The translations under genes and the position numbers were made by a program. This document shows positions 1-64,000 of a stretch of DNA of 64,000 nucleotides, one piece after another. The stretch is from contig OY759726.1 of NCBI GenBank assembly GCA_963662625.1, forward strand, positions 96,001 through 160,000, given 5' to 3'. This stretch comes from Nitrosopumilus sp. (GTDB lineage: Archaea; Thermoproteota; Nitrososphaeria; Nitrososphaerales; Nitrosopumilaceae). The notes under the pieces are model-generated. The model was given only the letters and a program-made list of their open reading frames with translations. It made no database searches and was not told the DNA's origin. How positions within the stretch are numbered: the first letter of the stretch is position 1; every line of letters starts with the position of its first letter.

Positions 1-1160
1 GAGTTTATGACGGTGCCGTCGGGCTTGGTGACGGCGATCGAGACCGCGTTCTCCCCGGCCGGCGGGAGCAGGCCGGTCATGCGGACGGTCTCGCCCAGCC
101 CGTAGACCTCCTTGTCGATGGAGACCGAGGTCTTCCCGGCGCCCACCGGATCCACCAGCTCGACCGTGACCGACCGGGAGAGGTCCCGGTAGTGCGCCTC
201 CACCAGGTAGACGCCCTCGGAGTACGCGGCCCGCGGGAGGGCGATCTCGAGCGAGAACCGCCCGGACTTGTCCGGGATGGCCGTGTACTCTATCCCCACC
301 GGGGCTCCGCCGGCGTCGGAGACGGCCAGCGCCACCCGGTCCGTCTCGAACGTCGGGGCAGAGGCGGGGCGCGCTATCTTGCCGCCGACGGTCATGCTGG
401 CCCCCAGGTCGTAGGATGGCCGGTCCGAGGCAAGGGTCAGCTGCCCCCCGCCCGCCTCGTACGACCCCGGATCCGCGGCCACCACGAACGACTTCGTGGC
501 CGACCCGACGTCCTGCGAGACCCTGATCAGGTAGTCCCCCAGCCGCGCGTCCGAGTCGGGTATGGAAAACGAGTACTCGAACCTGCCGGCGCCGTCCAGG
601 CGGACGGCGTCCAGTATCTTCATGACGGAGCCGCCGCCGGAAGCGCCGCCTAGGGCGATGTTCTTGGTCTGCACGATCTCGATGTCCATGGACGGGATCC
701 ACACGTCGTTGAGCCTGCCCGTGACGGTGACCGTCTCGCCCGGCCCGTACGCCTCCCTGTCGGTCCACAGCGAGATCGGCGTGTCCTCCTTGGCGTCGGC
801 GACGAGCTCGAAGGACGCGGTCGCGGACTGGCCGGCATACGTGCCGGAGACCGCGTAGGCGCCGTACTCCGGCCCGACGGTGCTCATGAACACGCCGGTG
901 GAGAACGCGCCGTCGGTGGGGAACAGGCTGCCCGAGGCGACGATCGAGCCGGAGGGGCCGGACACCTGGAACCGCAGCCCCTCGAGCGGGACCACCGTGT
1001 CGGTCTGGCCCGTGATCATGACCAGCTCGCCGGGCACGTAGGAGGCCTTGTCGGTGAGCAGCAGGAGGGTGCCGTCCCGGCCGGGCTCCTGGGCGTGGGC
1101 GGGGGCCGCGATCAGGGCTAGGAGTGATACCGAGAGTAGCGCGAGGACACTTGCATTCAT
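1..1160 (-). CDS. large secreted/surface protein with repeated Ig-like (MG2-like) modules, runs off the window
   Basis: Read manually: ATG at 1160, signal peptide MNASVLALLSVSLLALIAAPAHA, repeated TDKASYVPGE / TDREAYGPGE / IDKEVYGLGE modules typical of thaumarchaeal surface proteins; no stop before base 1. Confidence 0.75.
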   Translation of the reverse strand, partial: MNASVLALLSVSLLALIAAPAHAQEPGRDGTLLLLTDKASYVPGELVMITGQTDTVVPLEGLRFQVSGPSGSIVASGSLFPTDGAFSTGVFMSTVGPEYGAYAVSGTYAGQSATASFELVADAKEDTPISLWTDREAYGPGETVTVTGRLNDVWIPSMDIEIVQTKNIALGGASGGGSVMKILDAVRLDGAGRFEYSFSIPDSDARLGDYLIRVSQDVGSATKSFVVAADPGSYEAGGGQLTLASDRPSYDLGASMTVGGKIARPASAPTFETDRVALAVSDAGGAPVGIEYTAIPDKSGRFSLEIALPRAAYSEGVYLVEAHYRDLSRSVTVELVDPVGAGKTSVSIDKEVYGLGETVRMTGLLPPAGENAVSIAVTKPDGTVIN

Positions 1161-1298
1161 GGCGGGGACCTACCTGAACGTGGAAGCGGTGTGATTTTAG
1201 AGGGGGATTGAGGAAAAGTTGAGCTAGTTGTTAAAGTCGGGCATGCGGGGTCCAACGGCAACGCTCCGCGCCCGCCCGCTTTAAGGCGTGCGCACGAC

Positions 1299-1538
1299 TC
1301 ATCCGGGGCCGCAGTCCGGGCACCTCCCCCCGCGCACGGGGGAGCCGCACTCGGCGCAGATCCCCTCGCCGGCGTCGCGCCTGACCGCCTGCCTGGTCCT
1401 CACGACGTAGAGCTTTATGCCGAAGAACATGGCTGCCACTATGGCGATGGCGTAGGCGGGCGCCATGAACGGGGTCAGGCCTACCGCGAAGAGGGCCAGG
1501 CCCGCGACCAGGATGGCGTCCCTTTTCTCAAAATTCAC
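1299..1538 (-). CDS. small membrane protein with C-terminal Zn ribbon
   Basis: Two hydrophobic segments, then CAECG...CPDC; GTG start at 1538 preferred over the ORF-track start. Confidence 0.65.
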   Translation of the reverse strand: MNFEKRDAILVAGLALFAVGLTPFMAPAYAIAIVAAMFFGIKLYVVRTRQAVRRDAGEGICAECGSPVRGGRCPDCGPG

Positions 1539-1675
1539 AGAGTCAGGGCCGGGGCGTGGCGATAAAAACGTGCCGGGCTCGGCCGTAGCAGTCATTCCAC
1601 CAAAAGTCAATTACTCTAACTCCTCCTCATCGCCCGGCAAGCCAGGTGCGCGCACGGCCCGGTAATAAGTGATCA

Positions 1676-1752
1676 TGGTGGGATCGGCGGGATTTGAACG
1701 CGCGACCTCTGCGTCCCAAACGCAGAATCATGCCATGCTAGACTACGATCCC
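1676..1752 (-). tRNA. tRNA-Pro(TGG) with encoded CCA
   Basis: Reverse complement GGGATCG...CTGCG-TTTGGGA-CGCAG...TTCAAAT...CGATCCC-ACCA folds as a cloverleaf. Confidence 0.93.
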
Positions 1753-1827
1753 CCGTAACACCTCAGGGCTGCCCAATTTAAGCTTGACAGGCAATCATTT
1801 TAAGTGCTGGCCCCCGGACAGGAAACC

Positions 1828-2724
1828 ATGCAGAGGGACGACTACCTCAGGGCCGGGAGGATCGCCGGGGAGGTGAGGGAGATTGTCAGGGGGAAGGACT
1901 GGGTCGGGAAGACGGTCTACGAGATCTGCGAGGGGGTGGAGGCCGAGATCGTCAGGAGGGGGGCCAGGTGCGCGTTTCCCGTGAACGCGAGCATCAACGA
2001 GGTCGCGGCCCACTACACGGCGGAGCCGGGCGACCCGACCGCCATAGGCGACACGGACCTGGTGAAGATAGACCTCGGGGCGCAGGTCAACGGCTACATA
2101 GCCGACACCGCCGTGACGGTGTGCTACGACGCGAGGTTCGACGGCATGGTGCGGGCGGCCGAGGCCGCGCTGGACAGGGCGATGTCGGTGGCCAGGGCCG
2201 GCGTGAAGGCCAGCGACATCGGCAGGGCCATAGAGGCGTCCATCAAGCAGGCCGGCTTCAAGCCCATCGCCAACCTGAGCGGGCACTCGCTGGACAGGTA
2301 CACCATACACGCCGGCAGGACCATCCCGAACATATGGTCCATCGGGGGGTTCTCGCTGTCCGAGGGCGCGGCGTACGCGTGCGAGCCGTTCGTGACGGCG
2401 TCCGACGGCGGGGGGTTCGTGAGGAACGGCAGGGCGAGGAACATATTCGCGATAAACTCCAGGAAGAAGACCGGGGACGCCGGGGCAGACGAGATGCTGG
2501 ACCACATCTGGAGGGAGTTCAACATGCTGCCCTTCGCCCTGAGGTGGCTCGTCGGGAGGTGGGACGAGGGGGAGGCAAGGGCGCTGCTGGGTCGCCTGGT
2601 CAGCAAGAAGGCGGTCCAGGCGTACCCCGTCCTGGTCGAGGTGAACGAGCGGAGGGTGGCGCAGGCAGAGCACACGTTCATCCCGGACGCCGGCGGGGTG
2701 ACGGTCACCACCACGGCGGGCTAG
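1828..2724 (+). CDS. map: type II methionine aminopeptidase
   Basis: AFPVNASINEVAAHY, KIDLGAQVNGYIADTA, NLSGHSL, EPF and AQAEHT motifs. Confidence 0.95.
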   Translation: MQRDDYLRAGRIAGEVREIVRGKDWVGKTVYEICEGVEAEIVRRGARCAFPVNASINEVAAHYTAEPGDPTAIGDTDLVKIDLGAQVNGYIADTAVTVCYDARFDGMVRAAEAALDRAMSVARAGVKASDIGRAIEASIKQAGFKPIANLSGHSLDRYTIHAGRTIPNIWSIGGFSLSEGAAYACEPFVTASDGGGFVRNGRARNIFAINSRKKTGDAGADEMLDHIWREFNMLPFALRWLVGRWDEGEARALLGRLVSKKAVQAYPVLVEVNERRVAQAEHTFIPDAGGVTVTTTAG

Positions 2725-2736
2725 CCGCCGGCGGGC

Positions 2737-2910
2737 TCAGTCCTGCAGCTCCCCGAAGATCTTCTCGATCGCGGCGGCCCCGCCGCAGGAGCCGCACGCG
2801 GCGGCGGCAAACAGGACGTCCCCCTCCCTGAACCGCCTCTTCCTCTCGGCGCCGCACGACGCGCACCTCTCCAGCGTGTACGCCACGGTGGCCCTCTCCC
2901 GGGAGAACAC
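2737..2910 (-). CDS. small Zn-ribbon protein
   Basis: VFSRERATVAYTLERCASCG...CGSCGG...IEKIFGE, overlapping the stop of the upstream gene. Confidence 0.65.
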   Translation of the reverse strand: MFSRERATVAYTLERCASCGAERKRRFREGDVLFAAAACGSCGGAAAIEKIFGELQD

Positions 2911-4031
2911 TACTGCGGCACCCCCACGGTGTTCCCCACGCCCACCACCAGGACGGACTGGCCTGGCCTCGTGTTGTCGCGGATCATCTCGCGCACCTGC
3001 TCCCGCACGTTCTCCGCCTGGTACGCTATGTCCCTGGTCATCAGGGTGATGGCCTCCCCGACCGACTGCTTTACTATGATCGAGAACACCGGGATCCGGT
3101 TCCTCGTCGCGATCCCCTCGATCTGGTGCCTCTCGGTGCCGATCCCGCCTATGGCCGCGCCAAAGCCGCGGGCCACCGCGGCCGAGTCCTCCCCCTCCAT
3201 CTTCAGCGCCGCGTCGACCATTATGATCGCGTCGATCGGGCCCCGCTCGAGTATCGACTCGATCGCGTCGCCGGGCCTGCCCACCGCGGAGCCGGGCCCC
3301 TCGGCCTTCAGCAGGAGCAGCCGCCTCCCGTCGAACTCGGTGGTGCCGAGCACCGTCTGGAACGACACGGGCTCCTGCTTGGTTCCGAGCATCATCCCGC
3401 CCACCACCATCGGCCCTATCCCGTCGCCGATCGGCTGCCCCATCCTGAAGGCTGGGATGGCGCGGCTCATGGCCTTGGCCTCCTCCATCACGAAGGGGAG
3501 GATCATCTGCAGCGGCAGGATGAGCGGGTAGTTGTTCTGCTTCTTTGCGGTAAGGAACATGTGGTTGATGACCTTGTGCAGCATGTGCAGCGACGTCGCG
3601 AGTTCGAGCAGGGTGTGGACCCGGGTCAGTTCCAGGTCGCCGATCCCTGGCAGGAGCGACCTCACGTGCTCCCGGGAATAGTCCTCCCGGGAGCGCACCA
3701 TGTGCCGGATCTTCTCCATCACGCCGCCGGGATCCGTGTCGACGGGCATGATCGTAAAGTAGTCCAGGAACGTGTCGATTTTTTTGGACGGGTCGGCGCC
3801 CGGGCCGGCCGACTTGCGGACGTGGTCTATCAGCTCCGCCCTGGCGTCCGTCCTGTAGAGATCCAGCTTCTTGATCCCCTTCTTGATCTCCCCGGACGTG
3901 ATCTGGAGCTGGATCCTCTGCCCGTAGAACACGAAGACTATTATCGGGATGATCCACACCAGCATCATCAGGGGGTTGCTGTCGTCCCCGAACCCGAACA
4001 GCTGGTCGACGTCCAGGTTTGTAAAATCCAT
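2910..4031 (-). CDS. DUF1512-like conserved archaeal protein
   Basis: PIGDGIGP, KAEGPGSAVGRPG, IMVDAALKMEGE and VGVGNTVG motifs; N-terminal TM. Confidence 0.85.
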   Translation of the reverse strand: MDFTNLDVDQLFGFGDDSNPLMMLVWIIPIIVFVFYGQRIQLQITSGEIKKGIKKLDLYRTDARAELIDHVRKSAGPGADPSKKIDTFLDYFTIMPVDTDPGGVMEKIRHMVRSREDYSREHVRSLLPGIGDLELTRVHTLLELATSLHMLHKVINHMFLTAKKQNNYPLILPLQMILPFVMEEAKAMSRAIPAFRMGQPIGDGIGPMVVGGMMLGTKQEPVSFQTVLGTTEFDGRRLLLLKAEGPGSAVGRPGDAIESILERGPIDAIIMVDAALKMEGEDSAAVARGFGAAIGGIGTERHQIEGIATRNRIPVFSIIVKQSVGEAITLMTRDIAYQAENVREQVREMIRDNTRPGQSVLVVGVGNTVGVPQ

Positions 4032-4191
4032 GTGTGAGCCTCCGGCGGATCCAAATTAAATCATTCCTACGGGGGCCGGCCCCCCGGGACGCCAGGCGGC
4101 ACGGCCCGGCCACGGCCCGCGGATCGTGCCGGGTTGTGCAACAGGCCACGGGGCGGGGATCGTTTTTATCTGATCGGTGCCGACTTGTTGC

Positions 4192-4845
4192 ATGGACCGC
4201 CTTTACGCAGCGCTGCTGGCGGTGCTGGCCGGGTGCGCCTTTTCGGCGGCGGCGTTCGCGGAGGACGGCCGGCAGGTGCCAGAGTGGGTGAGGGACGCCG
4301 CCGTGTGGTGGGGGCTGGGCCTGGTGGACGACTCGGAGTTCTTCGGCCTGGTGGGGTTCCTGGTGGAGGAGGGCCTGATCGCGGCTGGGCCCGGGGCGCC
4401 GGAGATCCGGGACGCGTATGACCGGGGGTACGCCGACGGGCTTGCGGCCGGGGAGGACGCGCTATGGGAGTACGTGGACGGCTCGCTGGGGCGGCTGTCC
4501 TTCGTCGAGGGCGCGTCGCTGTCCGTGGTCACCGAGGGTTCCGCCTTTGGGAAGGGCGAGCGGGTGGCGGTGAGGATAGTGAACACCGGGACGGCGCCGC
4601 TGACGTTCGGGTCCGCCTCCTACGGGCTCGTGATCACCGGGCCGTCGGGCGGGGTGGTGTACGAGCCGGTCGCGGCGGCGGTGATGAGCCACCTGGGGCC
4701 GGGCGAGGAGGCGCGGGGCTCCTGGGACCAGATCCACAGCGACGGGCGGCCCGTGGGGAAGGGGCTGTACAAGATCCACGCCGGGGGGCACGACCAGAAC
4801 TTTAACGCCGTCGGCGGGTCGGCCACCGTGGCGGTACTGGGATAG
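4192..4845 (+). CDS. secreted protein with thaumarchaeal VPEWVR..A.WW domain and C-terminal Ig-like domain (copy 1)
   Basis: Signal peptide, VPEWVRDAAVWWGLGLVDDSEF motif, WDQ...GLYKI. Confidence 0.7.
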   Translation: MDRLYAALLAVLAGCAFSAAAFAEDGRQVPEWVRDAAVWWGLGLVDDSEFFGLVGFLVEEGLIAAGPGAPEIRDAYDRGYADGLAAGEDALWEYVDGSLGRLSFVEGASLSVVTEGSAFGKGERVAVRIVNTGTAPLTFGSASYGLVITGPSGGVVYEPVAAAVMSHLGPGEEARGSWDQIHSDGRPVGKGLYKIHAGGHDQNFNAVGGSATVAVLG

Positions 4846-4976
4846 GGCAGCCTGCCGCGGCCCGCGCGCGGGGCGCGTTGCGCGCCGTCCGGCACCGCGT
4901 TGCCGCCCGGGGGCGGGGTGGCTTCGAATGCTAATATACGCGTCCCCCGTACTGCCCCCATGGTGCCGCCCGGGGG

Positions 4977-5435
4977 ATGAAGACCGTCTACCTCGCAAAC
5001 CCGTACGGGTTCTCAGGGCAGCAGCGGGACGGCCCCCTGCGGGACCTGGTGCGGGTCCTGGAGGAGATGGGCGCCGAGGTGTGGGAGCCTTTCGCCCGCA
5101 ACAACCAGGGAGGCACGCTGGGGCCCGGCGCCGCATACCGCATAGGCCAGAAGGACATGCGCGACGTGCGGGATTCTGACGGGATCCTCGCGGTGGTCAA
5201 CGGCGTGCCCCCTGACGAGGGGGTCATGGTGGAACTGGGCATGGCGGTTGCCTGGGGGCGGGAGGTGTTCCTCTTCAGGGACGATTTCAGGAGGTGCACT
5301 GACAGCGGCGAGTACCCCCTCAACCTGATGCTGTTTGCGGGGCTCCCGGAAAAGGGGTGGCGCGACAGGTACTATACCGGAATAGACGATCTCCGCGATC
5401 CGGACGGGGCCCTGGCCAGGTGGCTCGCAGGCTGA
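4977..5435 (+). CDS. nucleoside 2-deoxyribosyltransferase family protein (copy 1)
   Basis: VYLANPYGFS...PPDEGVMVELGMA motif. Confidence 0.85.
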   Translation: MKTVYLANPYGFSGQQRDGPLRDLVRVLEEMGAEVWEPFARNNQGGTLGPGAAYRIGQKDMRDVRDSDGILAVVNGVPPDEGVMVELGMAVAWGREVFLFRDDFRRCTDSGEYPLNLMLFAGLPEKGWRDRYYTGIDDLRDPDGALARWLAG

Positions 5436-5638
5436 CAGGGCGGGGCCGCTTGGGAGATCCCCTCCCCCTGCCGGCTAGTGCGCGGGCAGCCGGCGCCCAG
5501 CCCGGGGCGTCCTGGCGCCTGATTTTTGGCCCATTTGCCGAATTCGTCCGGGCCGTGGCGCGTAAAATGACCCAAAGCAGGAAAAATGCGTGCCGCCTAA
5601 CACGCTTTTATTATAGTTAATATAAAAGAAGGCTGGAC

Positions 5639-6199
5639 ATGCCCCAGACGAAGCCCATAGTCAGCGTGGAAAACGTGGTTGCGTCGGCGTCCGTCGACCA
5701 GAAGATGGATCTCAACGAGATCACGAAGACGTTCCCGGACGTGGAATACCACCCCGACCAGTTCCCCGGGCTGGTCTTCAGGCTGAAGAGCCCCAAGACC
5801 GCGACCCTGATCTTCACGTCGGGAAAGATGGTGTGCACGGGCTCAAAGTCCGAGGAGATGGCCAGGAAGGCGGTCAAGACGGTGGTGCAGAAGCTCCGCA
5901 AGGGCGGGATCAAGGTGAAGAAGGACGCCGTGGTCGAGATACAGAACATCGTGGCGTCCATCAACCTGGGGGGGAAGATCCACCTGGAACAGGCCGCCAG
6001 GACGCTGCCCAGGAGCATGTACGAGCCGGAGCAGTTCCCGGGGCTGATCCACAGGATGCTGGACCCGAAGACGGTGATCCTGCTGTTCTCCTCCGGAAAG
6101 CTGGTCTGCACGGGCGCCAAGAAGGAGCCCGACGTGTACAGGTCGGTGAACAGCCTGCACGCCCTGCTCGAGGAAAAGGATCTCATGATTTACGACTGA
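5639..6199 (+). CDS. tbp: TATA-box binding protein
   Basis: Two repeats: ENVVAS...PDQFPGLV and QNIVAS...EPEQFPGLI. Confidence 0.98.
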   Translation: MPQTKPIVSVENVVASASVDQKMDLNEITKTFPDVEYHPDQFPGLVFRLKSPKTATLIFTSGKMVCTGSKSEEMARKAVKTVVQKLRKGGIKVKKDAVVEIQNIVASINLGGKIHLEQAARTLPRSMYEPEQFPGLIHRMLDPKTVILLFSSGKLVCTGAKKEPDVYRSVNSLHALLEEKDLMIYD

Positions 6200-6237
6200 G
6201 CGCGCCCTGCCGGGGGCCGCCGGGCCGGCTGCCCCGC

Positions 6238-7260
6238 TCACGCGATCTTCCTGGAGTTCACGAAGACCCCGCGGCCCTCGGTGACGGTCCCGATCTCCTG
6301 GCTTGCGATCCCGTGCCCCTTGAAGATCTCCACTATCCCCGCGGCCTCCCCCGCGGGCGCCACGACGCAGAACCCCACCCCCATGTTGAAGGTCCCGTAC
6401 ATCTCCTCGGGCCCCACGCCCTGCTCCTCGATCAGGCCCATGATGGGCGGGGGCCTGGGCAGCGAGTCTATCACGTACCCGGCCGCCTTCAGCCTGAGCA
6501 GCTTCGCGAACGAGCCGCCTGTGATGTGGGCAAGCCCGTGGACGCGGCACTTCCTCGCCGCCTCGAGGACTGGCCCGACGTAGATCTCGGTGGGGGCCAG
6601 CAGCGCGTCGCCCAGCGTCCCCACCCCCCTCACCCTGTCCATGGGCGAGTACCTCTGGAGCAGCGCCTTCCGCGCTAGCGAGTAGCCGTTAGAGTGGAGC
6701 CCGGTGCTCCTCGCGCCGACTATGACGTCCCCCGGCCCCACCTTGTCGCCCAGCACGAGCTCCCTCTTCGACGCCAGGCCCACCACCGTGCCGGCAAGGT
6801 CGAACGCGAAGCCGCTGCCCGCTATCACGCCGGGCATCACCGCGGTCTCCCCCCCGACTATCGGGACGGATGACTTTTTCGCGCCCTTCACGAGCCCCCC
6901 CACTATGCTCCTGAAGGCCGCCCGGTCGTTCCTGTTTGCCGCTATATAGTCCACGAACGAGACCGGGGTCGCCCCGATGCAGATCACGTCGTTGACGTTC
7001 ATCGCCACGCAGTCGATCCCGATCGTGCCGTACTTTTGCATCATGCTCGCGATCAGCACCTTCGTCCCGACCCCGTCGGTGTGGGTGGCGAGCATCTTCC
7101 CGCCCGGAATCTCCACGATTCCCGCGTAGTGGCCGAACCCGTGAGCGGTCCTGGCCCTCTCCCGGGGCCCGTGCGTGGACCCGATCAGCCTGCCCATCGC
7201 CCGCAGGCTTTCCTCGATCCCCGGCACGTCCACGCCGGCGTCCCTGTACGTCAGCCCCAT
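6238..7260 (-). CDS. purM: phosphoribosylformylglycinamidine cyclo-ligase
   Basis: TDGVGTK, GGETA, GLHSNGYSL, HITGG and TFNMGVG motifs. Confidence 0.97.
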   Translation of the reverse strand: MGLTYRDAGVDVPGIEESLRAMGRLIGSTHGPRERARTAHGFGHYAGIVEIPGGKMLATHTDGVGTKVLIASMMQKYGTIGIDCVAMNVNDVICIGATPVSFVDYIAANRNDRAAFRSIVGGLVKGAKKSSVPIVGGETAVMPGVIAGSGFAFDLAGTVVGLASKRELVLGDKVGPGDVIVGARSTGLHSNGYSLARKALLQRYSPMDRVRGVGTLGDALLAPTEIYVGPVLEAARKCRVHGLAHITGGSFAKLLRLKAAGYVIDSLPRPPPIMGLIEEQGVGPEEMYGTFNMGVGFCVVAPAGEAAGIVEIFKGHGIASQEIGTVTEGRGVFVNSRKIA

Positions 7261-7298
7261 GGCTTGTTGCGCCCCTGCTGCGCATAAAAGAATTTGCC

Positions 7299-7409
7299 CG
7301 GACGGGCGGTCCCGCTTCGTGACGCGCGTTCTGGAGTCCCTGGCCGCGGAACTGCACGCAGCATATGGCAGCGGACGGGCGGTCCCGCTTCGTGACGCGC
7401 GTTCTGGAG
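7299..7409. repeat. two ~38-bp direct repeats upstream of purM
   Basis: cggacgggcggtcccgcttcgtgacgcgcgttctggag at ~7299 and ~7372. Confidence 0.8.
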
Positions 7410-7479
7410 CGGAAGGGGCGCGGGAGATCCCCCGTCAGGCGGGGCGTGCGGGGTGGCGCGGGCGGCGCCCGCGCGCGCC

Positions 7480-8205
7480 CTACATGTACATCCCGGACAG
7501 TTCCTTCCTGTGCTCCACGTACCGCTGGGACATGTCGCCAAAGTCGGCGTGGATCCGGTCCTTCTCATCCTGCAGCCCCGCGGAGTCTATCTCCATGTCG
7601 TAGAACCTGTTCACGGCCTCGATGAGTGTGGCCGCCGCGGTCGGGTCCGGGTGCGTCTGGCTCGCCTTTGCCAGCAGCGTCAGGCCCCGGATGTCCCTTA
7701 CCATGCACTCGTTGAGGATCCCGCCCGGGATCCCCGTGATGAACCCCTGCGGGATCATGCTGATGTCCTTGTCCGCCATGGTCCTGACCAGGTCCTCCTC
7801 CGCGGCGCAGTACGCCTTGTCGTCGTGCTCGTCGCTCGCGACGCCGTCTAGGATCACGATCTCCTTGGAGCCCTTCCCGGCCGCCCAGTCCAGTATGGAC
7901 GAGACCAGCGCGTACAGCCCCTCCATCCTGAGCGTGATCTCGCAGATTATCGCGCAGATGGTGCCCTCCCTGTTCGCGTAGAACCTGAAGGGGTGCCTCA
8001 GCCTCCCCCTGATGAACACCGTCGACGGGGGAAGGTGCCTAGACCGCATCACGCCGATCTCAGCCATCCCCAGCTCCTTTATTATGTGGTTTATCGCCAG
8101 CGGCCCGACGAGGCCGGCGCCTACGAACCCCGCGAACACCACTGGGCTCTTCAGGTCCGCATGCCCCGTCTCGAACACCTCCGCCTCGGGAAACCCGCCT
8201 TCCAC
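7480..8205 (-). CDS. PAC2 family proteasome assembly chaperone
   Basis: GFVGAGLVG, HPFRFY and PDPTAAA motifs. Confidence 0.9.
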   Translation of the reverse strand: MEGGFPEAEVFETGHADLKSPVVFAGFVGAGLVGPLAINHIIKELGMAEIGVMRSRHLPPSTVFIRGRLRHPFRFYANREGTICAIICEITLRMEGLYALVSSILDWAAGKGSKEIVILDGVASDEHDDKAYCAAEEDLVRTMADKDISMIPQGFITGIPGGILNECMVRDIRGLTLLAKASQTHPDPTAAATLIEAVNRFYDMEIDSAGLQDEKDRIHADFGDMSQRYVEHRKELSGMYM

Positions 8206-8227
8206 GGTTTACGTCGATCCGTCCCGG

Positions 8228-8575
8228 CTAATTACTCTTCTGGATGAACAGGCCCAGCATCGTCATCCCCCTGTCCGTGATGGAGTACATCATGTACGCG
8301 CCCGACGCCTCCTTTCTCACGAAGTCGTACTCCATGCACAGGTGCAGGTAGTTCAGGAACGACCGCTTCATCCTGATCTTCGACTTTAGGTACAGCTCCG
8401 AAAACGTCACCGGGCCCCCCCTCAGCTGGTACAGCAGCTTCAGGAGTGTCAGCGTGCTGTAGTCCCTCGTCTTCGCCCTCACCGCGTCGAGGACCTGCTC
8501 GTCCCTCCGGACGATAAAGCCCCCGAGCTGGTCCGCCACCTCGACGGGGACGTACGTCAGCCTGGCGCGCAACAT
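8228..8575 (-). CDS. winged-helix DNA-binding protein
   Basis: TFSELY...SFLNYL...YSITDRG wHTH pattern. Confidence 0.7.
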   Translation of the reverse strand: MLRARLTYVPVEVADQLGGFIVRRDEQVLDAVRAKTRDYSTLTLLKLLYQLRGGPVTFSELYLKSKIRMKRSFLNYLHLCMEYDFVRKEASGAYMMYSITDRGMTMLGLFIQKSN

Positions 8576-8727
8576 ACCGTATGGTACGGTACGTTACCTT
8601 ATTAACCTTGCAGGGAGCTTTGTTGGCCCGGCTTGTCTGTTTTTTTACACCAGCGGCGCCGGCGGGGATCCCCGGCCAAGAGGGGGGCGGGGCATCGCTT
8701 TTAAGCAGTCCGGCGCGAACTAGTGGC

Positions 8728-9660
8728 GTGGAGCTGCTCATCAACGCCGCGCTGACCTGCGCAGGCATCGCAATGCTGTGCTTTGGCGGGAACTGGCTCG
8801 TCAGCGGCGGCGAGGCGGTCGCCAGGAAGTTCCGGGTGAGCAGCATGGTGATAGGCATGACCGTGGTGGCCTACGGCACGTCCACCCCGGAACTCGCCGC
8901 AAGCATAGCGGCCCTGGAACAGCACAGGGACGTGGTCCTGGGCAACGTCATAGGCAGCAACATAGCCAACGTGGGGCTCGTCGTCGGGCTGGCCGCGGTC
9001 ATGGCCCCGCTCGCGGTCCACAGGCCCACCCTGCGCAGGGAGGTCCCCGTGATGGTGGCCTTCGCCCTGCTGCTGATCGGGCTGTCGGTGGACGGCATGG
9101 TGTCGCGTTACGACGGGCTGCTCCTGATCGCGCTCCTGCTGTCGTTCACCGTATACACCTACAGGCGTGCCAGGTCCAGCCGGCGGGAGGACGGCGGCAG
9201 GCAGGAGGCCCCCCGGGGCTCCTACGCCCGCCCCCTGCTGTTTCTCGGGGTGGGCGTGGCCCTCCTGTACGTGGGCGCGGAGCTGACTGTGGACAACGCG
9301 GTGCTGATCGCAGAGGAGTTTGGGATCCCCAAGCGCGTCGTCGGGATAACCGTAATCGCCGTGGGGACCTCGCTGCCCGAGCTGATCACGTCGATCATAG
9401 CGATAAGGAAGGGGCACACGGACATCGGCATCGGGAACATAATCGGGAGCAACATATACAACATCCTGATGATCATGGGGGTGGCCTCGGCCATGGCGGG
9501 GATCGCCGTGCCGCCCGACGCCTTCTACGACTATGCCATCATGGTCGCCTTCAGCCTGGCCCTGTTCCTCGGGCTGGTCTCCGGGGTGATCGGCCGCAGG
9601 ACGGGGGCTGGGCTGGCCGCGGCGTATTTCGCGTACCTGGCGTTCAACCTGCTGCGGTGA
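8728..9660 (+). CDS. calcium/sodium antiporter (YrbG/CaCA family)
   Basis: Two alpha repeats GTSTPEL / GTSLPEL and GNxIGSNI; GTG start near 8728. Confidence 0.93.
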   Translation: MELLINAALTCAGIAMLCFGGNWLVSGGEAVARKFRVSSMVIGMTVVAYGTSTPELAASIAALEQHRDVVLGNVIGSNIANVGLVVGLAAVMAPLAVHRPTLRREVPVMVAFALLLIGLSVDGMVSRYDGLLLIALLLSFTVYTYRRARSSRREDGGRQEAPRGSYARPLLFLGVGVALLYVGAELTVDNAVLIAEEFGIPKRVVGITVIAVGTSLPELITSIIAIRKGHTDIGIGNIIGSNIYNILMIMGVASAMAGIAVPPDAFYDYAIMVAFSLALFLGLVSGVIGRRTGAGLAAAYFAYLAFNLLR

Positions 9661-9665
9661 CCGCC

Positions 9666-11018
9666 TCAGATCGGCTCCGCCGGGACGCCCTCGAACCTTA
9701 CCGCGGGCGCGATCGACGGCGACGACGCCCACTGCATGACGTTCCGCGCCTCCCTCCCCACGCCGGAGACGCCCCGCAGCATGGCCGGCAGGCTGTGGAT
9801 TATCCTGACCGGCTTTCCGGGGCCCGTGATCTCGCCGTTCTCTATTATCCTCGTCCCGCTCCTCGCGGTGCACGAAAAGTCCCCCCTGATCGGGTTGAGC
9901 GCGTACGTGTACCAGAGCCTCCCCACCAGCAGCCCGCGCCTAGTCTCCCCGACCAGCTCCCCCACGGACTGGTCACCCGCCTCGATGCGCAGGTTGTGCG
10001 GGGCCGACACCGGGACGGGATCCGCGCTCCTCCCCATGGGCAGGCCCGGCCTCGCGGCGTTTCCCGTGGAGCCCTTCCCGTCCCTGAACCCGTCGTAGAG
10101 GTTCGAGAAGACGTTCCGGAGGACCCCGCCGCCGATCAGCGTGTTCCTCCCGGTCCCCACGCCCTCGTCGTCAAACGGCTTCGTGCCGATCCCCTGGGGG
10201 GCGTGCGGATCGTCGACCAGGCTGAGGCGCGCGTCGGCCACCTGCCTCCCAAGCATTCCCGCGAAGCAGCTCCTCCCCTCCGAGAACGCCTTCAGGCCGA
10301 AGTTGGGGGCCGCGACGAACGCCAGGAGCTCCCCGACCGAGTACGGCTCGAGGATCAGCGTGTACCTGCCCCCCTCGCACCGCGCCGGGTTGGCCGAGCC
10401 GGCGCACATGTCCCCGGAGTCGAGGCCTACCGTTTCCGCGGAGAAGGCGTCCAGCGTCCTGCAGCACTGGTGCCCCATCCCCGAGGCGTGCTCCTCCCCG
10501 GACTCCGCGTCGACCATCGCCGAGATGTACGTGGCCCTGTCAGATCCGCGCAGGCCGTTCGAGTTGCAGATTTCAAACTTCTCCGAGACGACGTTGAGCG
10601 AGCCCGACACCGAGCCTGCCCCCCCGCCCAGCGCCGAGTTGATCATCTCCTGCGCGATGTCGGCCGCGCCGGCGCCGCTGATGCGTTCCAGCCTCCTGTC
10701 GAACGTCCCCTCCAGCGGGCCGGCCCCGCCGATCTCCTGCGGCAGCCGCTGCCAGAACCCCCTCTCCCTGGATCCCGGCGCGCGCAGCAGGCCCTCGACG
10801 GCACCCTCGAGATCCCCCTCGTCGCAGGTCCGGTACGAGGAGATCCTCTTCCGGTGGATCACCCTCGCCCCGAAGCACTCCTCCCCGGACTGCTTGAGCT
10901 CCGCGATCTCCGAGCCCGTGATCCTGACGGTGGTCGTCCTCCTTTCCACCGCCGAGACCTCGCACTCGTCTATGCCCAGCCTCCGGGCGCGGTTGAGCAC
11001 CCCGTCGAACTCCGGCAA
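9666..11018 (-). CDS. TldD/PmbA family protein
   Basis: PFDDEG, STGNA and GDFS motifs. Confidence 0.9.
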   Translation of the reverse strand: MPEFDGVLNRARRLGIDECEVSAVERRTTTVRITGSEIAELKQSGEECFGARVIHRKRISSYRTCDEGDLEGAVEGLLRAPGSRERGFWQRLPQEIGGAGPLEGTFDRRLERISGAGAADIAQEMINSALGGGAGSVSGSLNVVSEKFEICNSNGLRGSDRATYISAMVDAESGEEHASGMGHQCCRTLDAFSAETVGLDSGDMCAGSANPARCEGGRYTLILEPYSVGELLAFVAAPNFGLKAFSEGRSCFAGMLGRQVADARLSLVDDPHAPQGIGTKPFDDEGVGTGRNTLIGGGVLRNVFSNLYDGFRDGKGSTGNAARPGLPMGRSADPVPVSAPHNLRIEAGDQSVGELVGETRRGLLVGRLWYTYALNPIRGDFSCTARSGTRIIENGEITGPGKPVRIIHSLPAMLRGVSGVGREARNVMQWASSPSIAPAVRFEGVPAEPI

Positions 11019-12272
11019 TCACTGCCGCCTTGGGTTCTTGTAGCTGAACTTGCCCGTCCTCACCAGTTCCACGTACGAGCCGAACCTGCCCGCGTCGGCC
11101 ACCCTGTCCAGATCCTCGTCTTCGGGCGGGCCCTCGAACCTGCGCAGTATCTCGTAGTTCGTGTTCCTTTCTGCCGGCACCCTGCCGATCTCCCTCGCGA
11201 GCCTCTTGATCTCCCCCGGCCTGATCAGCTGCCCGTGGCCCGCTCCCGCGGACGTCGAGATGCTCTCGTTGATCAGCGTGCCCCCGAAGTCGTTGGCCCC
11301 CCACATCAGCAGCAGCTGCGACATCTTCGGGCCCTCCTTGACCCACGACATCTGGATGTTGTCTATGTGGCCGTTGAGCATGATCCTCGCCACCGCGTGC
11401 GTCAGCAGCACGTCGTTTCCGCTCCCGCCCTGCCTTATCCCCTCGTGGAGCCGGTGCTTGTACATGGGCGCCTCGGTGTGCACGAAGTTGAGCGGGACGA
11501 ACTCCGTGAACCCGCCCGTCTCCCTCTGGATGTCCCGGATCTTCGCGATGTGGTTGGCCCTGTCCTCCGGCGACTCGACGTGGCCGAACATCATGGTCGA
11601 CGTGGTGCGCATCCCCAGCCCGTGCGCGGTCTTTATGATCTCCACCCAGTCCTTCACGGATATCCGGCCCGGCGAGATCGCGTCCCTTATCCCCTGGTCG
11701 AGTATCTCGGCGGCGGTGCCGGGGAGCGTGTCCACGCCGGCGTCCTTGAGGCGCCCGAGGTACTCCGGGATCGAGGCCCCCGACATCCTCGCCCCGTACA
11801 GCACCTCCTCCGGGGAGAACCCGTGTATGTGGATGTCCGGCACCTCCGCCTTTATCGCCCGGCAGATCCCCTCGTACAGCCCCCCGTCCATGTCCGGGGG
11901 CAGGCCGGCCTGGATGCACACCTCGGTGGCGCCGAGCAGGCGGGCCTCCTTTGCGCGCCTTACTATCTCCCCGGTAGGCAGGAAGTAGCCCTCCCCCTCC
12001 CTGAAGTCCCTGCTGAAGGCGCAAAAGCCGCACTGCTTTACGCACACGTTGGTAAAGTTGATGTTCCGGTTCACGACGTAGGTCACCGTGTCCCCCGCCC
12101 TGCTCCTCCTGATCTCGTCGGCGGCCATCCCCACCATGTGGAAGTCGATCCCCCTCGCGCCGTAGAGCTCCGCCCCCTCCTTGGCGGAGACCTCCCTGCC
12201 GGACAGCGCCCGCGACAGGATGCCGGCGACGACCGGGTCCCCGTCCCTCAGCAGCCTTTCCACCCCGGTCAC
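11019..12272 (-). CDS. cofH: FO synthase subunit CofH (radical SAM)
   Basis: NRNINFTNVCVKQCGFCAF, PGTAAEIL, IQMSWVKEG; adjacent to cofG; start approximate. Confidence 0.92.
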   Translation of the reverse strand: MTGVERLLRDGDPVVAGILSRALSGREVSAKEGAELYGARGIDFHMVGMAADEIRRSRAGDTVTYVVNRNINFTNVCVKQCGFCAFSRDFREGEGYFLPTGEIVRRAKEARLLGATEVCIQAGLPPDMDGGLYEGICRAIKAEVPDIHIHGFSPEEVLYGARMSGASIPEYLGRLKDAGVDTLPGTAAEILDQGIRDAISPGRISVKDWVEIIKTAHGLGMRTTSTMMFGHVESPEDRANHIAKIRDIQRETGGFTEFVPLNFVHTEAPMYKHRLHEGIRQGGSGNDVLLTHAVARIMLNGHIDNIQMSWVKEGPKMSQLLLMWGANDFGGTLINESISTSAGAGHGQLIRPGEIKRLAREIGRVPAERNTNYEILRRFEGPPEDEDLDRVADAGRFGSYVELVRTGKFSYKNPRRQ

Positions 12273-13435
12273 CTCCAGTACCCCTCCATCACCAGCCCCC
12301 CGTCCTCGATCATGGCCATCTTGTCCCTTAGCTCTTTGCTCACCATCGGGAAGAATTCCGGGTACACGGGGAACCTGCATTTCAGCTCAAAGCCCTCCGC
12401 CCCGGTGAGCTCCCCCACCCTGCCTATGGCGGGCCACGAGAACTCGGGGTTCACGTGGTCGGCGGTCAGCGGCGATATCCCCCCCCAGTCGTTGATTCCC
12501 GCGGGCAGGAAGCTCTGGTACGAGCCGGGCGACAGGTTGGGCGGGACCTGTATGTTGGCCTCCGGCATCATTACGCGCGTGAGCGCCACCACCGCCCTGA
12601 AGTAGTCCCCGCCTGCCGGCGGGGCCCCGGCCATCGGCGTGCCCGGCTTTGGCCGGAAGTTCTGCAGGATCACCTCCTGTATGTTGCCGTGTTCCCGGTG
12701 CACGTCCCTGATCGCGGCGATCGAGTCCACGGCCTCCTCCGGCGTCTCCCCCATCCCCACGAGGAGCCCCGTGGTCACGGGGATCCCGAGGCTCCCGGCG
12801 TCCCTCAGCACCCCCAGCCGGGCCTCCGGCCTCTTGCTCGCGGCCAGGTGGTGCGGCATGCCCTCCCCGCAGAGCCTCTCGCTGGCGCTTTCCAGCATCA
12901 GCCCCACCGAGACGTTCGTCTTTTGAAGCTCCGCCAGGTCCTTCTTCTTCAGGTTCCCCGCGTTGGTGTGGGGGAACAGCCCCGCGTCCAGCGCCATCTC
13001 GGACGCGTGCGCCAGGTACTCCGCGGTGGATCCAAACCCGTCGGCGGCCAGCCACTCCCTCGCCTCGGCGTACCTGGCCTCGGGCTCCTCGCCCGTGACG
13101 AACAGCGCCTCCACGCACCGGTGCGCCCTGGCGAGCTCCAGCAGCCGCCGGGTGTCCCGCAGCGACATGGCCGAGAGCTTCGCCTCCCCGGGCTCCGCCT
13201 TGTACGTGCAATAGGAGCACGCGTCCCTGCACATGTTCACGACGTTGCAGAACACCTTCTTCGAGAACGTGACGCGCCTCCCCTTGGACCGGTCCCGCAG
13301 GCCCCGCGCCGCCGCGAAGAGCTCGCCGGGATCGCGCCTCGCGTCCTCGTATATCTGCACCGCCTCGCCGCGCGAGACGGCCTTGCCGTCCAGAACGTTG
13401 TTTAAACTCTCGGAGTTTAACACGAGCCTGCTCAA
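12269..13435 (-). CDS. cofG: FO synthase subunit CofG (radical SAM)
   Basis: CRDACSYC, PHTNAG, IQVPPNL and NDWGGISP motifs. Confidence 0.93.
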   Translation of the reverse strand: MSRLVLNSESLNNVLDGKAVSRGEAVQIYEDARRDPGELFAAARGLRDRSKGRRVTFSKKVFCNVVNMCRDACSYCTYKAEPGEAKLSAMSLRDTRRLLELARAHRCVEALFVTGEEPEARYAEAREWLAADGFGSTAEYLAHASEMALDAGLFPHTNAGNLKKKDLAELQKTNVSVGLMLESASERLCGEGMPHHLAASKRPEARLGVLRDAGSLGIPVTTGLLVGMGETPEEAVDSIAAIRDVHREHGNIQEVILQNFRPKPGTPMAGAPPAGGDYFRAVVALTRVMMPEANIQVPPNLSPGSYQSFLPAGINDWGGISPLTADHVNPEFSWPAIGRVGELTGAEGFELKCRFPVYPEFFPMVSKELRDKMAMIEDGGLVMEGYWR

Positions 13436-13523
13436 TAGGGTTGATGCCTGTCTAGGAGTATTTATGCTTGTGCCGGCCGGATCCCCGCCCGCGGTTCCGC
13501 GGGCCGGCCCCGGCGTGCCGCGC

Positions 13524-16500
13524 CTACCGTGCCGGCACCAGGCCCACCAGCATCTGCACCGTCGAGCCGGGCTCCGGCGCGGACACGGTGAGCGCGCCTG
13601 CCACCCCGGACGCCGGGTCGACCGGCGAGGTCACCCCGGAGTAGCCCTCCGGGACCACCACCTGCGCCAGGAAGTCGGCCGGGGCTATGTCCGACTTTGT
13701 GGCCGTGCCGTCGTTCCCGGTGGCCACCGAGTCCAGCTCGTTGGTGGTGTACGTGTACACGGTCACCGTCACGCCGGGGATGGCCGGCTCGCCCTCGTCA
13801 AGCGCGCCGTTGGAGTTGGAGTCGGCGTACGCCGTGACCTCGAGCGTCACGGCCTCCGACGGTTGTACGGGACGGAACCCGACGTCGAACGTCGCCGGCG
13901 CGTCGGCCGCGGTCTGGATGTACGCGAACTGGCTCCCGGTGGTTATGGTGTGGTCGAATGGGAAGTAGGTGGCCTGCACCAGCGTCGTCGCGGACGGGGT
14001 CAGGCCGTCAAAGTAGTACGTGCCGTCCGAGCAGGTGACGGCCTCCAGGACGCCCGAGTCGGAGGGGGGCGCGTCCTGGTTGTAGACGCCGCTGCCGAAC
14101 ACGTAGCCGTCGTGCAGCATCAGGAGGGACTTCTTGGGCTCCACCATGCCGGTCGCCGGGTTGGCAAAGTCGTAGCTCGCGGTGGCCCTGCCGTCGCGCG
14201 CCAGGTCGCGGAGGATGTCCGGCCATTCTGGAAGCATGGTGATCACCGAGACCGCGCCGACGCGTGCCGGGTTGGCGCCGTGCGACACTATTATGCGGGA
14301 GTCGGGGTCGATCACGAACGGGTAGGTGGGCTGCGTGCTCTGCATGGAGTTGATCGACGCGAATGCCTCCGCTGTCCCGAGCCGGTCGTACGTGGCGATG
14401 GCGTTCTGGATGACCACCTGCGGGCTCGCCAGGTCCACGGCGTACATGGAGTACCCTGGTATGCCGGCCTCGCCGGGATCCCGGACCCCGTCGCCGTCGG
14501 AGTCGGTGAAGACCGTCCCCGTCACCAGGGCGGTGTTGCCGCCGGCGTCGTTGCCGACGGTCACCGTCAGGTCCACGGAGTTGGGTGACGCGAAGCCGCC
14601 CACCGACGTTACGGTGATGTCGTAGGAGGGCTTGGAGTACTCGGAGGAGACCGACCGCAGGTAGCTCCCGCAGACCTCGAAGAGGTCGCCGTCGCCGCCT
14701 GGCGCCACGCCGTACGTCGGGGCCTGGGCCGCCAGGAAGGCGTTCTGGGCCATGACGGCGGCCACCAGGGTGTCGCCGGCGTTGACCGCCGTGTCTGCCG
14801 GGACGGCGTACCACGGGCCCAGGTCTTGGCCGAACGACGCGGCAAAGTGGAACATGCGGGTCATGTCGGCCGCGCCCGAGACGTCCCAGGAGCCGACGGG
14901 CTGGTTGAACGACGCGGCGTCGAGGAACATGTAGGACATGTCCCTCACGGACGAGACGTCCCAGGAGCCGATGGGTTGGTTGAACGACGCGGCGTGGGCG
15001 AACATGTTGTTCATGTCGGTGACGCTGGAGACGTCCCAGGAGCCGACGGGCTGGTCAAAGTAGGCGGTGTGGGCGAACATGGAGGAGGTGTCGGTGACGC
15101 TGGAGGTGTCCCAGCCGGAGACGTCGCCGTTGAAGGCCGTGGCGTGGGCGAACATGTCCGGCGCGTAGGCGACTGCCGAGGTGTCCCAAGAGCCCAGGTC
15201 CTGGTCGAAGAGCCTGGCGTCGAGGAACATCGACGTCATGTCGGTGACGTTGGAGGTGTCCCAGGAGCCTATTGGCTGGTTGAACGACGTGGCGTGGGCG
15301 AACAGGTAGGACATGTCGGTGACGTTGGAGGTGTCCCAGGAGCCTATTGGCTGGTTGAAGCGGGGGGCCACGGAGAACGTGGAGAACATGCTGGTCACGC
15401 TGGAGGTGTCCCAGTTCGAGACGTCGCCGTTGAAGGAGGCGGCGTGGGCGAACATCGCGGACATGTCGGTGACGTTGGAGGTGTCCCAGGCGGAGACGTC
15501 GCCGTTGAAGGCCGTGGCGAATATGAACATGTAGGACATGTCGGTGACGTTGGAGGTGTCCCAGGAGTCCAGCGGCTGGTTGAAGGAGACGGCCGCGTTG
15601 AACAGGCGGAACATGTCGGTGACGTTGGAGGTGTCCCAGGAGTTGAGGGGCTGGTCGAATGACCTGGCCTCGGCGAACATGCGCGTCATGGCGGTGACGC
15701 TGGAGGTGTCCCAGGAGTCTATTGGCTGGTTGAACGACGTGGCGTGGGCGAACATGCGCGTCATGTCGGTGACATTCGAGACGTCCCAGGAGCCGATGGG
15801 CTGGTTGAAGGCGGCAGCGCCGGAGAGCATGAGGGCCATGTCGGTCACGCCGGAGGTGTCCCAGGAGCCGATGGGCTGGTTGAAGATGTCGGCGTAGGTG
15901 AACATGTAGGACATGTCGGTGATGCCCGAGGTGTCCCAGCCGGAGACGTCGCCGTTGAAGGAGGCGGCGCGGAAGAACATGAACGAGAGGTTGGTGACGC
16001 CGGAGAGGTCAGGCATGTCGGTGGCGCTGTACGTCATGCGGGTCGCGCCATGGAACGCCGACTCCATCGTGGACCACTGGGCGGCGCCCCACTGGTCTAT
16101 GGAGCGGATCTTGGTGGCGTTGAATGGGTCGCCTCCCAGGTAGATCCTGGTAAAGTCGCCAGATATCCTGACCTGGTACGTGCCGGGGGCGTCGTACGCG
16201 TGCGCGGCGTCGCCCGTCTCCATGGTGGAGGCGCCGTCGCCCCAGTCGACCGTGTAGGTGCCCGTGGCGCCGCCGACGGGGATCCTGACGGACTCGCCGG
16301 GGCGCTTCGTCTCCCAGGTGGTGACGAAGTCGGCCTGGGAGGTGGTGGCGTACATCACGTATACCGAGGACGAGATCGGGGCACCCACCGCCAGGTCGGT
16401 GTAGCCGTCGCCGTCGAGGTCACCGAGGCTGGTGACTGACGCGCCAAAGTAGGCGTTTTCCGCCAGCGCCGGGCCGTTGGGGGTGTCCCCGTTGACCTCG

Positions 16501-19500
16501 ACGGTGCGCTGCGCTGTGCCGTCGGGGTTGAGGAAGATGACGTAGGTGGTGCCGGTGACGCCGCTCGCCACGGATCCGGTAGCGCCGACGGCGATGTCGA
16601 CCGTGCCGTCTCCGTTGATGTCGCCGATGCCGGAGACGGACTTGCCGAACCGGTCCTCGTTATCCAGGGACGGGCCGTTGGGGGTCTGGGATCCTATCTT
16701 GGCGGCCAGCTTGACGGTGCCGTTGGGGTTCAGGAAGACGATGTGGACATCGCCGGGCGGGATACGCTCCCCTGCTATGGGCCCGATCGCGCCGACGGCG
16801 ATGTCCGTCACGCCGTCGCCGTCGAGGTCGCCGATGTTCGCCGTCGACGTGCCAAAGCCTGCGTTCCTCGCGAGCGCCGGGCCGTTGGGGACGGTTCCGT
16901 TGACCTCGGCGGTGCGCTTGACGGTGCCGTCGGCGTTCAGGAACATCACGTACACGTCACCGGTGGCGGCGCCCCTCAGCAGGTGCCCGGTCGCGCCGAC
17001 GGCGAGATCCGCCACGCCGTCGCCGTCGAGGTCGCCGAGGCCGGCTACCGACTGGCCGAAGCGGTCACCGGTGGAGATGGCCGGGCCGTTGGGGACGGTC
17101 CCGTTGATTTCGGTGGTGCGCTTGACGGTGCCGTCGGCGTTCAGGAACATCACGTGGACGACGCCGCCGGTGGCGGGGCTCATCAGGGATCCCGGCGCGC
17201 CGACGGCGAGATCCGCGGTGCCGTCGCCGTCGAGGTCGCCGAGGCCCGTGACAGACGTGCCGAAGCGGTCGGCGCGCTGCAGTTGGGGCCCGTTGGCCGT
17301 GTCGCCGTTGATCACGGCGGTGCGCTTGACGGTGCCGTCGGAATTCATGAACAGGAGGTAGGCTTCGCCCGTGTAGACGTTCTCGCGTCCCTGTCCGGGG
17401 ATCCCGACTGCGACGTCGGTCGTGCCGTCGCCGTCGAGGTCGCCTATGTTGGCGAGCGACCACCCAAAGTAGTGGTTTACGTACGGCGGGGACGCGGTGT
17501 CCCTGCCCGCGATCTCGGCGGTGCGCTTGACGGTGCCGTCGGGGGCGGGGAAGATGACGTGCACGGTGTCGTCCCCGTACGTGCCGACGGCGATCTCCGC
17601 CACGCCGTCGCCGTCGAGGTCGCCGATGGCCGTGATTGACGAGCCGAAGCGGTGACCCGCGGCCAGGTAGGGCCCGTTGGCCGTGTCGCCGCCGATCCCG
17701 GCGGTGCGCTTTACGGTGCCGTCGGGGTTAAGGAGCATGACGTGTATGCTGCCCCGGACGGCCGAGCCAAAGTTCCCGGGCGCGCCCGCCGCAAGGTCCG
17801 CCACGCCGTCGCCGTCGAGGTCGCCGATGTTCGCGGCGGACTGCCCGAACCTGTCGTTGGCTGCCAGGGACGGGCCGTTGGGCGTCTGGCCGTTGACCCC
17901 GGCGGTGCGCTTGACCGTGCCGTCGGGGTTCAGGAAGATGACGTACAGGTCTCCCGTGGTGGCGCCGTCGATGTTATGCCCCGGCGCGCCGACCGCTATG
18001 TCCACGGTGCCGTCGGAGTCGAGGTCGCCGATGCCGGTGACGGACCTGCCGAACTGGTCGCCGTCGTCCAGGGACGGGCCGTTGGGCGTCTGGCCGTTGA
18101 TCTGGGCGGTGCGCTTGACGGCGCCGTCTGGGTTCAGGAATATCATGTGGATGTCTCCCGTGGAGTCGCCCCTGATCACGTGCCCCGGCGCGCCGACCGC
18201 TATGTCAGTGACGCCGTCGCCGTCAAGGTCGCCGATGGCGGAGACAGACTTGCCGAACTGGTCGCCGTCATCCAGGGACGGGCCGTTGGGGACGGCCCCG
18301 TTGACCCCGGCGGTGCGCTTGACCGTGCCGTCGGGGTTCAGGAACAGCACGTAGAGATCGCCCGTGGCGATGCCGTTGACGTTGTGTCCCGGAGCGCCGA
18401 CGGCGATCTCGACGGTGCCGTCGCCGTCGAGGTCGCCCAGGCTCGCGACCGACTGGCCGAAATGGGCGTTGTTCTCCAGCGTCGGGCCGTTTGGCGTCCC
18501 GCCGTCGATCGTGGAGACGTCCCTTACGGTGCCGTCGGCGTTGAGGAGCAGTATGTGCATTGCTCCCTGGCAATTGCAGCCGGTGGTTCCGGGCGCGCCG
18601 ACGGCTATGTCCGCGTTGCCGTCGCCGTCGAGGTCGCCGAGGCTTGCAGTCGAAAAGCCGAACGTGATATCAGGATTGGTCGCCATGGCTATGTCGCTGC
18701 CCTTGATCTGGTACGTCGACAGGAGCGACAGCGGATCCGCGGATCCCGCGCCGCCGTGTGCCGCGGACGTGTACGCGACGTACACGGATGCCGATGCCGG
18801 CGCCGCCACCGCGACCTCCACGTTGCCGTCGCCGTCGAGGTCGCCTATGCCGCTGACGGCGGCGCCGAAGCGGTCGCCCGCCGTCAGGGACGGGCCGTTT
18901 GGCGTCCCGGAGCCCATCTCGGACGTGCGCTTTACCGTCCCGTCGGGGTTCATGAGCAGCACGAACAGGGATTCCCTGCCGGGCTGCCCTATGACGGGGC
19001 CCGGCGCGCCGACGGCGACGTCGGTGACGCCGTCGGAGTCCAGGTCGCCTATGCCGCTGACGGCGGCGCCGAAGCGGTCGCCCGCGGCCAGGGACGGGCC
19101 GTTGGGGGCCGTCCCGTCGACCTGGGCGGCGCGCTTCACGGTGCCGTCCGGGTTCATGAACAGCACGTGCACGCCGCCCGTGCCGGTGCCGCGGGTGGCG
19201 TGCCCCGGCGCGCCGACTGCGACGTCGGGGACCCCGTCGGAGTCCAGGTCGCCGATCCCCGCGACCGACCACCCAAAGCGGGCGCCGGGCTCCAGCGCGG
19301 GGCCGTTCTGGGAGCCGGCGTTGACCGTCGCGGCGCGCTTCACGGTGCCGTCCGGGTTCATGAACAGCACGTGCACGTCGCCCGTGCCGGAGCCGCGGGT
19401 GGCGTGCCCCGGCGCGCCGACTGCGACGTCGGGGACCCCGTCGCCGTCGAGGTCGCCGATCCCCGACGCGGACTCGCCGAAGCGGGCGTCCGCGGCCAGG

Positions 19501-21263
19501 GACGGGGCGTTGGGCGTGCCGCCGTCGATCCTGGCCGTGTCCCTCACGGTGCCGTCGGGGTTCAGGAACATGACTGAAAGGTAGCCCGTGCCGGAGCCCC
19601 CCAGGACGTGCCCCGGGGATCCCGCGGCCATGTCGGCCGTGCCGTCGCCGTCGAGGTCGCCGATGCCCGCCACGGACGAGCCGAAGCGGTCGCCCGCGGC
19701 CAGGGACGGGCCGTTTGGCGTGCCGCCGTCGATCCTCGCCTGGTCCCTGACCGTCCCGTCGGGGTTCATGAACAGGACGTACGCCTCGCCCGTGTCCGAC
19801 CCCCCGACGTTGCGCCCGGGAGCGCCGACTGCGACGTCGGGGACCCCGTCTGAGTCCAGGTCGCCGATGCCGTCCACCGACCACCCAAAGTAATCGTTTT
19901 CCACCAGCGGGGGGACGACGTCCCTCCCCTGGATCTCGCCCGTGCGCTTTACCGGGCTCCCGGCATCCCCGCCCACGGACATCACGTGGATGGTGTCGTC
20001 GCCGTACGTCCCGGCCGCCAGTTCCACGTAGCCGTCGGAGTCCAGGTCCCCCAGGCTCGCCACGGACCACCCAAAGTGGTCGCCCGCGTCCAGGGACGGG
20101 CCGTTGGGGGTGTCGCCGCCGACGGCGGCCGCGCGCTTCACGGTGCCGTCGGGGTTCAGGAACAGGACGTGCACCTGGCCCGGGTACGCGGACCTGAGGA
20201 ACACGCCCGGCGCGCCGACGGCGACGTCGGCGGTGCCGTCGCCGTCGAGGTCGCCGAGGCCGGCCACGGACGCGCCGAAGTGGGCGCCTCCCGCCAGCGC
20301 GGGGGCGTTTGGCGCGCCGCCGACGGCGGCCGCGCGCTTCACGGTGCCGTCGGGGTTGACGGACACGAGGTACACGCCGCCCGTGTCGGCGGCGCCGGCG
20401 GCGTCCCCGGGGGCCCCCACCGCCACTTCCAGGGAGCCGTCGCCGTCCAGGTCGCCCAGGGCCGCCGCGGCCTCGCCGAAGTTGCCGCTTGCCGGGAGCG
20501 CGGGGACGTTGGGGGTCCCGTTGCCGATCTCCGCCGTGCGCTTCACCGTCCCGTCGGGCCTGAGGAACATTACGTACACGCTGCCGGCGCCGACGTCGTC
20601 CTGGTAGTGGCCCGGCGCTCCGGCGGCTATGTCGGTGACGCCGTCGCCGTCCAGGTCGCCGAGGCTCGTGACGGACTCGCCGAACTTGTCGTCGGCGGCC
20701 AGCGCGGGGCCGTTGGGGGTCTGGGAGCCTATCTCGGCGGTGCGCTTTACCGTGCCGTCCGAATTCATGAACAGTATGTGCAGGTCGCCCGCGCCGGCGC
20801 CGCCGCTCACGTGGCCCGCCGCGCCGACGGCGATGTCGGCCGTGCCGTCGCCGTCGAGGTCGCCGATGCCCGCCACGGACGAGCCGAAGCGGTCGCCCGC
20901 GGACAGGGACGGGCCGTTGGGGGTATCGCCGTTGACGGTGGCGGCTGCCCTTACGGTGAGATCCGGGTTCATGAACAGGACGTACGCCTCGCCCGTGCAC
21001 GTCCTGCAGGACGAGGCGCCCGGCGCGCCTACCGCGACGTCGGCGGTGCCGTCGCCGTCGAGGTCGCCGATGCCCGCCACGTTGGCCCCAAAGCTGCTGT
21101 CGGAGCTGAAGGCGCCCCCGCTGATGGCGACTCCGTCGATCTTCACCGTGGACGAGAGCGAGACGGGGTCGGCGTGGTCGGCGTATGCCGCGCCGGTGCC
21201 CGCCAGTGACGCCACCGCCAGGGCTACTGCTAAAAGAGACGGCCAGGAAGCTGGTTTTAGCAT
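13524..21263 (-). CDS. 2579-aa surface adhesin: FG-GAP/integrin-alpha repeats, BspA-like (DUF285) repeats, Cache-like and SdrD-B-like domains
   Basis: Signal peptide; >20 GDLDGDG..D.AVGAPG repeats; ~15 [17 protein letters not shown] repeats; G.VF.D.DGDG..D.GE.GIPG at the C-terminus. Confidence 0.92.
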
Positions 21264-21536
21264 CGGGATCTCCTCTGCAAGGGTACGAGCAGGCTGGAAT
21301 ACCGCGCGGCGATCGGATCAACCCCCGCGCTGCCACATGGCCATAACATGTCTAAACTCAATGGCATTATGCCCAATCGGTTGTATATAAAACATGAAAG
21401 CCGGCGGTTGGGCGCGGGATCCGTGCGGCCCGCGCGCCATTCCCGCCTGCCCACGCGGCGCCGGGGACGGCACGCCAGTCCCCTGCCGGCTTGCGCGCTT
21501 TGGCGGGGGGCCGGACGCATTCCGGGCATGGCGGGG

Positions 21537-22676
21537 TCAGTTCCGGGGCCTCTCTTCGAGGGTTATCGTAAAGCTCGTGGTGCGCCCGTCCCTGAGCACC
21601 TCCAGCACCATCTCGTCGCCGACCGACTTTGCCCTCTGGAGGTGGATCAGTATGTCGTCGATCTTCCGCACGTCCATCCCGTCGACGGAGAGTATGATGT
21701 CGCCGCCCGCCCGGAACGACGAGCCGCCGAGCTCCACGGTCCTGTCGGATCCGCGCAGCCCTGCCTTCGACGCCGGGCTGTCCTCCACCACGGTTATCAC
21801 CAGGAAGCCTATGGTATCGCTCAGGTTCAGGGCCCTCGCGATGTCGGGGTCTACGTCCTGCCCGGATATCCCGATCCACGGGTGCGCGTACCTCCCGTCG
21901 CTGATCAGGCTGGGCACGATCTTCACGAGGGTCTGCGACGGGACCGCAAACCCGACGCCCGTAAACTCCCCGGTCAGGGACTGTATGGCCGTGTTGATCC
22001 CGACCACCTCGCCCCTCGCGTTAAGCAGCGGCCCCCCAGAGTTCCCGGGGTTTATGGCCGCGTCGGTCTGTATTATGTCCGGTATCGAGAACCCCGCGTT
22101 GGACGGCAGCAGCCTGCCCAGCTGGCTGACGATCCCCGATGTCATGGAGCCCGACAGCCCGAACGGGTTTCCGATCGCCGCCACGCGCTCCCCCACCTTC
22201 AGGTTGGACGAGTCGCCGAGCTGCAGGGGGCTCAGCATCGGCATGTCCGCGTTAACCCTGATGACGCCGACGTCCGTAAACGCGTCCGTCCCCACGGTCT
22301 CCGCGTCGTAGGAGCGGCCGTCGAGGAACGTGACGGTTATCCTTCCCGCGTTCTCGACCACGTGCGCGTTGGTGATGATGTGGCCCTTCTTGTCAAAGAC
22401 GAACCCCGAGCCCACGTTGCCCGCGGCGTCGGGCATCTCGGCCCTCTGCACGTTGACCCTGACCACCCCGGGCTCGGTCCTCTCGAAGATCTCGACGAGG
22501 GACAGCGGCCCCGTGTATGCCGGGGCGGGCGCCCCCGCCGTGCTCGCGGCGTGCCCGTTGGTGACTACGGCCCCCGGCCCCGGCAGTTCGGGCGCCGAGA
22601 GGATCAGCGCCGCGAATACGACGCTGGCAATCGCCGCCCCCGTGATCCCGCCAACCACCACGCCGGAGCTTCCCAT
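21537..22676 (-). CDS. HtrA-like serine protease with PDZ domain
   Basis: GSGF, TNAHVV, IQTDAAINPGNSGGPL; ATG at 22676. Confidence 0.95.
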   Translation of the reverse strand: MGSSGVVVGGITGAAIASVVFAALILSAPELPGPGAVVTNGHAASTAGAPAPAYTGPLSLVEIFERTEPGVVRVNVQRAEMPDAAGNVGSGFVFDKKGHIITNAHVVENAGRITVTFLDGRSYDAETVGTDAFTDVGVIRVNADMPMLSPLQLGDSSNLKVGERVAAIGNPFGLSGSMTSGIVSQLGRLLPSNAGFSIPDIIQTDAAINPGNSGGPLLNARGEVVGINTAIQSLTGEFTGVGFAVPSQTLVKIVPSLISDGRYAHPWIGISGQDVDPDIARALNLSDTIGFLVITVVEDSPASKAGLRGSDRTVELGGSSFRAGGDIILSVDGMDVRKIDDILIHLQRAKSVGDEMVLEVLRDGRTTSFTITLEERPRN

Positions 22677-22714
22677 GGGGATAGTGTTTCCCGCCCCGGG
22701 TGTAAAAGGTTTTG

Positions 22715-23923
22715 CTATATGCCTATCGAGTCCTGGGCGTGGTCCTTCACGGAGTACCTCCTGCCCCTCCATGACACGGCCCCGTCGGACTTTGCCTGCA
22801 GCAGCCCGCTCAGGAACCCCAGGACGACCACCAGTCCCCCCAGCGGCGCGAACGCCACGTGGGCCAGCCCCAGGGACAGCCCCTTCCTGGCCTCCACCGC
22901 CCCCCCTGCGTAGACGAGCGCCGACGCTGCAAGCGAGGCCCAGAGCAGGCTCTGGCCGGCGGCGCCTTCCTGCGGGAACGCCAGGGAGAGGGCCGCGAAC
23001 GGGAACGGCATGAACAGCAAGAACAGCACCGCGGCGAACACCCCCGCCGCGGTCCGCCCGCTCTGCAGGTAGAGCGGCACCATCAGGCGCTTCAGGCCGT
23101 TCCACAGCGTGGACCTGTCGCGCGCCCAGACGGCCTCCACCAGGTGCTCCCCCCTGACCATCCGGATCTTGTGCCCGGCCGCCTTGACCTTCCTGCCGAG
23201 CGCCCCGTCCTCGATGATCTCGCCCCTGACTCCCTCGTGCATCCCGACCCCCCGGTAGACGCCCTCCTTGATTATGAAGAAGCTGCCAAAGAAGTACCCC
23301 GTCTTTTTTGCGGGATCGTTCACCTTTACGGCCGAGAACCACGTGTGCAGGAACGTGGAGATCATCGGCATCGTTATCCTCGTCCACCAGTCGAGCAGGG
23401 CCATCCGGGGGATGACGGACAGGGCGTCTGACCCGGAGGACACCATGTGCGATACCGCCAGCGAGACCACCCCGGGCGAGTGCACGGTGTCCGCGTCGGT
23501 GAACAGCAGCAGGTCCCCCGTCGCCTTCCTGACCCCCTCCATGCATGCCCAGTTCTTGCCCATCCACCCGTCCGGTTTGGGGCCCGCGTCGACCCGGATG
23601 ATCCGCGGGTGCCTTGCGGCAAACTCCCCGATGATCTCCCCCGTCCGGTCGCCGGACGAATCGTTGATTGCTATCACCTCGCATTCCGCGTAGTCCTGTG
23701 CGGCCAGCGAGGCCAGGCACCTCCCGATGAACCCCTCCTCGTTCCTGGCCGGCACTATGACGGACACCCTGGGGTTCCCGTGCGCTCCCCCCTCAAACCT
23801 GTCCAGGTACGGCGTCTGCGTGAAGGAGACCGCCATGGACCTTATCAGGAATGCCCAGGCGCACGCCACGCCGGCCATGATGGCCGCCAGGGCGTAGTTC
23901 AGCGCATCGAAGAGCGGGTCCAC
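22715..23923 (-). CDS. glycosyltransferase family 2
   Basis: VIVPARNEE, GWMGK, FTDAD and IIEDG motifs; TM segments. Confidence 0.92.
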   Translation of the reverse strand: MDPLFDALNYALAAIMAGVACAWAFLIRSMAVSFTQTPYLDRFEGGAHGNPRVSVIVPARNEEGFIGRCLASLAAQDYAECEVIAINDSSGDRTGEIIGEFAARHPRIIRVDAGPKPDGWMGKNWACMEGVRKATGDLLLFTDADTVHSPGVVSLAVSHMVSSGSDALSVIPRMALLDWWTRITMPMISTFLHTWFSAVKVNDPAKKTGYFFGSFFIIKEGVYRGVGMHEGVRGEIIEDGALGRKVKAAGHKIRMVRGEHLVEAVWARDRSTLWNGLKRLMVPLYLQSGRTAAGVFAAVLFLLFMPFPFAALSLAFPQEGAAGQSLLWASLAASALVYAGGAVEARKGLSLGLAHVAFAPLGGLVVVLGFLSGLLQAKSDGAVSWRGRRYSVKDHAQDSIGI

Positions 23924-24467
23924 GGATCATCCCTCGGAATCAATATGCTTTTAGTGCCATTAAATGTCAAACCTGCCACACCCCAAACAGATCTCCCCCA
24001 CAACCCACAACACCACGCCTTGCCGCCCAGAGCGGACTGCCGGCCACCGGTCCCCCCCATGTCCGTTACCCCATCCACGTTCCAGCTCCGCGCGTCGGCT
24101 TAAAAGCATGCCCTGCCGCCCCCCCCCCGGCACCCTGATTTGACGGCCAACACCCTAACTTAACGGCATGGGTGGATCCCCCCAAAACCGCCTAAGATTT
24201 ACCAGAGTACCTGCCGGGGTTCTGGCAAGTTACAGGGGCATGAAATCCCCTGGAAAGTGGGGGGACGTGAGTGACTTTGTCGCGGATCATACTGGCCATT
24301 TTAAGGCAAATGGCTCTGTTCAATCAGGGTGATGCGTCCTCCCCGCCGTTCTAAAGTGTGCCTTGTGGATCATCTCCCGGCCCGGCCACGGCCCGCGGAT
24401 CGTGCCGGGTTGTGCAACAGGCCACGGGGCGGGGATCGTTTTTATCTGATCGGTGCCGACTTGTTGC

Positions 24468-25121
24468 ATGGACCGCCTTTACGCAGCGCTGCTGGCGGTG
24501 CTGGCCGGGTGCGCCTTTTCGGCGGCGGCGTTCGCGGAGGACGGCCGGCAGGTGCCAGAGTGGGTGAGGGACGCCGCCGTGTGGTGGGGGCTGGGCCTGG
24601 TGGACGACTCGGAGTTCTTCGGCCTGGTGGGGTTCCTGGTGGAGGAGGGCCTGATCGCGGCTGGGCCCGGGGCGCCGGAGATCCGGGACGCGTATGACCG
24701 GGGGTACGCCGACGGGCTTGCGGCCGGGGAGGACGCGCTATGGGAGTACGTGGACGGCTCGCTGGGGCGGCTGTCCTTCGTCGAGGGCGCGTCGCTGTCC
24801 GTGGTCACCGAGGGTTCCGCCTTTGGGAAGGGCGAGCGGGTGGCGGTGAGGATAGTGAACACCGGGACGGCGCCGCTGACGTTCGGGTCCGCCTCCTACG
24901 GGCTCGTGATCACCGGGCCGTCGGGCGGGGTGGTGTACGAGCCGGTCGCGGCGGCGGTGATGAGCCACCTGGGGCCGGGCGAGGAGGCGCGGGGCTCCTG
25001 GGACCAGATCCACAGCGACGGGCGGCCCGTGGGGAAGGGGCTGTACAAGATCCACGCCGGGGGGCACGACCAGAACTTTAACGCCGTCGGCGGGTCGGCC
25101 ACCGTGGCGGTACTGGGATAG
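24468..25121 (+). CDS. secreted protein (copy 2)
   Basis: Translation identical to 4192-4845. Confidence 0.7.
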   Translation: MDRLYAALLAVLAGCAFSAAAFAEDGRQVPEWVRDAAVWWGLGLVDDSEFFGLVGFLVEEGLIAAGPGAPEIRDAYDRGYADGLAAGEDALWEYVDGSLGRLSFVEGASLSVVTEGSAFGKGERVAVRIVNTGTAPLTFGSASYGLVITGPSGGVVYEPVAAAVMSHLGPGEEARGSWDQIHSDGRPVGKGLYKIHAGGHDQNFNAVGGSATVAVLG

Positions 25122-25252
25122 GGCAGCCTGCCGCGGCCCGCGCGCGGGGCGCGTTGCGCGCCGTCCGGCACCGCGTTGCCGCCCGGGGGCGGGGTGGCTT
25201 CGAATGCTAATATACGCGTCCCCCGTACTGCCCCCATGGTGCCGCCCGGGGG

Positions 25253-25711
25253 ATGAAGACCGTCTACCTCGCAAACCCGTACGGGTTCTCAGGGCAGCAG
25301 CGGGACGGCCCCCTGCGGGACCTGGTGCGGGTCCTGGAGGAGATGGGCGCCGAGGTGTGGGAGCCTTTCGCCCGCAACAACCAGGGAGGCACGCTGGGGC
25401 CCGGCGCCGCATACCGCATAGGCCAGAAGGACATGCGCGACGTGCGGGATTCTGACGGGATCCCCGCGGTGGTCAACGGCGTGCCCCCTGACGAGGGGGT
25501 CATGGTGGAACTGGGCATGGCGGTTGCCTGGGGGCGGGAGGTGTTCCTCTTCAGGGACGATTTCAGGAGGTGCACTGACAGCGGCGAGTACCCCCTCAAC
25601 CTGATGCTGTTTGCGGGGCTCCCGGAAAAGGGGTGGCGCGACAGGTACTATACCGGAATAGACGATCTCCGCGATCCGGACGGGGCCCTGGCCAGGTGGC
25701 TCGCAGGCTGA
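25253..25711 (+). CDS. nucleoside 2-deoxyribosyltransferase family protein (copy 2, L->P)
   Basis: Identical to 4977-5435 except GILAV->GIPAV. Confidence 0.8.
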   Translation: MKTVYLANPYGFSGQQRDGPLRDLVRVLEEMGAEVWEPFARNNQGGTLGPGAAYRIGQKDMRDVRDSDGIPAVVNGVPPDEGVMVELGMAVAWGREVFLFRDDFRRCTDSGEYPLNLMLFAGLPEKGWRDRYYTGIDDLRDPDGALARWLAG

Positions 25712-25751
25712 CAGGGCGGGGCCGCTTGGGAGATCCCCTCCCCCTGCCGGC

Positions 25752-25968
25752 AGATGGTTCTGGCATGTCCCAAATGTACAAAGTGTGTCTTGAAGCAAAA
25801 AGCAAGATAGATTCTGGAAAAGTCACGGCAAGGGCTGTGGATGTTGGAGGTGTTGCCAGACATAGTAAAAAACACGAGTGTGAACATGCTATTGTGATAG
25901 CACCTGCGTTCCCAACCTCTGATGGGAAGAGCTCGGCTCTGGCGCAAGAGATCAATAATGCCAAAAAA
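25752..25968 (+). pseudogene. AT-rich fragment of a PD-(D/E)xK restriction-endonuclease-like domain
   Basis: DG...VCLEAKS...VARH...CEHAIVIAPAFP; abrupt GC drop right after the duplicated block; no proper start. Confidence 0.5.
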
Positions 25969-26273
25969 CCAGCCCCCGCAAAAGCCGGGCGCGGATCATC
26001 CCCCCGGCAAAAAAAAAATTCAACCCGCAAAAAACCGCACCCCGAAAAAATTGGATCAGGCCCGGGCCCGCGCGGCGCGTTCCAATCTTGAAGATTCGAA
26101 TTTCGAGGCGCGCCAACCCTGAAAATTAAATTTTTCCAGGGGATCGCCGGACGCCGGCCGTCTCCGGCAGGGCGGGGAAGCGCCGCGAGAGCGCCCCCCG
26201 GAACTCCCCGGGAACGGTCCCGGCGGAGGGCCTGAAAAAGCAGCCCGCCGGGATTCTTGCAAAGTCACTCCCG

Positions 26274-26445
26274 GGGAACGGTCCCGGCGGGACGGACGGG
26301 AAAACAACTCAAGGGAACGGTCCCGGCGGGACGGACGGGAAAACAACTCAAGGGAACGGTCCCGCCGGGACGGACGGGAAAACAACTCAAGGGAACGGTC
26401 CCCGGGAACGGTCCCGGCGGGACGGACGGGAAAACAACTCAAGGG
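26274..26445. repeat. 39-bp tandem repeat, ~4 copies
   Basis: gggaacggtcccggcgggacggacgggaaaacaactcaa at 26274, 26313, 26352 and ~26404. Confidence 0.92.
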
Positions 26446-26691
26446 CGCGCGGCGGCGTGATCCAACTCGGAAGAATTGAATTTCATGGGGCCAGGTTCTT
26501 TGTGGGGCCGGGATCCAATTTTTGGGCCGGGAGGGGAGCGCGCCGGGGAGCGGAAAAGTGTGCCATTTTCCTAATATAAAACCCTGCAAAAATTTTTGGG
26601 GGGCCGTTGGAATTTTAGGTGCATAAAATCAAGACCCGGGAAAAAAAATCAACCAGGGTCAAATAAAACGGGTAGGTGCATAATTTGCGGA

Positions 26692-27048
26692 CTATGACGA
26701 TTTCCTGAAATCAATGGAGCATGATTTCCCGGTGTATGAGAACTCGGCGCCGTCGCCCTTCCTCAGGTCCATCATGGCGGCGAGCGCCTTCGGGATGGTG
26801 AGCCTGAGGGTGGTGTAGACCTCCCCCCTGTACCTCCTGGTCACGCTCTCGTCGAGCTTCACCTGGAAGTCGTCCACGTGCGTCCTTTCCCGGGACATCC
26901 TGACCGCGAAGCCCCCAGCCAGGGCGAGGAAGACCGCGTCGCCGGCGGCAAGGCGCATCTCCCCCCTGACGTAGCTCGGCACGTTCACGTACGTCCTGTA
27001 ATAGTCCCTCCCCTTCTGGCGGAACATCCTCATCACCTGGACCTTCAC
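26692..27048 (-). CDS. double AbrB/SpoVT-like DNA-binding protein
   Basis: VNVPSYVRGEMRLAAGD and LTIPKALAAMMDLRKGD; TTATAT box ~22 nt upstream of GTG. Confidence 0.7.
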   Translation of the reverse strand: MKVQVMRMFRQKGRDYYRTYVNVPSYVRGEMRLAAGDAVFLALAGGFAVRMSRERTHVDDFQVKLDESVTRRYRGEVYTTLRLTIPKALAAMMDLRKGDGAEFSYTGKSCSIDFRKSS

Positions 27049-27124
27049 GCAGTCGGGCAGCGCGTGTGGATATAAGGCCCGCCAGTCGCTGGACCACGTG
27101 CCAAATTGGCACGTGGTCAGGCCG

Positions 27125-27470
27125 GCGCGGATCCTCCCGCTAGTAGCCTGGGACGGACCGTCCCCGGTTCCGTCATGGGGCGCGGATCCTCCCGCTAGTA
27201 GCCTGGGACGGACCGTCCCCGGTTCCGTCATGGGGCGCGGATCCTCCCGCTAGTAGCCTGGGACGGACCGTCCCCGGTTCCGTCATGGGGCGCGGATCCT
27301 CCCGCTAGTAGCCTGGGACGGACCGTCCCCGGTTCCGTCATGGGGCGCGGATCCTCCCGCTAGTAGCCTGGGACGGACCGTCCCCGGTTCCGTCATGGGG
27401 CGCGGATCCTCCCGCTAGTAGCCTGGGACGGACCGTCCCCGGTTCCGTCATGGGGCGCGGATCCTCCCGC
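27125..27470. repeat. 55-bp perfect tandem repeat, 6 copies plus a partial
   Basis: gcgcggatcctcccgctagtagcctgggacggaccgtccccggttccgtcatggg with period 55 and no spacers. Confidence 0.95.
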
Positions 27471-27714
27471 CAGTCGCGTTGGGCACCCAACGATGGCGGC
27501 CATCTGGGCCGGAGGAGGGGGGGTTTCTTGGCCCTCCCGCTCAACTCGGGGGAATTGGGACGGCCGGGGATCCCCCCGACCACGTCCTAGAATGCCGGGG
27601 GAGCCAGGCAGGCCGCCCTCCCTGCCGCGCACTGCGGGCGGAGATGGGACGCCCCAGCTGGCCGGCCGTCGACGATGCTGGTTCTGGCCGGAGATGGCGG
27701 GTTGGTTTCTTATT

Positions 27715-27867
27715 TCCCCTACCGGAAGTGGGGACACGAGTCCCCCTCTCCCAGTTTCGGCAAGGCCCCTTGGGACCAAGCCAACCCGGCCTAAAGGCCG
27801 AGCCCCAGGAGGATGCCAGGATCCGTGACCGGATCCCGCGGCATCGTCGCCTGGGTCATCAGGGGGA
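27715..27867 (-). ncRNA. hammerhead-like ribozyme with expanded core (GUA site)
   Basis: UCCCC-CUGAUGA-[2 hairpins]-stem II GGC..GCC-GAAAC-stem III-GUA-GGGGA. Confidence 0.6.
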
Positions 27868-27978
27868 TTCCCTGGAATTTGCCCGCATTGGGGCGGTCGG
27901 CGCGTCAGGCGCTCGGTTCGATTCCGTCCGCCGGCGCTGGCCGGGCTGGACAGTGGAGGGACCTTGGGCCCCCGCCAT

Positions 27979-28425
27979 TCAGTTTCCGGAGGGGGACACA
28001 GTCCCTTCCCCGGTCCGGCCGCCGAACAGCCACAGTTCTAGGAGGCTCATGAACTTGCCGTGCCTCATGTTGGCCACCATCGGGCGGTCGAACCTGACGC
28101 CGACGTACTCGACGCCATCCTCGATCCTGTCCCCGATGGCCAGCGTCGGATCCACGACCTTGCCGCCCTCCACGAGGAAGGCGTGCTGGACCCGGATCCC
28201 GAGCGACGGGAGGCGGACGAAGCCCTCGTAATAGGATCGGCCCGCGGAGTGCATGGCGGCGTTACGGTAGCACTCCCTGATCCTGCACCCCCGCGAGGAG
28301 ATGGCGGACGACTTCTCCCTGTCCACGGCCGTGAAGCGCCGGGCATGAGAGGAGAACTTCTCCGCCTCCACGCCTCCGAACGGGATGGAAGTCAGCCCCG
28401 CCGCCCCATTCCCTTCCATTTTCAT
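27979..28425 (-). CDS. hypothetical protein with Cys-His-Asp (papain/transglutaminase-like) signature
   Basis: ECYRNA...QHAFL...VVDPT. Confidence 0.6.
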   Translation of the reverse strand: MKMEGNGAAGLTSIPFGGVEAEKFSSHARRFTAVDREKSSAISSRGCRIRECYRNAAMHSAGRSYYEGFVRLPSLGIRVQHAFLVEGGKVVDPTLAIGDRIEDGVEYVGVRFDRPMVANMRHGKFMSLLELWLFGGRTGEGTVSPSGN

Positions 28426-28535
28426 CCGACCACCTTGTAGTATGACATTTTCCGGCACCTGGGGCACCGGGTGGGCGACGGGCCGTCGCGCTGCCTGCCC
28501 AGGTACTCGCACGAGAGGCACACGTTCCGGTGCAT
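28422..28535 (-). CDS. 37-aa Zn-ribbon peptide
   Basis: Read manually: MHRNVCLSCEY...RCPRCRK; abuts or overlaps both neighbours. Confidence 0.55.
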   Translation of the reverse strand: MHRNVCLSCEYLGRQRDGPSPTRCPRCRKMSYYKVVG

Positions 28536-29018
28536 CTAGTCCTCCGCCTCCAGGTACTGCGTGGAGGGGCCGTAGAAGTCTATGACCGCGTCATCACGCA
28601 GTTCCAGCGCCTCGACATGCCCGCATTTGCAGACCCACGTGTCATGGACCGCGCCGCCGTCGCGGCGGTACAGCTCCGTGGTGGGCTGGTTCGCCCTGCA
28701 CGCGCGGCAGTTCTTGCCCCGCACCAGGGTGATCGTCTCGCTGTCCCTGTCGTCGCTGTCGGCTCGCCCCGGCGCGCCCCCCGCCACCGCGGGGATCCCG
28801 CACACCTGCCCGGACCCGTCCAGGACTATCTCCGCCGTGGCCGGCACCCGCGCCCGAAGGCACGCGGCGTACGACCTGGCGCCGTGCCGCACGATGACGG
28901 CCGCGACGTTGCCGGGCCTGAAGCCCTCCGGGAGGAGGCTCGCCGCCTCCACCGTCTTACCTGCCATGGGGATCTCGCCCCACTCTAGTTCTCCCCTGTA
29001 CTTTGCTACCTGTTCCAA
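28536..29018 (-). CDS. constant-N-terminus family copy 1, Zn-ribbon C-terminus
   Basis: GGAGGTGG SD + TTG; EQVAKYRG...GIPAVAGG, then CRAC...CKCG. Confidence 0.7.
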   Translation of the reverse strand: MEQVAKYRGELEWGEIPMAGKTVEAASLLPEGFRPGNVAAVIVRHGARSYAACLRARVPATAEIVLDGSGQVCGIPAVAGGAPGRADSDDRDSETITLVRGKNCRACRANQPTTELYRRDGGAVHDTWVCKCGHVEALELRDDAVIDFYGPSTQYLEAED

Positions 29019-29158
29019 GGAACCACCTCCAGTGATCCGTTGTCCTGCCGTGACGGCAGTGGCTGCCGCGGTTCCGCGGCGGGGGCCTGGCGGCCCCCGG
29101 TCTCGTCCCCTTCCGGCCGCGCTTGGCGGCCAGTCCCGGCAAGTGCCGGCCGGCGCAT

Positions 29159-29791
29159 CTACGTTTCGGGGCCTTGGCCCCTTCCGGCCGCGGGCCCGCC
29201 AGTGGGCGGGCCGCCCGCAGCCACGCCTGGGGGGCTTTCCCCAGACCTGAGGAACTCGATTAGTTCCAGGTGGTTTTTTCGCATGGAGGACTCGAGCGAG
29301 TTGAGGAGACTGGCAGTCTCCTTCCTCGAAGCCTCGAGCGAGTTGAGGAGACTGGCAGTCTCCTTCCTCGAAGCCTCGAGCGAGTTGAGGAGACTGGCAG
29401 TCTCCTTCCTCGAAGACTCGAGCGAGTTGAGGAGACTGGCAGTCTCCTTCCTCGAAGCCTCGAGCGAGTTGACGATGCGCTCATTAGACTCCTCAATTGA
29501 AGCCCCTAGCGCGTTGATGGCCCGCGTATTCGCCACGGCTTCCGCCATCAACTCCTCGTTCCCCCTGATGACCTTCCCGAAGTTATCATTGATGTCCTTG
29601 GTGATCTGCTTCGTGGTGAACTTCATCACTAGACCTACCACCCCCATCAATATAAAACTCGACGAGACACCGAGCAGCGGCGGGTGGAACGTGTGGAGGC
29701 CCATGATGACACACCCCGCCACGATCATGGGCGTGTGGAACCTGGAGTCCCTGAACACGGCAAGGAAGGAGCTGAGTTCCTTCCTATCCAT
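29159..29791 (-). CDS. membrane-anchored coiled-coil protein with four 14-aa repeats
   Basis: LE(A/S)SRKETASLLNS x4 (42-bp DNA repeat at ~29290-29470). Confidence 0.6.
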   Translation of the reverse strand: MDRKELSSFLAVFRDSRFHTPMIVAGCVIMGLHTFHPPLLGVSSSFILMGVVGLVMKFTTKQITKDINDNFGKVIRGNEELMAEAVANTRAINALGASIEESNERIVNSLEASRKETASLLNSLESSRKETASLLNSLEASRKETASLLNSLEASRKETASLLNSLESSMRKNHLELIEFLRSGESPPGVAAGGPPTGGPAAGRGQGPET

Positions 29792-30164
29792 GCCGGCTCA
29801 CATTCCCACCGCGCATGGCCGACGACACGTACCCGCGCAGCGACGCCGGGCAGCACCTCAGCACCGGCCCGGGAGCCACCCCGCTGGCCAGGAACGCCTC
29901 CCGGAGGAGTTCCGGGTTCCGGCACCTCCCGAGCCCGGCGATCGCCAAGGCGATGGTCCTCTCCCGCACCGCCTGCCTCCCGGCAGGGATGCCAGACGGC
30001 GGGAACCCCCGGATCACCTCCATGGTGCGGTTCGCGACCAGCGAGAGTGCCATCCTGCCGTCGTGCCCGGATTCCCGGAACAGGCGCCTCAGGCACCTGC
30101 CCGTGACACCGTGGCCCACGAGCTCGTCGAACACCCTGGCCAGCAGTTCCGGCGGCAGGGTCAT
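29784..30164 (-). CDS. hypothetical protein
   Basis: ATGA overlap with the stop of the upstream ATPase gene. Confidence 0.5.
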   Translation of the reverse strand: MTLPPELLARVFDELVGHGVTGRCLRRLFRESGHDGRMALSLVANRTMEVIRGFPPSGIPAGRQAVRERTIALAIAGLGRCRNPELLREAFLASGVAPGPVLRCCPASLRGYVSSAMRGGNVSRHG

Positions 30165-32341
30165 CCCCGCCCGTCCCCGAGCTCGCACAGCCGCTTGTCG
30201 AACTCCTCGATAACCCACGGGCTGTAGTCCCGGCCGTTGCCGCTGCCGTCGTGGATCTCCTCGATCACCCTCCTCGCGGTGTCGCTCTTGAGCCCGTGGT
30301 AGAAGGCGTACCTGCCAAGCATCCGGCTGTCGACCATGGGCTCGTCCGTGCCGTCCTCCCCGACGCCGGGGGTCCTGGCGAACTTTGGCAGCATGTCCCC
30401 AAGGTGCAGGTGTGGGGGTTGCCCGGCCCACCCCGCGGCGAACACGAGGGGGAAGGCGTGGATCCCGGCCGCGTAGAGGACCAGCACCCCACTCTTGACC
30501 AGGTGGCCTACCTTCCCCTTCGGGATGTCGCTGTGCCTGACCGTGGGGGCCTTCCCAGGCCTGCCGCCGGCACGCTCGATTATCTGGCCGACCGTCATCA
30601 CCCCCTCGCTGGTCTCATAGACGTAGTTCCCGAGCGACTTGCGCCACTCCGCGAACGGGATCCCCGAATATCCGGAACCCCGGACGGAGTTGGCGCACAC
30701 CATGTCGACCGGGAACGCGCCGCCCCGGCGCATGTGCTTCCCGGTGTCCTGGACCAGCGTTATCTCGTCCATTCTGGCCATGACCATGCCGGGCCGGACG
30801 TCGTCGAGCTGGAATGACCAGTAGCCGTCATCGCCGTACGTCCTGGGGATCCGGTACACCCTGACATTCCTCTTCCCGGAAGTGGAGCTCCTGTCAGACT
30901 TGATCCCGTTGGCGGACATGTACGATTTCACGCTCATTACCCCGTTGGACTCGAAGAGTGGGATCATGTCCGGATCGACCTTGAAGACCTTGATCTTGGG
31001 GTCGCGCCTTAGCACCGGGTCTATCTGCGCCGACCTGCAGGAGTCGGTCACCAGGATGCCGCGGCGTTTTCCGGCCACGAGCCTGAGCCCGATCTCCCAG
31101 GGGGAGCCGTTGGGGCTGTCCGGCTCCCTCGCATCGCACGTCAGCATCCTGTGGTAGTCATCCCACTCCGAGATCCCGTCCAGGTCGTCCTGGACTGGCC
31201 CATGGATGAGCCCGTCGATCAACCGGCATTCCGGGGACATCACGTACTCCTCGAACGACCCCTTCTCGATCGAGGATACGAACCCGGTGATCATGGAGTC
31301 TATCTCCCGGTCGACCCTCTCGCGGGCCTCGTCGCTGAGCCTCTCCCTGTCAGGCGTGGGCTTGTACTTGCGCTCGTCCCTGACGTTGACAGACAGCAGC
31401 CCGATGTGTCCGCGGTACTTGCCAACGTAGTCGTACTGGATTGGTATGCCGCACAGGTATGCCACCGTCACATCGCCCCCTACCGCTCCGGTCCCGCTGT
31501 AGGTTATGCACACGTCGATGTCGTCACCATCGATCGTGCTGGCATGCAGCCTCCTCAACACCCCGCAGTCAGGGCTGCCGAAGAGCCGCCTGTCGTAGGA
31601 TTTGAGGCTCTCCAGCGCCAGCGTCTCCAGGTCCCCGGCCGGCACCATCCCGGAAAGTTCCCGGCCCCACTCGGTGGTGGCGGCGCTGCCGGTGATCTCG
31701 ATCTCCGTGGGGACTCCGCTGAGCCTGGCGCAGTCATGCACCATCCTGACGATCTCCCCCAGGTCGACGTCCTCCCTGGCCGTCAGGGAGACCCTGGTCC
31801 CAAAGTCGCCCTTATCGGGCGTGGGGAGCCCCGTCTGGAACCCCTCCCCGGCCTTGCCCATCACGGCGTACCTTTCGCCGGTCTCGCGGCAGTGCGTCTC
31901 CAGGATCATGATGTCGGAGATGCACATGTACGCCGCGCGCCCGAAGCCGAACTGGCCGGACTCCCGCCCGTCGAAGTTGGTGCTGCGCCCGAGGACGCAG
32001 AAGACGTTGGCGAACGTGTCCCAGCTCATCCCGGAGGAGCCGAAGCCCTCCAGCACGATCTTGCGCGAGTGCGAGTCGACCTTCAGGCTGATCCTCGCCC
32101 CGTGCCCGCCACCGATCGCGGTCCTACAGGCGCGCGCCTCGTTGGCGTAGAGCTCCCTGATCCCAGACGACGGATTCGCGTAGAGGTCCTTGCTGATCCT
32201 CTGCCTGACGACGTCCTTCTCCAGGTCGGTCGAAATGAACCCGCCCGCGCTTCCGTCCGGCATGTCGCCGGCCCATCCTGTCTGCTGGAGCTTCAGCGGC
32301 TCCTCTTTCCTTATCTCTGGCTTGTAGTACTTCTCACCCAT
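30161..32341 (-). CDS. GHKL (Hsp90/rIIA-like) ATPase, paralog 1
   Basis: LYANPSSGIRELYANE, GMS, GQFGFGRAA, FGT and PTPDRERL motifs. Confidence 0.8.
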   Translation of the reverse strand: MGEKYYKPEIRKEEPLKLQQTGWAGDMPDGSAGGFISTDLEKDVVRQRISKDLYANPSSGIRELYANEARACRTAIGGGHGARISLKVDSHSRKIVLEGFGSSGMSWDTFANVFCVLGRSTNFDGRESGQFGFGRAAYMCISDIMILETHCRETGERYAVMGKAGEGFQTGLPTPDKGDFGTRVSLTAREDVDLGEIVRMVHDCARLSGVPTEIEITGSAATTEWGRELSGMVPAGDLETLALESLKSYDRRLFGSPDCGVLRRLHASTIDGDDIDVCITYSGTGAVGGDVTVAYLCGIPIQYDYVGKYRGHIGLLSVNVRDERKYKPTPDRERLSDEARERVDREIDSMITGFVSSIEKGSFEEYVMSPECRLIDGLIHGPVQDDLDGISEWDDYHRMLTCDAREPDSPNGSPWEIGLRLVAGKRRGILVTDSCRSAQIDPVLRRDPKIKVFKVDPDMIPLFESNGVMSVKSYMSANGIKSDRSSTSGKRNVRVYRIPRTYGDDGYWSFQLDDVRPGMVMARMDEITLVQDTGKHMRRGGAFPVDMVCANSVRGSGYSGIPFAEWRKSLGNYVYETSEGVMTVGQIIERAGGRPGKAPTVRHSDIPKGKVGHLVKSGVLVLYAAGIHAFPLVFAAGWAGQPPHLHLGDMLPKFARTPGVGEDGTDEPMVDSRMLGRYAFYHGLKSDTARRVIEEIHDGSGNGRDYSPWVIEEFDKRLCELGDGRG

Positions 32342-32456
32342 GTGATCTACCCCCTTTGGTTCGTTGTCGCGGGCCTTCCACCCGCCAGCCGGCGCCGCCA
32401 CGGCGCGGTCCCCACAGCGCGTCCCGGTGGCCTGGGGGCGGGCTCCCGCCCGCCGT

Positions 32457-34661
32457 CTACTCATTCCGGACCCCGCCGCGGCGGCCGCCCTGGCTCCGGC
32501 CTTGGTCGCTGGCCAGGCGAGCGTCTATCTCCCCGATCAGGCGCATGTAGGCATCCGACCAGTGGGGGTTCCCGCCCCTCATGAACTCGGTGAACACCTC
32601 CCTGATCATGGGCTCCCGGATCCCGACGTAAAACTCGTAGAACCGCATCACGTCGGCGTCGACGTCCCTCCAGGACTGGTACACCAGCCCGGCCACCCCG
32701 GAGAACTCGGAGGACATGTCTTCCATCCTGAGGCACTTCTGCATTCCCCTTCGCATGGCCTTGCCGTACCTGTCTGGCTTCCCGTCAACCCCATGGTACA
32801 GGAGGATCGGGAGAAGTGACTGCTTGCTGACGTCGACTGCCAGCAGGCCGCCCTGGCTCATCTTCCCGGCGGCCTTTCCGGCCGGGAACTTCACCATCCT
32901 CAGGTCCCACTTGGGGTCGCATATGTCCCTCACCGTCATCACCCCCTCGCTGGTGGAGTAAATCCTCCCCCCGAGGGACTCGCGGAAGTCGGGCCACGCC
33001 ACCCCTTCAAAGTCCGGGCCGACGGAACCGGCCTTGGCGTACCTGAACCCGAACTCGTCGCTCTGGTAGTTCCAGGCGATGGCCGTGAGCCCGTTCTGCA
33101 CGGATTCGAACTCCTCCCCTACCAGCACCAGGTTTTCCGGCAGGTCATCGGAGGCCATGGACGTCGCCTTTTTGTGGCCCCAGGAGGTGTACACCCTGGT
33201 TTTCCTGGGGACCTTCGCCGATTTTTTCACCTTGATGCCGTTCTCCTTCATGTACCGCCTGACGGGGGTGAGGCCTTCGGCCTCCAGCATGTCATACGCC
33301 GCGGCGTCGGGGATCCTGACCACCTTAATTTCTCGGTCGTGCTCCTCGATCGCCTCGAGGATTGCCGAGCTGAACGCCCTGGTTATGAGGACCTTCGGCC
33401 CGCTGATGATACTCCCGAGCGGCCAGCATCCCCCGCCTATGCACCCGCTTGCCTCCACCGCCATGGCGCTCCTGTAGCCGGCGTACATGGCGCGGTGCCT
33501 GAACGGCACCAGCCCCTCGTACACCCCGCGCCCGACGTGGTTCGTCAGGCAGTCAAGCAGCCTGCATGATGGATCGGACAGGTAGCCTGTCAGCGTCCTC
33601 TTCCCATGGGACATTACCCTGGCCTCGATCAGGGCGTCGACCCTCTCGCTGACCCTGCCGGCGGCCTCGTCGCTGAGCCTCTCCCTGTCAGGCGTGGGCT
33701 TGTACTTGCGCTCGTCCCTGACGTTGACCGACACCAGTCCGATGTGTCCGCGGTACTTGCCAACGTAGTCGTACTGGATTGGTATGCCGCACAGGTATGC
33801 CACCGTCCTGCCGCCGCCCACTCCGGGCGAGGCCATCACGACCACCTCGATCTCGTCGTCACCCACGTCTTGGACGGTGGGCTTCCTGAGGATCGCCTCG
33901 GCGTAATCGCCATCAACGCGGAACCGCCCGGCGGATATCTCCCCAAGCGTCTTCCGCGTGACGGCGCCCTCGTACTCCGAAACCCCGTTGTCCGGGTTAC
34001 GCCCCCTGCCGTCGAGGACGATCTCAGTGGGGACCCCGCTCATCTCGGCGCAGGCGTGCACCATCCTGACGATCTCCCCCAGGTCGACGTCCTCCCTGGC
34101 CGTCAGGGAGACCCTGGTCCCAAAGTCGCCCTTATCGGGCGTGGGGAGCCCCGTCTGGAACCCCTCCCCGGCCTTGCCCATCACGGCGTACCTTTCGCCG
34201 GTCTCGCGGCAGTGCGTCTCCAGGATCATGATGTCGGAGATGCACATGTACGCCGCGCGCCCGAAGCCGAACTGGCCGGACTCCCGCCCGTCGAAGTTGG
34301 TGCTGCGCCCGAGGACGCAGAAGACGTTGGCGAACGTGTCCCAGCTCATCCCGGAGGAGCCGAAGCCCTCCAGCACGATCTTGCGCGACCCGTACTCCAC
34401 CGTGAGACGGATGCTCGCCCCGTGCCCGCCACCGATCGCGGTCCTGCAGGCGCGCGCCTCGTTGGCGTAGAGCTCCCTGATCCCAGACGACGGATTCGCG
34501 TAGAGGTCCTTGCTGATCCTCTGCCTGACGACGTCCTTCTCCAGGTCGGTCGAAATGAACCCGCCCGCGCTTCCGTCCGGCATGTCGCCGGCCCATCCTG
34601 TCTGCTGGAGCTTCAGCGGCTCCTCTTTCCTTATCTCTGGCTTGTAGTACTTCTCACCCAT
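32457..34661 (-). CDS. GHKL (Hsp90/rIIA-like) ATPase, paralog 2
   Basis: N-terminal ~200 aa nearly identical to paralog 1; divergent C-terminus. Confidence 0.8.
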   Translation of the reverse strand: MGEKYYKPEIRKEEPLKLQQTGWAGDMPDGSAGGFISTDLEKDVVRQRISKDLYANPSSGIRELYANEARACRTAIGGGHGASIRLTVEYGSRKIVLEGFGSSGMSWDTFANVFCVLGRSTNFDGRESGQFGFGRAAYMCISDIMILETHCRETGERYAVMGKAGEGFQTGLPTPDKGDFGTRVSLTAREDVDLGEIVRMVHACAEMSGVPTEIVLDGRGRNPDNGVSEYEGAVTRKTLGEISAGRFRVDGDYAEAILRKPTVQDVGDDEIEVVVMASPGVGGGRTVAYLCGIPIQYDYVGKYRGHIGLVSVNVRDERKYKPTPDRERLSDEAAGRVSERVDALIEARVMSHGKRTLTGYLSDPSCRLLDCLTNHVGRGVYEGLVPFRHRAMYAGYRSAMAVEASGCIGGGCWPLGSIISGPKVLITRAFSSAILEAIEEHDREIKVVRIPDAAAYDMLEAEGLTPVRRYMKENGIKVKKSAKVPRKTRVYTSWGHKKATSMASDDLPENLVLVGEEFESVQNGLTAIAWNYQSDEFGFRYAKAGSVGPDFEGVAWPDFRESLGGRIYSTSEGVMTVRDICDPKWDLRMVKFPAGKAAGKMSQGGLLAVDVSKQSLLPILLYHGVDGKPDRYGKAMRRGMQKCLRMEDMSSEFSGVAGLVYQSWRDVDADVMRFYEFYVGIREPMIREVFTEFMRGGNPHWSDAYMRLIGEIDARLASDQGRSQGGRRGGVRNE

Positions 34662-34790
34662 GTGATCTACCCCCTTTGGTTCGTTGTCGCGGGCCTTCCA
34701 CCCGCCAGCCGGCGCCGCCACGGCGCGGTCCCCACAGCGCGTCCCGGTGGCCTGGGGGCGGGCTCCCGCCCGCCGTCGATGTCCGGGGCG

Positions 34791-35327
34791 TCATTCCCCC
34801 GCCCCCATGCTGATCACCCTGTCGCAGGTGGCAAGCCCGCACGGGTGCATCCAGTCCTTTTTTGGTACCTGCGGCCGGGAGACTGTTATCCTCCCGTGGA
34901 TGGTCCGGTCCCTCAGGGACTCCTCGACCTCCGCGGGGTCGAACCCCGTGGTGCTGAACTTGATGTAGAACGGCCTCCCGTCGGCCCTGAGGACCGACGT
35001 GTTGGCGTACCTCTCCCACATTGGATATGGCACCAGCCAGCCGCTCTCCCCGGGGCCGCCGTCATCCGGCCCGTACCGCACTGTGGAGCCGTCGGAGATC
35101 ATCCGCCCCATCATGAACCTCGCGCTGTCCATGATGGCTCCGTCCGGGACCCTGTCCCTGAGCGCCCCGCTGGAGCCGGAGGGGATCTTGACCCAGCCGC
35201 CGCACACCAGGAAGTTGGGGAAGACGTCCCAGAACCGCATGATCCGGGTCACCATCTTCCCGGACCTCCCGGAGAACATCTTCTCTTGGGGGATCACCTC
35301 TAGCGACAGTTCCGCCATGGACGCCAT
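34791..35327 (-). CDS. hypothetical protein
   Basis: ORF in a co-oriented cluster; start uncertain. Confidence 0.5.
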   Translation of the reverse strand: MASMAELSLEVIPQEKMFSGRSGKMVTRIMRFWDVFPNFLVCGGWVKIPSGSSGALRDRVPDGAIMDSARFMMGRMISDGSTVRYGPDDGGPGESGWLVPYPMWERYANTSVLRADGRPFYIKFSTTGFDPAEVEESLRDRTIHGRITVSRPQVPKKDWMHPCGLATCDRVISMGAGE

Positions 35328-35364
35328 CCGGCACCACCCCCGGCGCGCGGCGTGGTTTCGGACA

Positions 35365-35661
35365 TCAGTCCCCGTACCTCGCCCCGGCGTCATCGTGCCC
35401 GCACTCATGGCAGTGGAACGCGCCGTCGTCGGCGCGTTCGTATTCCGGCGAGTCGCACTCGGGACAGTTGTCCCTTATCCAGTACTCCCACATGTTGACG
35501 GCGATGTCGCGCGGGGCACGCGCCCCTTCGGGATCCCAGTCCGCGTCGAAGAAACTTTCGTTCGTCGAGGGGCTCGGGATCAGCATCGCGTTTACCGCCG
35601 CGTCCCCGTGATCCCGTCGGAGTATCCGCTCGACCTCGCCCATCTTTTCGGAGTCGGCCAT
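35365..35661 (-). CDS. hypothetical protein with C-terminal Zn ribbon
   Basis: CPECD...CHECG. Confidence 0.55.
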   Translation of the reverse strand: MADSEKMGEVERILRRDHGDAAVNAMLIPSPSTNESFFDADWDPEGARAPRDIAVNMWEYWIRDNCPECDSPEYERADDGAFHCHECGHDDAGARYGD

Positions 35662-36134
35662 CACGCAAACCTCTCGTGCAGCTTGTCCTTGAGGGCCAGG
35701 TCTTCCTCGTCCAGTTCGCCGTAATCCAGCTTCTCGAATGGCTCGCCCGTGTGGTCCGACGCCCATGTATCCATCTCTCTGGTCACGGCGCAACCTGCCC
35801 GGGCGCAGTGTTTGCCGATTCGGGCGCCGCCGCCGTGTCCCCAGGCCCCCGGGTTTTCGGTCAAGCCGCCCTCAATCTCGACGGATGCGGCCCACTTGTG
35901 GCCGCCGTTGTGGGTGCATGGAGGCTCCGGGGGGTCGATGACCACGGCCGTCTGGTGGTCATCGCCGTCGGGATCCGTCACGACGCCGTAGACGCGGCAC
36001 GGCGCGGAGTCTGACCACTCGTCCCGCATCCAGTCGCGGGCCTGCCGGAGGGCGTCGTCCAGGGATTCGGCCTGGATCGTCTCCTCGGTGTCGGAATCAT
36101 CCGTTACGGTGTAGGTCTGCATCTTCCGAGTCAT
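35661..36134 (-). CDS. hypothetical phage/plasmid-type protein
   Basis: Acidic 157-aa ORF with PPEPPC..H.W...ENPGAWGHGGG; ATGA coupling. Confidence 0.6.
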   Translation of the reverse strand: MTRKMQTYTVTDDSDTEETIQAESLDDALRQARDWMRDEWSDSAPCRVYGVVTDPDGDDHQTAVVIDPPEPPCTHNGGHKWAASVEIEGGLTENPGAWGHGGGARIGKHCARAGCAVTREMDTWASDHTGEPFEKLDYGELDEEDLALKDKLHERFA

Positions 36135-36817
36135 GCCGCGGCCTCGCGCTCGCAGTTGGGGCACTCGACGTGCTCGTACGCGGCGTCATGGACCTCGCGC
36201 GCCTTCCAGTCGCACTCGCGGCACGCCAGGACGTGGAGCGAGCGCGCGTTGTAGGGCTCATGCCAGGAGATGACCAGGCCGGAGCAGTCGGGGCAGGGGA
36301 AATGCTTCACCGTGGTGTAGCCCGTCTTGTCCCCGAGCCATCTCCCGTCGCTGCCGTCGTCCCTCCCCTTGTCGTTGATGGCTTTGTCATGGGCGGCCTC
36401 GCGCTCGCAGTTGGGGCACTCGACGTGCTCGTACGCGGCGTCATGGACCTCGCGCGCCTCCCAGTCGCACTCGCAGCACGCCAGGACGTGGAGCGAGCCA
36501 GCGTCGTGGTGCTCATACCAGGAGTTGACCTGGCCGTTACAGTCCGGGCAGGGGACATCCGTTACCGTGGTGTCACCCCCCGCCACCGCGGGGATCCCGC
36601 ACACCTGCCCGGACCCGTCCCGGACTATCTCCGCCGTGGCCGGCACCCTGGCATTCAGGGTCACCGCGTACGACCTGGCGCCGTGCCGCACGATGACGGC
36701 CGCGACGTTGCCGGGCCTGAAGCCCTCCGGGAGGAGGCTCGCCGCCTCCACCGTCTTACCTGCCATGGGGATCTCGCCCCACTCTAGTTCTCCCCTGTAC
36801 TTTGCTACCTGTTCCAA
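36131..36817 (-). CDS. constant-N-terminus family copy 2, duplicated multi-Cys domain
   Basis: Constant module, then CPDC...ACxEC...CPNC twice. Confidence 0.7.
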   Translation of the reverse strand: MEQVAKYRGELEWGEIPMAGKTVEAASLLPEGFRPGNVAAVIVRHGARSYAVTLNARVPATAEIVRDGSGQVCGIPAVAGGDTTVTDVPCPDCNGQVNSWYEHHDAGSLHVLACCECDWEAREVHDAAYEHVECPNCEREAAHDKAINDKGRDDGSDGRWLGDKTGYTTVKHFPCPDCSGLVISWHEPYNARSLHVLACRECDWKAREVHDAAYEHVECPNCEREAAA

Positions 36818-36939
36818 GGAACCACCTCCAGTGATCCGTTGTCCTGCCGTGATGGCAGTGGCTGCCGCGGTTCCGCGGCGGGGGCCTGGCGGCCCCCAGT
36901 CTCGTCCCCTTCCGGCCGCGCCGGCCGCGCCGCCGCGCC

Positions 36940-37408
36940 TCATCCCCCCGCCTCCGCCACGAAGCAGGTGTGCCTTCCGCAGAACTGGCACGGGCCAAAG
37001 CCAACCACCTTTTCTATCTGAAGGCCGATCGGCCCCGCGCAGTTGGCGCAAGCATGCACCTCAAGATCGCCGCTCATCGCCGATCCCGCCCGTCGGGTTC
37101 GCTCCTGCCGCCAAGGCCCACGCGTTGAGGCTCGGTGAAGCAGGTCGTCCGGCCGCATTTCCGGCACGGCCCAGGCGGGAACCTCCTGGGATCACGGCCG
37201 TCGCCGAGGAACTCATCCTTGCAGTAGAGGCAGGTGTGATGGCCCGGGGGCCCTGCAGGCTGGCTCACTCGTCACGCACCGTCCACACGAACCCGCACGT
37301 CAGTTCCCCGCAGCCATCGCAGAGCATGGGCTCCTGGCCCATCCCAGTCCTGATGGCGATCCTCTGCTCATCGGCGCATTCGTGGCATAGCGGGTGGGGC
37401 GGCATCAT
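36940..37408 (-). CDS. three coupled 45-64-aa Zn-finger ORFs (36940-37077, 37074-37268, 37265-37408)
   Basis: Each has CxxC...CxxCG..TC(G)F; 4-nt start/stop overlaps. Confidence 0.55.
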
Positions 37409-39228
37409 TCGTCCTCCCAGTCCCTGTCCCGGATGCGCTCCAGGATCCTCCCGTACTTCTCCTCCGCCTCTTCGACGTCCACCCGGAGGTAGTCATCGTT
37501 GACGCAGATGGAGTAGAACTCGCACTTGGTCAGGATCCGGACGCCGCCTTCCGGGGAGCCCATGATCTCCCTGATCGTCCCCAGTTCGGCATGGGTGGGG
37601 GAACGCCCGGCGTCCTCGTCATCCAGGACCACCGCGTACATTTCCACCCCGCCCTTCCCGGGGAACGTCTCCCATTCGAGGCCGCACTCGAACGACCAGT
37701 CGTCCCCGTCGCAGGAGTAGATCGTTTCCAACCCGCCGGTCCAGGAGGAGGACGATGGAAAGAAGGACGGCTCGCCTATCTCCCCGGTCTCCGGGTCCAC
37801 CTCCACGGCGGCCGAACCCCCGCCGAGACACCCGATCTCGTGGGCCTTCGCGACGTGCCCCGCGATCTTGTCGGATTCGTCCACCATTCCGGCGATCGCC
37901 CGCATCCGGTGGAGGAACCTCCGGTATGTCTCCACGGCCCCATCGGCGGCCTCGATGACCGTCTCTGGAGAGTACAGGCAGCCGGCCACCTCCGCATCGG
38001 TGAGCTTTCGCACGTCCTGGCGTTCGTCGAGACCGGATTCGCGGATCTCGGCAAGGGTGGCCTCGCGCCCCACCTTGTCGAGACCAAACAGTGAATTCCG
38101 GGCCTCCACCAGGCGCCCCTCGAATCCGGCGATGGACGCGTTCTCTACGCAACGCTCGTCAAGCTCCTCCCCAAGGTACACCGAGTCGAGGGAGTAAAGG
38201 CTGACCCAACCCGGGGTGCAGGAGCGGCCGTCTGGACTGGTGGCCACGGCGACGGCGCCGGTCTTCTCGCTTGCCTCAAGGGACTGGTGTGCCTCCCCGG
38301 GGTGGAGCGCGCAGTATACGTGCATCCCCCTCACCAGGGCCTCGATCTCGTCGGAATGGTCGGCTATCCCTTCCGCCGTCCCCCCGGCCAGCCTTTGGCA
38401 GGACTCGGTCAGCAGGCGCATTCCCCGGGCCACGTTGTCCACCATCGTGACGTCGGCCAGCAGCCCAGCGTACGCCTCTTGGGCCTTCAGGATCTCGTCC
38501 CCATAGTACTCCTCGAGGTCGAGGGCGTCGTAAAGCTCCTCGTCGGAGAAGACGCGCACCGGCCTCGACAGGTCTAGCGTGGCCCCCTCCTCGCGGAGCG
38601 TGGCCAGCTCCCCAGCGCTGGCCTCGCGGCCGGCATCGGCCAGGCACGTCCCGGCCCCGGGGTTGAGCGCGTAATGGGTGGCGAACTGGTTTCGCCGGCA
38701 CTCCGGCTCGATCTCGACTGCCCCCAGTTCCGGGTGGTCGTCCAGCCAGAAACCGTACGGCGACATCTCGGCGATGATCCCGTGCCCGTCCTTGGGGGGG
38801 TCACCATCGTCCAGCCCCTCCTCCGGCGTCTGCGTCCTGACGGAGCCTATGCTGCCGGTGGAGTAATTCGCCTCGATCCTCGCGACCATGTTTCCGATGG
38901 CGGCCTCCCTCATCATCGCCATCACGTAGCCCTTGATGTTTTCGGACTCGTCGACGATTTCGGGAATCCCGCGGGCAGCGCATGAGCCCCCCGCCACCGC
39001 GGGGATCCCGCACACCTGCCCGGACCCGTCCCGGACTATCTCCGCCGTGGCCGGCACCCGCGCCCGAAGGCACGCGGCGTACGACCTGGCGCCGTGCCGC
39101 ACGATGACGGCCGCGACGTTGCCGGGCCTGAAGCCCTCCGGGAGGAGGCTCGCCGCCTCCACCGTCTTACCTGCCATGGGGATCTCGCCCCACTCTAGTT
39201 CTCCCCTGTACTTTGCTACCTGTTCCAA
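37405..39228 (-). CDS. constant-N-terminus family copy 3, large acidic C-terminus with 3 internal repeats
   Basis: GREASAGELATLRE..VRVFSDEE / GREATLAEIRE..VRKLTDAE / GRSPTHAELGTIRE..VRILTKCE. Confidence 0.75.
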   Translation of the reverse strand: MEQVAKYRGELEWGEIPMAGKTVEAASLLPEGFRPGNVAAVIVRHGARSYAACLRARVPATAEIVRDGSGQVCGIPAVAGGSCAARGIPEIVDESENIKGYVMAMMREAAIGNMVARIEANYSTGSIGSVRTQTPEEGLDDGDPPKDGHGIIAEMSPYGFWLDDHPELGAVEIEPECRRNQFATHYALNPGAGTCLADAGREASAGELATLREEGATLDLSRPVRVFSDEELYDALDLEEYYGDEILKAQEAYAGLLADVTMVDNVARGMRLLTESCQRLAGGTAEGIADHSDEIEALVRGMHVYCALHPGEAHQSLEASEKTGAVAVATSPDGRSCTPGWVSLYSLDSVYLGEELDERCVENASIAGFEGRLVEARNSLFGLDKVGREATLAEIRESGLDERQDVRKLTDAEVAGCLYSPETVIEAADGAVETYRRFLHRMRAIAGMVDESDKIAGHVAKAHEIGCLGGGSAAVEVDPETGEIGEPSFFPSSSSWTGGLETIYSCDGDDWSFECGLEWETFPGKGGVEMYAVVLDDEDAGRSPTHAELGTIREIMGSPEGGVRILTKCEFYSICVNDDYLRVDVEEAEEKYGRILERIRDRDWEDE

Positions 39229-39586
39229 GGAACCACCTCCAGTGATCCGTTGTCCTGCCGTGACGGCAGTGGCTGCCGCGGTTCCGCGGCGGGGGCCGGG
39301 CGGCCCCCGGTCTCGTCCCCTTCCGGCCGCGCCTGGCGGCCAGTCCCGGCAAGTGCCGGCCGGCGCATCTACGTTTCGGGGCCTTGGCCCCTTCCGGCCG
39401 CGGGCCCGCCAGTGGGCGGGCCGCCCGCAGCCACGCCTGGGGGGTCACCCCCAAGGCCTGGTGACGCTGCTTGTCCAACGACGGCGCGGGCCACGCCCGG
39501 GTTGGATCCGTGGTGGCATCGGGTGGTCGCGGCCGTCATGCCAACACCTGCCTCACGGGAGGATATAAGCCAACCCGTGGCGGCGG

Positions 39587-40216
39587 TCACGTCCCGGGCC
39601 ACGGGTTGGAACCAAGCCAGCCGTCACGGTCGGCCCTGGAGAGGGCGTCCAGAAGCTCATCGCTGGGGGAGTGGTTCCTCACCCTTCCCACCAGGCTCCT
39701 GAGCCCCCTTTTCCCCCTCTCGACCAGGCCCTCCATCCCGCAGGCCTCGCACTGTTCCAGGTGGCAGGTAGCCTTCCCGACTGACTCGTACAGCCTCAGC
39801 AGCGGGCTGTCCCACATCATCACGGCGTAGGACACGCCAAGTTCGGTCTGGAAGTCGTACCTCTTCACCCCCAGCAGTATCCCGACCGGGGAGGTCGTGA
39901 CGTACTGGCACATCGCGCGGAGGGGGACCCATTCCCTGTGGCTGATCATGGAGTCGATCTCCCCCCACCTCTGTTCCGCGCCCATCCCCACGTGGCCGAA
40001 GACCCTCCTGACTCGGCCAGTGTCGCCATCCAGGAGCGCCACCTTGACGCCGCGGGCGTCACCGCCCATGGTGGGGATTGTCCTGTCCACTACCCCCACG
40101 CGGAGGTGGCGCGCGCCTGACTTTTGGCGGGTCTCGATCTCCACCACCTGGCCCTCCACGGTGCCGCCGTCGACTGGAATTTCGAACCCAGTCGCCGGCC
40201 TTTTCCGGCGGTCCAC
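39587..40216 (-). CDS. hypothetical protein
   Basis: 209-aa ORF in a co-oriented cluster. Confidence 0.55.
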   Translation of the reverse strand: MDRRKRPATGFEIPVDGGTVEGQVVEIETRQKSGARHLRVGVVDRTIPTMGGDARGVKVALLDGDTGRVRRVFGHVGMGAEQRWGEIDSMISHREWVPLRAMCQYVTTSPVGILLGVKRYDFQTELGVSYAVMMWDSPLLRLYESVGKATCHLEQCEACGMEGLVERGKRGLRSLVGRVRNHSPSDELLDALSRADRDGWLGSNPWPGT

Positions 40217-40217
40217 G

Positions 40218-40622
40218 CTACCTCACGACGAATGCGTCGCCCTTCGATCCGGGGTCGCGAGCGGTGCACTTCTCCGGGGAGTCGCCGAACGGCTTTTCGT
40301 GCAGCACTATGCGATCCTCCCGGCCCGTGCAGGGCTGGCAGACGAAATAGTGCGACTCCCCGCCGCCCCTGGCCAGTTCCACGAGTTCGGCCGCCAGGCT
40401 CGCCAGGTCGTCCCCGGATATGCTGAACCCGGTGGTGCGCCTGACCCCGGCGTCCCCCTCCCCATTGCGCATGTTCTCCGGGACGCGGTACGTGGTGTTC
40501 ACGTAGTATTGCTTCCCCTTGATGTTGCCGCCCTTCATCTGCGACACCGTGAGTATCGTGTCCGACAGGTGGCCCAGGGTCATGACCTTCTGCAGGTCGT
40601 AGGCGTATGACTCGCGGCTCAT
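40218..40622 (-). CDS. hypothetical protein
   Basis: 134-aa coupled ORF. Confidence 0.55.
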   Translation of the reverse strand: MSRESYAYDLQKVMTLGHLSDTILTVSQMKGGNIKGKQYYVNTTYRVPENMRNGEGDAGVRRTTGFSISGDDLASLAAELVELARGGGESHYFVCQPCTGREDRIVLHEKPFGDSPEKCTARDPGSKGDAFVVR

Positions 40623-40987
40623 GCCGTCCGTACCCCGCTGGACTTAAAAGGCCCGAAGCAAAGTCCGCGCAGCGACGCCGCCGCCGCGGCAATCCTGCCC
40701 CCTCTATCCGGCCTGGCCTGGGCCCTCCCGGCCTCGGCCGCGGCCAGCGCCAGCAGCGACCGCCGCATCCCGTCGCCGCAGCCCGGCACCCCGACGCCGT
40801 CGACGCACTGGACCCCCACCAGGGCGACGCCCCCGTCTGGCGCGACAGTAGACTTTGACCTCCGCGGGTAGTGGGCCAGCCTGACCCTGTCCCCGTGCAG
40901 TTCCACCTGCAGGGTGCCGTCGAAGTGCCTAGACACTTCCAGCATCGCCAGCACCTTGCCCTTGACGCTCTCCTGGAGCCGGCTCAT
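40619..40987 (-). CDS. hypothetical protein
   Basis: ATGA-coupled ORF starting MSRLQESVK. Confidence 0.5.
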   Translation of the reverse strand: MSRLQESVKGKVLAMLEVSRHFDGTLQVELHGDRVRLAHYPRRSKSTVAPDGGVALVGVQCVDGVGVPGCGDGMRRSLLALAAAEAGRAQARPDRGGRIAAAAASLRGLCFGPFKSSGVRTA

Positions 40988-41373
40988 GCGGCCGCCCCCT
41001 GGGTGACCTCGGCGTACGTGCTTATGCAGTCCTCGCACCTGTGCGGTTCCTCAAAGTCCAGGTCGTGCCCGGCAAGGAACTGCGCCCAGCCCCCGACGTC
41101 CCTCTGGGCGAGGTATATCGCCGCGAACTTCTCGAACGTGCGCCCAATCCCGGCGTACCTGCCGTTGAGCGCCATCGCGATCCAGTCGTAGATCTTGTAC
41201 TTGGCAACGCACAGGTCGAACCTGGCGAGGCCAATCTCCCCCGCGCTGGCGCCAAAGTAGTCCATGGTGGCCAGCACCGTGTCGTAGTACGCCGGATCCA
41301 GCCTGTTGGCCGTCCCGGTCTCGATCTTTCTGCCCTCCCTGATTAGGGAGCGTATGGTCTCATCTCTGTCCAT
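40984..41373 (-). CDS. hypothetical protein
   Basis: GGAGGTG SD upstream; 129 aa. Confidence 0.6.
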   Translation of the reverse strand: MDRDETIRSLIREGRKIETGTANRLDPAYYDTVLATMDYFGASAGEIGLARFDLCVAKYKIYDWIAMALNGRYAGIGRTFEKFAAIYLAQRDVGGWAQFLAGHDLDFEEPHRCEDCISTYAEVTQGAAA

Positions 41374-41389
41374 TTCAACACCTCCTGTG

Positions 41390-42265
41390 TCAGTTGTACG
41401 GGCACATCGTGCCCGTCCAGTATTCCCCGAACTCGCATTCGAGGCTCATGCCGCCCGGCATCTGTCCTGCGGCGTCGTCCCACCTGCTGGACACAACCCT
41501 GCCGAGCACGTCTTTCAGTCCCCCACCACACGCCGTCTCGAACTTGCCGAGGTCGACGGTGCAGAGGAGCAGCAGCAGCCTTGCGCCGCCGTCCGAGGAG
41601 TCCCAGATGTCACGGATCTCCCCAAGCGTCCTGTTCCTCAGGAAGGCGCGTATCCCGGATACTGTCTCCAAGATATCCGCGCCACCCGTCCCGGCGGCGC
41701 CCGTCACGGCCCCGAGGCTTCCGCCCTGGCTGCGCACGCGGGGGCGCAGCGCGAGCAGAGGAGGAACGTCTCCCCAGTCTCCTCGCCATCCCGGCCGATG
41801 GCCGCGATCACGGCCCAGAACTTGCCCATGCCACCGCCGCAGTTGCGGCACGACTGCCCCTCCACCTAGGATCCGCCCCCGTTTTGCGGGATGCAGAACC
41901 GGTGGCCGGGCACGTCGCCCTCCTCCAGGTAAACCTGGCAGTGGCGGCAGTAGAACACTACAGAGTCGTTGCCTAGGTCTATCGCCGGGACCAGGTGGTG
42001 CAGGAGGAGGAAGGACGACCCGCGGTCACCCATGCCTTCCACCACCCGCGGAGAACTCCAGCGGCAGCGGCACCCTAAGCAGCCGGCCGCCGGCCGCCGC
42101 GAGCACCATGGCGCGCTGGCCGCACCTCCGGCATTTCTGCCTGTACTGCGGGCCGCGCGCGTGCGCCCTCTCGTAGGTCCCGTCGACCGTCACCCAGTCG
42201 CAGCGCCCGTCCAGGCCGTCGCCGCAGTCCGGGACGGAGTGGTGGTCTGCAGTCCCCGGCATCAT
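41390..42265 (-). CDS. cluster of four short coupled ORFs: three Cys-rich, one related to the copy-5 repeat domain
   Basis: RTLGEIRDIWDSS resembles KTLAEIREAWNSS of 44970-45953; CRNC..CSRC, CRHC..HRFC and CRRC motifs read manually. Confidence 0.45.
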
Positions 42266-42948
42266 TCCCCGCCCTCCTGGGAGTTGAGCGATCTCTCCTT
42301 GCCCTCGACCGACTTCACGTGCCCCTGGATCTCCTTCGTGAGCTGCTGGAAGAAGACGTGGTCGGAGCTCTTCGGGTGGAGGAGGAAGAAGATCTTGGCT
42401 ATGATCACCATGGTCTGCGACGACACCTTGACGTCGCCGTGCACCGGTATGTTGATCACGGAGTTCATGCTCCCGCTGGAGACGATGCACACGAACTTCC
42501 ACTCGTTGTCGACACGGTAGTGCGCGGCCCCGTGCGAGTCCACCATGAACACCCCGTCCACGACGTAGTTGCCAGGTTCCGCCTCCATGTCGACCCTGTG
42601 CGGGTAGGCGCTGAAGACCGACTTTATCAGGTCCTCGTGAACCCTGATGGAGTACCACTCTCGGAATATCTCGGTGAACGCCTCGACGTCCTCGCCGAGT
42701 ATCGCCTTGCATATCCCCTCCGCGTCAGAGATCTGCATCGTCTTCCCGTCGTGGAAGGCGTTGAAGATCCCGTCGTCGTACGTCTCCCCGACGTGGGTCC
42801 CGTCGGCGAAGGTGTGGAATATCCGCTCCCCCTGGAGGCGAAGGTATTTCATCTCGTGGTACGGCGTCTTCGGCATCGTTGACACCCCCATCTCGGTCTG
42901 TATTATGTACAGGTCCTTCCTGTCCTCCAGTACCTTCACGGGTGGCAT
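42262..42948 (-). CDS. hypothetical protein
   Basis: 228-aa ORF with globular-protein composition. Confidence 0.65.
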   Translation of the reverse strand: MPPVKVLEDRKDLYIIQTEMGVSTMPKTPYHEMKYLRLQGERIFHTFADGTHVGETYDDGIFNAFHDGKTMQISDAEGICKAILGEDVEAFTEIFREWYSIRVHEDLIKSVFSAYPHRVDMEAEPGNYVVDGVFMVDSHGAAHYRVDNEWKFVCIVSSGSMNSVINIPVHGDVKVSSQTMVIIAKIFFLLHPKSSDHVFFQQLTKEIQGHVKSVEGKERSLNSQEGGE

Positions 42949-42950
42949 GC

Positions 42951-43433
42951 CTATGCAGACCCCCCGACGTTCCCGGATAGAAATGCTTCCACGGCAATGG
43001 CGTGGGAGCAGTGCTTCCTGAACCGGAAGCCGAGGCAGTCACACCTGCCGCTGCAGACGACGTGGACCCTTTCGGTGATCACCGCGTACGCGCCGTTGCC
43101 TATCTCCCTGACGGCGCCAGAGGCGAACAGGGCCTCCCCCTTCCGCCTGCACCTGGCGCTGGGTTCCACGGCCCGGGCCTCCTGCACGGATCCCCCCGCC
43201 ACCGCGGGGATCCCGCACACCTGCCCGGACCCGTCCAGGACTATCTCCGCCGTGGCCGGCACCCTGGCATTCAGGGTCACCGCGTACGACCTGGCGCCGT
43301 GCCGCACGATGACGGCCGCGACGTTGCCGGGCCTGAAGCCCTCCGGGAGGAGGCTCGCCGCCTCCACCGTCTTACCTGCCATGGGGATCTCGCCCCACTC
43401 TAGTTCTCCCCTGTACTTTGCTACCTGTTCCAA
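42951..43433 (-). CDS. constant-N-terminus family copy 4, SWIM Zn finger
   Basis: CDCLGFRFRKHCSH (CxC-xn-CxH). Confidence 0.75.
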   Translation of the reverse strand: MEQVAKYRGELEWGEIPMAGKTVEAASLLPEGFRPGNVAAVIVRHGARSYAVTLNARVPATAEIVLDGSGQVCGIPAVAGGSVQEARAVEPSARCRRKGEALFASGAVREIGNGAYAVITERVHVVCSGRCDCLGFRFRKHCSHAIAVEAFLSGNVGGSA

Positions 43434-43549
43434 GGAACCACCTCCAGTGATCCGTTGTCCTGCCGTGATGGCAGTGGCTGCCGCGGTTCCGCGGCGGGGG
43501 CCTGGCGGCCCCCGGTCTCGTCCCCTTCCGGCCGCGCTTGGCGGCGCGA

Positions 43550-44131
43550 TCATCTGGATTTGGGGGCGGAGATTGACACCTCCACCTCCCTGATCCCCGA
43601 GTCAAGGACGAACGCCCTGACGTCCTTGTCCAGCCCGGAATATATCGCCCAGACCTGCCCTGCCGGGTTGCTGCCCATGTATCCGACGTCCGTCTCCGAC
43701 GGGTACGCCACCCCGCTAGGGTGGGAGTGGAATATCCCGACCACCTCGACCCCTAGGCCAGCCGCCCTGGCGTGCGCCCCGACCAGCTCCCCGTCCGGGA
43801 TGCTGAATGTGACCGGAGACCTCGCCGCGTTTCCGGTGATCACGACCTCCGTGACCTCCACGGCGCTCCCTGGCCTGCCTAGCAGGACGGCGCATGACTC
43901 GTCAGGCATGCACGCCTCGGCGTGCCTCATGATCTTGCGAAGCCCCTCCCCGCTGAGGGTTATCCTGGACGGCCAGGAACGCGACTCCTCCGAGTCGCAC
44001 CTGCCGCAGTCGCACCCCATGCATTTGGCATGGTCGCCCCCGCTGCAGTTGGTGCAGTGAAATCGCGGGCCGTCCCACTCCCCGGCGCCGGAGCGCCGGA
44101 AGGGGGGGACCCTGCCCTGGTAGGCGCTCAT
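43550..44131 (-). CDS. JAB/MPN+ (M67) metallo-isopeptidase with N-terminal Cys-rich domain
   Basis: PDESCAVLLG...FHSHPSGVAYPSETD. Confidence 0.85.
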   Translation of the reverse strand: MSAYQGRVPPFRRSGAGEWDGPRFHCTNCSGGDHAKCMGCDCGRCDSEESRSWPSRITLSGEGLRKIMRHAEACMPDESCAVLLGRPGSAVEVTEVVITGNAARSPVTFSIPDGELVGAHARAAGLGVEVVGIFHSHPSGVAYPSETDVGYMGSNPAGQVWAIYSGLDKDVRAFVLDSGIREVEVSISAPKSR

Positions 44132-44967
44132 GCCGCCGGCGTGGGGGCCACCAGGCGGCCGTCGCCAGTCCCAGCTCCCGGCTTGCCGGCGCCGGCCGAG
44201 AGTATCATGTCGAGCACCTTCTCGACCTTGCTCATCACCCTGACGCAGGACCGGCCGACCTCCTCCGGGGTCGCCTCCTTGGAGTAGTGGGCGATGTAAT
44301 TGTAGGAGTTGGCGTCCGCCGCGTGGCCGTACATCCTGGCAAGCACCGCAGCCGCGAGTTCGGCCACGGTCTCCTGCTCCGGATCCTGCCCGGGCTTCAG
44401 GTCCTCGATCCTCGAGTGCGCCAGGTGCGCCAGCTCGTGGAAGAAGACCTTCGGGTCGGAGGTGCACAGGCGTATGAGGCCACGCCCCTTCGAGAAGCTT
44501 CCCTCTTCCCCCCTGACCGTCTCGTCGTACTTGACGTCGGCGCCCCACTTTCTGGCCACCTCGAGGAGGGGCGGGGGCTCGACGTTCGAGTCTGCAATTT
44601 CAAGGTCGTCTCCCTCCGTGTCCTCGAAACGGAACACGGGGACGCAGCGGAATCCGGTGACGAACTCCCTATCCTCCTCCCCGTCCGGGCCTTGGATCGT
44701 GCGCTTCGCCACGCAGGGGGCCAGTATGTACGCGGCCTTGCTGCCCTTCCTGACCTGCCTGCCGACCTTCTGCCACTGCCTGTAGCCCCTGGCGTCGCCG
44801 GTGCCGGCGATGAACATGAAGAGCCTGTTGCTCATGCTCCAGGAGTCGGACGGCCTCCCGACCTTGAGCTTCAGGTACGTGGCCTTGACCATGTCCGGAA
44901 ACTCCTCGGAGGAGAACGCGTCGACTATCTTCTGGAGCTGCTCTATGGCCTTCTGGGTGCTGGGCAT
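44128..44967 (-). CDS. ArdC-like ssDNA-binding/antirestriction protein with HExxH domain
   Basis: WSMSN...GYRQWQKVGRQVRKGSKA.YILAP; FHELAH; E.VAEL. Confidence 0.8.
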   Translation of the reverse strand: MPSTQKAIEQLQKIVDAFSSEEFPDMVKATYLKLKVGRPSDSWSMSNRLFMFIAGTGDARGYRQWQKVGRQVRKGSKAAYILAPCVAKRTIQGPDGEEDREFVTGFRCVPVFRFEDTEGDDLEIADSNVEPPPLLEVARKWGADVKYDETVRGEEGSFSKGRGLIRLCTSDPKVFFHELAHLAHSRIEDLKPGQDPEQETVAELAAAVLARMYGHAADANSYNYIAHYSKEATPEEVGRSCVRVMSKVEKVLDMILSAGAGKPGAGTGDGRLVAPTPAA

Positions 44968-44969
44968 GC

Positions 44970-45953
44970 CTATTTCCCCCTGCAGTACGGGGCGAAGACG
45001 TCGCTGGTCTTGACGTGCTCGTACTGGTCCCAGTCAGAGTCCAGGAGGTCCCTCTCCATCTCGTCCTGGGTGTACCCCCCTTCCGCCGAAAAGTCATGGT
45101 CCTCCAGTTCGTCCCTCAGGCTGTTGCAGAACTCGACCATGTTTGTCCTGTCGTGCGCCGTGGAGGAGTTCCACGCCTCCCTGATCTCGGCCAGGGTCTT
45201 CCCTGAGTACTGGAGCCTCGCCGCCCTGTCGTTCAGCTCAATCCTCCTGGCTTTCAGGTCATGCAGCGCGGAGCCGATCTCCCTGATTTCACTGACCAGT
45301 TTCTCGACGGTCTTCCCAGACCCGTCTCTCACCGGCCCGCCCCTGCAGTACGGGGCGAAGACGTCGCTGGTCTTGACGTGCTCGTACTGGTCCCACTTTG
45401 AATTCAGGAACTGGTGAAGCATTTCTGGCTGGCTCCAGCCCCCCTCCATGGAATAGTCGTTGTCCTGCAGTTCGTCCTCGAGGCTGCCGCAGAATTCAGT
45501 CATGGCGTACCTTTCGCCATCGTCGCCGGCGTCCCACATCTCCCGGATCTCTTCCAGGGAGTGGACGGAGTACTTTATGGCCGCGGCCTGGTCGTTCAGC
45601 GCCCTCCTCCTGGTCCTGAGTCCCAAGATCTCGATGTCGACGTCCTCGCGCCTGCCTGCGATCTTCTCGACTTCTGGCGAGTTGGCAATCAAGCCCCCAG
45701 CCCCCGGCGCGCCCCCCGCCACCGCGGGGATCCCGCACACCTGCCCGGACCCGTCCAGGACTATCTCCGCCGTGGCCGGCACCCGCGCCCGAAGGCACAC
45801 GGCGTACGACCTGGCGCCGTGCCGCACGATGACGGCCGCGACGTTGCCGGGCCTGAAGCCCTCCGGGAGGAGGCTCGCCGCCTCCACCGTCTTACCTGCC
45901 ATGGGGATCTCCCCCCACTCTAGTTCTCCCCTGTACTTTGCTACCTGTTCCAA
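44970..45953 (-). CDS. constant-N-terminus family copy 5, duplicated helical domain
   Basis: Two repeats ending WDQYEHVKTSDVFAPYCRG. Confidence 0.75.
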   Translation of the reverse strand: MEQVAKYRGELEWGEIPMAGKTVEAASLLPEGFRPGNVAAVIVRHGARSYAVCLRARVPATAEIVLDGSGQVCGIPAVAGGAPGAGGLIANSPEVEKIAGRREDVDIEILGLRTRRRALNDQAAAIKYSVHSLEEIREMWDAGDDGERYAMTEFCGSLEDELQDNDYSMEGGWSQPEMLHQFLNSKWDQYEHVKTSDVFAPYCRGGPVRDGSGKTVEKLVSEIREIGSALHDLKARRIELNDRAARLQYSGKTLAEIREAWNSSTAHDRTNMVEFCNSLRDELEDHDFSAEGGYTQDEMERDLLDSDWDQYEHVKTSDVFAPYCRGK

Positions 45954-46344
45954 GATACCACCTCCGTGATATGTCGTGCCGCTCTCGCGGTCGGCGGGGG
46001 CCATGCCCCCGCGGGGCGGGCATCGTCTTCCCGGTGCCTCGGTAGTCGTTCATCCCGATCGGGATGGGTTGTCGTATTCCCCGACCCGCGCCCGGCACAC
46101 GCCGGGTTCGGGTTTCGGCGAGGCCCGCGCGGGACCAAGCCAACCCGGCCAGTGAGGCCGAGCATCCGGCGGCTGTCTGTTCCGCCAGCCGGAATCCTCA
46201 GGGGGTTTGCCCGCATCCAAGGCGGGTCACGGCTCTGAGAGTGGCCGTGATTCGCCCCGCCGCGCCGCAGGCGCCCGGGACACGTCATTTCCGGGCAGTT
46301 CCCCGGAAGTGGCGCTGGGCGCCGGCGGCGCCGGCCTGGGTTCC
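45715..46344. repeat. ~630-bp repeat (structured leader + constant module), also at ~47363-47992
   Basis: Offset 1648; near-identical. Confidence 0.92.
46079..46205 (-). ncRNA. hammerhead-like ribozyme with expanded core (GUC site)
   Basis: CCCC-CUGAGGA-[2 hairpins]-GGC..GCC-GAA-ACCCG...CGGGU-C-GGGG. Confidence 0.6.
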
Positions 46345-46497
46345 CACAGCCCCCGCCGGACGGCAGGCACCTGGCGTGGGAGGGGTGATCAGGCCCGGCG
46401 GGCCCCGGGGTTCCCCCCGGCCAGTCCCTGGCCAGTCCGTAGTCCCCTAGGGAGATCGTGCCGCCGGGTGGGGGGGGCGTCTACCCTCCCGCCGCCG

Positions 46498-46665
46498 TCA
46501 CCCTCCCCCCTCGGAGGCGTCCACGCCCAACTTCTCGGCCATCTTGGCCTTGAAGGCGGAGGCGAACTTGTCCTTGGATTCATGGTCGGGGAACCCGCCG
46601 ACAACGGACACGCTGACGCGGTCGCTGATCCTGATCTCGCCCGAACCATTCCCGTCGGAGGGCAT
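46498..46665 (-). CDS. small hypothetical protein
   Basis: MPSDGNGSGEIRIS..., 55 aa, starts 2 nt after the upstream stop. Confidence 0.45.
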   Translation of the reverse strand: MPSDGNGSGEIRISDRVSVSVVGGFPDHESKDKFASAFKAKMAEKLGVDASEGGG

Positions 46666-46667
46666 GG

Positions 46668-47258
46668 CTAGTCCCCCCTGAACAGGGTAAAGTCGGAGCC
46701 GTACCCCAGGAAGTGGTCGCACAGCCACATGCCGTCCTTCCAGTCCTTGGCCTCGCCGTCGCTGCTCACCAGCATCCCGTCCCCGAGGTGGTGCTTGGCC
46801 ACGATCAGGCACGCGTTGACAGCCAGGTCGTACGGCTTGTACGCGGTCTTGCAGCAGTTAAAGTGGAACTGCCTGCCGTCCCTTTCGGTAACGTGCCCGG
46901 AGCTCTTCCTCTGGAGGAGGAATGTCTCGTGCGAGCAGTCGCCGTCGCACATCCTGGTGTCTATCTCGTCCCCGGCGAACCACTGGCTCGACGGCCCGTC
47001 GCCGCCGACCATGACGCCCGACGCGTTCTCGGACGGCCAGGTCAGCCTGAGGGACTGCTCCTTGTGCCCGCACGCCGCCGGGCCGTTGAAGCGGATCTCG
47101 TTGGCGGTGAACTGCGGGAATTTCCCCCCGACGCCGTTTGCCAGCTTGACCCCCAGGTGTTCCAGCGGCTTGACCAGCCGCTTGAAGTCGGAGGCCACCT
47201 TCCTGAACTCTGCGGGCGGGAAGGATGGCTCGGTGTACCAGTAGTGGCTGTAGCCCAT
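46668..47258 (-). CDS. conserved phage/plasmid-type hypothetical protein
   Basis: MGYSHYW...IRFNG...HETF...CKTAYKPYDLAV...VSSDG. Confidence 0.7.
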   Translation of the reverse strand: MGYSHYWYTEPSFPPAEFRKVASDFKRLVKPLEHLGVKLANGVGGKFPQFTANEIRFNGPAACGHKEQSLRLTWPSENASGVMVGGDGPSSQWFAGDEIDTRMCDGDCSHETFLLQRKSSGHVTERDGRQFHFNCCKTAYKPYDLAVNACLIVAKHHLGDGMLVSSDGEAKDWKDGMWLCDHFLGYGSDFTLFRGD

Positions 47259-47259
47259 C

Positions 47260-47601
47260 CTAGTACGCCCCCTTGAGCGCGCGCACTCCCCCGTACGTGG
47301 GGGAGGGGGTCCCGCCGGAACCCCCTTCGGCCGCGGGAATCCCGCGGGCAGCGCATGAGCCCCCCGCCACCGCGGGGATCCCGCACACCTGCCCGGACCC
47401 GTCCAGGACTATCTCCGCCGTGGCCGGCACCCTGGCATTCAGGGTCACCGCGTACGACCTGGCGCCGTGCCGCACGATGACGGCCGCGACGTTGCCGGGC
47501 CTGAAGCCCTCCGGGAGGAGGCTCGCCGCCTCCACCGTCTTACCTGCCATGGGGATCTCCCCCCACTCTAGTTCTCCCCTGTACTTTGCTACCTGTTCCA
47601 A
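47260..47601 (-). CDS. constant-N-terminus family copy 6, short tail
   Basis: Constant module, SCAARGIP, then 24 aa. Confidence 0.6.
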   Translation of the reverse strand: MEQVAKYRGELEWGEIPMAGKTVEAASLLPEGFRPGNVAAVIVRHGARSYAVTLNARVPATAEIVLDGSGQVCGIPAVAGGSCAARGIPAAEGGSGGTPSPTYGGVRALKGAY

Positions 47602-47726
47602 GATACCACCTCCGTGATATGTCGTGCCGCTCTCGCGGTCGGCGGGGGCCATGCCCCCGCGGGGCGGGCATCGTCTTCCCGGTGCCTCGGTAGTCGTTCA
47701 TCCCGATCGGGATGGGTTGTCGTATT

Positions 47727-47853
47727 CCCCGACCCGCGCCCGGCACACGCCGGGTTCGGGTTTCGGCGAGGCCCGCGCGGGACCAAGCCAACCCGGCCAG
47801 TGAGGCCGAGCATCCGGCGGCTGTCTGTTCCGCCAGCCGGAATCCTCAGGGGG
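47727..47853 (-). ncRNA. hammerhead-like ribozyme with expanded core (duplicate of 46079-46205)
   Basis: Identical sequence at offset 1648. Confidence 0.6.
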
Positions 47854-47995
47854 TTTGCCCGCATCCAAGGCGGGTCACGGCTCTGAGAGTGGCCGTGATT
47901 CGCCCCGCCGCGCCGCAGGCGCCCGGGACACGTCATTTCCGGGCAGTTCCCCGGAAGTGGCGCTGGGCGCCGGCGGCGCCGGCCTGGGTTCCGGC

Positions 47996-48907
47996 CTAGT
48001 GGCCGGCCTTGTGGATGACGTGCTGGTAGCCGGTGGCGGCGATCCTGGCCGATTCCAGGCTGTCTGCCGCCATCGAGGCTAACTTGGACACCTGCATGCC
48101 GCAGCCGTCCGCCCCCAGCATGTCATTCACGGCGCGGATCGCGCTGTGTATGGAGGACACGGCGGCCCGTCCCTCGTCGCAAAGGTCACGCGTGCCGAAC
48201 GCCGTGAGGATCTCCTCGGCGCACTTTGTGGCCGATGCCACGTGGTGCAGCGCCTCAGTCACCCCCGACCTCTCCGCGTCGTTGTGCGGAAGGGACGATT
48301 CCAGGCTGGCGCGCGCGTGTCCGAGGTCCCTTATGACCCCGAGGTTCGCCTCGTGTATCCCCGCGCCGACGGCCTTCAGCCTCTTCAGCCTGCCGCTGGC
48401 CATGGCGTGCACGTGGTCGACGCACCTCCATCCTTCGGTGACCCCGATTATGGTCTCCAGGTCTGACGCCCCGGCCAACTTGACGCCCCTCATGGTGTCC
48501 GAGAGCCCGATTTCAAGATCCTCGGGATAGGCGTCCAGTTTCTCCGGGTACTGCTTGCCGAGCATGTTGTCGTCGATGTACTTTTGCAGCGCCGCCGACT
48601 CCTTTGCCGGCAGGGCAGGCGCCGTCCGCCGCCCGGCCCCGGCCCTGTAACCGTCGGACCTTGAAAGCCTCAGCGGGTCGTTGGTAGTGGCCAGCGTTAT
48701 GGCCCCGCCCTCGACGAATCCGACCATGTCCTTGCCGCACCTGAACGAGACGATGCCGCCGGAGACCTCGATCCTGATCCATCTGCTGGTGTTGATGGCC
48801 TTCCTGACCTTCCCGCACACGTACTGCGCGCTGTATTTAGTGCCGCCTATGGTGACGGTCTGGACGTTTCCCTTTGCCTGTTTTTTGCTCATGTTGTCCT
48901 GTTCCAT
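47996..48907 (-). CDS. hypothetical protein, paralog family B
   Basis: GGAGGTGG SD; shares IGG..Y...VC...F.C N-domain with 49963-51639 and 53050-53646. Confidence 0.7.
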   Translation of the reverse strand: MEQDNMSKKQAKGNVQTVTIGGTKYSAQYVCGKVRKAINTSRWIRIEVSGGIVSFRCGKDMVGFVEGGAITLATTNDPLRLSRSDGYRAGAGRRTAPALPAKESAALQKYIDDNMLGKQYPEKLDAYPEDLEIGLSDTMRGVKLAGASDLETIIGVTEGWRCVDHVHAMASGRLKRLKAVGAGIHEANLGVIRDLGHARASLESSLPHNDAERSGVTEALHHVASATKCAEEILTAFGTRDLCDEGRAAVSSIHSAIRAVNDMLGADGCGMQVSKLASMAADSLESARIAATGYQHVIHKAGH

Positions 48908-48954
48908 GATACCACCTCCTGGTGTTGTGTTGTTCCGGTCTTGCCGGAGACGAT

Positions 48955-49157
48955 GCCATTCCGGGCATCCGTGCTGAGAAAGAAAACTCAGTGGGTTTGG
49001 GGGGATCGCTCCCCCCGCGTCGCGACACGGATGATGTCGCGTCCCCGTCCGGGGGCCGGGCCGTGGAATCGGCCCTCGGGTTCCACACCGGCCTGCCTGT
49101 CAGCCCTCTCGGGTAACGCCGGTTTGAACTCGGATGTCAGGTCACGAAAAAATGGTT
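48955..49157 (-). repeat. ~200-bp structured intergenic repeat, also at 51691-51893
   Basis: Offset 2736; many hairpins; compensatory changes at the gene-proximal end. Confidence 0.9.
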
Positions 49158-49842
49158 ATAGGTTTGGCACAAGTCTGCACGATGCCCAGTGCTCGCCGGA
49201 GAACTCGCTCACGCCGCAGAACCTGTCGTAGACCACGGCGTGGCCGCTCTCCACCAGGAGCTCGTTGAGGGACTTTGCCGGGGGCTTCCCGTCCTCGAGG
49301 CACCACACCATCCCTATCTCGCGGTCGTACGACCCCCCCGGCTGGCCGGAGTCCAGTCTGTACATCGCCTGCGAGAAAAGGGGGCATTGCGCCGAGGCAA
49401 AGTCCTTCGCCTCTCCGTATCCCGGTTCCCCCCTTTCGGGGGTGTTGACCAGGGCCAGCCTCACCTTGGTCCCGCCTATCGCCAGGGTATCGCCGTCGAT
49501 TATCTTCGTGACGATCCCCTTGTGGAGCAGGCTCCTTGGCTTGTCTGCTGGTGTCGGCTCTGCATCTGGCTGTCGCGCTTCGCCGTCCCCCCCGCTGCCG
49601 GCGGGGCTGGCGTCCTTGTGACCCTGTATCTGCGCCGTCGTGTCCGTGAGCGCGCCTCCCATCGCATCGTCGACGGCGCCTATCCCGTCGGCAAGGAGTG
49701 CCCCTCCCTGCGCGGCGGTGTCGGCTGCCTGTCCCGATATGACGAAGGGAACCACGTAGGCGTACGTGAGGGTCGACACCCCCATCACGATTGCCATCCC
49801 CAGGACCAAAAGGCCGAGTCTTTTGAGGAATTGTCTTGCCAT
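49156..49842 (-). CDS. membrane-anchored thermonuclease (SNase family)
   Basis: IIDGDT, VRLALVNTPE, YDRE and LNELLVESGHA motifs; N-terminal TM. Confidence 0.88.
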   Translation of the reverse strand: MARQFLKRLGLLVLGMAIVMGVSTLTYAYVVPFVISGQAADTAAQGGALLADGIGAVDDAMGGALTDTTAQIQGHKDASPAGSGGDGEARQPDAEPTPADKPRSLLHKGIVTKIIDGDTLAIGGTKVRLALVNTPERGEPGYGEAKDFASAQCPLFSQAMYRLDSGQPGGSYDREIGMVWCLEDGKPPAKSLNELLVESGHAVVYDRFCGVSEFSGEHWASCRLVPNL

Positions 49843-49962
49843 CTGTTTTTCACCTTTTCAGCGTACTCCACACCGGCCTGCCTGTCAGCCGCCTTCGCGG
49901 TATTGCCGGTTTGAGTCCGCACGTCAGGTCGCGAAAAAAGGTTGGTTGGATTCCTGAAGGAA

Positions 49963-51639
49963 TCAGACCCTGGATGGGGAGGGAGCCCCACCCTTCCCTG
50001 CTCGGCTCGCAAGAATCACGTTTGCGACTTCCAGGCGGGTCCTCTGCTCCGCTAGGAGCTTGGACCTGCCCGGGAAGGGCCTGCAGGTTTCGAGTTCGGA
50101 GGCGAAGTCCTTCACCGCGCGGAGGAAGGCGTCAGCCATCTCCGGGGTGGCGCTTCGGATCATCCCCACGACCTCGGCCGAACCGATCAATGCGTTGTTG
50201 GTCTCGGGGTAAGAGTCCTCACCCCACCAGTACTTCTCGCCAAGGCGGTTCCCCTTGACGTATTGCAGGGCGGCGCGGTAGTTCGCGCCTCCCCCGTAGA
50301 GGGCCATCTCCCTGGCGCGGGAGAGGATCTTCCTCTTGGTGCCGACAGATTCCCTGACGGAGTCAGGGTTCGGGTGGGAGCGGAGCCCGTCCAGCTCGCC
50401 CTTGATGGTCCCGATGATCCGCTTGAGTCGGGGAAGGTCGGCCTCCTCCACCTCTCGGATCTGCTCCCCGAACGTCAGGGAGTCTTGGGGTTCCGGGCTG
50501 GGGCTGCTCCGCCTCCCGGCTCGGGCGGCGATCCCATCAGGGCGCCCGACGCAGTCCGCGCCGCGGACGCTGTCCCCCCAGCTCTTCCCGGTGGGAACGC
50601 GCTGGCCGCGCCCCCTCATCCCGACCTCGCGGCGCCTAGAGCGGCCGGCGACGCCAGGTTCGTACTCTGGGGAGCGCGTCCCGGAAGCCGGAACGGCCGG
50701 CAGCGCGCCGTCCCCGAACTCCGCGGACTTGAACGCGTCCACGGACTCGAGCCTCGCGGCCCCCATCTCCCTGGTCACCACCGCGTGGAGTCCGTGGCCG
50801 GGCGCCACCGCCGCCTTACGCGAGGACCTCGCGGCCCTGAAGGCGGAGGCGGTGAGGCACTTTGCGGCGTCTGCCAGCGTGCACTGCGGCTCCCCGGTCC
50901 AGGTGGTCGTGCCAAGGTACTCGCCGGACGTCCCGAACGCGTACCCCTTCACTGGCCTGGCGGGTTCCGCGGCCCGCTCCTGTGCCGCCCACCCATTGCC
51001 GTAGTACGGCTTGGGCGCGCGCCTCTGGCGCCTCTCGGCCATGCGGGTGGAGTGCTCGTCCATCAGGGCGAACTGCACCTCCTTGCCCTCGGGCACCTTC
51101 TCCATCTCAACGATGGGGGTGCCGCGGTTATGGTGGACGATGTCCCCGATCTCGACCCCATCGATTGGGAGTGAGATCACGTCGTCGTTCCACCTGGTGA
51201 CGTGGAGCGCGCCGCCCTTCCCGTCCTTGAAAATCACGGACGAGAAGGAGCCTCCAGTGGTGTCCTCCCCCACGCAGTTGACGAAGTCGTCTATCGCCCC
51301 GTCGTCATACGGCACCTCGAAGGCATCCATGCTGGTCTCGATGGTCTCGAGCGAGTGCCATTGCGCCAGCGGGCTCCTTTTCAGTTTCAGGATCTCCCCG
51401 GTGCCCAGCATCTCGATCCCGTCTAGGGTCAAGACTGCCAGGGAAGTCCCCTTGCAGTGGAACCGGATCCCGGTCCCATCCCTGCTTGCCTGCACCGGGA
51501 CCTTTAGTCCCAGCTTGCTCCTTATGCGCTTGCACACATGGGAGACTTTGTACTGCTCGCCGCCGACAATGATCATGCCGTTGGCGCTTCCCTTTTTGGG
51601 TCTGCTACTTGTGTTTGGATTTTTTTGATCGCATTTCAT
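49963..51639 (-). CDS. hypothetical protein, paralog family B
   Basis: GGAGGTG SD; shared N-domain and YVKGNRLGEKY..DSYPE segment. Confidence 0.7.
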   Translation of the reverse strand: MKCDQKNPNTSSRPKKGSANGMIIVGGEQYKVSHVCKRIRSKLGLKVPVQASRDGTGIRFHCKGTSLAVLTLDGIEMLGTGEILKLKRSPLAQWHSLETIETSMDAFEVPYDDGAIDDFVNCVGEDTTGGSFSSVIFKDGKGGALHVTRWNDDVISLPIDGVEIGDIVHHNRGTPIVEMEKVPEGKEVQFALMDEHSTRMAERRQRRAPKPYYGNGWAAQERAAEPARPVKGYAFGTSGEYLGTTTWTGEPQCTLADAAKCLTASAFRAARSSRKAAVAPGHGLHAVVTREMGAARLESVDAFKSAEFGDGALPAVPASGTRSPEYEPGVAGRSRRREVGMRGRGQRVPTGKSWGDSVRGADCVGRPDGIAARAGRRSSPSPEPQDSLTFGEQIREVEEADLPRLKRIIGTIKGELDGLRSHPNPDSVRESVGTKRKILSRAREMALYGGGANYRAALQYVKGNRLGEKYWWGEDSYPETNNALIGSAEVVGMIRSATPEMADAFLRAVKDFASELETCRPFPGRSKLLAEQRTRLEVANVILASRAGKGGAPSPSRV

Positions 51640-51910
51640 GAATCAATACACCTCCAATTGGCGTCGGTGACCGGTCAAGCCGGCCATGGAGCCATTCCGG
51701 ACTCCCGTGCTGAGAAAGAAAACTCAGTGGGTTTGGGGGGATCGCTCCCCCCGCGTCGCGACACGGATGATGTCGCGCCCCCGTCCGGGGGCCGGGCCGT
51801 GGAATCGGCCCTCGGGTTCCACACCGGCCTGCCTGTCAGCCCTCTCGGGTAACGCCGGTTTGAACTCGGATGTCAGGTCACGAAAAAATGGTTTGGGAAT
51901 GCTGAGGGTG

Positions 51911-52627
51911 TCAGCACCCGTGAACCCTGGCCCACACCTCGCCGCCGAATGAGCTGCCGCTGCAAGCCGACCTCGCCAACTCCGCGCCGCCTGACTGCAG
52001 CAGCAGGGCGTTGACCGAGACGCCGGTCCCGGACTGGCCGCACCAGACCTTGGCGTATGGCGAGCCGTACCCGTCGGTTCCGAGCCCCACGTCAATGACG
52101 TAGAGGGCGGGGCCGCCGACCGGGCAGAAGGAGTTCAGGGCGGAGTACGCCCCCCCATAGTGGGCGTTGGTCCTGACCATCGTGAGGTTCAGGATCCTGC
52201 CGTTTATGGAGAGGGTGTCCGGATCGATGATCCGGTCCACGCCGCCTGCCGTCGCCTGCCCAATGTCGGGCGGGTCCGAGTAGTCGTGGGCCGTTTCGGC
52301 CCCGTCCAACTCGGAGCAGAGGGAGAGCCCGCACACGACCCTTCCGGCGTCTCCCGCCGGTTCAGGCTCCTCCTCCGGAACCGGCTCCTCCACCGCCGCA
52401 GGCGCTTCTGGCGCCGGGTCGGGGAGGGAGACGTTCAGGATTTGGGGCCCGCAGGACGAGTGGGAGCACTGGCCTTCGCTGACAACCCTGTCCGCCGCCG
52501 GCGCGCTCCAGGAACCATGGGCACCCATCCCGCCGTTAAGGTAGGCAAAGCCGACCGAAAAGGCAAGGACCATGACCATGGCCACCAGGGACGCGACGAT
52601 GACGTTTCTAACAAAGTTGCTTGCCAT
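51911..52627 (-). CDS. membrane-anchored degenerate SNase-like protein
   Basis: IIDPDTL...KVWC...VNALLLQSG; RL..NTPE and YxR motifs missing. Confidence 0.7.
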   Translation of the reverse strand: MASNFVRNVIVASLVAMVMVLAFSVGFAYLNGGMGAHGSWSAPAADRVVSEGQCSHSSCGPQILNVSLPDPAPEAPAAVEEPVPEEEPEPAGDAGRVVCGLSLCSELDGAETAHDYSDPPDIGQATAGGVDRIIDPDTLSINGRILNLTMVRTNAHYGGAYSALNSFCPVGGPALYVIDVGLGTDGYGSPYAKVWCGQSGTGVSVNALLLQSGGAELARSACSGSSFGGEVWARVHGC

Positions 52628-52775
52628 CTTCTATCTCCTGTATTTTCGCCCTCCACACCGGCCTGCCTGTCAGCCGCCTTCGCGGTATTGCCGGTTTGAG
52701 GATGAATGTCAGGTCACAAAAATAGAGGGTTCCACCGCCAAGTGGCGGGTGGTGTCGGGGCCGCCTGGCGGCCCG

Positions 52776-52964
52776 TCAGTCGAACAGACTGTAGAACTGG
52801 CTGTCTGTAAGACGTGGGACTTCGCGGGTCTCGGAGTACATGTTTGACACGTACCTGCCGTGTTCCGGAAGGTAGATGCCCTTCCCCGGAACGTATCTCC
52901 CGATGCCCTGCAGTATGCGGGCGACGTCCCTGTGAGAGTGGCCCTCTGCCACTGAAGTTGCCAT
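52776..52964 (-). CDS. 62-aa hypothetical protein directly behind a hammerhead
   Basis: AUG lies 1 nt after the predicted cleavage site. Confidence 0.55.
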   Translation of the reverse strand: MATSVAEGHSHRDVARILQGIGRYVPGKGIYLPEHGRYVSNMYSETREVPRLTDSQFYSLFD

Positions 52965-53010
52965 GGACCCCGTTCCGGGGTTTCGGCCATCAAGGCCTCG
53001 TCAGCATGGC
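52960..53010 (-). ncRNA. type I hammerhead ribozyme
   Basis: GCCAUG-CUGACGA-GGCC(UUGAU)GGCC-GAA-ACCCCG(GAA)CGGGGU-C-CAUGGC; full core, three perfect stems. Confidence 0.93.
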
Positions 53011-53049
53011 TTCGTTTAGCGAAAAAAGGGGGAGGGTCCCCCGGGGTGG

Positions 53050-53646
53050 CTACCGCCTGCCGCCCATGCCGTCCCGGAGCCTTTGCCAGCGGGACTTTTT
53101 CGGTTCCACGACCTTTTTGGCGCAGAACTCGAGCCGCCGGAGGACCCCGCGGGGGAGGCACTCTTCCAGGTCAGACCTGGACTCCCCCCGGAGCAGCTGC
53201 TCCAGAACCGCCTTGCACTCGGCCGGCCCCATGGCTTGGAATTGCTCCCTGTACCAATCGGAACCGCGGAAGTCCGGCGGGTTGCAGACCAGGCACTCCT
53301 CCTCGTACTCGTCCCCGTGGGGATTGACGTGGTCGTGCGCGTCCGCTTGATCCTTTTCGATCAGTTTGGCGCCCAGCAGGTTCTGCTCGACCACCCGAGC
53401 CGATGGGAGTTCCCTCCATCCGGTGCCGATTGGCTTCCCGGAGACTACGTCCGTCAGTACGTCGCCGTCACTTATGGCGACAACATCGTTCTTGCAATAA
53501 AATTTGCAGGTTTGGCCCTCTGGGCCGGCTTGGGCGCGTACGGCGTCGTCGAGGCCTAGCCTCTCCTGTACGTGCTTGCAGACGCTTTTGGTTAAGAACG
53601 TCCTATCTCCTATGGAGATTTGCTTCATGACTGTTTGTTTTGCCAT
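53050..53646 (-). CDS. hypothetical protein, paralog family B
   Basis: ISIGDRTF...VCK...KFYC N-domain; H..PHG...CLVC. Confidence 0.7.
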   Translation of the reverse strand: MAKQTVMKQISIGDRTFLTKSVCKHVQERLGLDDAVRAQAGPEGQTCKFYCKNDVVAISDGDVLTDVVSGKPIGTGWRELPSARVVEQNLLGAKLIEKDQADAHDHVNPHGDEYEEECLVCNPPDFRGSDWYREQFQAMGPAECKAVLEQLLRGESRSDLEECLPRGVLRRLEFCAKKVVEPKKSRWQRLRDGMGGRR

Positions 53647-53695
53647 GCGACGCCCGTGTCGGGCGTTTCGACCATTCAGGTCTCATCAGGCAGGC
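53642..53695 (-). ncRNA. type I hammerhead ribozyme
   Basis: GCCUGC-CUGAUGA-GACC(UGAAU)GGUC-GAA-ACGCCC(GACAC)GGGCGU-C-GCAUGGC. Confidence 0.92.
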
Positions 53696-53743
53696 TGTCT
53701 GGGCGTCTTTCAAAAATTAAATACTCGGGGGTCCAACATCAGG

Positions 53744-53827
53744 TGGTGGGGGCTCAGTTGTCGTAATATCCAACTGTGTTCATCATGGAACAGTCAGTTG
53801 TCGTTTCATTCATCATCGCCCTCACCA
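53744..53827 (-). ncRNA. box C/D sRNA
   Basis: Terminal stem, AUGAUGA (C), 12 nt, CUGA (D'), 7 nt, AUGAUGA (C'), 22 nt, CUGA (D). Confidence 0.8.
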
Positions 53828-53896
53828 TCCAAGCCCGTCCCAAGGGACGGCCATCCCAAATCGAACACTAAAATAACTCAGGGGCCGCCTGGAGGT

Positions 53897-53967
53897 GGCG
53901 AGGGGTCAGATTTAGAATCAAATCACCATGTGATTCATAGTGCAAATCGTTCATCATCCCCCTCGCC
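53897..53967 (-). ncRNA. box C/D sRNA
   Basis: 9-bp terminal stem GGCGAGGGG/CCCCUCGCC, AUGAUGA, 12 nt, AUGA (D'), AUGGUGA (C'), 13 nt, CUGA. Confidence 0.8.
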
Positions 53968-54350
53968 TTGGAAACTTCAGGCCTGAATCGCCCCAAAACC
54001 GTGTACCTCCTGACGGGGGACACCTCTCCCCGGCTCCGGGAAATGTCCCTGTGACGGGAATGTTTGGTCGGCATGAAAAATCCAGCAGGGAAGATAGGGG
54101 GTTTACTAGGGTCCGATTTTGTGTTTGGTGTTTTGTTCCTATTTCGACCGGAACGCCCACCATAACCGCGAAGGATACTAGGGAGTTCGGGTTTTGTCGG
54201 AGCCCGCAGACGTCCTCCCCCGCAGGGTATATGGATCGCGCCGTCCCGGGGTTGCCAACGGGGCCACTGGCTGCCGGCGCGGCCGCGCCGTACAGGAACG
54301 TGGCACGTGCCACCAGGAATCCAAGACCCGCGTTAAATATCACTGCCGTT

Positions 54351-54650
54351 GTGTCCAGTGTGCCTGGGGCCATATTCAACACCGGGAGGAAGAGGAGGCT
54401 GCTGGACTCCCCAGACTCGCTGACCCCCAGGCAGCGGGCCAGGATCACCTACGCGGCAAAGGCGTCCATCCGCTCGGCGGTGGCTGACATGAGGGCAATC
54501 CTGGAGTCCGACAACGAGGCCCTGGGGTCGTTCCTGCTGGGGGAGCTTGCCTCCCTGCCTGGGACAGGGAGGATGCCGGGGGATCCGGAGGCCGGGGACA
54601 CAGTCGTGGACGACGGGGAGGAGTTCTGGACCGGCGCGGTGGAACTGTGA
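54351..54650 (+). CDS. small hypothetical protein
   Basis: Plausible helical ORF after an AT-rich box; start uncertain. Confidence 0.45.
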   Translation: MSSVPGAIFNTGRKRRLLDSPDSLTPRQRARITYAAKASIRSAVADMRAILESDNEALGSFLLGELASLPGTGRMPGDPEAGDTVVDDGEEFWTGAVEL

Positions 54651-54837
54651 GGCGTTGAATGCAGGCTCAGTGGTTGTGCGTGCCCGCGTGCCGAATCTGC
54701 CGACGCGCCTTCAGCGCCCTGTGGGGCCCAGCCTTCCCCGCGGGAACGCGTCCCGCATTCCCAAGCCACCCCAACAGGAACCAAGTCTGACCACCCACAT
54801 CATTAATTACCGTGCCCCACCCAAAATCACCAGAAAC

Positions 54838-55410
54838 ATGATCGCAGTTGAGATATACTATGTGCTTTTGGGCGCCGGAGTGGGCGCATTCACCTCGTTT
54901 CTAGGGAACTGCGCACTGGCAAAAATTACCGAAAGGAAGGAAACCGAAAGGACAAAGTCGGTGCTGAAAAAGGAGTTCCGGTGGATGTACAAAATACTGC
55001 TGAACAACCTTGTGGTTTGTGACATAATCAGGAATTCAGAACCCGGAGAGCGTGACGATTTCACAAAGTATTCTGTCCTTGGGCACATTCTGGTGGGCGG
55101 CGCCGTCCTGGACTCGTTAATGTCAAGCGGCTCCATACTGAGGCTCAAGCCCGAAGAGATCGGAAGGGTGAAAGCCATAGGAAATAACGTGGCCGCCTAC
55201 GACAACATGGTGGAATGGCTCCGGAACCGGCCGGAAAGGTTCAGCCCGGACGAATTGCTGGACACCATGAATAAGATAGAATCCGAGACCAAGCGAACCA
55301 TAGAATCGCTGGACTCGTTCAAATCCGAATGGATCGACATGGAGAAGGCCAAAAGGGAGGCCGGGGAGGAACTGAAACGCCACTCCGAGGATTGGACCCC
55401 GTTCTCCTAA
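54838..55410 (+). CDS. hypothetical protein with N-terminal TM
   Basis: MIAVEIYYVLLGAGVGAFTSFLG; lower GC. Confidence 0.65.
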   Translation: MIAVEIYYVLLGAGVGAFTSFLGNCALAKITERKETERTKSVLKKEFRWMYKILLNNLVVCDIIRNSEPGERDDFTKYSVLGHILVGGAVLDSLMSSGSILRLKPEEIGRVKAIGNNVAAYDNMVEWLRNRPERFSPDELLDTMNKIESETKRTIESLDSFKSEWIDMEKAKREAGEELKRHSEDWTPFS

Positions 55411-55513
55411 ACCCCGGTGCCTACAAGGCCAGCCTGGGAGGGGCTTCAAAGCCCGCTTTTAAACGGCGCGTGCCAACTATGCTGGTAACCGGAAGTGGCA
55501 CCGGTGGGTGGAA

Positions 55514-56461
55514 CTACCGCAGTCCGTAAGGCCCGACAAACCGTTCCCCGTCAAAGTGGATCATGTGGTCCGGGTCGTCGGCAACCCACACCTCGGTCTC
55601 CCACGATATGTCAGACGCGTATTTTCTCATGGTGTCCCTGTCTGCAAATGCCGTAACGTATACGATTCCGGCCTTAGCCCCAGAGAACATCCCCTGAAGC
55701 TCCCTTCTCCTCTTTGTGTCTACAGGGCCATGGCTTGTGACGGCCTCAATGACAAAAATCCATTCCCGCACCGTGTCGTACATCACCATGTCCGGCATCT
55801 TGCCGTGTGGATCCAGATTGACCCCGAGTTTTGAGAGTAAATTCCGGTCAAAGTACGCGAACTTTTTTGCAGTGTCGCCGACATATACGGGCACATGCTT
55901 CTTCATGAACCTGGAGGTGAATTCGACGTAGATGTCCCTCACGAGGTGGCTGTGTTCCCCGGCAGACAGACGAACCGTCTCCGCCGGTGAAACGTGTATG
56001 GAAACCGCCCCGTCCCTCCTCCTGTATGGGGTTCCCCCATGCCGCAATGGGTGCGTTGCAAGGTACATTTCGAGGTGCTTCTTCCAGGTCTTTTCCCCGT
56101 AGCTTTGCATCAGCTTTAGCGATTCCGGGGTGATCTGGTAGACGGTCTTGCCGCTGTTGGTTGGCCTGTCCGGATTGTCCGGGTTTTCTGATATCAGCGA
56201 CGCGTGCAGGAACTGGTGGATCGTCTGCCTCCGCACCGTCTCACGTGAGTTCGGCGCGTACCTCTTTCCGTAATGTTCCGCAAAGAAGTCCATCATCGGC
56301 GTGATCCCACGGAGCGGGTTTTTTGCCTTCTTCCATGTCCCGTCAGGCCTCAAGTCCAGCAGCGCAAGAAGCGTGAGCGCCGACCTGACGTTTTGCTGTC
56401 TTTTCGGGAGCCCGATCTGTTTCAGGACGTCCAATGCCTCCTCTACCCTTGGATGGATCAA
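55514..56461 (-). CDS. BsuBI/PstI family type II restriction endonuclease
   Basis: YAPNSRETVRRQTIHQF, HGKMPD, IEAVTSHGP and ISWETEVW motifs; TTG start overlaps the MTase stop. Confidence 0.93.
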   Translation of the reverse strand: MIHPRVEEALDVLKQIGLPKRQQNVRSALTLLALLDLRPDGTWKKAKNPLRGITPMMDFFAEHYGKRYAPNSRETVRRQTIHQFLHASLISENPDNPDRPTNSGKTVYQITPESLKLMQSYGEKTWKKHLEMYLATHPLRHGGTPYRRRDGAVSIHVSPAETVRLSAGEHSHLVRDIYVEFTSRFMKKHVPVYVGDTAKKFAYFDRNLLSKLGVNLDPHGKMPDMVMYDTVREWIFVIEAVTSHGPVDTKRRRELQGMFSGAKAGIVYVTAFADRDTMRKYASDISWETEVWVADDPDHMIHFDGERFVGPYGLR

Positions 56462-57975
56462 TGCCTCCCCGCCACCTGGCCGGACAGCAGTCCGCCTACC
56501 GCCCCGTCTATCTCGTCTTGGCCCATCCAACACGCGGTGCGCCGCCCAAGGCTCCCAATCTGCCTCTTGGACGGGTACCTCAGGTACCTCAAATCTGCGG
56601 CGTTGACCTGCGTGCTCCCGTTGAACTGTCGAAAATAGGCATCGACCGCGCTGGAGTTTAGAAAGGCCCACAGTCCTTGCGCCACATTGCCCGCAAGTGG
56701 ACCGCCGCCACTGTGAAAATAATTCACCCTGTTTTCAAAGCCCACCAGATCGGAATCGTGCTCACTGCCGCTCCACACGGATGCCGTGACTCTCCTCCTC
56801 TGTTCTACCGTGGTGAAGCGTTTCACCAGGACGTAGTGGCCATTGGCGACTAGGAGTTTTTTTGACCTTTCGCTTGGCGCGATAAAGTTACAGTGCTTTG
56901 TGTTCCTGCCAGGAAACTGTGTCTTCCCGTCAGATATGTTGAATGGCCTGACCAGGGGGACCGCGTCCTCCCCGTCAGAGAATCTGAGGTCGTCGCTTAT
57001 CCTGAAATCCACCACCTTTCCGGTGGAGACCTCGACGCCAATGTCGCTGAGCGTGCATGGGAGCCGGCGCATCATCTCGGATATCCGCGCCCCAGCCTCG
57101 TCTGGCACTATGTGTATGAACATGTGCGGATCGTCGCCGAACACGATGTCGGATTTTTCCACGCGCCTTTGCACCATGTCGTCCGCCGGGCCAACACTGG
57201 CGGACACCACGGCCTTCCTGTTGGCGCCGTTCTTTCTGGCGCATATTATCACGTTCTCCTGGAGCACCCCGTCGTCACTGAACGATGATGTCCTCGACCT
57301 GAACAGATGGATCCTTTTCGGGGACATCGATCCGAGGAAATCCCTCCTGAAAGGATGGAAATAGGCGCCGTTGCAGAAGCTCCGTGGCGAGATGAATGTC
57401 ATCTGGCCTCCCGTGCCTAGCAGGTTGTGGGAGATGGCGATGAACGCTGAATACATGTTTGTCGTCTGTAACCCGACGCCGCGCAGCGTACCATACGTGT
57501 CTGATGACACGTTGATCTTTTGGTACGGGGGGTTCATTATGACATGCGTGAAACCTCCGGAGAGGGCGTCAGCCGAGGCCGCATAGTCATCAATAAAGTC
57601 CCTCTTCTCCAGGATGCCGGAGAACTCCACCCCGACGTCCCGACACGCGTCGCCGGCATGCCCCAGCGCCGCGTCTATGCCGCCGGATAGTGCGCCATCT
57701 ACCTCGTAGGCCACCACATGTATCGAGTCAGGCAGTCGCCTCCTGTCACATATGCGCTGGACGCACGCGGTGAAGAGGGAACCGGCGCCGGCCCCTGGAT
57801 CAAGGATCCGGATGTCCTTTTGGGAATAGTCCATCATCGATGCCATGAGGTTGGCGACGGAGGGGCTGGAGAAGTACTGCCCGAGCTTTTCCTTTTTTGC
57901 AAGATTTTTGCCTAGCGATTGCCTTGCCGTGCAGGTTCGTTCCAGGAACCCGACGCCCTGCGCTGTGGCGGTCAC
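56458..57975 (-). CDS. N6-adenine DNA methyltransferase (BsuBI/PstI, Eco57I-like)
   Basis: LGQYFS, LDPGAGAG, NPPY and FNGSTQVNA motifs. Confidence 0.93.
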   Translation of the reverse strand: MTATAQGVGFLERTCTARQSLGKNLAKKEKLGQYFSSPSVANLMASMMDYSQKDIRILDPGAGAGSLFTACVQRICDRRRLPDSIHVVAYEVDGALSGGIDAALGHAGDACRDVGVEFSGILEKRDFIDDYAASADALSGGFTHVIMNPPYQKINVSSDTYGTLRGVGLQTTNMYSAFIAISHNLLGTGGQMTFISPRSFCNGAYFHPFRRDFLGSMSPKRIHLFRSRTSSFSDDGVLQENVIICARKNGANRKAVVSASVGPADDMVQRRVEKSDIVFGDDPHMFIHIVPDEAGARISEMMRRLPCTLSDIGVEVSTGKVVDFRISDDLRFSDGEDAVPLVRPFNISDGKTQFPGRNTKHCNFIAPSERSKKLLVANGHYVLVKRFTTVEQRRRVTASVWSGSEHDSDLVGFENRVNYFHSGGGPLAGNVAQGLWAFLNSSAVDAYFRQFNGSTQVNAADLRYLRYPSKRQIGSLGRRTACWMGQDEIDGAVGGLLSGQVAGRH

Positions 57976-59762
57976 CCCGTGTCTCCCCCAGCCCCGGCAA
58001 GGCCGTTCAGGAAGTCACTTATTCGCGCGTTGGCGTCGGGAAGATGCACCGGGATTGGAAGGCCGTCTATTCCGGTAGCGCTGTGGCTTATGAGCAGCCA
58101 CTGGCCCACGCCAAACCGCAGCGATTCCTGCAACGTTTCGTCAGATAGCCCGAATGCCTCCTGTATTTTTTCCCTGTCCGATGCCCGCGGGAGCTTGCTC
58201 ACAAAGTACGTGTGCGGCTGCCCGAGTATGTTGGTGTCCAGGTACACTATCCTCTGGGTGGCTATCCCTATGCCCAGGCCGTACTTTCTCCCACGTCTCG
58301 CGAGCTGCTCCCCCATATGCTTTGATTCCTTCATCCCGGGCTGTTTGTCATCCTGCGCGATGAATTGGTCAGCCTCGTCGTAGATGAACGAGACGGGCGG
58401 CGATATGATCCCTCCCTCCCTTCTTGAGCGGAGCATACGCATTCCAAGCGTGTTTGAGAATTCCCTGACCTTCACGTCGTCTGTGTCCTGTATGATGTAA
58501 AGCGAGCTGGTTGAATCCCGGTTGAGATCCATAACCATGTCGCCGCCTGAGATCTTGTATTTTTGATCCACCTTCTCAACGTTTGAGAGCGTCTTCTTGG
58601 TGTCATTCAGCTTCAAAATAACCCTGAGCCTTAGGTTGTCTGCCTTTGCATGCGAACTCTGGGTAAAGTCATGGCTGTCCAGTTTTGTGATCAGGGTCTC
58701 TATGTCACTGACGGTGCATTTCCTACGGCCGCATCCATCCAGTATTGAAATGAGTTCCCGCGAGGCAGCTGATGTGTCTGCTGAGTCGACGATGTCCCGG
58801 AGCAGTTTTGCAATAGTCTGATCGTCTGGAATCAACACTTTGATCTTTCCACCCATCAGCATGCTTTTGACTGGCTTGTGGAACATCTCTCGTTTGCCAG
58901 CAAGCATCTTTGGGAGTACCGTGGTCTTCACTATGTCCATGGCTGCAGTGTCTGCATTGCTCGCAGATGCGTCACCCCAGAAACGATGCACGGAGCTTGG
59001 GACTGCATCGTATGAAAGAAACACGATGTACGCGTCATCGCTGCCGTACAGTACGTCTGCGAGCAGTATGCCGTATTCCCCCATGAGATCGTAGATCACG
59101 GCCTTGACGGAACCGCGGCTTTCAAATATCTTGGACGTGACTGTGCTCAGAAGGTTTGACTTGCCGGCATTGGTGTATGCGAACACCCCAAAGTGCGTCC
59201 GTATCATGCTGTCCCACAGCGCGAGTATCTCGACGTCTTTCATGTTTGCGAGGGTTCCGAGCACTACGGTGCCGTCCTGACCCTGTAGGTCATGGTTTAT
59301 GATCCTACGCGTCCACTCGGAGTTGAGCAGCCTGGCCCGCTCGCCAGGCATGGGGATGTTGGTCTCTGGTGCCATCTCGGGCTCTCTGCCGTCCATGGAG
59401 CGAGGCCTTGTCACCTCAAACCTGCTTGGCACTGCATCGCACACTATCTTGGTTGTGTCCTCGACCGGCTTGTTCTGGTTCCAGTCCTTGGATGCGCTCA
59501 TTGCGGCTTCTTCCACGAATCCCGGATACCCGTCCATGCTTGCCATCATGGCATAGTGTGTGGGCATTACAGACGTTATCCTCATCACGCTGTAGTGGTC
59601 GACGTCTTTGTTGCTTGAAAAGTTCCTCACGGCCACCAGCGACCCTTCCCGGATCGCATTCATGTGGGAACGCACGAAAGGAAACCAGATCGTAAACCCC
59701 ATGCTTGTCTGGCTTGACTTTCTCATGTCCATCAGCGTTCCTGATATTCCATCTTCAAACAA
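57972..59762 (-). CDS. HerA/DUF87 family ATPase
   Basis: Walker A AYTNAGKS, Walker B FIYDEAD, ARRGRKYG..IATQR. Confidence 0.88.
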   Translation of the reverse strand: MFEDGISGTLMDMRKSSQTSMGFTIWFPFVRSHMNAIREGSLVAVRNFSSNKDVDHYSVMRITSVMPTHYAMMASMDGYPGFVEEAAMSASKDWNQNKPVEDTTKIVCDAVPSRFEVTRPRSMDGREPEMAPETNIPMPGERARLLNSEWTRRIINHDLQGQDGTVVLGTLANMKDVEILALWDSMIRTHFGVFAYTNAGKSNLLSTVTSKIFESRGSVKAVIYDLMGEYGILLADVLYGSDDAYIVFLSYDAVPSSVHRFWGDASASNADTAAMDIVKTTVLPKMLAGKREMFHKPVKSMLMGGKIKVLIPDDQTIAKLLRDIVDSADTSAASRELISILDGCGRRKCTVSDIETLITKLDSHDFTQSSHAKADNLRLRVILKLNDTKKTLSNVEKVDQKYKISGGDMVMDLNRDSTSSLYIIQDTDDVKVREFSNTLGMRMLRSRREGGIISPPVSFIYDEADQFIAQDDKQPGMKESKHMGEQLARRGRKYGLGIGIATQRIVYLDTNILGQPHTYFVSKLPRASDREKIQEAFGLSDETLQESLRFGVGQWLLISHSATGIDGLPIPVHLPDANARISDFLNGLAGAGGDTG

Positions 59763-59768
59763 TTGAAA

Positions 59769-61592
59769 CTACCTCCCAAAATTGCGCCTTATTTCCCTTA
59801 ATGTGTTTATCAGCGGCCGCGATCGGAACTTTATCTCGGAGCTATCGAGCAGTTTTCTCACGCTGTCCCTCATGGACTTTGCCCCCTGGTCTGCCTTGTG
59901 GAGGGGGTCGGGATACCCTATCATCTCCGAGAAGTGGTTTTTCGTGAGCGTGTCAAGCAGGAAATAAGTCACCAGTTGTCCCCTGTTTGTAGTCTTGTTT
60001 GACTGGTAGAAGAACGGCCTCATCTCGCCGGTGCTGGCGTCACTGATCTCGATCCGTTCTGACTCCCCGTCCCATTCCGGAAATGCGAGCCTGTCTATGA
60101 ATATGGCGTGGCCGGTAAGCGGGGACTCGGCACTGCGCCTGGTGTAAAACTGCGCTATGGATCTCAGGAACAGGCATTCCGGCCTGGCTATCCCCCCAAA
60201 CGTGCCGCCAAACTCCTCCTTCCCGCCTCGCTCCTCAACGCGCAGTGTCATGAATGTGGAGTCAAACTCTATCGTGCCCCATGGGCTGTTCAGCCCGTCG
60301 TCTATGTACGGAAGCATCTCGCAGAATACGCGGTCTGTAGGGGGCAGCACTCCGAATGTTTTGCCTGACAATTGCCTGTATTTTCCAAAATGCCGGCACA
60401 CGCCAATGTAGTTTTTTGTCAGGTATGCAGATGCCGAGTCTTTTGCTATCCCGGTCAGCAGTATCTTCCTTGACCAGCATTCTTCTATCAGTGCCCGCAG
60501 CCCTACAGCGATGAGGAACCTCACGTCGTCGGGCGACATCCATTTTGCCACTTTCCTGCCCGCGTCAACCGCCTCGTATTTGAGAGCGTTCTCCCTCTTG
60601 TCGAGGAATATGGCCTTGCAGATTCCCTGGAACATGGACTTTGTCTTCTCCCAGCTCTTGTACGGTTCAATCTTTTGGGTTATGTCGCCAGACGGTCCGA
60701 GCTCCACTATTCCGTTCCCCGCCAGCCCCCGAACCACGCGCTCGAGCCTCTCGCGCCTTATTCCTGTTTCGGATGAGATGTCTTCCATGCGGATGGCCCC
60801 TGGTCCTTTCTCGTGCAGGAACCGCATGACTGATGACCTTTCCGTGAATTTCTTCGTGCTTGGGATCCCCAGTTCAGAGTTGAATGGGTGGGCCTGGGCT
60901 ACAATTACGTCCTGCTTGCTAAACACCATGCCATCAGACATCGCGCAACCCACAAGTCGAACCTTGTCTGCGCCAAAGTCAGTGTAGCCCAGCATGCCGC
61001 TCAGGCTGTTGTCTATCAATATTATGTCCGGGCGGTCCAGGTTTGAACTCGTGGCCGAATTGTACGCAAGGAAGATCTCGGCAAGCTGCATCATCGGGAG
61101 GTGCATGCTCGTAAGCTCTATCTTGTCTGACTCGGATACCGCGAACATGTTTGCCTCCCTGCCGTCGTTTACCTCCAGTATCCTGCTGTATGGAATTGGC
61201 ACGAATGCGACCATGCTCACGTCCTTTTCTATCTCCCACCGCCTGTATTCCACAGTCGCCTCCCCGCCAGACAGGGACAGCACCCCCTTTGCGCCATATG
61301 CCCCCCCGTAAAACGAGATGAACTCCCCCGAGCTGTGCTTGTGGCAGCTCCCATCCACCGCAACAAAGTTCAGCTCGCGTTTCCCAAAAAAGCCCTCGGT
61401 CTCGTCTGCCACCATGTTAACAAATTCCCTGTCCGCGAGCCTTCCTCCCATGTTAACTGTCAGGTCCCTGAAAAAATCATTGTAAAACTCCCTTGCGTTT
61501 GATGAGCCAAGCCGCACGGTTTCCTCATATTCGTCCTGGGCCTGATCCAAGCTTCTCTTGTATGACGAATAAATCTCGGAGATCCGCCCCAT
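59769..61592 (-). CDS. NurA-like nuclease with inserted wHTH
   Basis: VAVDGS, ILIDNSL, GIAKDS and GYPDPLHKAD motifs. Confidence 0.82.
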   Translation of the reverse strand: MGRISEIYSSYKRSLDQAQDEYEETVRLGSSNAREFYNDFFRDLTVNMGGRLADREFVNMVADETEGFFGKRELNFVAVDGSCHKHSSGEFISFYGGAYGAKGVLSLSGGEATVEYRRWEIEKDVSMVAFVPIPYSRILEVNDGREANMFAVSESDKIELTSMHLPMMQLAEIFLAYNSATSSNLDRPDIILIDNSLSGMLGYTDFGADKVRLVGCAMSDGMVFSKQDVIVAQAHPFNSELGIPSTKKFTERSSVMRFLHEKGPGAIRMEDISSETGIRRERLERVVRGLAGNGIVELGPSGDITQKIEPYKSWEKTKSMFQGICKAIFLDKRENALKYEAVDAGRKVAKWMSPDDVRFLIAVGLRALIEECWSRKILLTGIAKDSASAYLTKNYIGVCRHFGKYRQLSGKTFGVLPPTDRVFCEMLPYIDDGLNSPWGTIEFDSTFMTLRVEERGGKEEFGGTFGGIARPECLFLRSIAQFYTRRSAESPLTGHAIFIDRLAFPEWDGESERIEISDASTGEMRPFFYQSNKTTNRGQLVTYFLLDTLTKNHFSEMIGYPDPLHKADQGAKSMRDSVRKLLDSSEIKFRSRPLINTLREIRRNFGR

Positions 61593-61623
61593 CGGGGTTA
61601 GTCCGCAGGCCTCGTATTAAAGA

Positions 61624-62613
61624 TCATTCGTCTGAGCGTTCCAAGCATCTTCTCATCCTAGCTCCCAGGATCATGGCGAAGAGGGGTGGCATGGCGTTGC
61701 CTATCTGTTTCATCTTGCTGTATTTGGAACCGGAAAACCCAAACCAGTCTGGAAACCCCTGCAGCCTGGCGGCCTCCCTGACAAAAAGTGTGCGCCTCCT
61801 TCCGTCACGGGTCCGGATCCGGTGCATGTCGCTTGAGTGCCCTCCCAGGTTTCTGCATGTCAGTGTCCGCGCTGGTCTGCCACGATCCAGGTCGCGTGCC
61901 CGGCGACATTGGGATGCCATTTCGTATGCCGATATGTATCGGTCCATCTCGGGCGTCAGGTATGACGGTTCCTCCCTCTCCGCTCTGGGGATGTTTTTCA
62001 GCGCCTCCCCGGCGGTCACCTGTACCCCGAGCCCGGACGGGGGCAGGTATCCACCGTGATGCCCTATTGCAATCACGCGTTCCCGGCTTTGCGGAACCCC
62101 GTAATCAGAGCAGTTTGCGACCGACACGTCCACAGAGTACCCGAGTTTTTCGAGCCTTTTCATCGATGATGTGAAATAGTCCCTGTTTCTGTACAGCATC
62201 CCGCGCACGTTCTCAAAGACCCACATCCTGGGCTTGAGTTGTTTCACGGCCGCTACGAATGAGGGAATTCCATTCCTGTCGTCCATCGGGCCCATCTGCT
62301 TGCCGCGCACGCTGAATGGCTGGCACGGGGGTCCGCCTGCCACTATGTCTGCGTATGGAAAGTCGTACCCCGGAGTGATGGATCCGTTCACGCAGGTTCC
62401 CCTCAGGTTGGAATTATATGTGGCGCAGCAGTCCGGGTTGCTGTCTATTCCGATCACCTTGAAACCTGCCGCCTCCAGTCCCAGGGACAGCCCGCCTGCG
62501 CCGGAATATATGTCAAGCACCGCGTATCTTGGGTTTTTTTTTGGCCTCAGAATTTTATCCAGTTCCGCCGCATAGTTTTTCTTGAGTGCGCACGGGTCGA
62601 TCAAGGTTTGCAA
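61624..62613 (-). CDS. C5-cytosine DNA methyltransferase
   Basis: DIYSGAGG, GGPPCQPFS, ENV, Q.RER, RLQGFP and IGNA motifs. Confidence 0.95.
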   Translation of the reverse strand: MQTLIDPCALKKNYAAELDKILRPKKNPRYAVLDIYSGAGGLSLGLEAAGFKVIGIDSNPDCCATYNSNLRGTCVNGSITPGYDFPYADIVAGGPPCQPFSVRGKQMGPMDDRNGIPSFVAAVKQLKPRMWVFENVRGMLYRNRDYFTSSMKRLEKLGYSVDVSVANCSDYGVPQSRERVIAIGHHGGYLPPSGLGVQVTAGEALKNIPRAEREEPSYLTPEMDRYISAYEMASQCRRARDLDRGRPARTLTCRNLGGHSSDMHRIRTRDGRRRTLFVREAARLQGFPDWFGFSGSKYSKMKQIGNAMPPLFAMILGARMRRCLERSDE

Positions 62614-62911
62614 TACATCTCATCTCAACAAAAAATAATTTATTAGTATTCTTTAAAAGCAGGACAGGGGGAGTCTACGGCACATAATTCCCCGTGGGGC
62701 AGTCTGGCAGATCGGGATCTAAACGCCAACACCAAGCACGCCGGCCCCGCAGAAACTAGCCTTCAAGCACAGGAACCACGGAAGGCACTTTCTTGCAGAT
62801 AGGCACCGGGTGTGACGCCATACTTGTGATTATCCATGTCGTGATGGAGTGGATGGGGCACACACAGCCCATGTGGAAAAAATCAAATAACAATGGAGGA
62901 TAGGTTGGGTA

Positions 62912-63535
62912 TTGGCCACCATCTTTATTTCGCATAGCAGGAAAGATGAGGAGCTAGTGCGCGCAGTGAAAAAAGCATTGGAGAATGTGGGACACACTCC
63001 AGTGATTGAAGAGTTGATTCCAACCGAAGAACAGGAAGCGGTACCATACGAAGAGATTCAAACAAACGTGAAAGAAAGCGAATTTCTTTTTCTGTTTTTG
63101 ACTGATAACGTGGTGGCCACGGAGTTTACGCAGAATTGGGTGTGCCACGAAGCAGGACTGGCAGCGGCGTACTCGAAAAGACTTTTTGTGTTTGAGAGGG
63201 CTGGAACCCCAATAAAATTCCCAATTCCATATCTTACGGATTATGCATTGTTTGACCCAGAGGACCCAGAAGATATATTGGGACTGCAAAACCTTGCCAA
63301 GGATTTGGGGAAACTTAGACGCGATCTCCTGACTGCAGGCGGTGGGGCGGCGTTGGGGGCAACGTTGGGGCCGGTTGGGATGGTGTTGGGGGCAGTGGGG
63401 GGTTATCTGATAGGCCCAAAGCCACCAAAGCCACTTACTGTAAAATGCGATCACTGCAATGTTGGTTTCAATTACTATTCTATAGAAAAAGCATTCAGGT
63501 GCCCGTCTTGTAGAAGAGACATCGTCCTGGGGTGA
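62912..63535 (+). CDS. TIR-domain protein with Gly-zipper segment and Zn ribbon
   Basis: IFISHSRKD...WVCHEAG; GGGAALGATLGPVGMVLGAVGG; CDHC..CPSC. Confidence 0.8.
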   Translation: MATIFISHSRKDEELVRAVKKALENVGHTPVIEELIPTEEQEAVPYEEIQTNVKESEFLFLFLTDNVVATEFTQNWVCHEAGLAAAYSKRLFVFERAGTPIKFPIPYLTDYALFDPEDPEDILGLQNLAKDLGKLRRDLLTAGGGAALGATLGPVGMVLGAVGGYLIGPKPPKPLTVKCDHCNVGFNYYSIEKAFRCPSCRRDIVLG

Positions 63536-63539
63536 CAAT

Positions 63540-63842
63540 GTGGAAACGGTGACCCGGCGTGAATATGCTCATGATGCTGAACTCGTGTTTGCCATACTTC
63601 TACCCATCCTCAGCAAGCTCTATGATATAAAAAATATCCACAAAAAGATCAAATGTGTGGAGGTGTCTTCTGGTGCGTCCTTGTTTTCTTTTGGGGAGAC
63701 GTTTGAGGTTTCTGTCGCTGCGAATGATGGTGGTTCTGTTGTCAGGGTGAGGGCAAAATCAAAAGTCCGCTGGAACGTGACAAGCAACGTGGAAGGAAAA
63801 GCGGAAGAACTTCTTGATTTGCTAGGGAAAAATTTGGGTTAA
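63540..63842 (+). CDS. small hypothetical protein, partner of the TIR gene
   Basis: Starts 4 nt after the TIR stop; same low GC. Confidence 0.6.
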   Translation: METVTRREYAHDAELVFAILLPILSKLYDIKNIHKKIKCVEVSSGASLFSFGETFEVSVAANDGGSVVRVRAKSKVRWNVTSNVEGKAEELLDLLGKNLG

Positions 63843-63862
63843 GCCCTGCCAAGAACGCTGTC

Positions 63863-64000
63863 CTACCCCGCGAGCCTCGACTCTATCGCCCGCTCGAACA
63901 CCCAGAACGGCTGCGCGCCGCTCACGATCTCCCACCCGGCGCCGTCGCTGCCTACCAGGAATCCAGGCGTGCCCGTGATCCCGTATTCTGAGCCGTCGGA
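63863..64000 (-). CDS. DsbA/thioredoxin family protein, C-terminal end
   Basis: GITGTPGF...SGAQPF read manually; GC returns to host level. Confidence 0.8.
   Translation of the reverse strand, partial: SDGSEYGITGTPGFLVGSDGAGWEIVSGAQPFWVFERAIESRLAG

Follow-up and report, generated by a model that had tools for sequence, protein, structure and literature searches.

The 27-kb block at positions 26692-53967 of the window analysed here (the whole 64,000-nucleotide stretch of contig OY759726.1, 96,001 to 160,000) probably represents the accessory or cargo arm of an ICE-like element. This large element, about 110 kb long, would be integrated in the chromosome of its host, a high-GC archaeon of the Nitrosopumilaceae and ammonia-oxidiser type. 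The anatomy of the block, its non-conservation in relatives, the recurrence of its gene set with conjugation genes, the covariation in an intergenic RNA and the folds are all shown by the analysis. An earlier note had read the block as an integrated plasmid or provirus segment, and this interpretation is partly supported: the plasmid-like reading was largely right, with ICE-type genes on the same chromosome arm and the mobility genes just outside the window, whereas the provirus reading is not supported, there being no virion genes and three signature genes being absent from viral contigs.

The minus strand carries all 29 credible, composition-supported genes of 26692-53646, as judged from GC3/GC2 frame analysis and the translations, and the single orientation seen earlier was thereby confirmed. 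The plus-strand ORFs of the mechanical ORF list were rejected as antisense shadows, which are typical of DNA with 66% GC. The dense, coupled packing described before can also be observed in the ORF list and translations across 26.7-53.6 kb: the end of the ArdC-like gene (stop at 44128) and the beginning of the JAB gene (start at 44134) overlap, a 4-nt overlap is found at 40619/40622, and gaps of 1-2 nt separate the genes at 44967/44970 and 47258/47260. Most genes of the block are unknown. Integrase, relaxase, VirB4 and capsid genes, none of which the earlier note had recognised, were not detected within the block coordinates by Pfam, PHROG and NCBIfam profile searches. The features are listed below; "GG-module" designates an 83-aa module with a Gly-Gly end.

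24378..25756, plus strand: second copy of a 1.38-kb two-gene segment (222-aa ORF and nucleoside 2-deoxyribosyltransferase), matching 4102-5480 with about 1 mismatch
26210..26454, no strand: 39-nt tandem repeats
26692..27231, minus: 179-aa ORF, weak AbrB-like match (22 bits, below cut-off)
27069-27563: 55-nt tandem repeats
27979..28521, minus: 180-aa ORFan, 53% identical to a homologue in the G095 island
28536..29018, minus: GG-module copy 1 (module 28770-29018) with Cys-rich tail, 160 aa
29159..29791, minus: 210-aa membrane/coiled-coil protein with five 42-nt (14-aa) repeats
30161..32341, minus: Hsp90-like GHKL ATPase, paralog 1, 726 aa from the conserved Met
32457..34661, minus: Hsp90-like GHKL ATPase, paralog 2, 734 aa, 50-53% identical to paralog 1
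34791..36134, minus: three small ORFs (205 aa; Zn-ribbon-like, ~100-140 aa; 157 aa)
36131..36817, minus: GG-module copy 2 with two Zn-ribbon repeats, 228 aa
37405..39228, minus: GG-module copy 3 with 520-aa acidic C-terminal region, 607 aa
39587..42045, minus: run of six small ORFans
40218-40622 and 40984-41373, minus: 134-aa and 129-aa ORFans of this run, with homologues in the G016 and G095 islands
42262..42948, minus: 228-aa ORFan
42951..43433, minus: GG-module copy 4 with SWIM-type CxC..CxH motif, 160 aa
43550..44134, minus: JAMM/MPN+ (Prok-JAB) peptidase, 66 bits, catalytic motif intact, Cys-rich N-terminal extension
44128..44967, minus: ArdC-like protein, ssDNA-binding N-domain and HExxH
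44970..45953, minus: GG-module copy 5 with two ~120-aa repeats, 327 aa
46668..47258, minus: 196-aa Cys/His-rich ORFan, directly downstream of a GG-module gene here and in G016
47260..47601, minus: GG-module copy 6 with 30-aa tail, 113 aa
47996..48907, minus: 303-aa protein with a second N-terminal module, common to 49963-51639 and 53050-53646
49156..49842, minus: SNase-like nuclease with N-terminal hydrophobic segment, 228 aa, 24.9 bits (cut-off 21)
49963..51639, minus: 558-aa protein with the second N-terminal module
51911..52627, minus: SNase-like paralog, 238 aa
53050..53646, minus: 198-aa protein with the second N-terminal module
55514..62613, minus: lower-GC defence block (PstI/BsuBI-type endonuclease, N6 methylase, HerA-type ATPase with 607-aa partner, C5 methylase)

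The duplicate segment at 24378..25756 forms the left edge of the variable tract, the defence block stands between the 26.7-53.6 kb block and the remainder of the element, and the DNA of the 53050..53646 gene recurs with 93% identity at genome 1,809 kb. GC3 averages 0.85-0.87 across the arm, compared with 0.89-0.93 for the adjacent 10-kb bins and 0.68 for the restriction-modification (R-M) block; in the GC profile the element is not set off by any shift. Unique segments were reproduced without differences in contigs of three public runs, all belonging to one study.

Core-genome synteny, which the earlier note had named as its own counter-evidence, was absent. The sole DNA matches to 34722-53967 are at most 313 nt long and occur in 5 of 40 relatives, the Hsp90-like gene is present in 6 of the 151 family genomes, and the distance from CofH to the island is 15 kb here and about 140-580 kb in G095, G016 and G045. 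In these three genomes the N-module, the Hsp90-like, ArdC-like and SNase-like genes and the 228-, 196-, 134-, 129- and 180-aa ORFans are present again, their order shuffled; the accessory gene set also recurs in 23 GTDB loci, and in other Nitrosopumilaceae shuffled accessory genes adjoin the same actin and ATPase genes.

Genes for conjugation, partition and replication, of thaumarchaeal ICE type, were identified on the same chromosome arm, 5-75 kb past the right edge of the window, and this kit matches the thaumarchaeal ICE signature in the form in which PMC6563490 outlines it:

genome 160.7 kb: ParM/ALP-like actin
genome 174.0-177.6 kb: VirD4/TraG-type ATPase (TrwB_AAD_bind, 30.4 bits; cut-off 20.5)
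genome 177.6-179.5 kb: TadC (T2SSF, 62 bits, the sole T2SSF match of the genome)
genome 195.6-197.5 kb: TraG/VirB4-type ATPase (P-loop_TraG, 59 bits; AAA_10, 39.5 bits)
genome 197.5-199.0 kb: FlaI-type ATPase (T2SSE, 103 bits)
genome 225.0-228.2 kb: D5 primase-helicase (D5_N, Pox_D5, DUF5906)
genome 233 kb: divergent integrase-like ORF (15.8 bits; cut-off 27.1)

A second TBP, several methylases, and PolB and PriL as second paralogs (42% and 33% identical to the copies elsewhere) are also found there. The ParM/ALP-like gene is accessory (16/151 genomes) and lies 1.5-12 kb from copies of the intergenic RNA element R1, described below, in G109 (two loci), G052, G146 and G016. The TraG-type ATPase occurs in 41 of 151 genomes, including all seven with strong R1 matches, and is 2 kb from ALP in G002 and G045. 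The integrase-like ORF gave no hmmscan match at E<=0.01, no above-cut-off PF00589 match was found anywhere in the genome, prepilin peptidase and VirB6/TrbL (18 bits each) were under their cut-offs, TFIIB and ParB were absent among the scanned ORFs, and neither relaxase nor oriT was found. About 20 kb of other genes, including a DsbA-like gene with DNA matches in relatives, separate the block from the conjugation genes. The longest word common to the two end zones is 15 nt, compared with 13-17 nt in control regions; no att repeats were found, and the ends of the element, and with them its unity, are inferred.

Several gene assignments proposed earlier were upheld, and others had to be narrowed. 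The JAB gene matches its Pfam profile, the SNase-like gene exceeds its cut-off, and the ArdC-like protein, whose Pfam ArdcN match (21.4 bits) is just under the cut-off of 22.6, has the HExxH motif and matches a PHROG "anti-restriction protein" (E 4.8e-12); this gene is the sole basis of a putative anti-defence function. The SWIM assignment of 42951-43433 consists of a CxC-x9-CxH motif, with no Pfam match at E<=0.01. The pair described as rIIA-like GHKL genes does encode GHKL proteins, but their fold is Hsp90-like. The 228-aa ORFan shares a locus with the Hsp90-like gene in 8 of 23 other loci, mostly directly downstream of it, which suggests that its product may be paired with the Hsp90-like protein as a partner.

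The repeated structured leaders reported earlier are real, but the ribozymes are not borne out, as no Rfam ribozyme match was obtained even at E<=1. R1 is an intergenic element of ~85 nt that occupies stop-to-start spacers:

49075..49157, minus: R1 copy 1, downstream of the SNase-like gene
49860..49944, minus: R1 copy 2, 3' end 17 nt before the SNase-like start codon
51811..51893, minus: R1 copy 3
52645..52729, minus: R1 copy 4 (90 bits), 3' end 17 nt before the start codon

Strong covariation can be observed in the alignment of 30 distinct copies, where 94.8% of cells are paired (29-55% with slid partners) and compensatory changes occur at 10 of 13 pairs, a score matched by none of 500 shuffles; an independent RNAalifold analysis gave 16 pairs, 13 of them compensatory. 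An upstream stop codon is at most 23 nt away in 24 of 34 copies, and a downstream start at most 46 nt away in 22 of 34. The 5' end has a T-run, the single-stranded blocks are invariant and the terminal hairpin is variable. R1 has no match in Rfam; it is a structured RNA not described before and is limited to the present element family.

Four other explanations were weighed. It is unlikely that the block is a hypervariable island owned by the host, with defence, surface or host-interaction genes, merely lying near an unrelated ICE without co-transfer. The adjoining canonical defence block (R-M, HerA, C5 methylase), the modest GC3 shift, the failure to find att sites or end markers, the giant FG-GAP/DUF285 surface protein that flanks it along with further unconserved genes, and the presence of fragments of the block's own gene families at 1.78 and 1.81 Mb all agree with such an island. 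However, in several other genomes the accessory genes and R1 are found together with the ParM-like gene and the TraG-type ATPase, a seventh GG-module gene lies to the right of the R-M block, next to ParM-like and methylase genes, and G109 has two copies, 84-92% identical, of a ~15-17-kb relative that contains ALP, SWIM then ArdC-like, prepilin peptidase and TadC. A provirus or virus-derived segment, to which the size, the single orientation and the many small ORFans could point, is extremely improbable: the 29 genes have no capsid, portal or terminase match in Pfam and PHROGs, the PHROG tail-protein matches are limited to the JAB domain, the Hsp90-like protein, the 228-aa protein and the GG-module have zero relatives in the viral contig collection, and the two phage-like contigs with ArdC-like relatives share nothing else with the island.

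Bacterial leading regions contain gene types such as ArdC-like, JAB, SNase, orphan methylases and DUF932. The presence of these genes (DUF932 in G095), the RadC/JAB close to the ArdC-like relative in one phage-like contig, the common orientation and the folding of R1 on the sense strand only, with U-G pairs present, would fit a region entering the recipient first as ssDNA, with R1 and the hairpin leaders serving in single-stranded form as Frpo/ssi-like promoters or initiation sites, and with an early anti-defence role for the ArdC-like gene and the genes next to it. We consider this improbable, as R1 abuts stop and start codons in the manner of an intercistronic RNA, its closing helix has as its 3' strand a purine-rich tract just ahead of the next start codon, and no relaxase or oriT was found; archaeal conjugation, according to the description of it in PMC6563490, proceeds without typical relaxases and possibly with dsDNA. 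An integron-like array in which R1 is a folded recombination site capturing and shuffling single-gene cassettes appears highly improbable. R1 does bracket single genes (both SNase-like genes here, three consecutive small genes in G095), its structure is strand-specific with a variable terminal hairpin, and gene order differs among genomes; but neither the array nor its vicinity yielded a recombinase, R1 does not form a simple imperfect palindrome and has invariant single-stranded blocks that differ from the attC consensus, and the contigs of the three runs contain no clear cassette variants.

The GG-module is fused to unrelated C-termini, seven in all. The six copies in the block belong to a near-identical cassette of ~350 nt (hairpins, a strong Shine-Dalgarno sequence and the 83-codon module) fused in frame to each gene. 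The module had 22 matches in 1.84 billion proteins, and GG is the exact C-terminal end in 7 of 14 foreign homologues; in P0057, from another organism, a relative of the 157-aa protein of 34791..36134 is fused behind it. Its predicted structure has a pLDDT of 86-98 over residues 1-80. The peptidase at 43550..44134 is an extra paralog of the housekeeping JAB, with "desampylase" as its best NCBIfam match. The predicted complex of the two scored 0.87 (best control 0.00). That mark was attained by 58 of the 80 solved complexes and by 2 of the 110 pairs that were mismatched, counts that are only approximate here because our own alignments were used; the result may reflect likeness to known complexes, because solved structures of JAMM-Ubl complexes exist. 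At least 85% of contacts are common to the runs, with a partner pLDDT of at least 79, and tail residues 75-83 contact E78, H135, H137, S145 and D148, so that the GG tail is predicted to be held in the active site of a dedicated JAMM peptidase. JAB homologues are far from the islands in five other island-bearing genomes, some of whose islands also have fused modules, and profile searches of the island found no E1 or E2.

In the proposed organisation, the arm and the maintenance and transfer genes would form one contiguous element, into which the lower-GC R-M/HerA block would have been inserted between the two parts. The arm would be expressed from one strand in short units that each begin with a reused structured leader, and R1 may gate translation or processing of the downstream cistron. 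The GG-module cassette would have spread to positions ahead of six different genes, and together with the island JAMM peptidase it is a candidate ubiquitin-like tag with its own protease: cleavage after Gly-Gly would release the C-terminal protein and the free tag.

The window (genome 96,001-160,000) belongs to a single 1.86-Mb contig of 63.4% GC, which carries a full-length archaeal 16S rRNA gene, and those relatives of its signature genes that have names come from Nitrosopumilaceae and other Nitrososphaerota, so that membership of this family is plausible even at such a high GC content. Because the DNA is so GC-rich, the mechanical ORF list is full on both strands. Using a frame test (GC3 > GC2) together with the translations, we retained 29 credible genes between window positions 26,692 and 53,646, all 29 of them on the minus strand, as had been claimed in an earlier note made from the sequence alone. 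The genes are closely spaced in several places: the start of the JAB gene (44134) overlaps the stop of the ArdC-like gene (44128), a 4-nt overlap is found at 40619/40622, and gaps of 1-2 nt are found at 44967/44970 and 47258/47260. Two genes encoding proteins of 726 and 734 aa are tandem paralogs, and a second N-terminal module is common to three genes, which alternate with two SNase-like membrane proteins. Candidate structural variants at contig joints were rejected, as their sides were short (21-26 nt) or lay within known repeats (44976/45340, 52650/49866).

The only Pfam matches among the island genes were to Prok-JAB (66 bits), SNase (PF00565, 24.9 bits over a cut-off of 21, gene 49156-49842) and ArdcN (PF08401, 21.4 bits, just under the cut-off of 22.6). 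PHROGs added an endonuclease for the SNase-like gene (E 1e-10) and "anti-restriction protein" for the ArdC-like gene (PHROG 7245, E 4.8e-12), and NCBIfam added weak matches to HSP90, desampylase and AbrB-like models. PADLOC assigned none of the 29 genes to any system, JAB-domain matches aside. The ArdC-like homologue in another Nitrosopumilaceae genome, G109, reaches 27.7 bits against ArdcN; the translation of the island gene contains HExxH in its C-terminal half, where no domain model matches, and a PDB sequence search with the protein returned nothing at E<=1. The gene at 42951-43433 carries a SWIM-type CxC..CxH motif in its translation and gave no Pfam match (PF04434 included) at E<=0.01, and in G109 the gene immediately preceding the ArdC-like gene on its upstream side reaches 22.2 bits for SWIM (cut-off 19.6). 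Among the gene names proposed in the earlier note, JAB and SNase are thus recognised by Pfam, ArdcN is slightly under its cut-off, and SWIM is a candidate by motif.

The DNA from 34,722 to 53,967 yielded matches of at most 313 nt, in 5 of 40 relatives. The large Hsp90-like (GHKL-type) protein is present in 6 of the 151 genomes of the family, and the distance between the island and the CofH ortholog changes from 15 kb here to about 140-580 kb in the genomes G095, G016 and G045. Because of this sparse DNA similarity, restricted occurrence and shifting distance, the region does not behave as a conserved, syntenic part of Nitrosopumilaceae genomes, which is what the earlier note had said would speak against its reading. 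A tblastn search with the island proteins detected loci in other genomes where the same families recur in shuffled order: an 83-aa module ending in Gly-Gly (the GG-module), the Hsp90-like, ArdC-like and SNase-like proteins, and ORFans of 228, 196, 134, 129 and 180 aa. Pfam analysis of 115 ORFs of these loci returned methylase, SNase, DUF932 and DDE transposase, and almost nothing else. The profile of the Hsp90-like protein identified 23 GTDB loci (two on one contig); the 228-aa protein co-occurs in 8 of them, usually directly downstream of the Hsp90-like gene. Also present are the ArdC-like protein (5 loci), the GG-module (5-8), the 196-aa protein (4) and the SNase-like protein (3). Members of the Hsp90-like family are also found on contigs labelled Gammaproteobacteria, Patescibacteria and Rhodobiaceae (loci L047, L050 and L054), and the Patescibacteria-labelled locus also holds the 228-aa partner; these loci reflect either cross-domain spread or mis-binning.

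Elsewhere in the genome, a mini-locus at 1,808,009-1,810,310 (L032:7961-9968) contains a third, distant JAB-like ORF (30% identical), next to a DNA copy of the gene 53050-53646 (93% identical) with its upstream region rearranged. Within the window, a 1.38-kb segment with a 222-aa ORF and a nucleoside 2-deoxyribosyltransferase gene occurs twice (4102-5480 and 24378-25756) with about one mismatch. The copies are 20,276 nt apart and bracket the TBP, CofG/H and TldD core genes as well as a giant surface protein; the repeat may have arisen by recent duplication, may be the scar of a recombination event, or may stem from a problem of the assembly. The surface protein (13524-21263, minus strand) has 2,579 aa and contains about 21 FG-GAP repeats along with repeats of the DUF285 type and SdrD-B/PKD-like domains, and its DNA shows periodic repeats of 204 nt and 75 nt.

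As the earlier note had observed, no integrase, relaxase, VirB4 or capsid gene is present inside the island coordinates. Its reading of the region as an integrated plasmid/provirus segment is right in kind in that the segment is conjugative-plasmid-like, with the conjugation and replication genes located outside the window, on the right side; a leading-region or anti-defence role is at most putative.

Features at the right end of the island and in the right flank (strand given where noted)
Window 53752-53820, minus strand: weak matches resembling C/D-box sRNAs (19-20 bits, E 0.4-0.9), well short of the gathering scores
Lower-GC defence block: PstI-type restriction-modification, HerA and partner, C5 methylase; separates the island from the mobility genes
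Right of the defence block: DsbA-like gene, ParM/ALP-like actin, N6/N4 methylase, seventh GG-module gene, RecB-like nuclease
Genome 166.1 kb: weak prepilin-peptidase-like ORF, Peptidase_A24 18 bits (cut-off 26.5)
Genome 174036-177599: VirD4/TraG-type coupling ATPase, TrwB_AAD_bind 30.4 bits (cut-off 20.5)
Genome 177.6-179.5 kb: TadC-like gene, sole one in the genome, T2SSF 62 bits
Genome 191,529-192,098 (L062:15529-16098): extra, divergent TBP paralog, inside the ICE-like region
Right flank: PAPS-reductase-like gene and methylases
Genome 195586-197463: TraG/VirB4-type P-loop ATPase, P-loop_TraG 59.2 bits (cut-off 25.8), AAA_10 39.5 bits (cut-off 27.5)
Genome 197.5-199.0 kb: FlaI/VirB11-type ATPase, T2SSE 103 bits
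Right flank: Holliday-junction-resolvase-like nuclease
Right flank: weak VirB6-like ORF, TrbL 18.1 bits (cut-off 25.9)
Genome 217-222 kb: PriL-like and PolB genes, both second, divergent paralogs
Genome 225.0-228.2 kb: D5-type primase-helicase, unique in the genome
Genome 233.1-234.5 kb: 435-aa integrase-like ORF, PF00589 15.8 bits (233522-234046), below the cut-off of 27.1

The 435-aa ORF is the sole PF00589-like match of the genome, with recombinase-like motifs judged by eye, and the genes that follow it look like core genes. The canonical TBP gene lies at window 5639-6199. Neither TFIIB nor ParB was matched among the ORFs scanned, the TBP paralog and the ParM-like actin being present instead, and no relaxase was found among the scanned ORFs of the window and the right flank. 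There were no att direct repeats exceeding control regions, no tRNA genes in genome 78-96 kb or 158-236 kb, and no GC shift marking the element. In the defence block (about 55% GC), window 57972-61592 on the minus strand encodes both the HerA-type ATPase, which matches the PADLOC HerA model at E 1e-64, and its 607-aa partner; the latter has no match in Pfam, PHROGs, PADLOC or NCBIfam, and the two are a possible uncharacterised defence pair.

Synteny of the right-flank DNA was uninformative, because the relatives are too diverged. As an accessory gene, the ParM-like gene occurs in 16 of 151 genomes, one unpublished genome (G092) being counted among them. It lies about 1.5 kb from R1, an ~85-nt structured intergenic element of the island, in G109 (two loci), G052 and G146, 12 kb from it in G016, and at the island edge in G095. 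The TraG-type ATPase is found in 41 of 151 genomes, including all 7 with strong R1 matches; in G002 and G045, it and the ParM-like gene are 2 kb apart. G109 contains two copies, 84-92% identical, of a relative of about 15-17 kb, each with ALP, SWIM directly upstream of ArdC-like (the same adjacency as in the window), methylase, prepilin peptidase and TadC. Since the ParM-like gene, the TraG-type ATPase, the island genes and R1 are linked in other genomes, we interpret the island as the accessory arm of a single ICE-like element at about genome 120-234 kb, its contiguity being inferred. The lack of outstanding att repeats, of a flanking tRNA gene and of a GC shift speaks against this reading. 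A provirus was considered and rejected: the Hsp90-like protein, the 228-aa protein and the GG-module have no match in viral contigs, and the two viral contigs with an ArdC-like gene have no other gene in common with the island.

Elements of this class are already known. In the passages of Krupovic et al. 2019 (PMC6563490) that describe NCAV2-E1/E2, NitEve-E6 and other thaumarchaeal ICEs, the signature comprises VirB4/VirD4 ATPases, TadC, FlaI/PilT, prepilin peptidase, VirB6, pilins, a TFIIB homologue encoded upstream of a ParB-like gene, and an integrase with att direct repeats at the flanks, relaxase is lacking, and the median size is 64 kb. The gene kit described here matches this signature in its main parts: VirD4/TraG-type and VirB4/TraG-type ATPases, TadC, a FlaI/PilT-type ATPase, a prepilin-peptidase-like gene (weak here, clear in G109 and G016), an own basal transcription factor, own replication genes including PolB, no relaxase among the scanned ORFs, and large size. 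It differs in having a ParM/actin-like partition gene rather than ParB and TBP rather than TFIIB as the extra transcription factor, in the weakly recognisable integrase and in the att sites, which were not found. The comparison made in the earlier note, with plasmid leading regions, can be drawn for bacterial conjugative plasmids, whose leading regions adjoin oriT/relaxase, enter the recipient first and carry ArdC, anti-restriction genes and ssDNA promoters; it holds for the one-orientation block of small genes, the ArdC-like gene beside a JAB-fold peptidase, the nuclease and orphan methylase genes and the repeated structured non-coding elements ahead of genes. In contrast to those regions, the element is archaeal, no relaxase was found in the scanned ORFs and no oriT is recognised, the repeated elements resemble intercistronic RNA, and most island genes fall outside any known anti-defence family (PADLOC 0/29, JAB-domain matches aside).

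Six island genes start with a near-identical core of about 260 nt, which runs from an SD-like GGAGGTGGT through a TTG start to the end of 83 codons; this core is preceded by conserved hairpin-rich leaders of two types, and the sequences diverge abruptly past it. A seventh copy, 67% identical, is located at genome 164.2 kb, and all seven run in frame into unrelated domains. An exhaustive HMMER search of 1.84 billion proteins detected the GG-module in 22, six of them from this genome. In the alignment of the 14 foreign homologues, which leaves out two long, partial matches (P0053 and P0058), ..GIPAVAGG is the exact end in 7, is followed by 2-6 residues in 3 and by longer tails in 4. Of the two Gly residues, the second never varies and the first is kept in at least 90% of the sequences, in agreement with the exposed C-terminal Gly-Gly of mature ubiquitin-like modifiers. 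The best structure-atlas look-alike of the module (score 0.89) is an entry without a name.

The island JAB has a complete JAMM motif and a Cys-rich N-terminal extension, its best NCBIfam match is "desampylase", and it is an extra paralog, 52% identical to the housekeeping JAB at 331.9 kb. Neither E1 nor E2 was found in the island, the single ThiF/E1 gene of the genome being 520 kb away. The predicted complex of JAB and GG-module scored 0.87 versus 0.00 for the best control. Among solved complexes, 58 of 80 attain this mark, as do 2 of 110 mismatched pairs; these counts are only rough because custom alignments were used. Contact agreement between the runs was at least 85% and the partner pLDDT at least 79, and tail residues 75-83 contact E78, H135, H137, S145 and D148. 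Solved JAMM-Ubl complexes exist, and the score therefore reflects likeness to these complexes rather than binding. We consider the chances of the predicted cleavage after Gly-Gly to be about even. A rule that fused modules accompany an island JAB was rejected, as G095 has fused modules and no JAB in the loci examined there. Five further genomes with islands have their best JAB matches far from those islands.

The modular arrangement bears a possible resemblance to that of Nif11/NHLP-type leader peptides, which have a conserved N-terminal part of about 80 aa ending in ..AGG, hypervariable C-terminal parts and many copies per genome. Unlike in those peptides, the C-terminal parts are here whole domains of up to 520 aa, the stand-alone homologues stop at GG with no core peptide, and Pfam recognised neither a C39 peptidase/ABC exporter nor a modification enzyme among the island genes. 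The closest precedents are Ubl plus JAB pairs that work without E1/E2. One is the Ub precursor of Caldiarchaeum, which is cut by Rpn11 (PMC6043591); the other is the pair of tail assembly proteins TAPI/TAPK of lambdoid and T1 phages, where TAPI consists of a Ubl, a Gly-rich linker and a C-terminal domain and adjoins the JAB-bearing TAPK (Iyer et al. 2006, PMC1779556). Shared with these are a small domain, a Gly-rich junction and a further domain, a JAB gene nearby, and Gly-Gly processing as the proposed or shown role. The differences are that the GG-module is a candidate Ubl with putative beta-grasp membership, that one module in a near-identical DNA cassette has seven unrelated partners, and that the setting is an archaeal ICE, as opposed to the tail operon of a phage or a complete E1/E2/E3 operon.

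R1 is the element common to the repeats D14 and D18. Its four copies in the genome are all in the island, one on either side of each SNase-like gene, and other islands contain multiple copies on the same strand; R1 was detected in 11 of 151 family genomes. In 30 distinct copies, 94.8% of cells are paired, versus 29-55% with slid partners, compensatory change is seen in 10 of 13 pairs, and the observed score was reached by none of 500 shuffles. At one closing pair, 15 copies have U-A, 14 have C-G and 1 has U-G; U-G pairing assigns the fold to the sense strand. An independent prediction with RNAalifold gave 16 pairs, 13 of them compensatory, and a longer closing helix. According to mechanical ORF calls, the 5' end, a T-run, is within 23 nt of the upstream stop in 24 of 34 copies, and the 3' end is within 46 nt of the downstream start in 22 of 34, often 1-8 nt. 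The 3' strand of the closing helix forms a purine-rich tract ahead of the start codon. On these grounds we read R1 as a putative intercistronic RNA tying the end of one unit to the translation or processing of the next.

At gathering thresholds, Rfam detected only a tRNA in the whole window, and R1 matches no family; at E<=1 over 25500-54500, only the weak snoRNA-like rows at 53752-53820 appeared, upstream of the last island gene. The ribozymes suggested in the earlier note thus found no counterpart among known families. An HDV-like reading of R1, suggested by a similar order of helix strands, was dropped, since the candidate pseudoknot CCUG/CAGG is invariant and covariation cannot back it. 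Among the papers listed for the invariant R1 strings, the matches were to unrelated primers, none in a relevant context. The locus L038, on a Nitrosopumilus sp. chromosome, has 13 R1-model matches in 21 kb, in which a strong subtype (53-57 bits) alternates with a weak one (27-28 bits); this suggests a paired or composite form of R1. Downstream of two R1 copies, at window 48908-49074 and 51640-51810 (minus strand), a conserved leader of about 170 nt (95% identical) shows four or five consecutive hairpins followed by the SD-like GGAGGTGGT and a start codon.

The model of the Hsp90-like family (pLDDT 74.7) was matched by Foldseek to Hsp90, TRAP1 and HtpG (E 4e-15 to 6e-13, 480-650 columns), the fold match extending over both the GHKL N-domain and the middle domain, and the N-box and Gly-rich lid of the Bergerat fold are kept across the family alignment. 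All 37 Foldseek matches listed were Hsp90-type, and PHROG gave no match for either protein; "rIIA-like", as used in the earlier note, is probably not the best description. Identity to Hsp90/HtpG/TRAP1 is 11-16%, Pfam gave no HSP90 or HATPase_c match, NCBIfam NF010683 scored 23 bits where its equivalog cut-off is 455, and the profile reached Hsp90 in the PDB at E 0.14; judged by sequence models, the proteins are not members of the Hsp90 family. They also differ in having several paralogs per island, a 228-aa ORFan partner and carriage on a mobile element. None of the 41 database relatives has a Pfam domain, and two of them are hypothetical proteins of Cenarchaeum symbiosum A. A structure-atlas search with the 228-aa protein gave no usable look-alike. 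Nothing relevant was found in the literature on Thaumarchaeota or sponge genomic islands with Hsp90.

The Gly-Gly cassette with its JAMM peptidase, R1 and the Hsp90-like/228-aa pair appear undescribed. The consulted passages of PMC6563490 describe no accessory arm that combines GG-modules, Hsp90-like genes and R1, and the main text contains neither "ArdC" nor "actin"; its supplements may list a related island. We tentatively propose, as a possibility that we hold to be rather doubtful, that the element carries two undescribed regulatory devices, a "tag-and-release" GG cassette and a new class of intercistronic RNA, R1. In the former, a candidate ubiquitin-like GG-module would have spread by recombination ahead of unrelated genes, creating fusion precursors, and a dedicated JAMM peptidase would cleave these fusions, timing or licensing cargo release after entry of the element into a cell; cleavage could perhaps also free a conjugatable tag. 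In the latter, R1 would be a pseudoknot-capable RNA specific to Nitrosopumilaceae ICE-like elements, coupling termination, processing or ligand/protein binding to the translation of each downstream cistron, and it might represent a new ribozyme or riboswitch class.

To our knowledge, the mobile elements found in ammonia-oxidising archaea have hardly been characterised, and we know of no genetic tools for these organisms. The locus joins a recognisable core of conjugation, partition and replication genes to a recurrent arm of almost wholly unknown genes, which offers a defined gene set for functions at entry into a new host. R1 adds an RNA candidate that is compact, covaries strongly and has no Rfam entry. 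Should Hsp90 indeed be rare in archaea, the divergent Hsp90-like proteins are noteworthy. If the proposal is true, the GG-module and JAMM peptidase would constitute a minimal ubiquitin-like processing system, without E1 and E2, on an archaeal mobile element, bearing on the origin and spread of Ubl/JAB partnerships.

What the first reader, a model, noticed from the sequence alone, without database searches (positions are those of the whole stretch)
27715..47853. Hammerhead variant with two hairpins inserted between A9 and stem II (three copies, two sequence versions)
Seen: 27867-27715 and 46205-46079 (duplicated at 47853-47727) share the order CCCC-CUGANGA-[variable hairpin]-GCUCGGCC loop GGCCGGGU-U-GGC UU GGUCCC..GGGCC..GCC-GAAAC-stem III-GUH-GGGG. 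The versions differ at N7 (U/G), the triplet (GUA/GUC), stem III, the first hairpin and the loops, yet keep the pairing and every core base. Established: a single extra nucleotide between A9 and G10.1 is tolerated in some viroid hammerheads. Inference: a multi-way-junction hammerhead with a ~55-75-nt core insert, possibly regulated, that standard models would miss. Two copies sit ~130 nt upstream of constant-module genes.
Basis: partly seen in the sequence, partly recalled or inferred. Interest (0 to 1): 0.9.

Follow-up and report, generated by a model that had tools for sequence, protein, structure and literature searches.

The report
Hammerhead ribozyme with inserted two-hairpin domain
Three copies of a conserved archaeal RNA carry every hammerhead-ribozyme core base but have two extra hairpins wedged inside the core, which, if it cuts as predicted, would be a new architecture for this classic self-cleaving RNA.

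Summary
The three copies lie at the stated coordinates on the minus strand. Two of them are identical, inside a 640-bp duplication.

The order is P1 - CUGANGA - hairpin Pa - hairpin Pb - U - hairpin Pc - GAAA - stem III (Pd) - U, H - P1.

It is a real RNA family. A covariance model built only from another genus found the window copies (E about 1e-7). Searches then gave 18 distinct sequences in 12 archaeal genomes of one class.

- All five helices covary: 32 of 41 pairs change on both sides, and 93% of cells pair against 33-50% in slid controls.
- Every hammerhead core base is invariant. Only N7 (U, A or G) and H17 (C10, A4, U4, never G) vary.
- Pc keeps an invariant G-C pair beside GAAA, as stem II does, so the insert (38-94 nt) sits between A9 and G10.1.
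- Rfam models miss it.
- The same island holds two canonical minimal type-I hammerheads on the same strand. Each would cut 1-2 nt before a start codon.

Cleavage was not tested, and no RNA run was available. I read it as a five-way-junction hammerhead that is probably active (about 0.65), a new variant of a known kind. Nothing supports regulation by the insert.

The parts
27715..27867 (-). Expanded hammerhead, version 1. P1 27867-27863/27719-27715; core CUGAUGA 27862-27856; Pa 27855-27804; Pb 27803-27784; U 27783; Pc (stem II) 27782-27759; GAA 27758-27756; stem III 27755-27721; H17 A27720. Predicted cut 27720|27719.
   Evidence: the minimum-free-energy fold gives this five-way junction; R2 76.7 bits; descriptor.
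46079..46205 (-). Expanded hammerhead, version 2, copy a. P1 46205-46202/46082-46079; core CUGAGGA 46201-46195; Pa 46193-46165; Pb 46163-46143; U 46142; Pc 46141-46117; GAA 46116-46114; stem III 46113-46084; H17 C46083. Predicted cut 46083|46082.
   Evidence: R2 95.4 bits; descriptor.
47727..47853 (-). Expanded hammerhead, version 2, copy b. Identical to copy a, offset +1648. H17 C47731; predicted cut 47731|47730.
   Evidence: R2 95.4 bits.
44970..46004 (-). ORF of 344 aa whose first ~100 aa are the 'constant module'. Its ATG is 79 nt after the predicted cut of copy a.
   Evidence: no Pfam or PHROG match.
47260..47652 (-). ORF of 130 aa that starts with the same constant module. Its ATG is 79 nt after the predicted cut of copy b.
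53642..53695 (-). Canonical minimal type-I hammerhead in the same island (supporting context). Stem I 53695-53690/53648-53642 with one bulged U; CUGAUGA 53689-53683; stem II GACC..GGUC; GAA 53669-53667; stem III 53666-53650; H17 C53649. The AUG of ORF 53050-53646 starts 2 nt after the cut.
   Evidence: (RF00163 19.9 bits, below the 34-bit cut-off).
52960..53010 (-). Second canonical minimal type-I hammerhead. Stem I 53010-53005/52965-52960; CUGACGA 53004-52998; stem II GGCC..GGCC; stem III 52981-52967; H17 C52966. The AUG of ORF 52776-52964 starts 1 nt after the cut.

Best explanation
The three elements are members of a previously undescribed structural variant of the type-I hammerhead self-cleaving ribozyme. 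It is found in mobile-looking islands of one class of archaea; the host genome has archaeal rRNA and a CofH-like F420 biosynthesis gene.

Architecture. The usual three-way core (stem I = P1, stem II = Pc, stem III = Pd) is kept. A conserved two-hairpin domain of 38-94 nt (Pa, then Pb) is inserted between A9 and G10.1, so the RNA folds as a five-way junction with almost no linker bases.

Inferred fold. The sheared G8-A13 and A9-G12 pairs that normally extend stem II would form one arm of a tight four-way junction with Pa, Pb and Pc. In either stacking arrangement one helix still stacks on them.

Inferred chemistry. The RNA, transcribed from the minus strand, cuts itself 3' of H17 (27720|27719, 46083|46082, 47731|47730). 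This leaves a 2',3'-cyclic phosphate upstream and a 5'-OH downstream RNA that begins GGGGAA.

Inferred consequence. Cleavage separates the downstream cistron, in two copies a gene with a shared N-terminal module, from upstream RNA in a long same-strand gene array. The two canonical hammerheads in the island would trim their mRNAs to 1-2 nt before the AUG.

What is shown and what is not. Shown: conservation, covariation, the position of the insert, and co-occurrence with canonical hammerheads. Inferred: catalysis, the junction stacking, and the biological role.
For: 1. Family. R2 found full-length matches in samples of 150 genomes each. Family: 5 of 151 genomes including the own genome. Order: 6 of 151, of which I judged G260 degenerate and G310 a 32-nt fragment. 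Class: 9 of 151. Together this is 18 distinct sequences from 12 genomes.

2. Core, over 17 distinct aligned rows. C3, U4, G5, A6, G8, A9, G12, A13, A14 and A15.1 are each 17 of 17. N7 is U14, A2, G1. L112, parsed by hand, agrees.

3. H17 over 18 distinct sequences: C10, A4, U4, G0.

4. Covariation. 93.0% of 657 cells pair, against 33-50% with the partner slid by 1-3 columns. 32 of 41 pairs change on both sides. 0 of 500 shuffles reach any measure. The result was similar on 10 distinct rows. RNAalifold returns the same five helices.

5. Which helix is stem II. The Pc closing pair is G-C in 17 of 17 and A15.1-U16.1 pairs in 16 of 17 as aligned. The single exception is L151, whose 3' end cmsearch misaligned (L152's was misaligned too, but still shows A-U in that column); the descriptor gives A-U there. 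The Pa closing pair is G-C in only 4 of 17.

6. Strand. The Pb basal G-U and U-G pairs (17 of 17 and 15 of 17) would be C-A mismatches on the other strand.

7. Alignment-free descriptor. It recovers 3 of 3 window copies and gives 15 hits in 13 of 15 other loci (none in L111 or L113). It gives 0 hits in the reversed controls.

8. Canonical hammerheads. There are four type-I hammerheads in this genome and 0 in the reversed genome. Two lie in this island on the same strand. Their stem II is GACC..GGUC or GGCC..GGCC, like the base of Pc in homologs.

9. Precedent. One extra base between A9 and G10.1 is tolerated in the CChMVd hammerhead (passage in PMC3705267) and is conserved in Penelope-element hammerheads (passage in PMC4209133). 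Hammerhead cores also work with quite different connectivity (passages in PMC10085705).
Against: - No cleavage data of any kind exist for this RNA.
- No known hammerhead has helices inserted in the core. A9 normally stacks directly on G10.1, so the insert may distort the site.
- P1 is only 3-5 bp and open-ended, and I identified no stem I/stem II tertiary contact.
- The invariant linker U could pair with G12: RNAfold and RNAalifold both draw it, U-G in 17 of 18 rows. That would compete with the A9-G12 pair. The pair never varies, so it is neither supported nor refuted.
- The 5' flank GGGAAA could form a 3-bp hairpin with the 5' strand of P1 in most members and compete with P1.
- The covariation counts were made on alignments fitted to the model.
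- The members are kin, so 18 sequences are fewer than 18 independent events.
- Minimum-free-energy folds of two homologs (L082, L084) did not include P1.
Confidence: 0.65

Rival explanations
1. A hammerhead-derived RNA that no longer cleaves. The fold has been taken over as a structured 5'-leader or intergenic element, for instance a protein-binding platform or a stability or translation element for the downstream gene. The core bases are then conserved for structure, not for catalysis.
For: - The insert sits at a catalytically sensitive step, and P1 is very short.
- The conserved linker U could pair with G12.
- Conserved A-rich flanks and the conserved Pb base point to extra constraints unrelated to the known hammerhead.
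Against: - The pattern of variation is what catalysis requires, not merely what structure requires. N7 is free, H17 is any base but G (0 of 18), and C3, G5, A6, G8, G12, A13 and A14 are invariant.
- Active-looking canonical hammerheads are used in the same island.
Confidence: 0.2
2. An unrelated five-way-junction RNA, such as a riboswitch or a protein-binding regulatory element of these islands, whose junction strands resemble the hammerhead core by chance.
For: - It lies upstream of genes, in leaders.
- No Rfam family matches.
- Conserved junction bases are typical of any multi-helix RNA.
Against: - All hammerhead core bases occur in the right topological places: between P1 and the next helix, between Pc and Pd, and a single non-G base between Pd and P1.
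- The G-C and A-U closing pairs are invariant.
- Canonical hammerheads sit 5-6 kb upstream on the same strand.
Confidence: 0.08
3. Not an RNA at all: a DNA-level repeat of a mobile element (an end, an origin or a recombination site), or a chance pattern within a recent duplication.
For: - Two of the three window copies are a recent 640-bp duplication.
- Tandem DNA repeats lie nearby.
Against: - Compensatory changes in five helices occur across 12 genomes, with strand-specific G-U pairs.
- A model from another genus detects the copies.
- Reversed controls give 0 hits.
Confidence: 0.02

Closest known systems
Type-I hammerhead ribozyme (Rfam RF00163 Hammerhead_1)
   Same: The order is stem I 5' strand - CUGANGA - stem II - GAAA - stem III - U, H - stem I 3' strand, with an open stem I. 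All core bases, the G10.1-C11.1 and A15.1-U16.1 pairs and a non-G H17 are present.
   Different: A domain of two hairpins, 38-94 nt long, lies between A9 and G10.1, which makes a five-way junction. No Rfam hammerhead model matches even at E up to 10. Stem I is only 3-5 bp. Extra conserved bases: Pb base GCUC/GGGU, a linker U, and A-rich flanks.
Hammerheads with one extra nucleotide between A9 and G10.1: CChMVd plus-strand hammerhead (A10) and Penelope-element hammerheads
   Same: The extra material is at the same place, and it is tolerated or even conserved there (passages in PMC3705267, and PMC4209133).
   Different: Those have one bulged base. Here there are two complete helices with a conserved base.
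Non-circularly permuted hammerheads (types SGC, CSG, GCS; Eckert et al. 2023, PMC10085705; passages read)
   Same: They show that the hammerhead core can be kept and stay active under unexpected connectivity. They too were first seen as a conserved CUGAnGA that did not fit the published forms.
   Different: Those reorder the three blocks and create pseudoknots. Here the block order is the classic type I, and helices are added within the junction.
Hammerhead of haloarchaeal viruses HF1/HF2, 13 nt upstream of a helicase start codon (Perreault et al. 2011, PMC3088659; passage read)
   Same: It is a hammerhead in an archaeal mobile genome, just upstream of a start codon in a polycistronic transcript. 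The two canonical hammerheads here are comparable, lying 1-2 nt before the AUG.
   Different: That is a canonical three-way hammerhead in a different host lineage. The expanded form cuts 79 nt before the ATG in the window.
Ribozymes whose natural form is a multi-way junction (four-way hairpin ribozyme, four-way twister-sister; abstracts listed)
   Same: Extra helices at a junction organise a small nucleolytic core.
   Different: These are different catalytic folds, so the analogy is conceptual only.

Membership tests
Hammerhead ribozyme | Conserved C3-U4-G5-A6-N7-G8-A9 strand 3' of stem I | tested here: met
   17 of 17 distinct aligned rows at each fixed position; N7 is U14, A2, G1. L112 also carries CUGAUGA.
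Hammerhead ribozyme | G12-A13-A14 between stem II and stem III | tested here: met
   GAA in 17 of 17 rows, and in L112.
Hammerhead ribozyme | A15.1-U16.1 pair at the base of stem III, followed by a single H17 that is not G, then the 3' strand of stem I | tested here: met
   A-U in 16 of 17 rows as aligned. The one exception is L151, whose 3' end was misaligned; the descriptor gives A-U for it. H17 is C10, A4, U4, G0 of 18.
Hammerhead ribozyme | Stems I, II and III supported by covariation; G10.1-C11.1 closing pair on stem II | tested here: met
   P1 has 3 of 5, Pc 8 of 10 and Pd 5 of 7 pairs with changes on both sides. The Pc closing pair is G-C in 17 of 17.
Hammerhead ribozyme | Three-way junction, with A9 joined directly (or through one base) to G10.1 | tested here: not met
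   38-94 nt forming two helices (Pa, Pb) lie between A9 and the G of Pc in every member.
Hammerhead ribozyme | Match to a curated hammerhead covariance model at its gathering score | tested here: not met
   No hammerhead family is listed at the three sites, either at gathering score or at E up to 10.
Hammerhead ribozyme | Site-specific self-cleavage 3' of H17, giving 2',3'-cyclic phosphate and 5'-OH ends | not testable with these tools
   No RNA run was available; cleavage needs a bench assay.
Hammerhead ribozyme | Tertiary contact between stem I and stem II elements (extended hammerheads) | tested here: inconclusive
   No loop-loop or pseudoknot contact was identified. The conserved A-rich flanks and Pb base are candidates only.

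The most novel reading that the evidence does not exclude
The insert is not just tolerated. It is a gate. The conserved wobble-rich base of Pb and the linker U sit at the A9/G10.1 metal site. Together with the conserved GGGAAA 5' flank, which can sequester the 5' strand of P1, they would make cleavage conditional on a factor, an ion or co-transcriptional timing. That would be a natural allosteric hammerhead.

Where two copies lie in tandem on one strand (1648 nt apart here, about 290 nt apart in G103), the excised 5'-OH / 2',3'-cyclic-phosphate RNA would be a ready substrate for archaeal RNA ligase. This could yield circular RNAs from a DNA mobile element.
Probability: 0.15. Interest if true: 0.9.

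Novelty: new variant of a known kind. Interest (0 to 1): 0.8.

Why it matters
The hammerhead is the best-studied small ribozyme, and its core is treated as a strict three-way junction. An active natural form with two helices inserted between A9 and G10.1 would have three consequences.

- The core would be shown to tolerate a four- or five-way junction at the step that holds the catalytic metal site.
- It would explain why covariance models miss such variants, and more may be hidden in genomes.
- Engineers would gain a natural insertion point for sensor domains.

Together with the two canonical hammerheads that would cut 1-2 nt before start codons, it also points to ribozyme-based mRNA processing in mobile elements of methanogen-like archaea. 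This includes production of leaderless mRNAs. Very few hammerheads are known in that group: 'at least three' were known in archaea in 2011 (passage in PMC3088659).

Tried and rejected
- Rfam. A gathering-score scan of the window found only a tRNA. E-value scans of the two motif regions gave only weak, irrelevant matches.
- BLAST of the motif in 60 relatives gave one 25-nt chance match in G029.
- Exact junction pattern GGGTTGGCTTGG..GCCGAAAC. It gave 0 stretches in viral contigs, 26 in genome contigs and 40 in metagenome contigs. On inspection none had the Pb sequence, a hairpin in the gap or CUGANGA upstream, so I treat them as chance.
- A looser three-block pattern in viral contigs gave 35 stretches. 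R2 scored only one of them, at 13.5 bits and E 0.24, so none is credible.
- Phage records: no blastn match to the motif and no tblastn match to the constant module.
- RNA evidence: no RNA holder listed.
- MAFFT alignments of the copies misaligned the variable hairpins. I used model-based alignments instead.
- Canonical hammerhead families in five genomes. RF00163 gave only sub-threshold hits, one of which led to the canonical hammerhead at 53.6 kb. RF02276 gave none.
- A kink-turn or C/D-box reading of CUGAUGA was rejected: version 2 has CUGAGGA, and the GA strands do not flank one helix.
- Reading Pa as stem II was rejected: its closing pair is not conserved.
- Two extra descriptor hits in the own genome (707119-707479 on plus, 50322-50691 on minus) have a 3-bp P1, very long loops and no R2 match. 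I judged them chance.
- Literature. Six searches listed no paper describing helices inserted between A9 and G10.1. I saw listings and abstracts, plus passages of PMC3088659, PMC10085705, PMC3705267 and PMC4209133, and the outline of PMC8370743.
- Supplementary alignments of the hammerhead surveys could not be opened and might contain such variants.

Full report
**What is at the coordinates**

The 46k and 47k copies are identical over 171 nt. They lie in a duplicated block of about 640 bp that also holds about 140 nt upstream, a 75-nt leader and the first ~300 nt of an ORF. The window therefore offers two independent versions, not three.

Both versions fold, as minimum-free-energy structures, into the same five-way junction. 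The order is:

- P1 (4-5 bp)
- CUGANGA
- hairpin Pa, different in the two versions
- hairpin Pb (GCUCGGCC..GGCCGGGU)
- a single U
- hairpin Pc (GGC UU GGUCCC..GGGCC UY GCC)
- GAA
- stem Pd, which begins with an A-U pair
- one unpaired base (A or C)
- P1

Rfam 15 has no match at these sites, either at gathering score or at E up to 10.

**Host and surroundings**

The genome is a single 1.86-Mb contig, 63% G+C, with archaeal 16S and 23S rRNA. It has a CofH-like radical-SAM gene in the window.

The motifs lie in a stretch of about 24-53 kb that is read almost entirely on the minus strand. Nearly all of its ORFs have no Pfam or PHROG match. The exceptions are:

- an ArdC-N-like anti-restriction protein (44128-44967)
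- a JAB domain
- an SNase-like domain
- a DNA methylase further on

Six ORFs share a ~100-aa N-terminal 'constant module'. Only the two at 46004 and 47652 have the motif upstream, and the predicted cut lies 79 nt before their ATG. Version 1 lies upstream of a 55-nt tandem repeat and a small ORF.

**Is it a family?**

Exact searches for the junction sequence in viral, genome and metagenome contigs gave only chance matches.

The break came from the protein. Relatives of the constant module occur in four other genomes of the family (5 of 201 genomes including the own genome). Upstream of those genes the same RNA architecture appears, with quite different helix sequences and lower G+C.

I then built and applied covariance models:

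- **R1** was built only from the two copies in genome G103. It hit the window copies full length at 35.6 and 33.4 bits, E about 1e-7. That is an independent detection.
- **R2** was built from seven sequences. In samples of 150 genomes each it found matches in 5 of 151 genomes of the family, 6 of 151 of the order, 9 of 151 of the class and 2 of 151 of the phylum. The two phylum hits are both in the home family, and none came from the 131 genomes of other families.

Two weak order-level hits were set aside: G260 is degenerate and G310 is a 32-nt fragment. G322 (22 bits), G353 and G375 turned out to be complete members with large insertions in Pc or Pd once read by eye.

In all there are 18 distinct sequences from 12 genomes in at least four GTDB families. 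None was found in phage records or in viral contigs with the patterns tried.

**Structure evidence**

On the model-based alignment of 17 distinct rows:

- 93.0% of 657 cells form standard pairs, against 33-50% when partners are slid by 1-3 columns.
- 32 of 41 pairs show changes on both sides.
- No shuffle out of 500 reaches any observed measure.

The earlier 10-row alignment gave 95.6% paired and 28 of 41 pairs. RNAalifold predicts the same five helices on its own.

Such alignments lean towards the model, so I also wrote an alignment-free descriptor. It requires CUGANGA, then two hairpins, then a G..C hairpin, GAAA, an A..U hairpin, a non-G base, and P1 of at least 3 bp. Its results:

- It recovers 3 of 3 window copies, with H17 at 27720, 46083 and 47731.
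- It gives 15 hits in 13 of 15 other loci, and none in L111 or L113.
- It gives 0 hits in the reversed genome and 0 in reversed loci.
- It gives two extra long, weak hits in the own genome, which I discount.

**Why hammerhead**

Across the 17 aligned distinct rows, C3, U4, G5, A6, G8, A9, G12, A13, A14 and A15.1 are invariant. N7 varies (U14, A2, G1). H17 over all 18 sequences is C10, A4, U4 and never G. These are exactly the two positions at which hammerheads are free, with exactly the hammerhead restriction on H17.

The helix next to GAAA (Pc) closes with G-C in 17 of 17 rows, like G10.1-C11.1. The helix next to A9 (Pa) closes with G-C in only 4 of 17. The insert measures 53 and 73 nt in the window and 38-94 nt in the family.

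The invariant G-U and U-G pairs in Pb fix the strand.

**Canonical hammerheads nearby**

A sub-threshold Rfam Hammerhead_1 hit (19.9 bits) and a strict descriptor revealed two ordinary minimal type-I hammerheads in the same island on the same strand, at 53695-53642 and 53010-52960. Two more lie at 1.81 Mb in the genome. The reversed genome has none.

Their stem II (GACC..GGUC, GGCC..GGCC) matches the base of Pc in homologs.

In both window copies the AUG of the next ORF lies inside the 3' strand of stem I:

- ORF 53050-53646, whose AUG starts 2 nt after the cut
- ORF 52776-52964, whose AUG starts 1 nt after the cut

Cleavage would therefore leave essentially leaderless mRNAs. This shows that the element uses hammerheads for RNA processing, which raises the odds that the expanded form is a working relative.

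**How it most likely works**

Established background:

- A single extra base between A9 and G10.1 is tolerated or conserved in some hammerheads (passages in PMC3705267 and PMC4209133).
- The core survives drastic changes of connectivity (passages in PMC10085705).

Inference for this RNA:

- There are 0-1 linker bases around Pa, Pb and Pc. The tandem G-A pairs that extend stem II therefore become one arm of a compact four-way junction, in which some helix still stacks on them.
- The hammerhead active site forms as usual, and the RNA cuts 3' of H17.
- The features conserved outside the classic core are the four basal pairs of Pb (G-U, C-G, U-G, C-G), the linker U, and the A-rich flanks (GGGAAA before P1, AAAA after it). 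They may supply the tertiary stabilisation that stem I / loop II contacts give in other hammerheads. This is a guess.

**Against this reading**

- No cleavage data exist.
- P1 is short.
- The linker U could pair with G12. The pair is invariant, so covariation cannot judge it.
- The 5' flank could compete for P1.
- The members are kin.

I put active self-cleavage at about 0.65, an inactive hammerhead-derived structure at 0.2, an unrelated junction RNA at 0.08, and a non-RNA feature at 0.02. Nothing seen supports ligand control of the insert, since Pa is free in sequence and length.

**Novelty**

Six literature searches listed nothing on helices inserted in the hammerhead core. In the 2011 survey (PMC3088659) the terms 'additional stem', 'four-stem', 'extra nucleotide' and 'large insertion' did not occur.

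Supplementary alignments were closed and subscription journals are not covered, so prior description cannot be excluded.

I class it as a new variant of a known kind.

Noticed in passing
window 53642-53695 (-) and 52960-53010 (-): Two canonical minimal type-I hammerheads, below the Rfam cut-off. In each, the start codon of the next ORF (53050-53646; 52776-52964) lies inside the 3' strand of stem I, 2 nt and 1 nt after the predicted cut, so cleavage would give leaderless mRNAs. Two further copies lie at G000:C1:1808620-1808659 and 1810198-1810237.
   Followed up: partly
window 53752-53820 (-): A C/D-box sRNA-like element with C, D', C' and D boxes in order. It gives weak matches to archaeal sR1, sR39 and sR3 (19.9 bits, E 0.005, below cut-off). 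It lies about 55 nt upstream of the canonical hammerhead at 53.69 kb.
   Followed up: no
window 53711-53724 (-): An AT-rich TATA-like stretch (TTTAATTTTT) lies about 25-30 nt upstream of the first base of the canonical hammerhead at 53695. A transcript may therefore start at or just before the ribozyme.
   Followed up: no
window 27124-27474; 26274-26402; 29291-29472: Perfect tandem repeats of 55 nt (6.4 copies, just downstream of hammerhead version 1), 39 nt (3.3 copies) and 42 nt (4.3 copies). The 42-nt unit recurs near G000:C1:1.778 Mb (locus L099). They could be iterons or repeat RNA; function unknown.
   Followed up: no
window 28776-29075, 36575-36874, 38986-39285, 43191-43490, 45711-46010, 47359-47658: Six copies (85-100% identical) of a ~300-nt module that encodes the N-terminus of otherwise different ORFs. 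This is a cassette-like gene family with no Pfam match. Relatives occur in 4 of 200 other genomes of the family that were searched.
   Followed up: partly
window 29076-29200 and 39286-39410 (-): Two of the other constant-module genes share a different conserved GC-rich upstream element (…GGGGCCAAGGCCCC-GAAAC…). It has no CUGANGA and does not match model R2.
   Followed up: no
window 4177-5435 and 24453-25711 (+): A duplicated ORF pair 20 kb apart: a 222-aa protein of unknown family plus a 152-aa nucleoside 2-deoxyribosyltransferase. The two copies flank a 2579-aa FG-GAP / DUF285 surface-protein gene (13524-21263).
   Followed up: no
flanks of the expanded hammerhead in all members (e.g. window 27872-27868 and 27714-27708): There is a conserved GGGAAA(A)U just 5' of P1 and an A-rich run just 3' of P1. 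The 5' flank resembles the 3' strand of P1 and could form a 3-bp hairpin with the 5' strand of P1. Unexplained.
   Followed up: partly
L109 (G103:C2) 1442-1636 and 1733-1910 (-): Two expanded hammerheads lie in tandem, with predicted cuts about 290 nt apart. The excised RNA would be little more than one ribozyme unit, which recalls small hammerhead-bearing circular RNAs.
   Followed up: no

Follow-up and report, generated by a model that had tools for sequence, protein, structure and literature searches.

A repeated di-glycine-ended domain, encoded beside a JAMM metalloprotease gene on a plasmid-like island of a Nitrosopumilaceae archaeon, as a candidate tag precursor

Eukaryotic ubiquitin genes encode polyubiquitin, or ubiquitin fused to small zinc-binding ribosomal proteins, and these precursors are cut after the GG. 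Leaders of the NHLP/Nif11 type, on the other hand, are known from prochlorosins. Archaea possess SAMP, ThiS and MoaD systems together with JAMM proteases such as HvJAMM1 (PMC4443979). In phages and conjugative elements, polyvalent proteins carry effectors such as ArdC-N within larger proteins, which an encoded peptidase has been proposed to cut, and the same study notes their paucity in archaea (PMC5512222). The locus described here shares traits with each of these systems and departs from each of them.

A repeat search of the window, i.e. the whole 64,000-nt stretch of DNA analysed, returned one family of six direct 300-nt copies (28776-29075, 36575-36874, 38986-39285, 43191-43490, 45711-46010 and 47359-47658). 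Within the aligned copies, GGAGGTGGT is followed by TTG and by a near-invariant 243-nt block that ends in GGGATCCCCGCGGTGGCGGGGGG. The block is 95-100% identical among the six copies, and all six genes bearing it lie on the minus strand, start with TTG and have an open frame. Their translations have 81 residues in common, the shared part ending in GIPAVAGG (..CGIPAVAGG at the C-terminal end of the domain). This 81-residue di-glycine domain encoded by the 243-nt block is referred to below as N-dom. Beyond it, tails of 79, 147, 526, 79, 246 and 32 residues follow in copies 1 to 6 (Table 1). The tails of copies 2 and 5 reflect internal repeats in the DNA (36138-36323 / 36393-36578 and 44977-45046 / 45340-45409, respectively), while in that of copy 6 the tail motif occurs a second time in degenerate form. 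A seventh, divergent copy (66% identical) is located 4 kb past the window (G000:C1:163030-164463). The six TTG-started genes with a near-identical block had been noticed in the initial annotation and are recovered here by repeat search, alignment and open translations. That annotation also named some of the tails Zn ribbon, SWIM or helical; the Cys/His spacing behind these names is present, but no tail has a Pfam match at E<=0.01, a sub-threshold Sgf11 match being the one exception, and a plasmid search with the copy 3 tail likewise gave no match.

Only 13 of the 243 coding sites vary, ten of them within one 17-nt patch, so that pairs of copies differ by 1-12 nt. The repeat also reaches 108-391 nt upstream of the block, into non-coding DNA: 108 nt are common to copies 1-4 and 216 nt to copies 1 and 3, while copies 5 and 6 have 391 nt of a different type in common. 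The 108 nt contain three GC hairpins; folding of the common upstream DNA gave z-scores of just -1.5 to -2.2, and no RNA element is claimed.

Table 1. Positions, in the window, of the N-dom genes, their neighbours and the shared upstream DNA
Feature	Position	Strand	Basis or remark
180-aa gene, 14 nt behind copy 1	27979..28521	-	homologue two genes behind di-Gly gene, L012
Copy 1: N-dom + 79-aa acidic tail, 4 Cys (CxxC...CxC)	28536..29018	-	
Upstream non-coding part common to copies 1 and 3 (216 nt)	29019..29234	-	block comparison; first 108 nt also in copies 2 and 4
Two paralogous ~750-aa genes	30161-32464 and 32457-34721	-	family directly behind di-Gly gene in three other genomes
167-aa gene behind copy 2	35661..36164	-	homologue fused in P0023
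Copy 2: N-dom + 147-aa tail of two Cys/His-rich repeats	36131..36817	-	
47-aa Cys-rich ORF, 4-nt overlap (ATGA) with copy 3 stop	37265..37408	-	
Copy 3: N-dom + 526-aa acidic tail (pI 4.4, 106 D+E)	37405..39228	-	
228-aa gene, 2 nt behind copy 4	42262..42948	-	same family behind di-Gly gene in L010
Copy 4: N-dom + 79-aa basic tail, CxC..CxH spacing, SWIM-like by motif only	42951..43433	-	
JAMM/MPN+ metalloprotease, 193 aa, inside cluster	43550..44131	-	PF14464 + motif
ArdC-like protein (ssDNA-binding N-domain + HExxH motif)	44128..44967	-	sub-threshold Pfam, plasmid homologues
Copy 5: N-dom + 246-aa tail, ~121-aa internal duplication	44970..45953	-	
Upstream non-coding part of 634-nt block of copies 5 and 6	45954..46344, partner 47602-47992	-	block comparison
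196-aa Cys/His-rich gene, 1 nt behind copy 6	46668..47258	-	family also behind di-Gly gene in L011
Copy 6: N-dom + 32-aa low-complexity tail	47260..47601	-	

The N-dom family is rare, with 22 matches in 1.84 billion proteins. A genome scan with a profile made from the closer subset of the family alignment found relatives in Nitrosopumilaceae only, at 2-5 copies per genome, and scans of viral contigs and JGI metagenome contigs yielded none. Between genomes the proteins are 21-56% identical, and the GG end is near-invariant: it is retained in 20 of the 21 N-dom genes found in six genomes, mostly as PAVAGG and in some copies as PAVTGG, PVVAGG or GAVVGG. Nine of these genes stop directly at GG and 12 have a tail. 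Among 14 family proteins from other sources, seven end exactly at GG, three have 2-6 extra residues, three have long tails and one lacks GG. N-dom is also homologous to the C-terminal domain of a host multi-pass membrane-protein family (98.6%, E 1.2e-15, 69 columns). These membrane proteins have no GG end, so the tail of N-dom could have been acquired late, or could have a purely structural role. In the ESM Atlas, N-dom had no usable match, and the membrane protein matched unnamed Nitrososphaerota clusters only. Literature searches, which did not include the motif itself among the queries, found no paper describing N-dom. The main text of Krupovic et al. 2019 (PMC6563490) mentions none of the terms ubiquitin, JAB, ArdC and ParM; its supplementary tables may list related elements.

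As in eukaryotic ubiquitin genes, a small GG-ended tag is encoded many times and at the head of fusions, several of its partners are small and Cys-rich, and copies in one genome stay similar to one another. Unlike ubiquitin, N-dom has no detectable ubiquitin or beta-grasp similarity, its partners are island genes rather than ribosomal proteins, and the island yielded no conjugation enzymes. The likeness to the archaeal SAMP/JAMM systems lies in the PAVAGG end, which is that of the host Ubl-E1 protein, in a protease of the JAMM1/Rpn11-like kind and in the proposed need for a precursor to be cut. N-dom shares with ThiS, MoaD and SAMPs the direct production of a GG-ended protein, but differs from them in being island-borne, multi-copy and limited to few genomes, in having no E1 gene in its neighbourhood and in giving no match to the family profile (PF02597): against 20 ThiS domains, hhalign aligned the last 22 columns alone, with a probability of 49.5%.

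In all six genomes that carry N-dom, the junction of the host's ubiquitin-like/E1 (Ubl-E1) fusion protein reads YILPAVAGG/S, and the N-dom tail matches this junction. A Ubl-E1 fusion is on record for Thaumarchaeota (PMC2948915). In the genome studied here the fusion is the single ThiF match (C1:663994-664695), 520 kb off, and the island itself has no E1 or E2. The AlphaFold model of N-dom reached a pLDDT of 87.5 (a single-sequence model of copy 1, at 36, was useless). Foldseek found no match to the former in PDB or BFVD at E<=0.001, and TtuB and MoaD came up only at TM ~0.32 and a probability of ~0.1; an hmmsearch of PDB sequences gave 0 matches at E<=10. Judged by these models, the fold is not demonstrably beta-grasp.

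A metalloprotease gene also lies inside the cluster. The JAMM motif is E...HxHx7Sx2D, and the island protein has E78 and H135-S-H-P-x6-S-x2-D148, with E78, H135, H137, S145 and D148 all intact, behind a Cys-rich N-terminal stretch. It matches PF14464 (68.9 bits in the genome scan, 67.8 bits for the protein itself) and, at 19.4 bits, PF01398, but not RadC. Its relatives in the PDB are archaeal JAMM1 and an Rpn11-like protein, and it shares 51.5% identity over 132 aa with a chromosomal JAMM (G000:C1:331923-332225). The gene stops 9 nt ahead of the repeat block of copy 4. In models of the JAMM with zinc and N-dom, ipSAE was 0.90, 0.89 and 0.89 as compared with 0.39 for the best of three controls. 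Of 80 solved complexes, 58 reach the mark used, and so do 2 of the 110 mismatched pairs, figures that apply here only roughly. Contact agreement between runs was at least 71% and partner pLDDT at least 86. The models place the IPAVAGG tail in the JAMM active site, with N-dom residues 75-81 contacting E78, H135, H137, S145 and D148. This score may, however, be a recall from solved JAMM-Ubl complexes. In the four other genomes checked, the N-dom genes have no JAB gene close by; where one occurs on the same contig, it is more than 100 kb away.

The window covers a portion of a genomic island, plasmid-like in character, in a Nitrosopumilaceae archaeon. The gene located 2 nt behind copy 5, which overlaps the JAMM start by 4 nt, encodes an ArdC-like protein, a putative anti-restriction factor, with an ArdC-N domain (Pfam ArdcN at 21.4 bits, just under the cut-off of 22.6) and a C-terminal HExxH motif (HELAH). 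Plasmid proteins, including one annotated as ArdC-like, are 45% identical to it across 88-89% of its length, and it has orthologues at L014, L011 and L010. A ParM-like gene and orphan methylases are further plasmid-like traits. Most island genes have no match to any Pfam, NCBIfam or PHROG family. The ~750-aa paralogues have no Pfam match, ten cluster proteins hit 0 PHROGs families, and a PDB sequence search with the 767-, 228- and 196-aa proteins gave nothing below E 0.2. Several families recur behind N-dom genes in different genomes: the 228-aa family in G000 (the genome studied here) and G052, the 196-aa family in G000 and G028, the ArdC-like family in G000 and G006, and the ~750-aa family in G006, G052 and G188. 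Just 10 of the 21 N-dom genes have such a neighbour in common, and the downstream families also occur with no N-dom gene ahead. Each copy had been said to head a coupled gene cluster; the next gene indeed begins at -34 to +14 nt behind all six, but only four lie within the tight range of -4 to +2 nt. The metagenomic protein P0023 fuses N-dom in frame to a homologue of the 167-aa protein (49% over 77 aa, E 1e-25), a gene which is separate behind copy 2, so fused and split forms coexist. Switching between the two would be neutral if the fusion is cleaved.

The explanation we favour, whose chances seem to us evenly balanced, is that the plasmid-like island makes N-dom as a di-glycine tag, in the form of fusion or translationally coupled precursors from which a JAMM cuts it free. 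Where an in-frame tail is present, a JAMM metalloprotease, either that of the island (43550-44131) or its chromosomal paralogue, would cut after Gly81 to give free N-dom with a GG end and a small zinc-binding or acidic polypeptide. Genes of relatives that stop at GG would make the same free N-dom directly. In the four copies whose next gene starts 1-2 nt past the stop or overlaps it, the N-dom frame would drive translation of that conserved island gene by termination-reinitiation. Gene conversion, finally, would keep the copies nearly identical within a genome, and the free N-dom may have some later use. As in polyvalent proteins, effectors of a mobile element would sit in larger proteins with an encoded peptidase as the proposed cutter; unlike them, the island has numerous separate short fusions that all begin with the same head, accompanied by a JAMM, where a polyvalent protein is a single giant chain containing an MPTase domain.

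The initial annotation had taken the block to serve mainly as DNA homology by which downstream cassettes are captured and shuffled; it had noted neither the di-glycine end nor the JAMM gene within the cluster nor the seventh copy. Much of what lay behind this reading holds. The variant sites CLRA or TLNA occur in every combination with L or R, the junction tails pair copies 1/5 (APG) and 3/6 (SCAARGIP), and recombination between copies is apparent from nested and mosaic block boundaries and from a four-gamete test in which three of six site-pattern pairs are incompatible. In addition, tails that precede the same downstream family differ between genomes. Against a DNA-level platform, the block codes for a domain conserved as protein across genomes that have no DNA identity in common, and pairs of N-dom and partner recur between genomes. 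PF00589, the only class sought, has 0 matches in the whole genome (the control was found in 14 of 14 genomes), so that the tyrosine recombinase of integron-like cassette platforms is missing here. The N-dom copies group by genome (tree supports of 85/93 for the six copies of G000, 97/96 for G006, 98/95 for G052 and 100/97 for G188), although those of G028 (30% identical) and G091 (51-95%) are not homogenised. Because the copies cluster by genome despite having the same downstream families across genomes, and because the four-gamete test fails, the pattern points to gene conversion instead of free shuffling of cassettes. The converted tracts would begin as far as 391 nt upstream and extend to 26 nt beyond the GG codons. 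Contigs from three public runs of one study end at every repeat copy and none bridges one; order, copy number and circles can therefore not be read from these runs, and they give no evidence for the alternative cassette orders that had been suggested. Among the joints listed, the shorter side never exceeds 21 letters where alternative partners meet, apart from one joint within the copy 5 internal duplication. One contig of run X3 has copy 3 letters at 29088 and 29123 running into the copy 1 flank, as shuffling would predict, but its depth is 4.7 and it may be an error. Shuffling as the main role of the block thus seems to us distinctly unlikely. The breaks at every copy might also suggest that the assembly multiplied or misjoined a single repeat. 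This is exceedingly improbable: runs X1 and X2 contain each of the unique stretches that separate the copies, with 0 other letters, and these stretches end ~30 nt inside the repeat boundary, as they should were every junction genuine. Moreover, 13 coding sites as well as the flanks distinguish the copies, and relatives likewise have several copies.

Alternatively, N-dom may be an uncleaved, constant N-terminal adaptor. By mimicking the C-terminal domain of the membrane protein of the host, it would dock different island proteins to one machine, for instance an apparatus for transfer or packaging, or a site at the membrane, and the GG would be no more than where the fold ends. The strong homology to that domain, the absence of nearby JAB genes in the four other genomes and the plasmid-like context with an ArdC-like protein all speak for such a role, and ArdC-type proteins have been described as being transmitted along with the DNA (PMC6222260; PMC5512222). 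However, nine of the 21 genes consist of the domain with nothing attached, the GG is kept in all but one of the 21 and in none of the membrane-protein homologues, the tail matches the host Ubl-E1 junction, and the cluster contains a JAMM gene whose modelled active site holds that tail. We regard the adaptor as a serious but unlikely alternative. The resemblance to long GG-ended leaders with variable Cys-rich cores cut by a transporter peptidase goes no further than a common N-terminus of ~80 aa ending in AVAGG, paralogues with variable C-termini and some Cys-rich tails. Ten family members had no NCBIfam or Pfam match at E<=1, bar an unrelated sigma-factor match (E 0.078); the nine genes that stop at GG have no core, tails range from 0 to 526 aa, and the cluster proteins scanned include no C39 peptidase, ABC exporter or maturase, a JAMM standing in place of the C39 transporter. 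The leader reading is thereby largely refuted, and we consider it highly improbable. Scarcely better are the prospects of polymorphic toxin-immunity cassettes, in which a constant N-terminus carries a variable toxic C-terminus followed by a coupled immunity gene. The architecture is similar, down to the tightly coupled next gene, but Pfam finds no toxin domain in any tail, the head also occurs alone, and the genes downstream, which belong to conserved families including the ArdC-like one, do not vary with the tail; this reading, too, is very improbable.

Under the di-glycine precursor explanation, it is tempting to speculate further that the mobile element encodes its own protein modifier, built from a host membrane-protein domain and the exact Ubl-E1 tail, with a fold not recognizable as that of ubiquitin. 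It would be made as precursors resembling ubiquitin fusions, freed by the JAMM of the element, charged by the single E1 of the host and attached to host or element proteins while the element becomes established. We think this unlikely; if true, it would represent an independent invention of an organization like that of ubiquitin genes and a hijacking of the host sulfur-carrier/SAMP pathway. The processing of di-glycine precursors has so far been tied to ubiquitin, SAMPs and a few bacterial defence systems. If cleavage is real, mobile elements of ammonia-oxidizing archaea would use it as well, with a tag whose fold looks unrelated to ubiquitin, and the 81-aa tag and the 193-aa JAMM would form a compact pair for studying the evolution of GG-tail recognition. 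The homogenized copies would, if our reading is true, also illustrate clearly how a coding block present in many copies can undergo concerted evolution in a prokaryote. The analysis also opens up an otherwise unannotated thaumarchaeal island.

The six-copy block described by the initial annotation proved correct as to its TTG starts, its near-invariant 243 nt and its open fused frames. In the source genome (G000; a single contig of 1,858,698 bp, 99.5% complete, GC 0.634), a repeat search of the window returned six direct copies of ~300 nt each, which align on the minus strand as GGAGGTGGT, a TTG a few bases on and the near-invariant stretch, where 10 of the 13 variable coding sites lie inside one 17-nt patch. 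The two variants of this patch, CLRA and TLNA, strictly alternate from copy to copy, 1, 3 and 5 versus 2, 4 and 6, an arrangement with a chance of 1 in 10 given three of each. The 81 residues common to all six frames, here called the N-dom, end in GIPAVAGG, and homologues with ATG at the same aligned position support TTG as the start. Upstream DNA is also repeated, over 108 nt in copies 1–4 and 216 nt in copies 1 and 3, and over 391 nt of different sequence in copies 5 and 6; past the GG, the repeat continues for 26 nt in copies 3 and 6 and about 10 nt in copies 1 and 5. The domain names first proposed for the tails have Cys/His spacing as their sole basis, since Pfam at E≤0.01 gave nothing but one sub-threshold match. 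In copy 6 and at another locus (L009), a degenerate second tail motif (..GIPAAEGG.. and ..VPAVAGT.., respectively) directly follows the GG, as if the domain end had been partially duplicated. The unique stretches that separate the copies are confirmed, with 0 other letters, by contigs from two public runs; no public-run contig spans a repeat, and since these contigs break at every one, the order and copy number of the array derive from the assembly alone.

In a maximum-likelihood tree of 21 N-doms, copies cluster by genome irrespective of partner gene (support 85/93 for the six G000 copies, and 97/96, 98/95 and 100/97 for those of the relatives G006, G052 and G188), the five copies of G091 having no resolved grouping and the two of G028 lying far apart. 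Identity is 94–100% among the six G000 copies as against 21–56% between genomes, three of six site-pattern pairs among the copies are incompatible, and the block ends are mosaic. These observations make gene conversion among copies the simplest account; repeated independent insertions ahead of the same gene families are less parsimonious. The initial annotation had read the array as a DNA-level platform for cassette capture and shuffling, which we consider quite improbable. An ORF comparison of seven loci from four other genomes, to which the adjacency table adds an eighth locus from a fifth, placed directly behind N-dom genes a 228-aa family (G000 and G052), a 196-aa family (G000 and G028), an ArdC-like 279-aa family (G000 and G006) and a ~750-aa family (G006, G052 and G188). 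Overall, for 10 of the 21 N-dom genes the neighbour belongs to a family common to different genomes. These families are also found without a preceding N-dom gene, and in one metagenomic protein the N-dom is joined in frame to a sequence homologous (49% over 77 aa, E 1e-25) to the gene that follows copy 2. Two overlapping ~750-aa paralogues of the window share DNA stretches 88–96% identical; homologues are present in every related island, and the N-terminal motif of the two paralogues, reminiscent of GHKL ATPases, lies in a region that gave no model match.

Positions of the features discussed (window coordinates unless prefixed; the window spans G000:C1:96001-160000)
Feature	Position	Strand	Remarks
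Array of repeat copies	28776-47658	minus
N-dom copy 1	29018 (start)	minus	tail 79 aa; next gene +14 nt
N-dom copy 2	36817 (start)	minus	tail 147 aa; next gene -34 nt
N-dom copy 3	39228 (start)	minus	tail 526 aa; next gene -4 nt
N-dom copy 4	43433 (start)	minus	tail 79 aa; next gene +2 nt
N-dom copy 5	45953 (start)	minus	tail 246 aa; next gene +2 nt
N-dom copy 6	47601 (start)	minus	tail 32 aa; next gene +1 nt
Tail of copy 6	47260-47358	minus
L009 region with second tail motif	L009:9929-10630
Seventh N-dom copy	G000:C1:163030-164463		ATG start; 66% identical; 4 kb past window end
JAMM protease gene	43550-44131	minus	193 aa; Prok-JAB 67.8 bits
Locus L028, holding the Ubl-E1 fusion gene	G000:C1:663229-666435		outside window
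~750-aa paralogues	30161-32464; 32457-34721
210-aa protein gene	29159-29791
Tandem repeats in that gene	29244-29495		5 x 42 nt
Staphylococcal-nuclease-like gene	49156-49842
Staphylococcal-nuclease-like paralogue	51911-52627
Iteron-like tandem repeats	26210-26454		5 x 39-64 nt; left island edge
Iteron-like tandem repeats	27069-27563		7 or more x 55 nt; left island edge
DNA repeat pair	48935-49157 = 51671-51893
DNA repeat pair	49866-49940 = 52651-52725
Second-module genes	47996-48907; 49963-51639; 53050-53646
Low-GC segment	~52000-64000		GC 0.52-0.61 vs 0.66
1374-nt direct repeat	4102-5475; 24378-25751		one mismatch
FG-GAP/DUF285 protein gene	13524-21263		2579 aa
tRNA gene	1676-1752		only one in window

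The 279-aa gene shares 45% identity with Alicyclobacillus plasmid proteins over 88–89% of its length and has an HExxH motif, and is by this resemblance ArdC-like. The seventh copy is followed by an N6/N4 DNA methylase, a ParM/actin-like gene and a DsbA-like gene. Several units of the iteron-like repeats are 100% identical, and these arrays may mark a replication origin or binding array. Together, the ArdC-like, nuclease-like, methylase, ParM/actin-like and DsbA-like genes, the iteron-like repeats and the patchy occurrence of strong N-dom matches (6 of 201 genomes) suggest an integrated plasmid-like island. As the whole genome lacks a tyrosine recombinase, the tRNA gene is remote from the island and island GC equals that of the host, mobility can only be inferred. 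The low-GC segment, which separates copies 1–6 from the seventh, has the appearance of a defence island inserted there; it carries an Eco57I-type methylase, HerA- and NurA-like genes and a C5 cytosine methylase. A possible second common N-terminal module heads three further genes (22–27% identity, conserved G..VC...F.C), two of which follow 223-nt repeats, 95% identical, placed after the two nuclease-like paralogues. The 210-aa protein has a hydrophobic N-terminal stretch, and its tandem repeats encode a 14-aa repeat. Within the long direct repeat are a nucleoside 2-deoxyribosyltransferase gene and an ORF of 222 aa, and its two copies bracket 20 kb of host genes of ordinary appearance, among them the one for the FG-GAP/DUF285 protein.

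The genome contains three Prok-JAB matches, one of them within the cluster. This JAMM gene begins with an ATG that overlaps the stop codon of the ArdC-like gene ahead of it, and ends 9 nt short of the copy 4 repeat block. The protein also matches JAB/MPN and not RadC, is 51.5% identical to a chromosomal JAMM over 132 aa, and has archaeal JAMM1 and an Rpn11-like protein as relatives of solved structure; it carries the JAMM motif as E78 and H135-x-H-x7-S-x2-D148. The predicted complex of JAMM, Zn and N-dom scored ipSAE 0.90, 0.89 and 0.89 (best control 0.39), with contact agreement of at least 71% and partner pLDDT of at least 86, and placed N-dom residues 75–81 in contact with all five catalytic residues. 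Of 80 solved complexes, 58 attain the score mark, as do 2 of 110 mismatched pairs; these counts apply here only roughly, and the score may mirror resemblance to solved JAMM–Ubl complexes. The prediction supports binding without showing it.

Evidence on whether the N-dom is ubiquitin-like is mixed. Its AlphaFold model is confident (pLDDT 87.5, pTM 0.77; 19 input sequences), but a Foldseek search of PDB and BFVD gave nothing at E≤0.001, the sulfur carriers TtuB and MoaD reached a TM of only about 0.32, and hhalign against 20 ThiS/MoaD domains from G000 and relatives aligned the last 22 columns only (probability 49.5%). In favour stands a site in the sole ThiF-type E1 of the host, a 445-aa protein in which an N-terminal Ubl is fused to ThiF and whose gene adjoins a threonine-synthase-like gene; this Thaumarchaeota fusion is already on record (PMC2948915). 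The fusion junction, ..YILPAVAGG|S.., is identical in 6 of 6 N-dom-bearing genomes, and the N-dom tail copies this site precisely. On this mixed evidence, we treat the N-dom as a di-glycine tag whose tail is host-like, and not as a proven beta-grasp member.

Among 1.84 billion representative proteins, 22 match the N-dom at E≤0.001 (HMMER), six of them from this genome; no family model in Pfam, NCBIfam or PHROG matches it, and no relatives were found in viral and JGI metagenome collections, those among species-representative genomes all lying in Nitrosopumilaceae records. The profile matches 32 of 201 sampled Nitrosopumilaceae genomes (a tally that takes in the unpublished G103 and G104), strongly in six (7, 3, 2, 2, 5 and 2 copies). 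In the other 26 the match falls at the C-terminus of a conserved ~250-aa multi-pass membrane protein, and a profile comparison confirmed that this C-terminal domain is related to the N-dom (probability 98.6%, E 1.2e-15, 69 columns). This membrane-protein family, seen in other Nitrosopumilaceae genomes (L059, L073, L070, L064, L068, L053, L055), has its N-dom-homologous part in the C-terminal 65 aa and matches no family. The N-dom may alternatively be an uncleaved docking head related to this domain, the main rival and in our view unlikely; the host membrane-protein homologues lack the GG end. Among 14 N-dom proteins from elsewhere, seven stop exactly at ..GG, three run on for 2–6 residues, three bear long extensions and one has no GG.

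We give roughly even chances to a reading in which the N-dom is made either by itself or as an N-dom–tail precursor that a JAMM protease would cut after Gly81, as would be required for the host Ubl–E1 fusion. The cut would release a GG-ended tag together with small Zn-binding or acidic polypeptides, while each N-dom frame would pass ribosomes on to the next island gene. Cleavage would make the fused and split forms interchangeable, which fits the coexistence of both, and the free N-dom might then be charged by the host E1, or act as a decoy or an adaptor.
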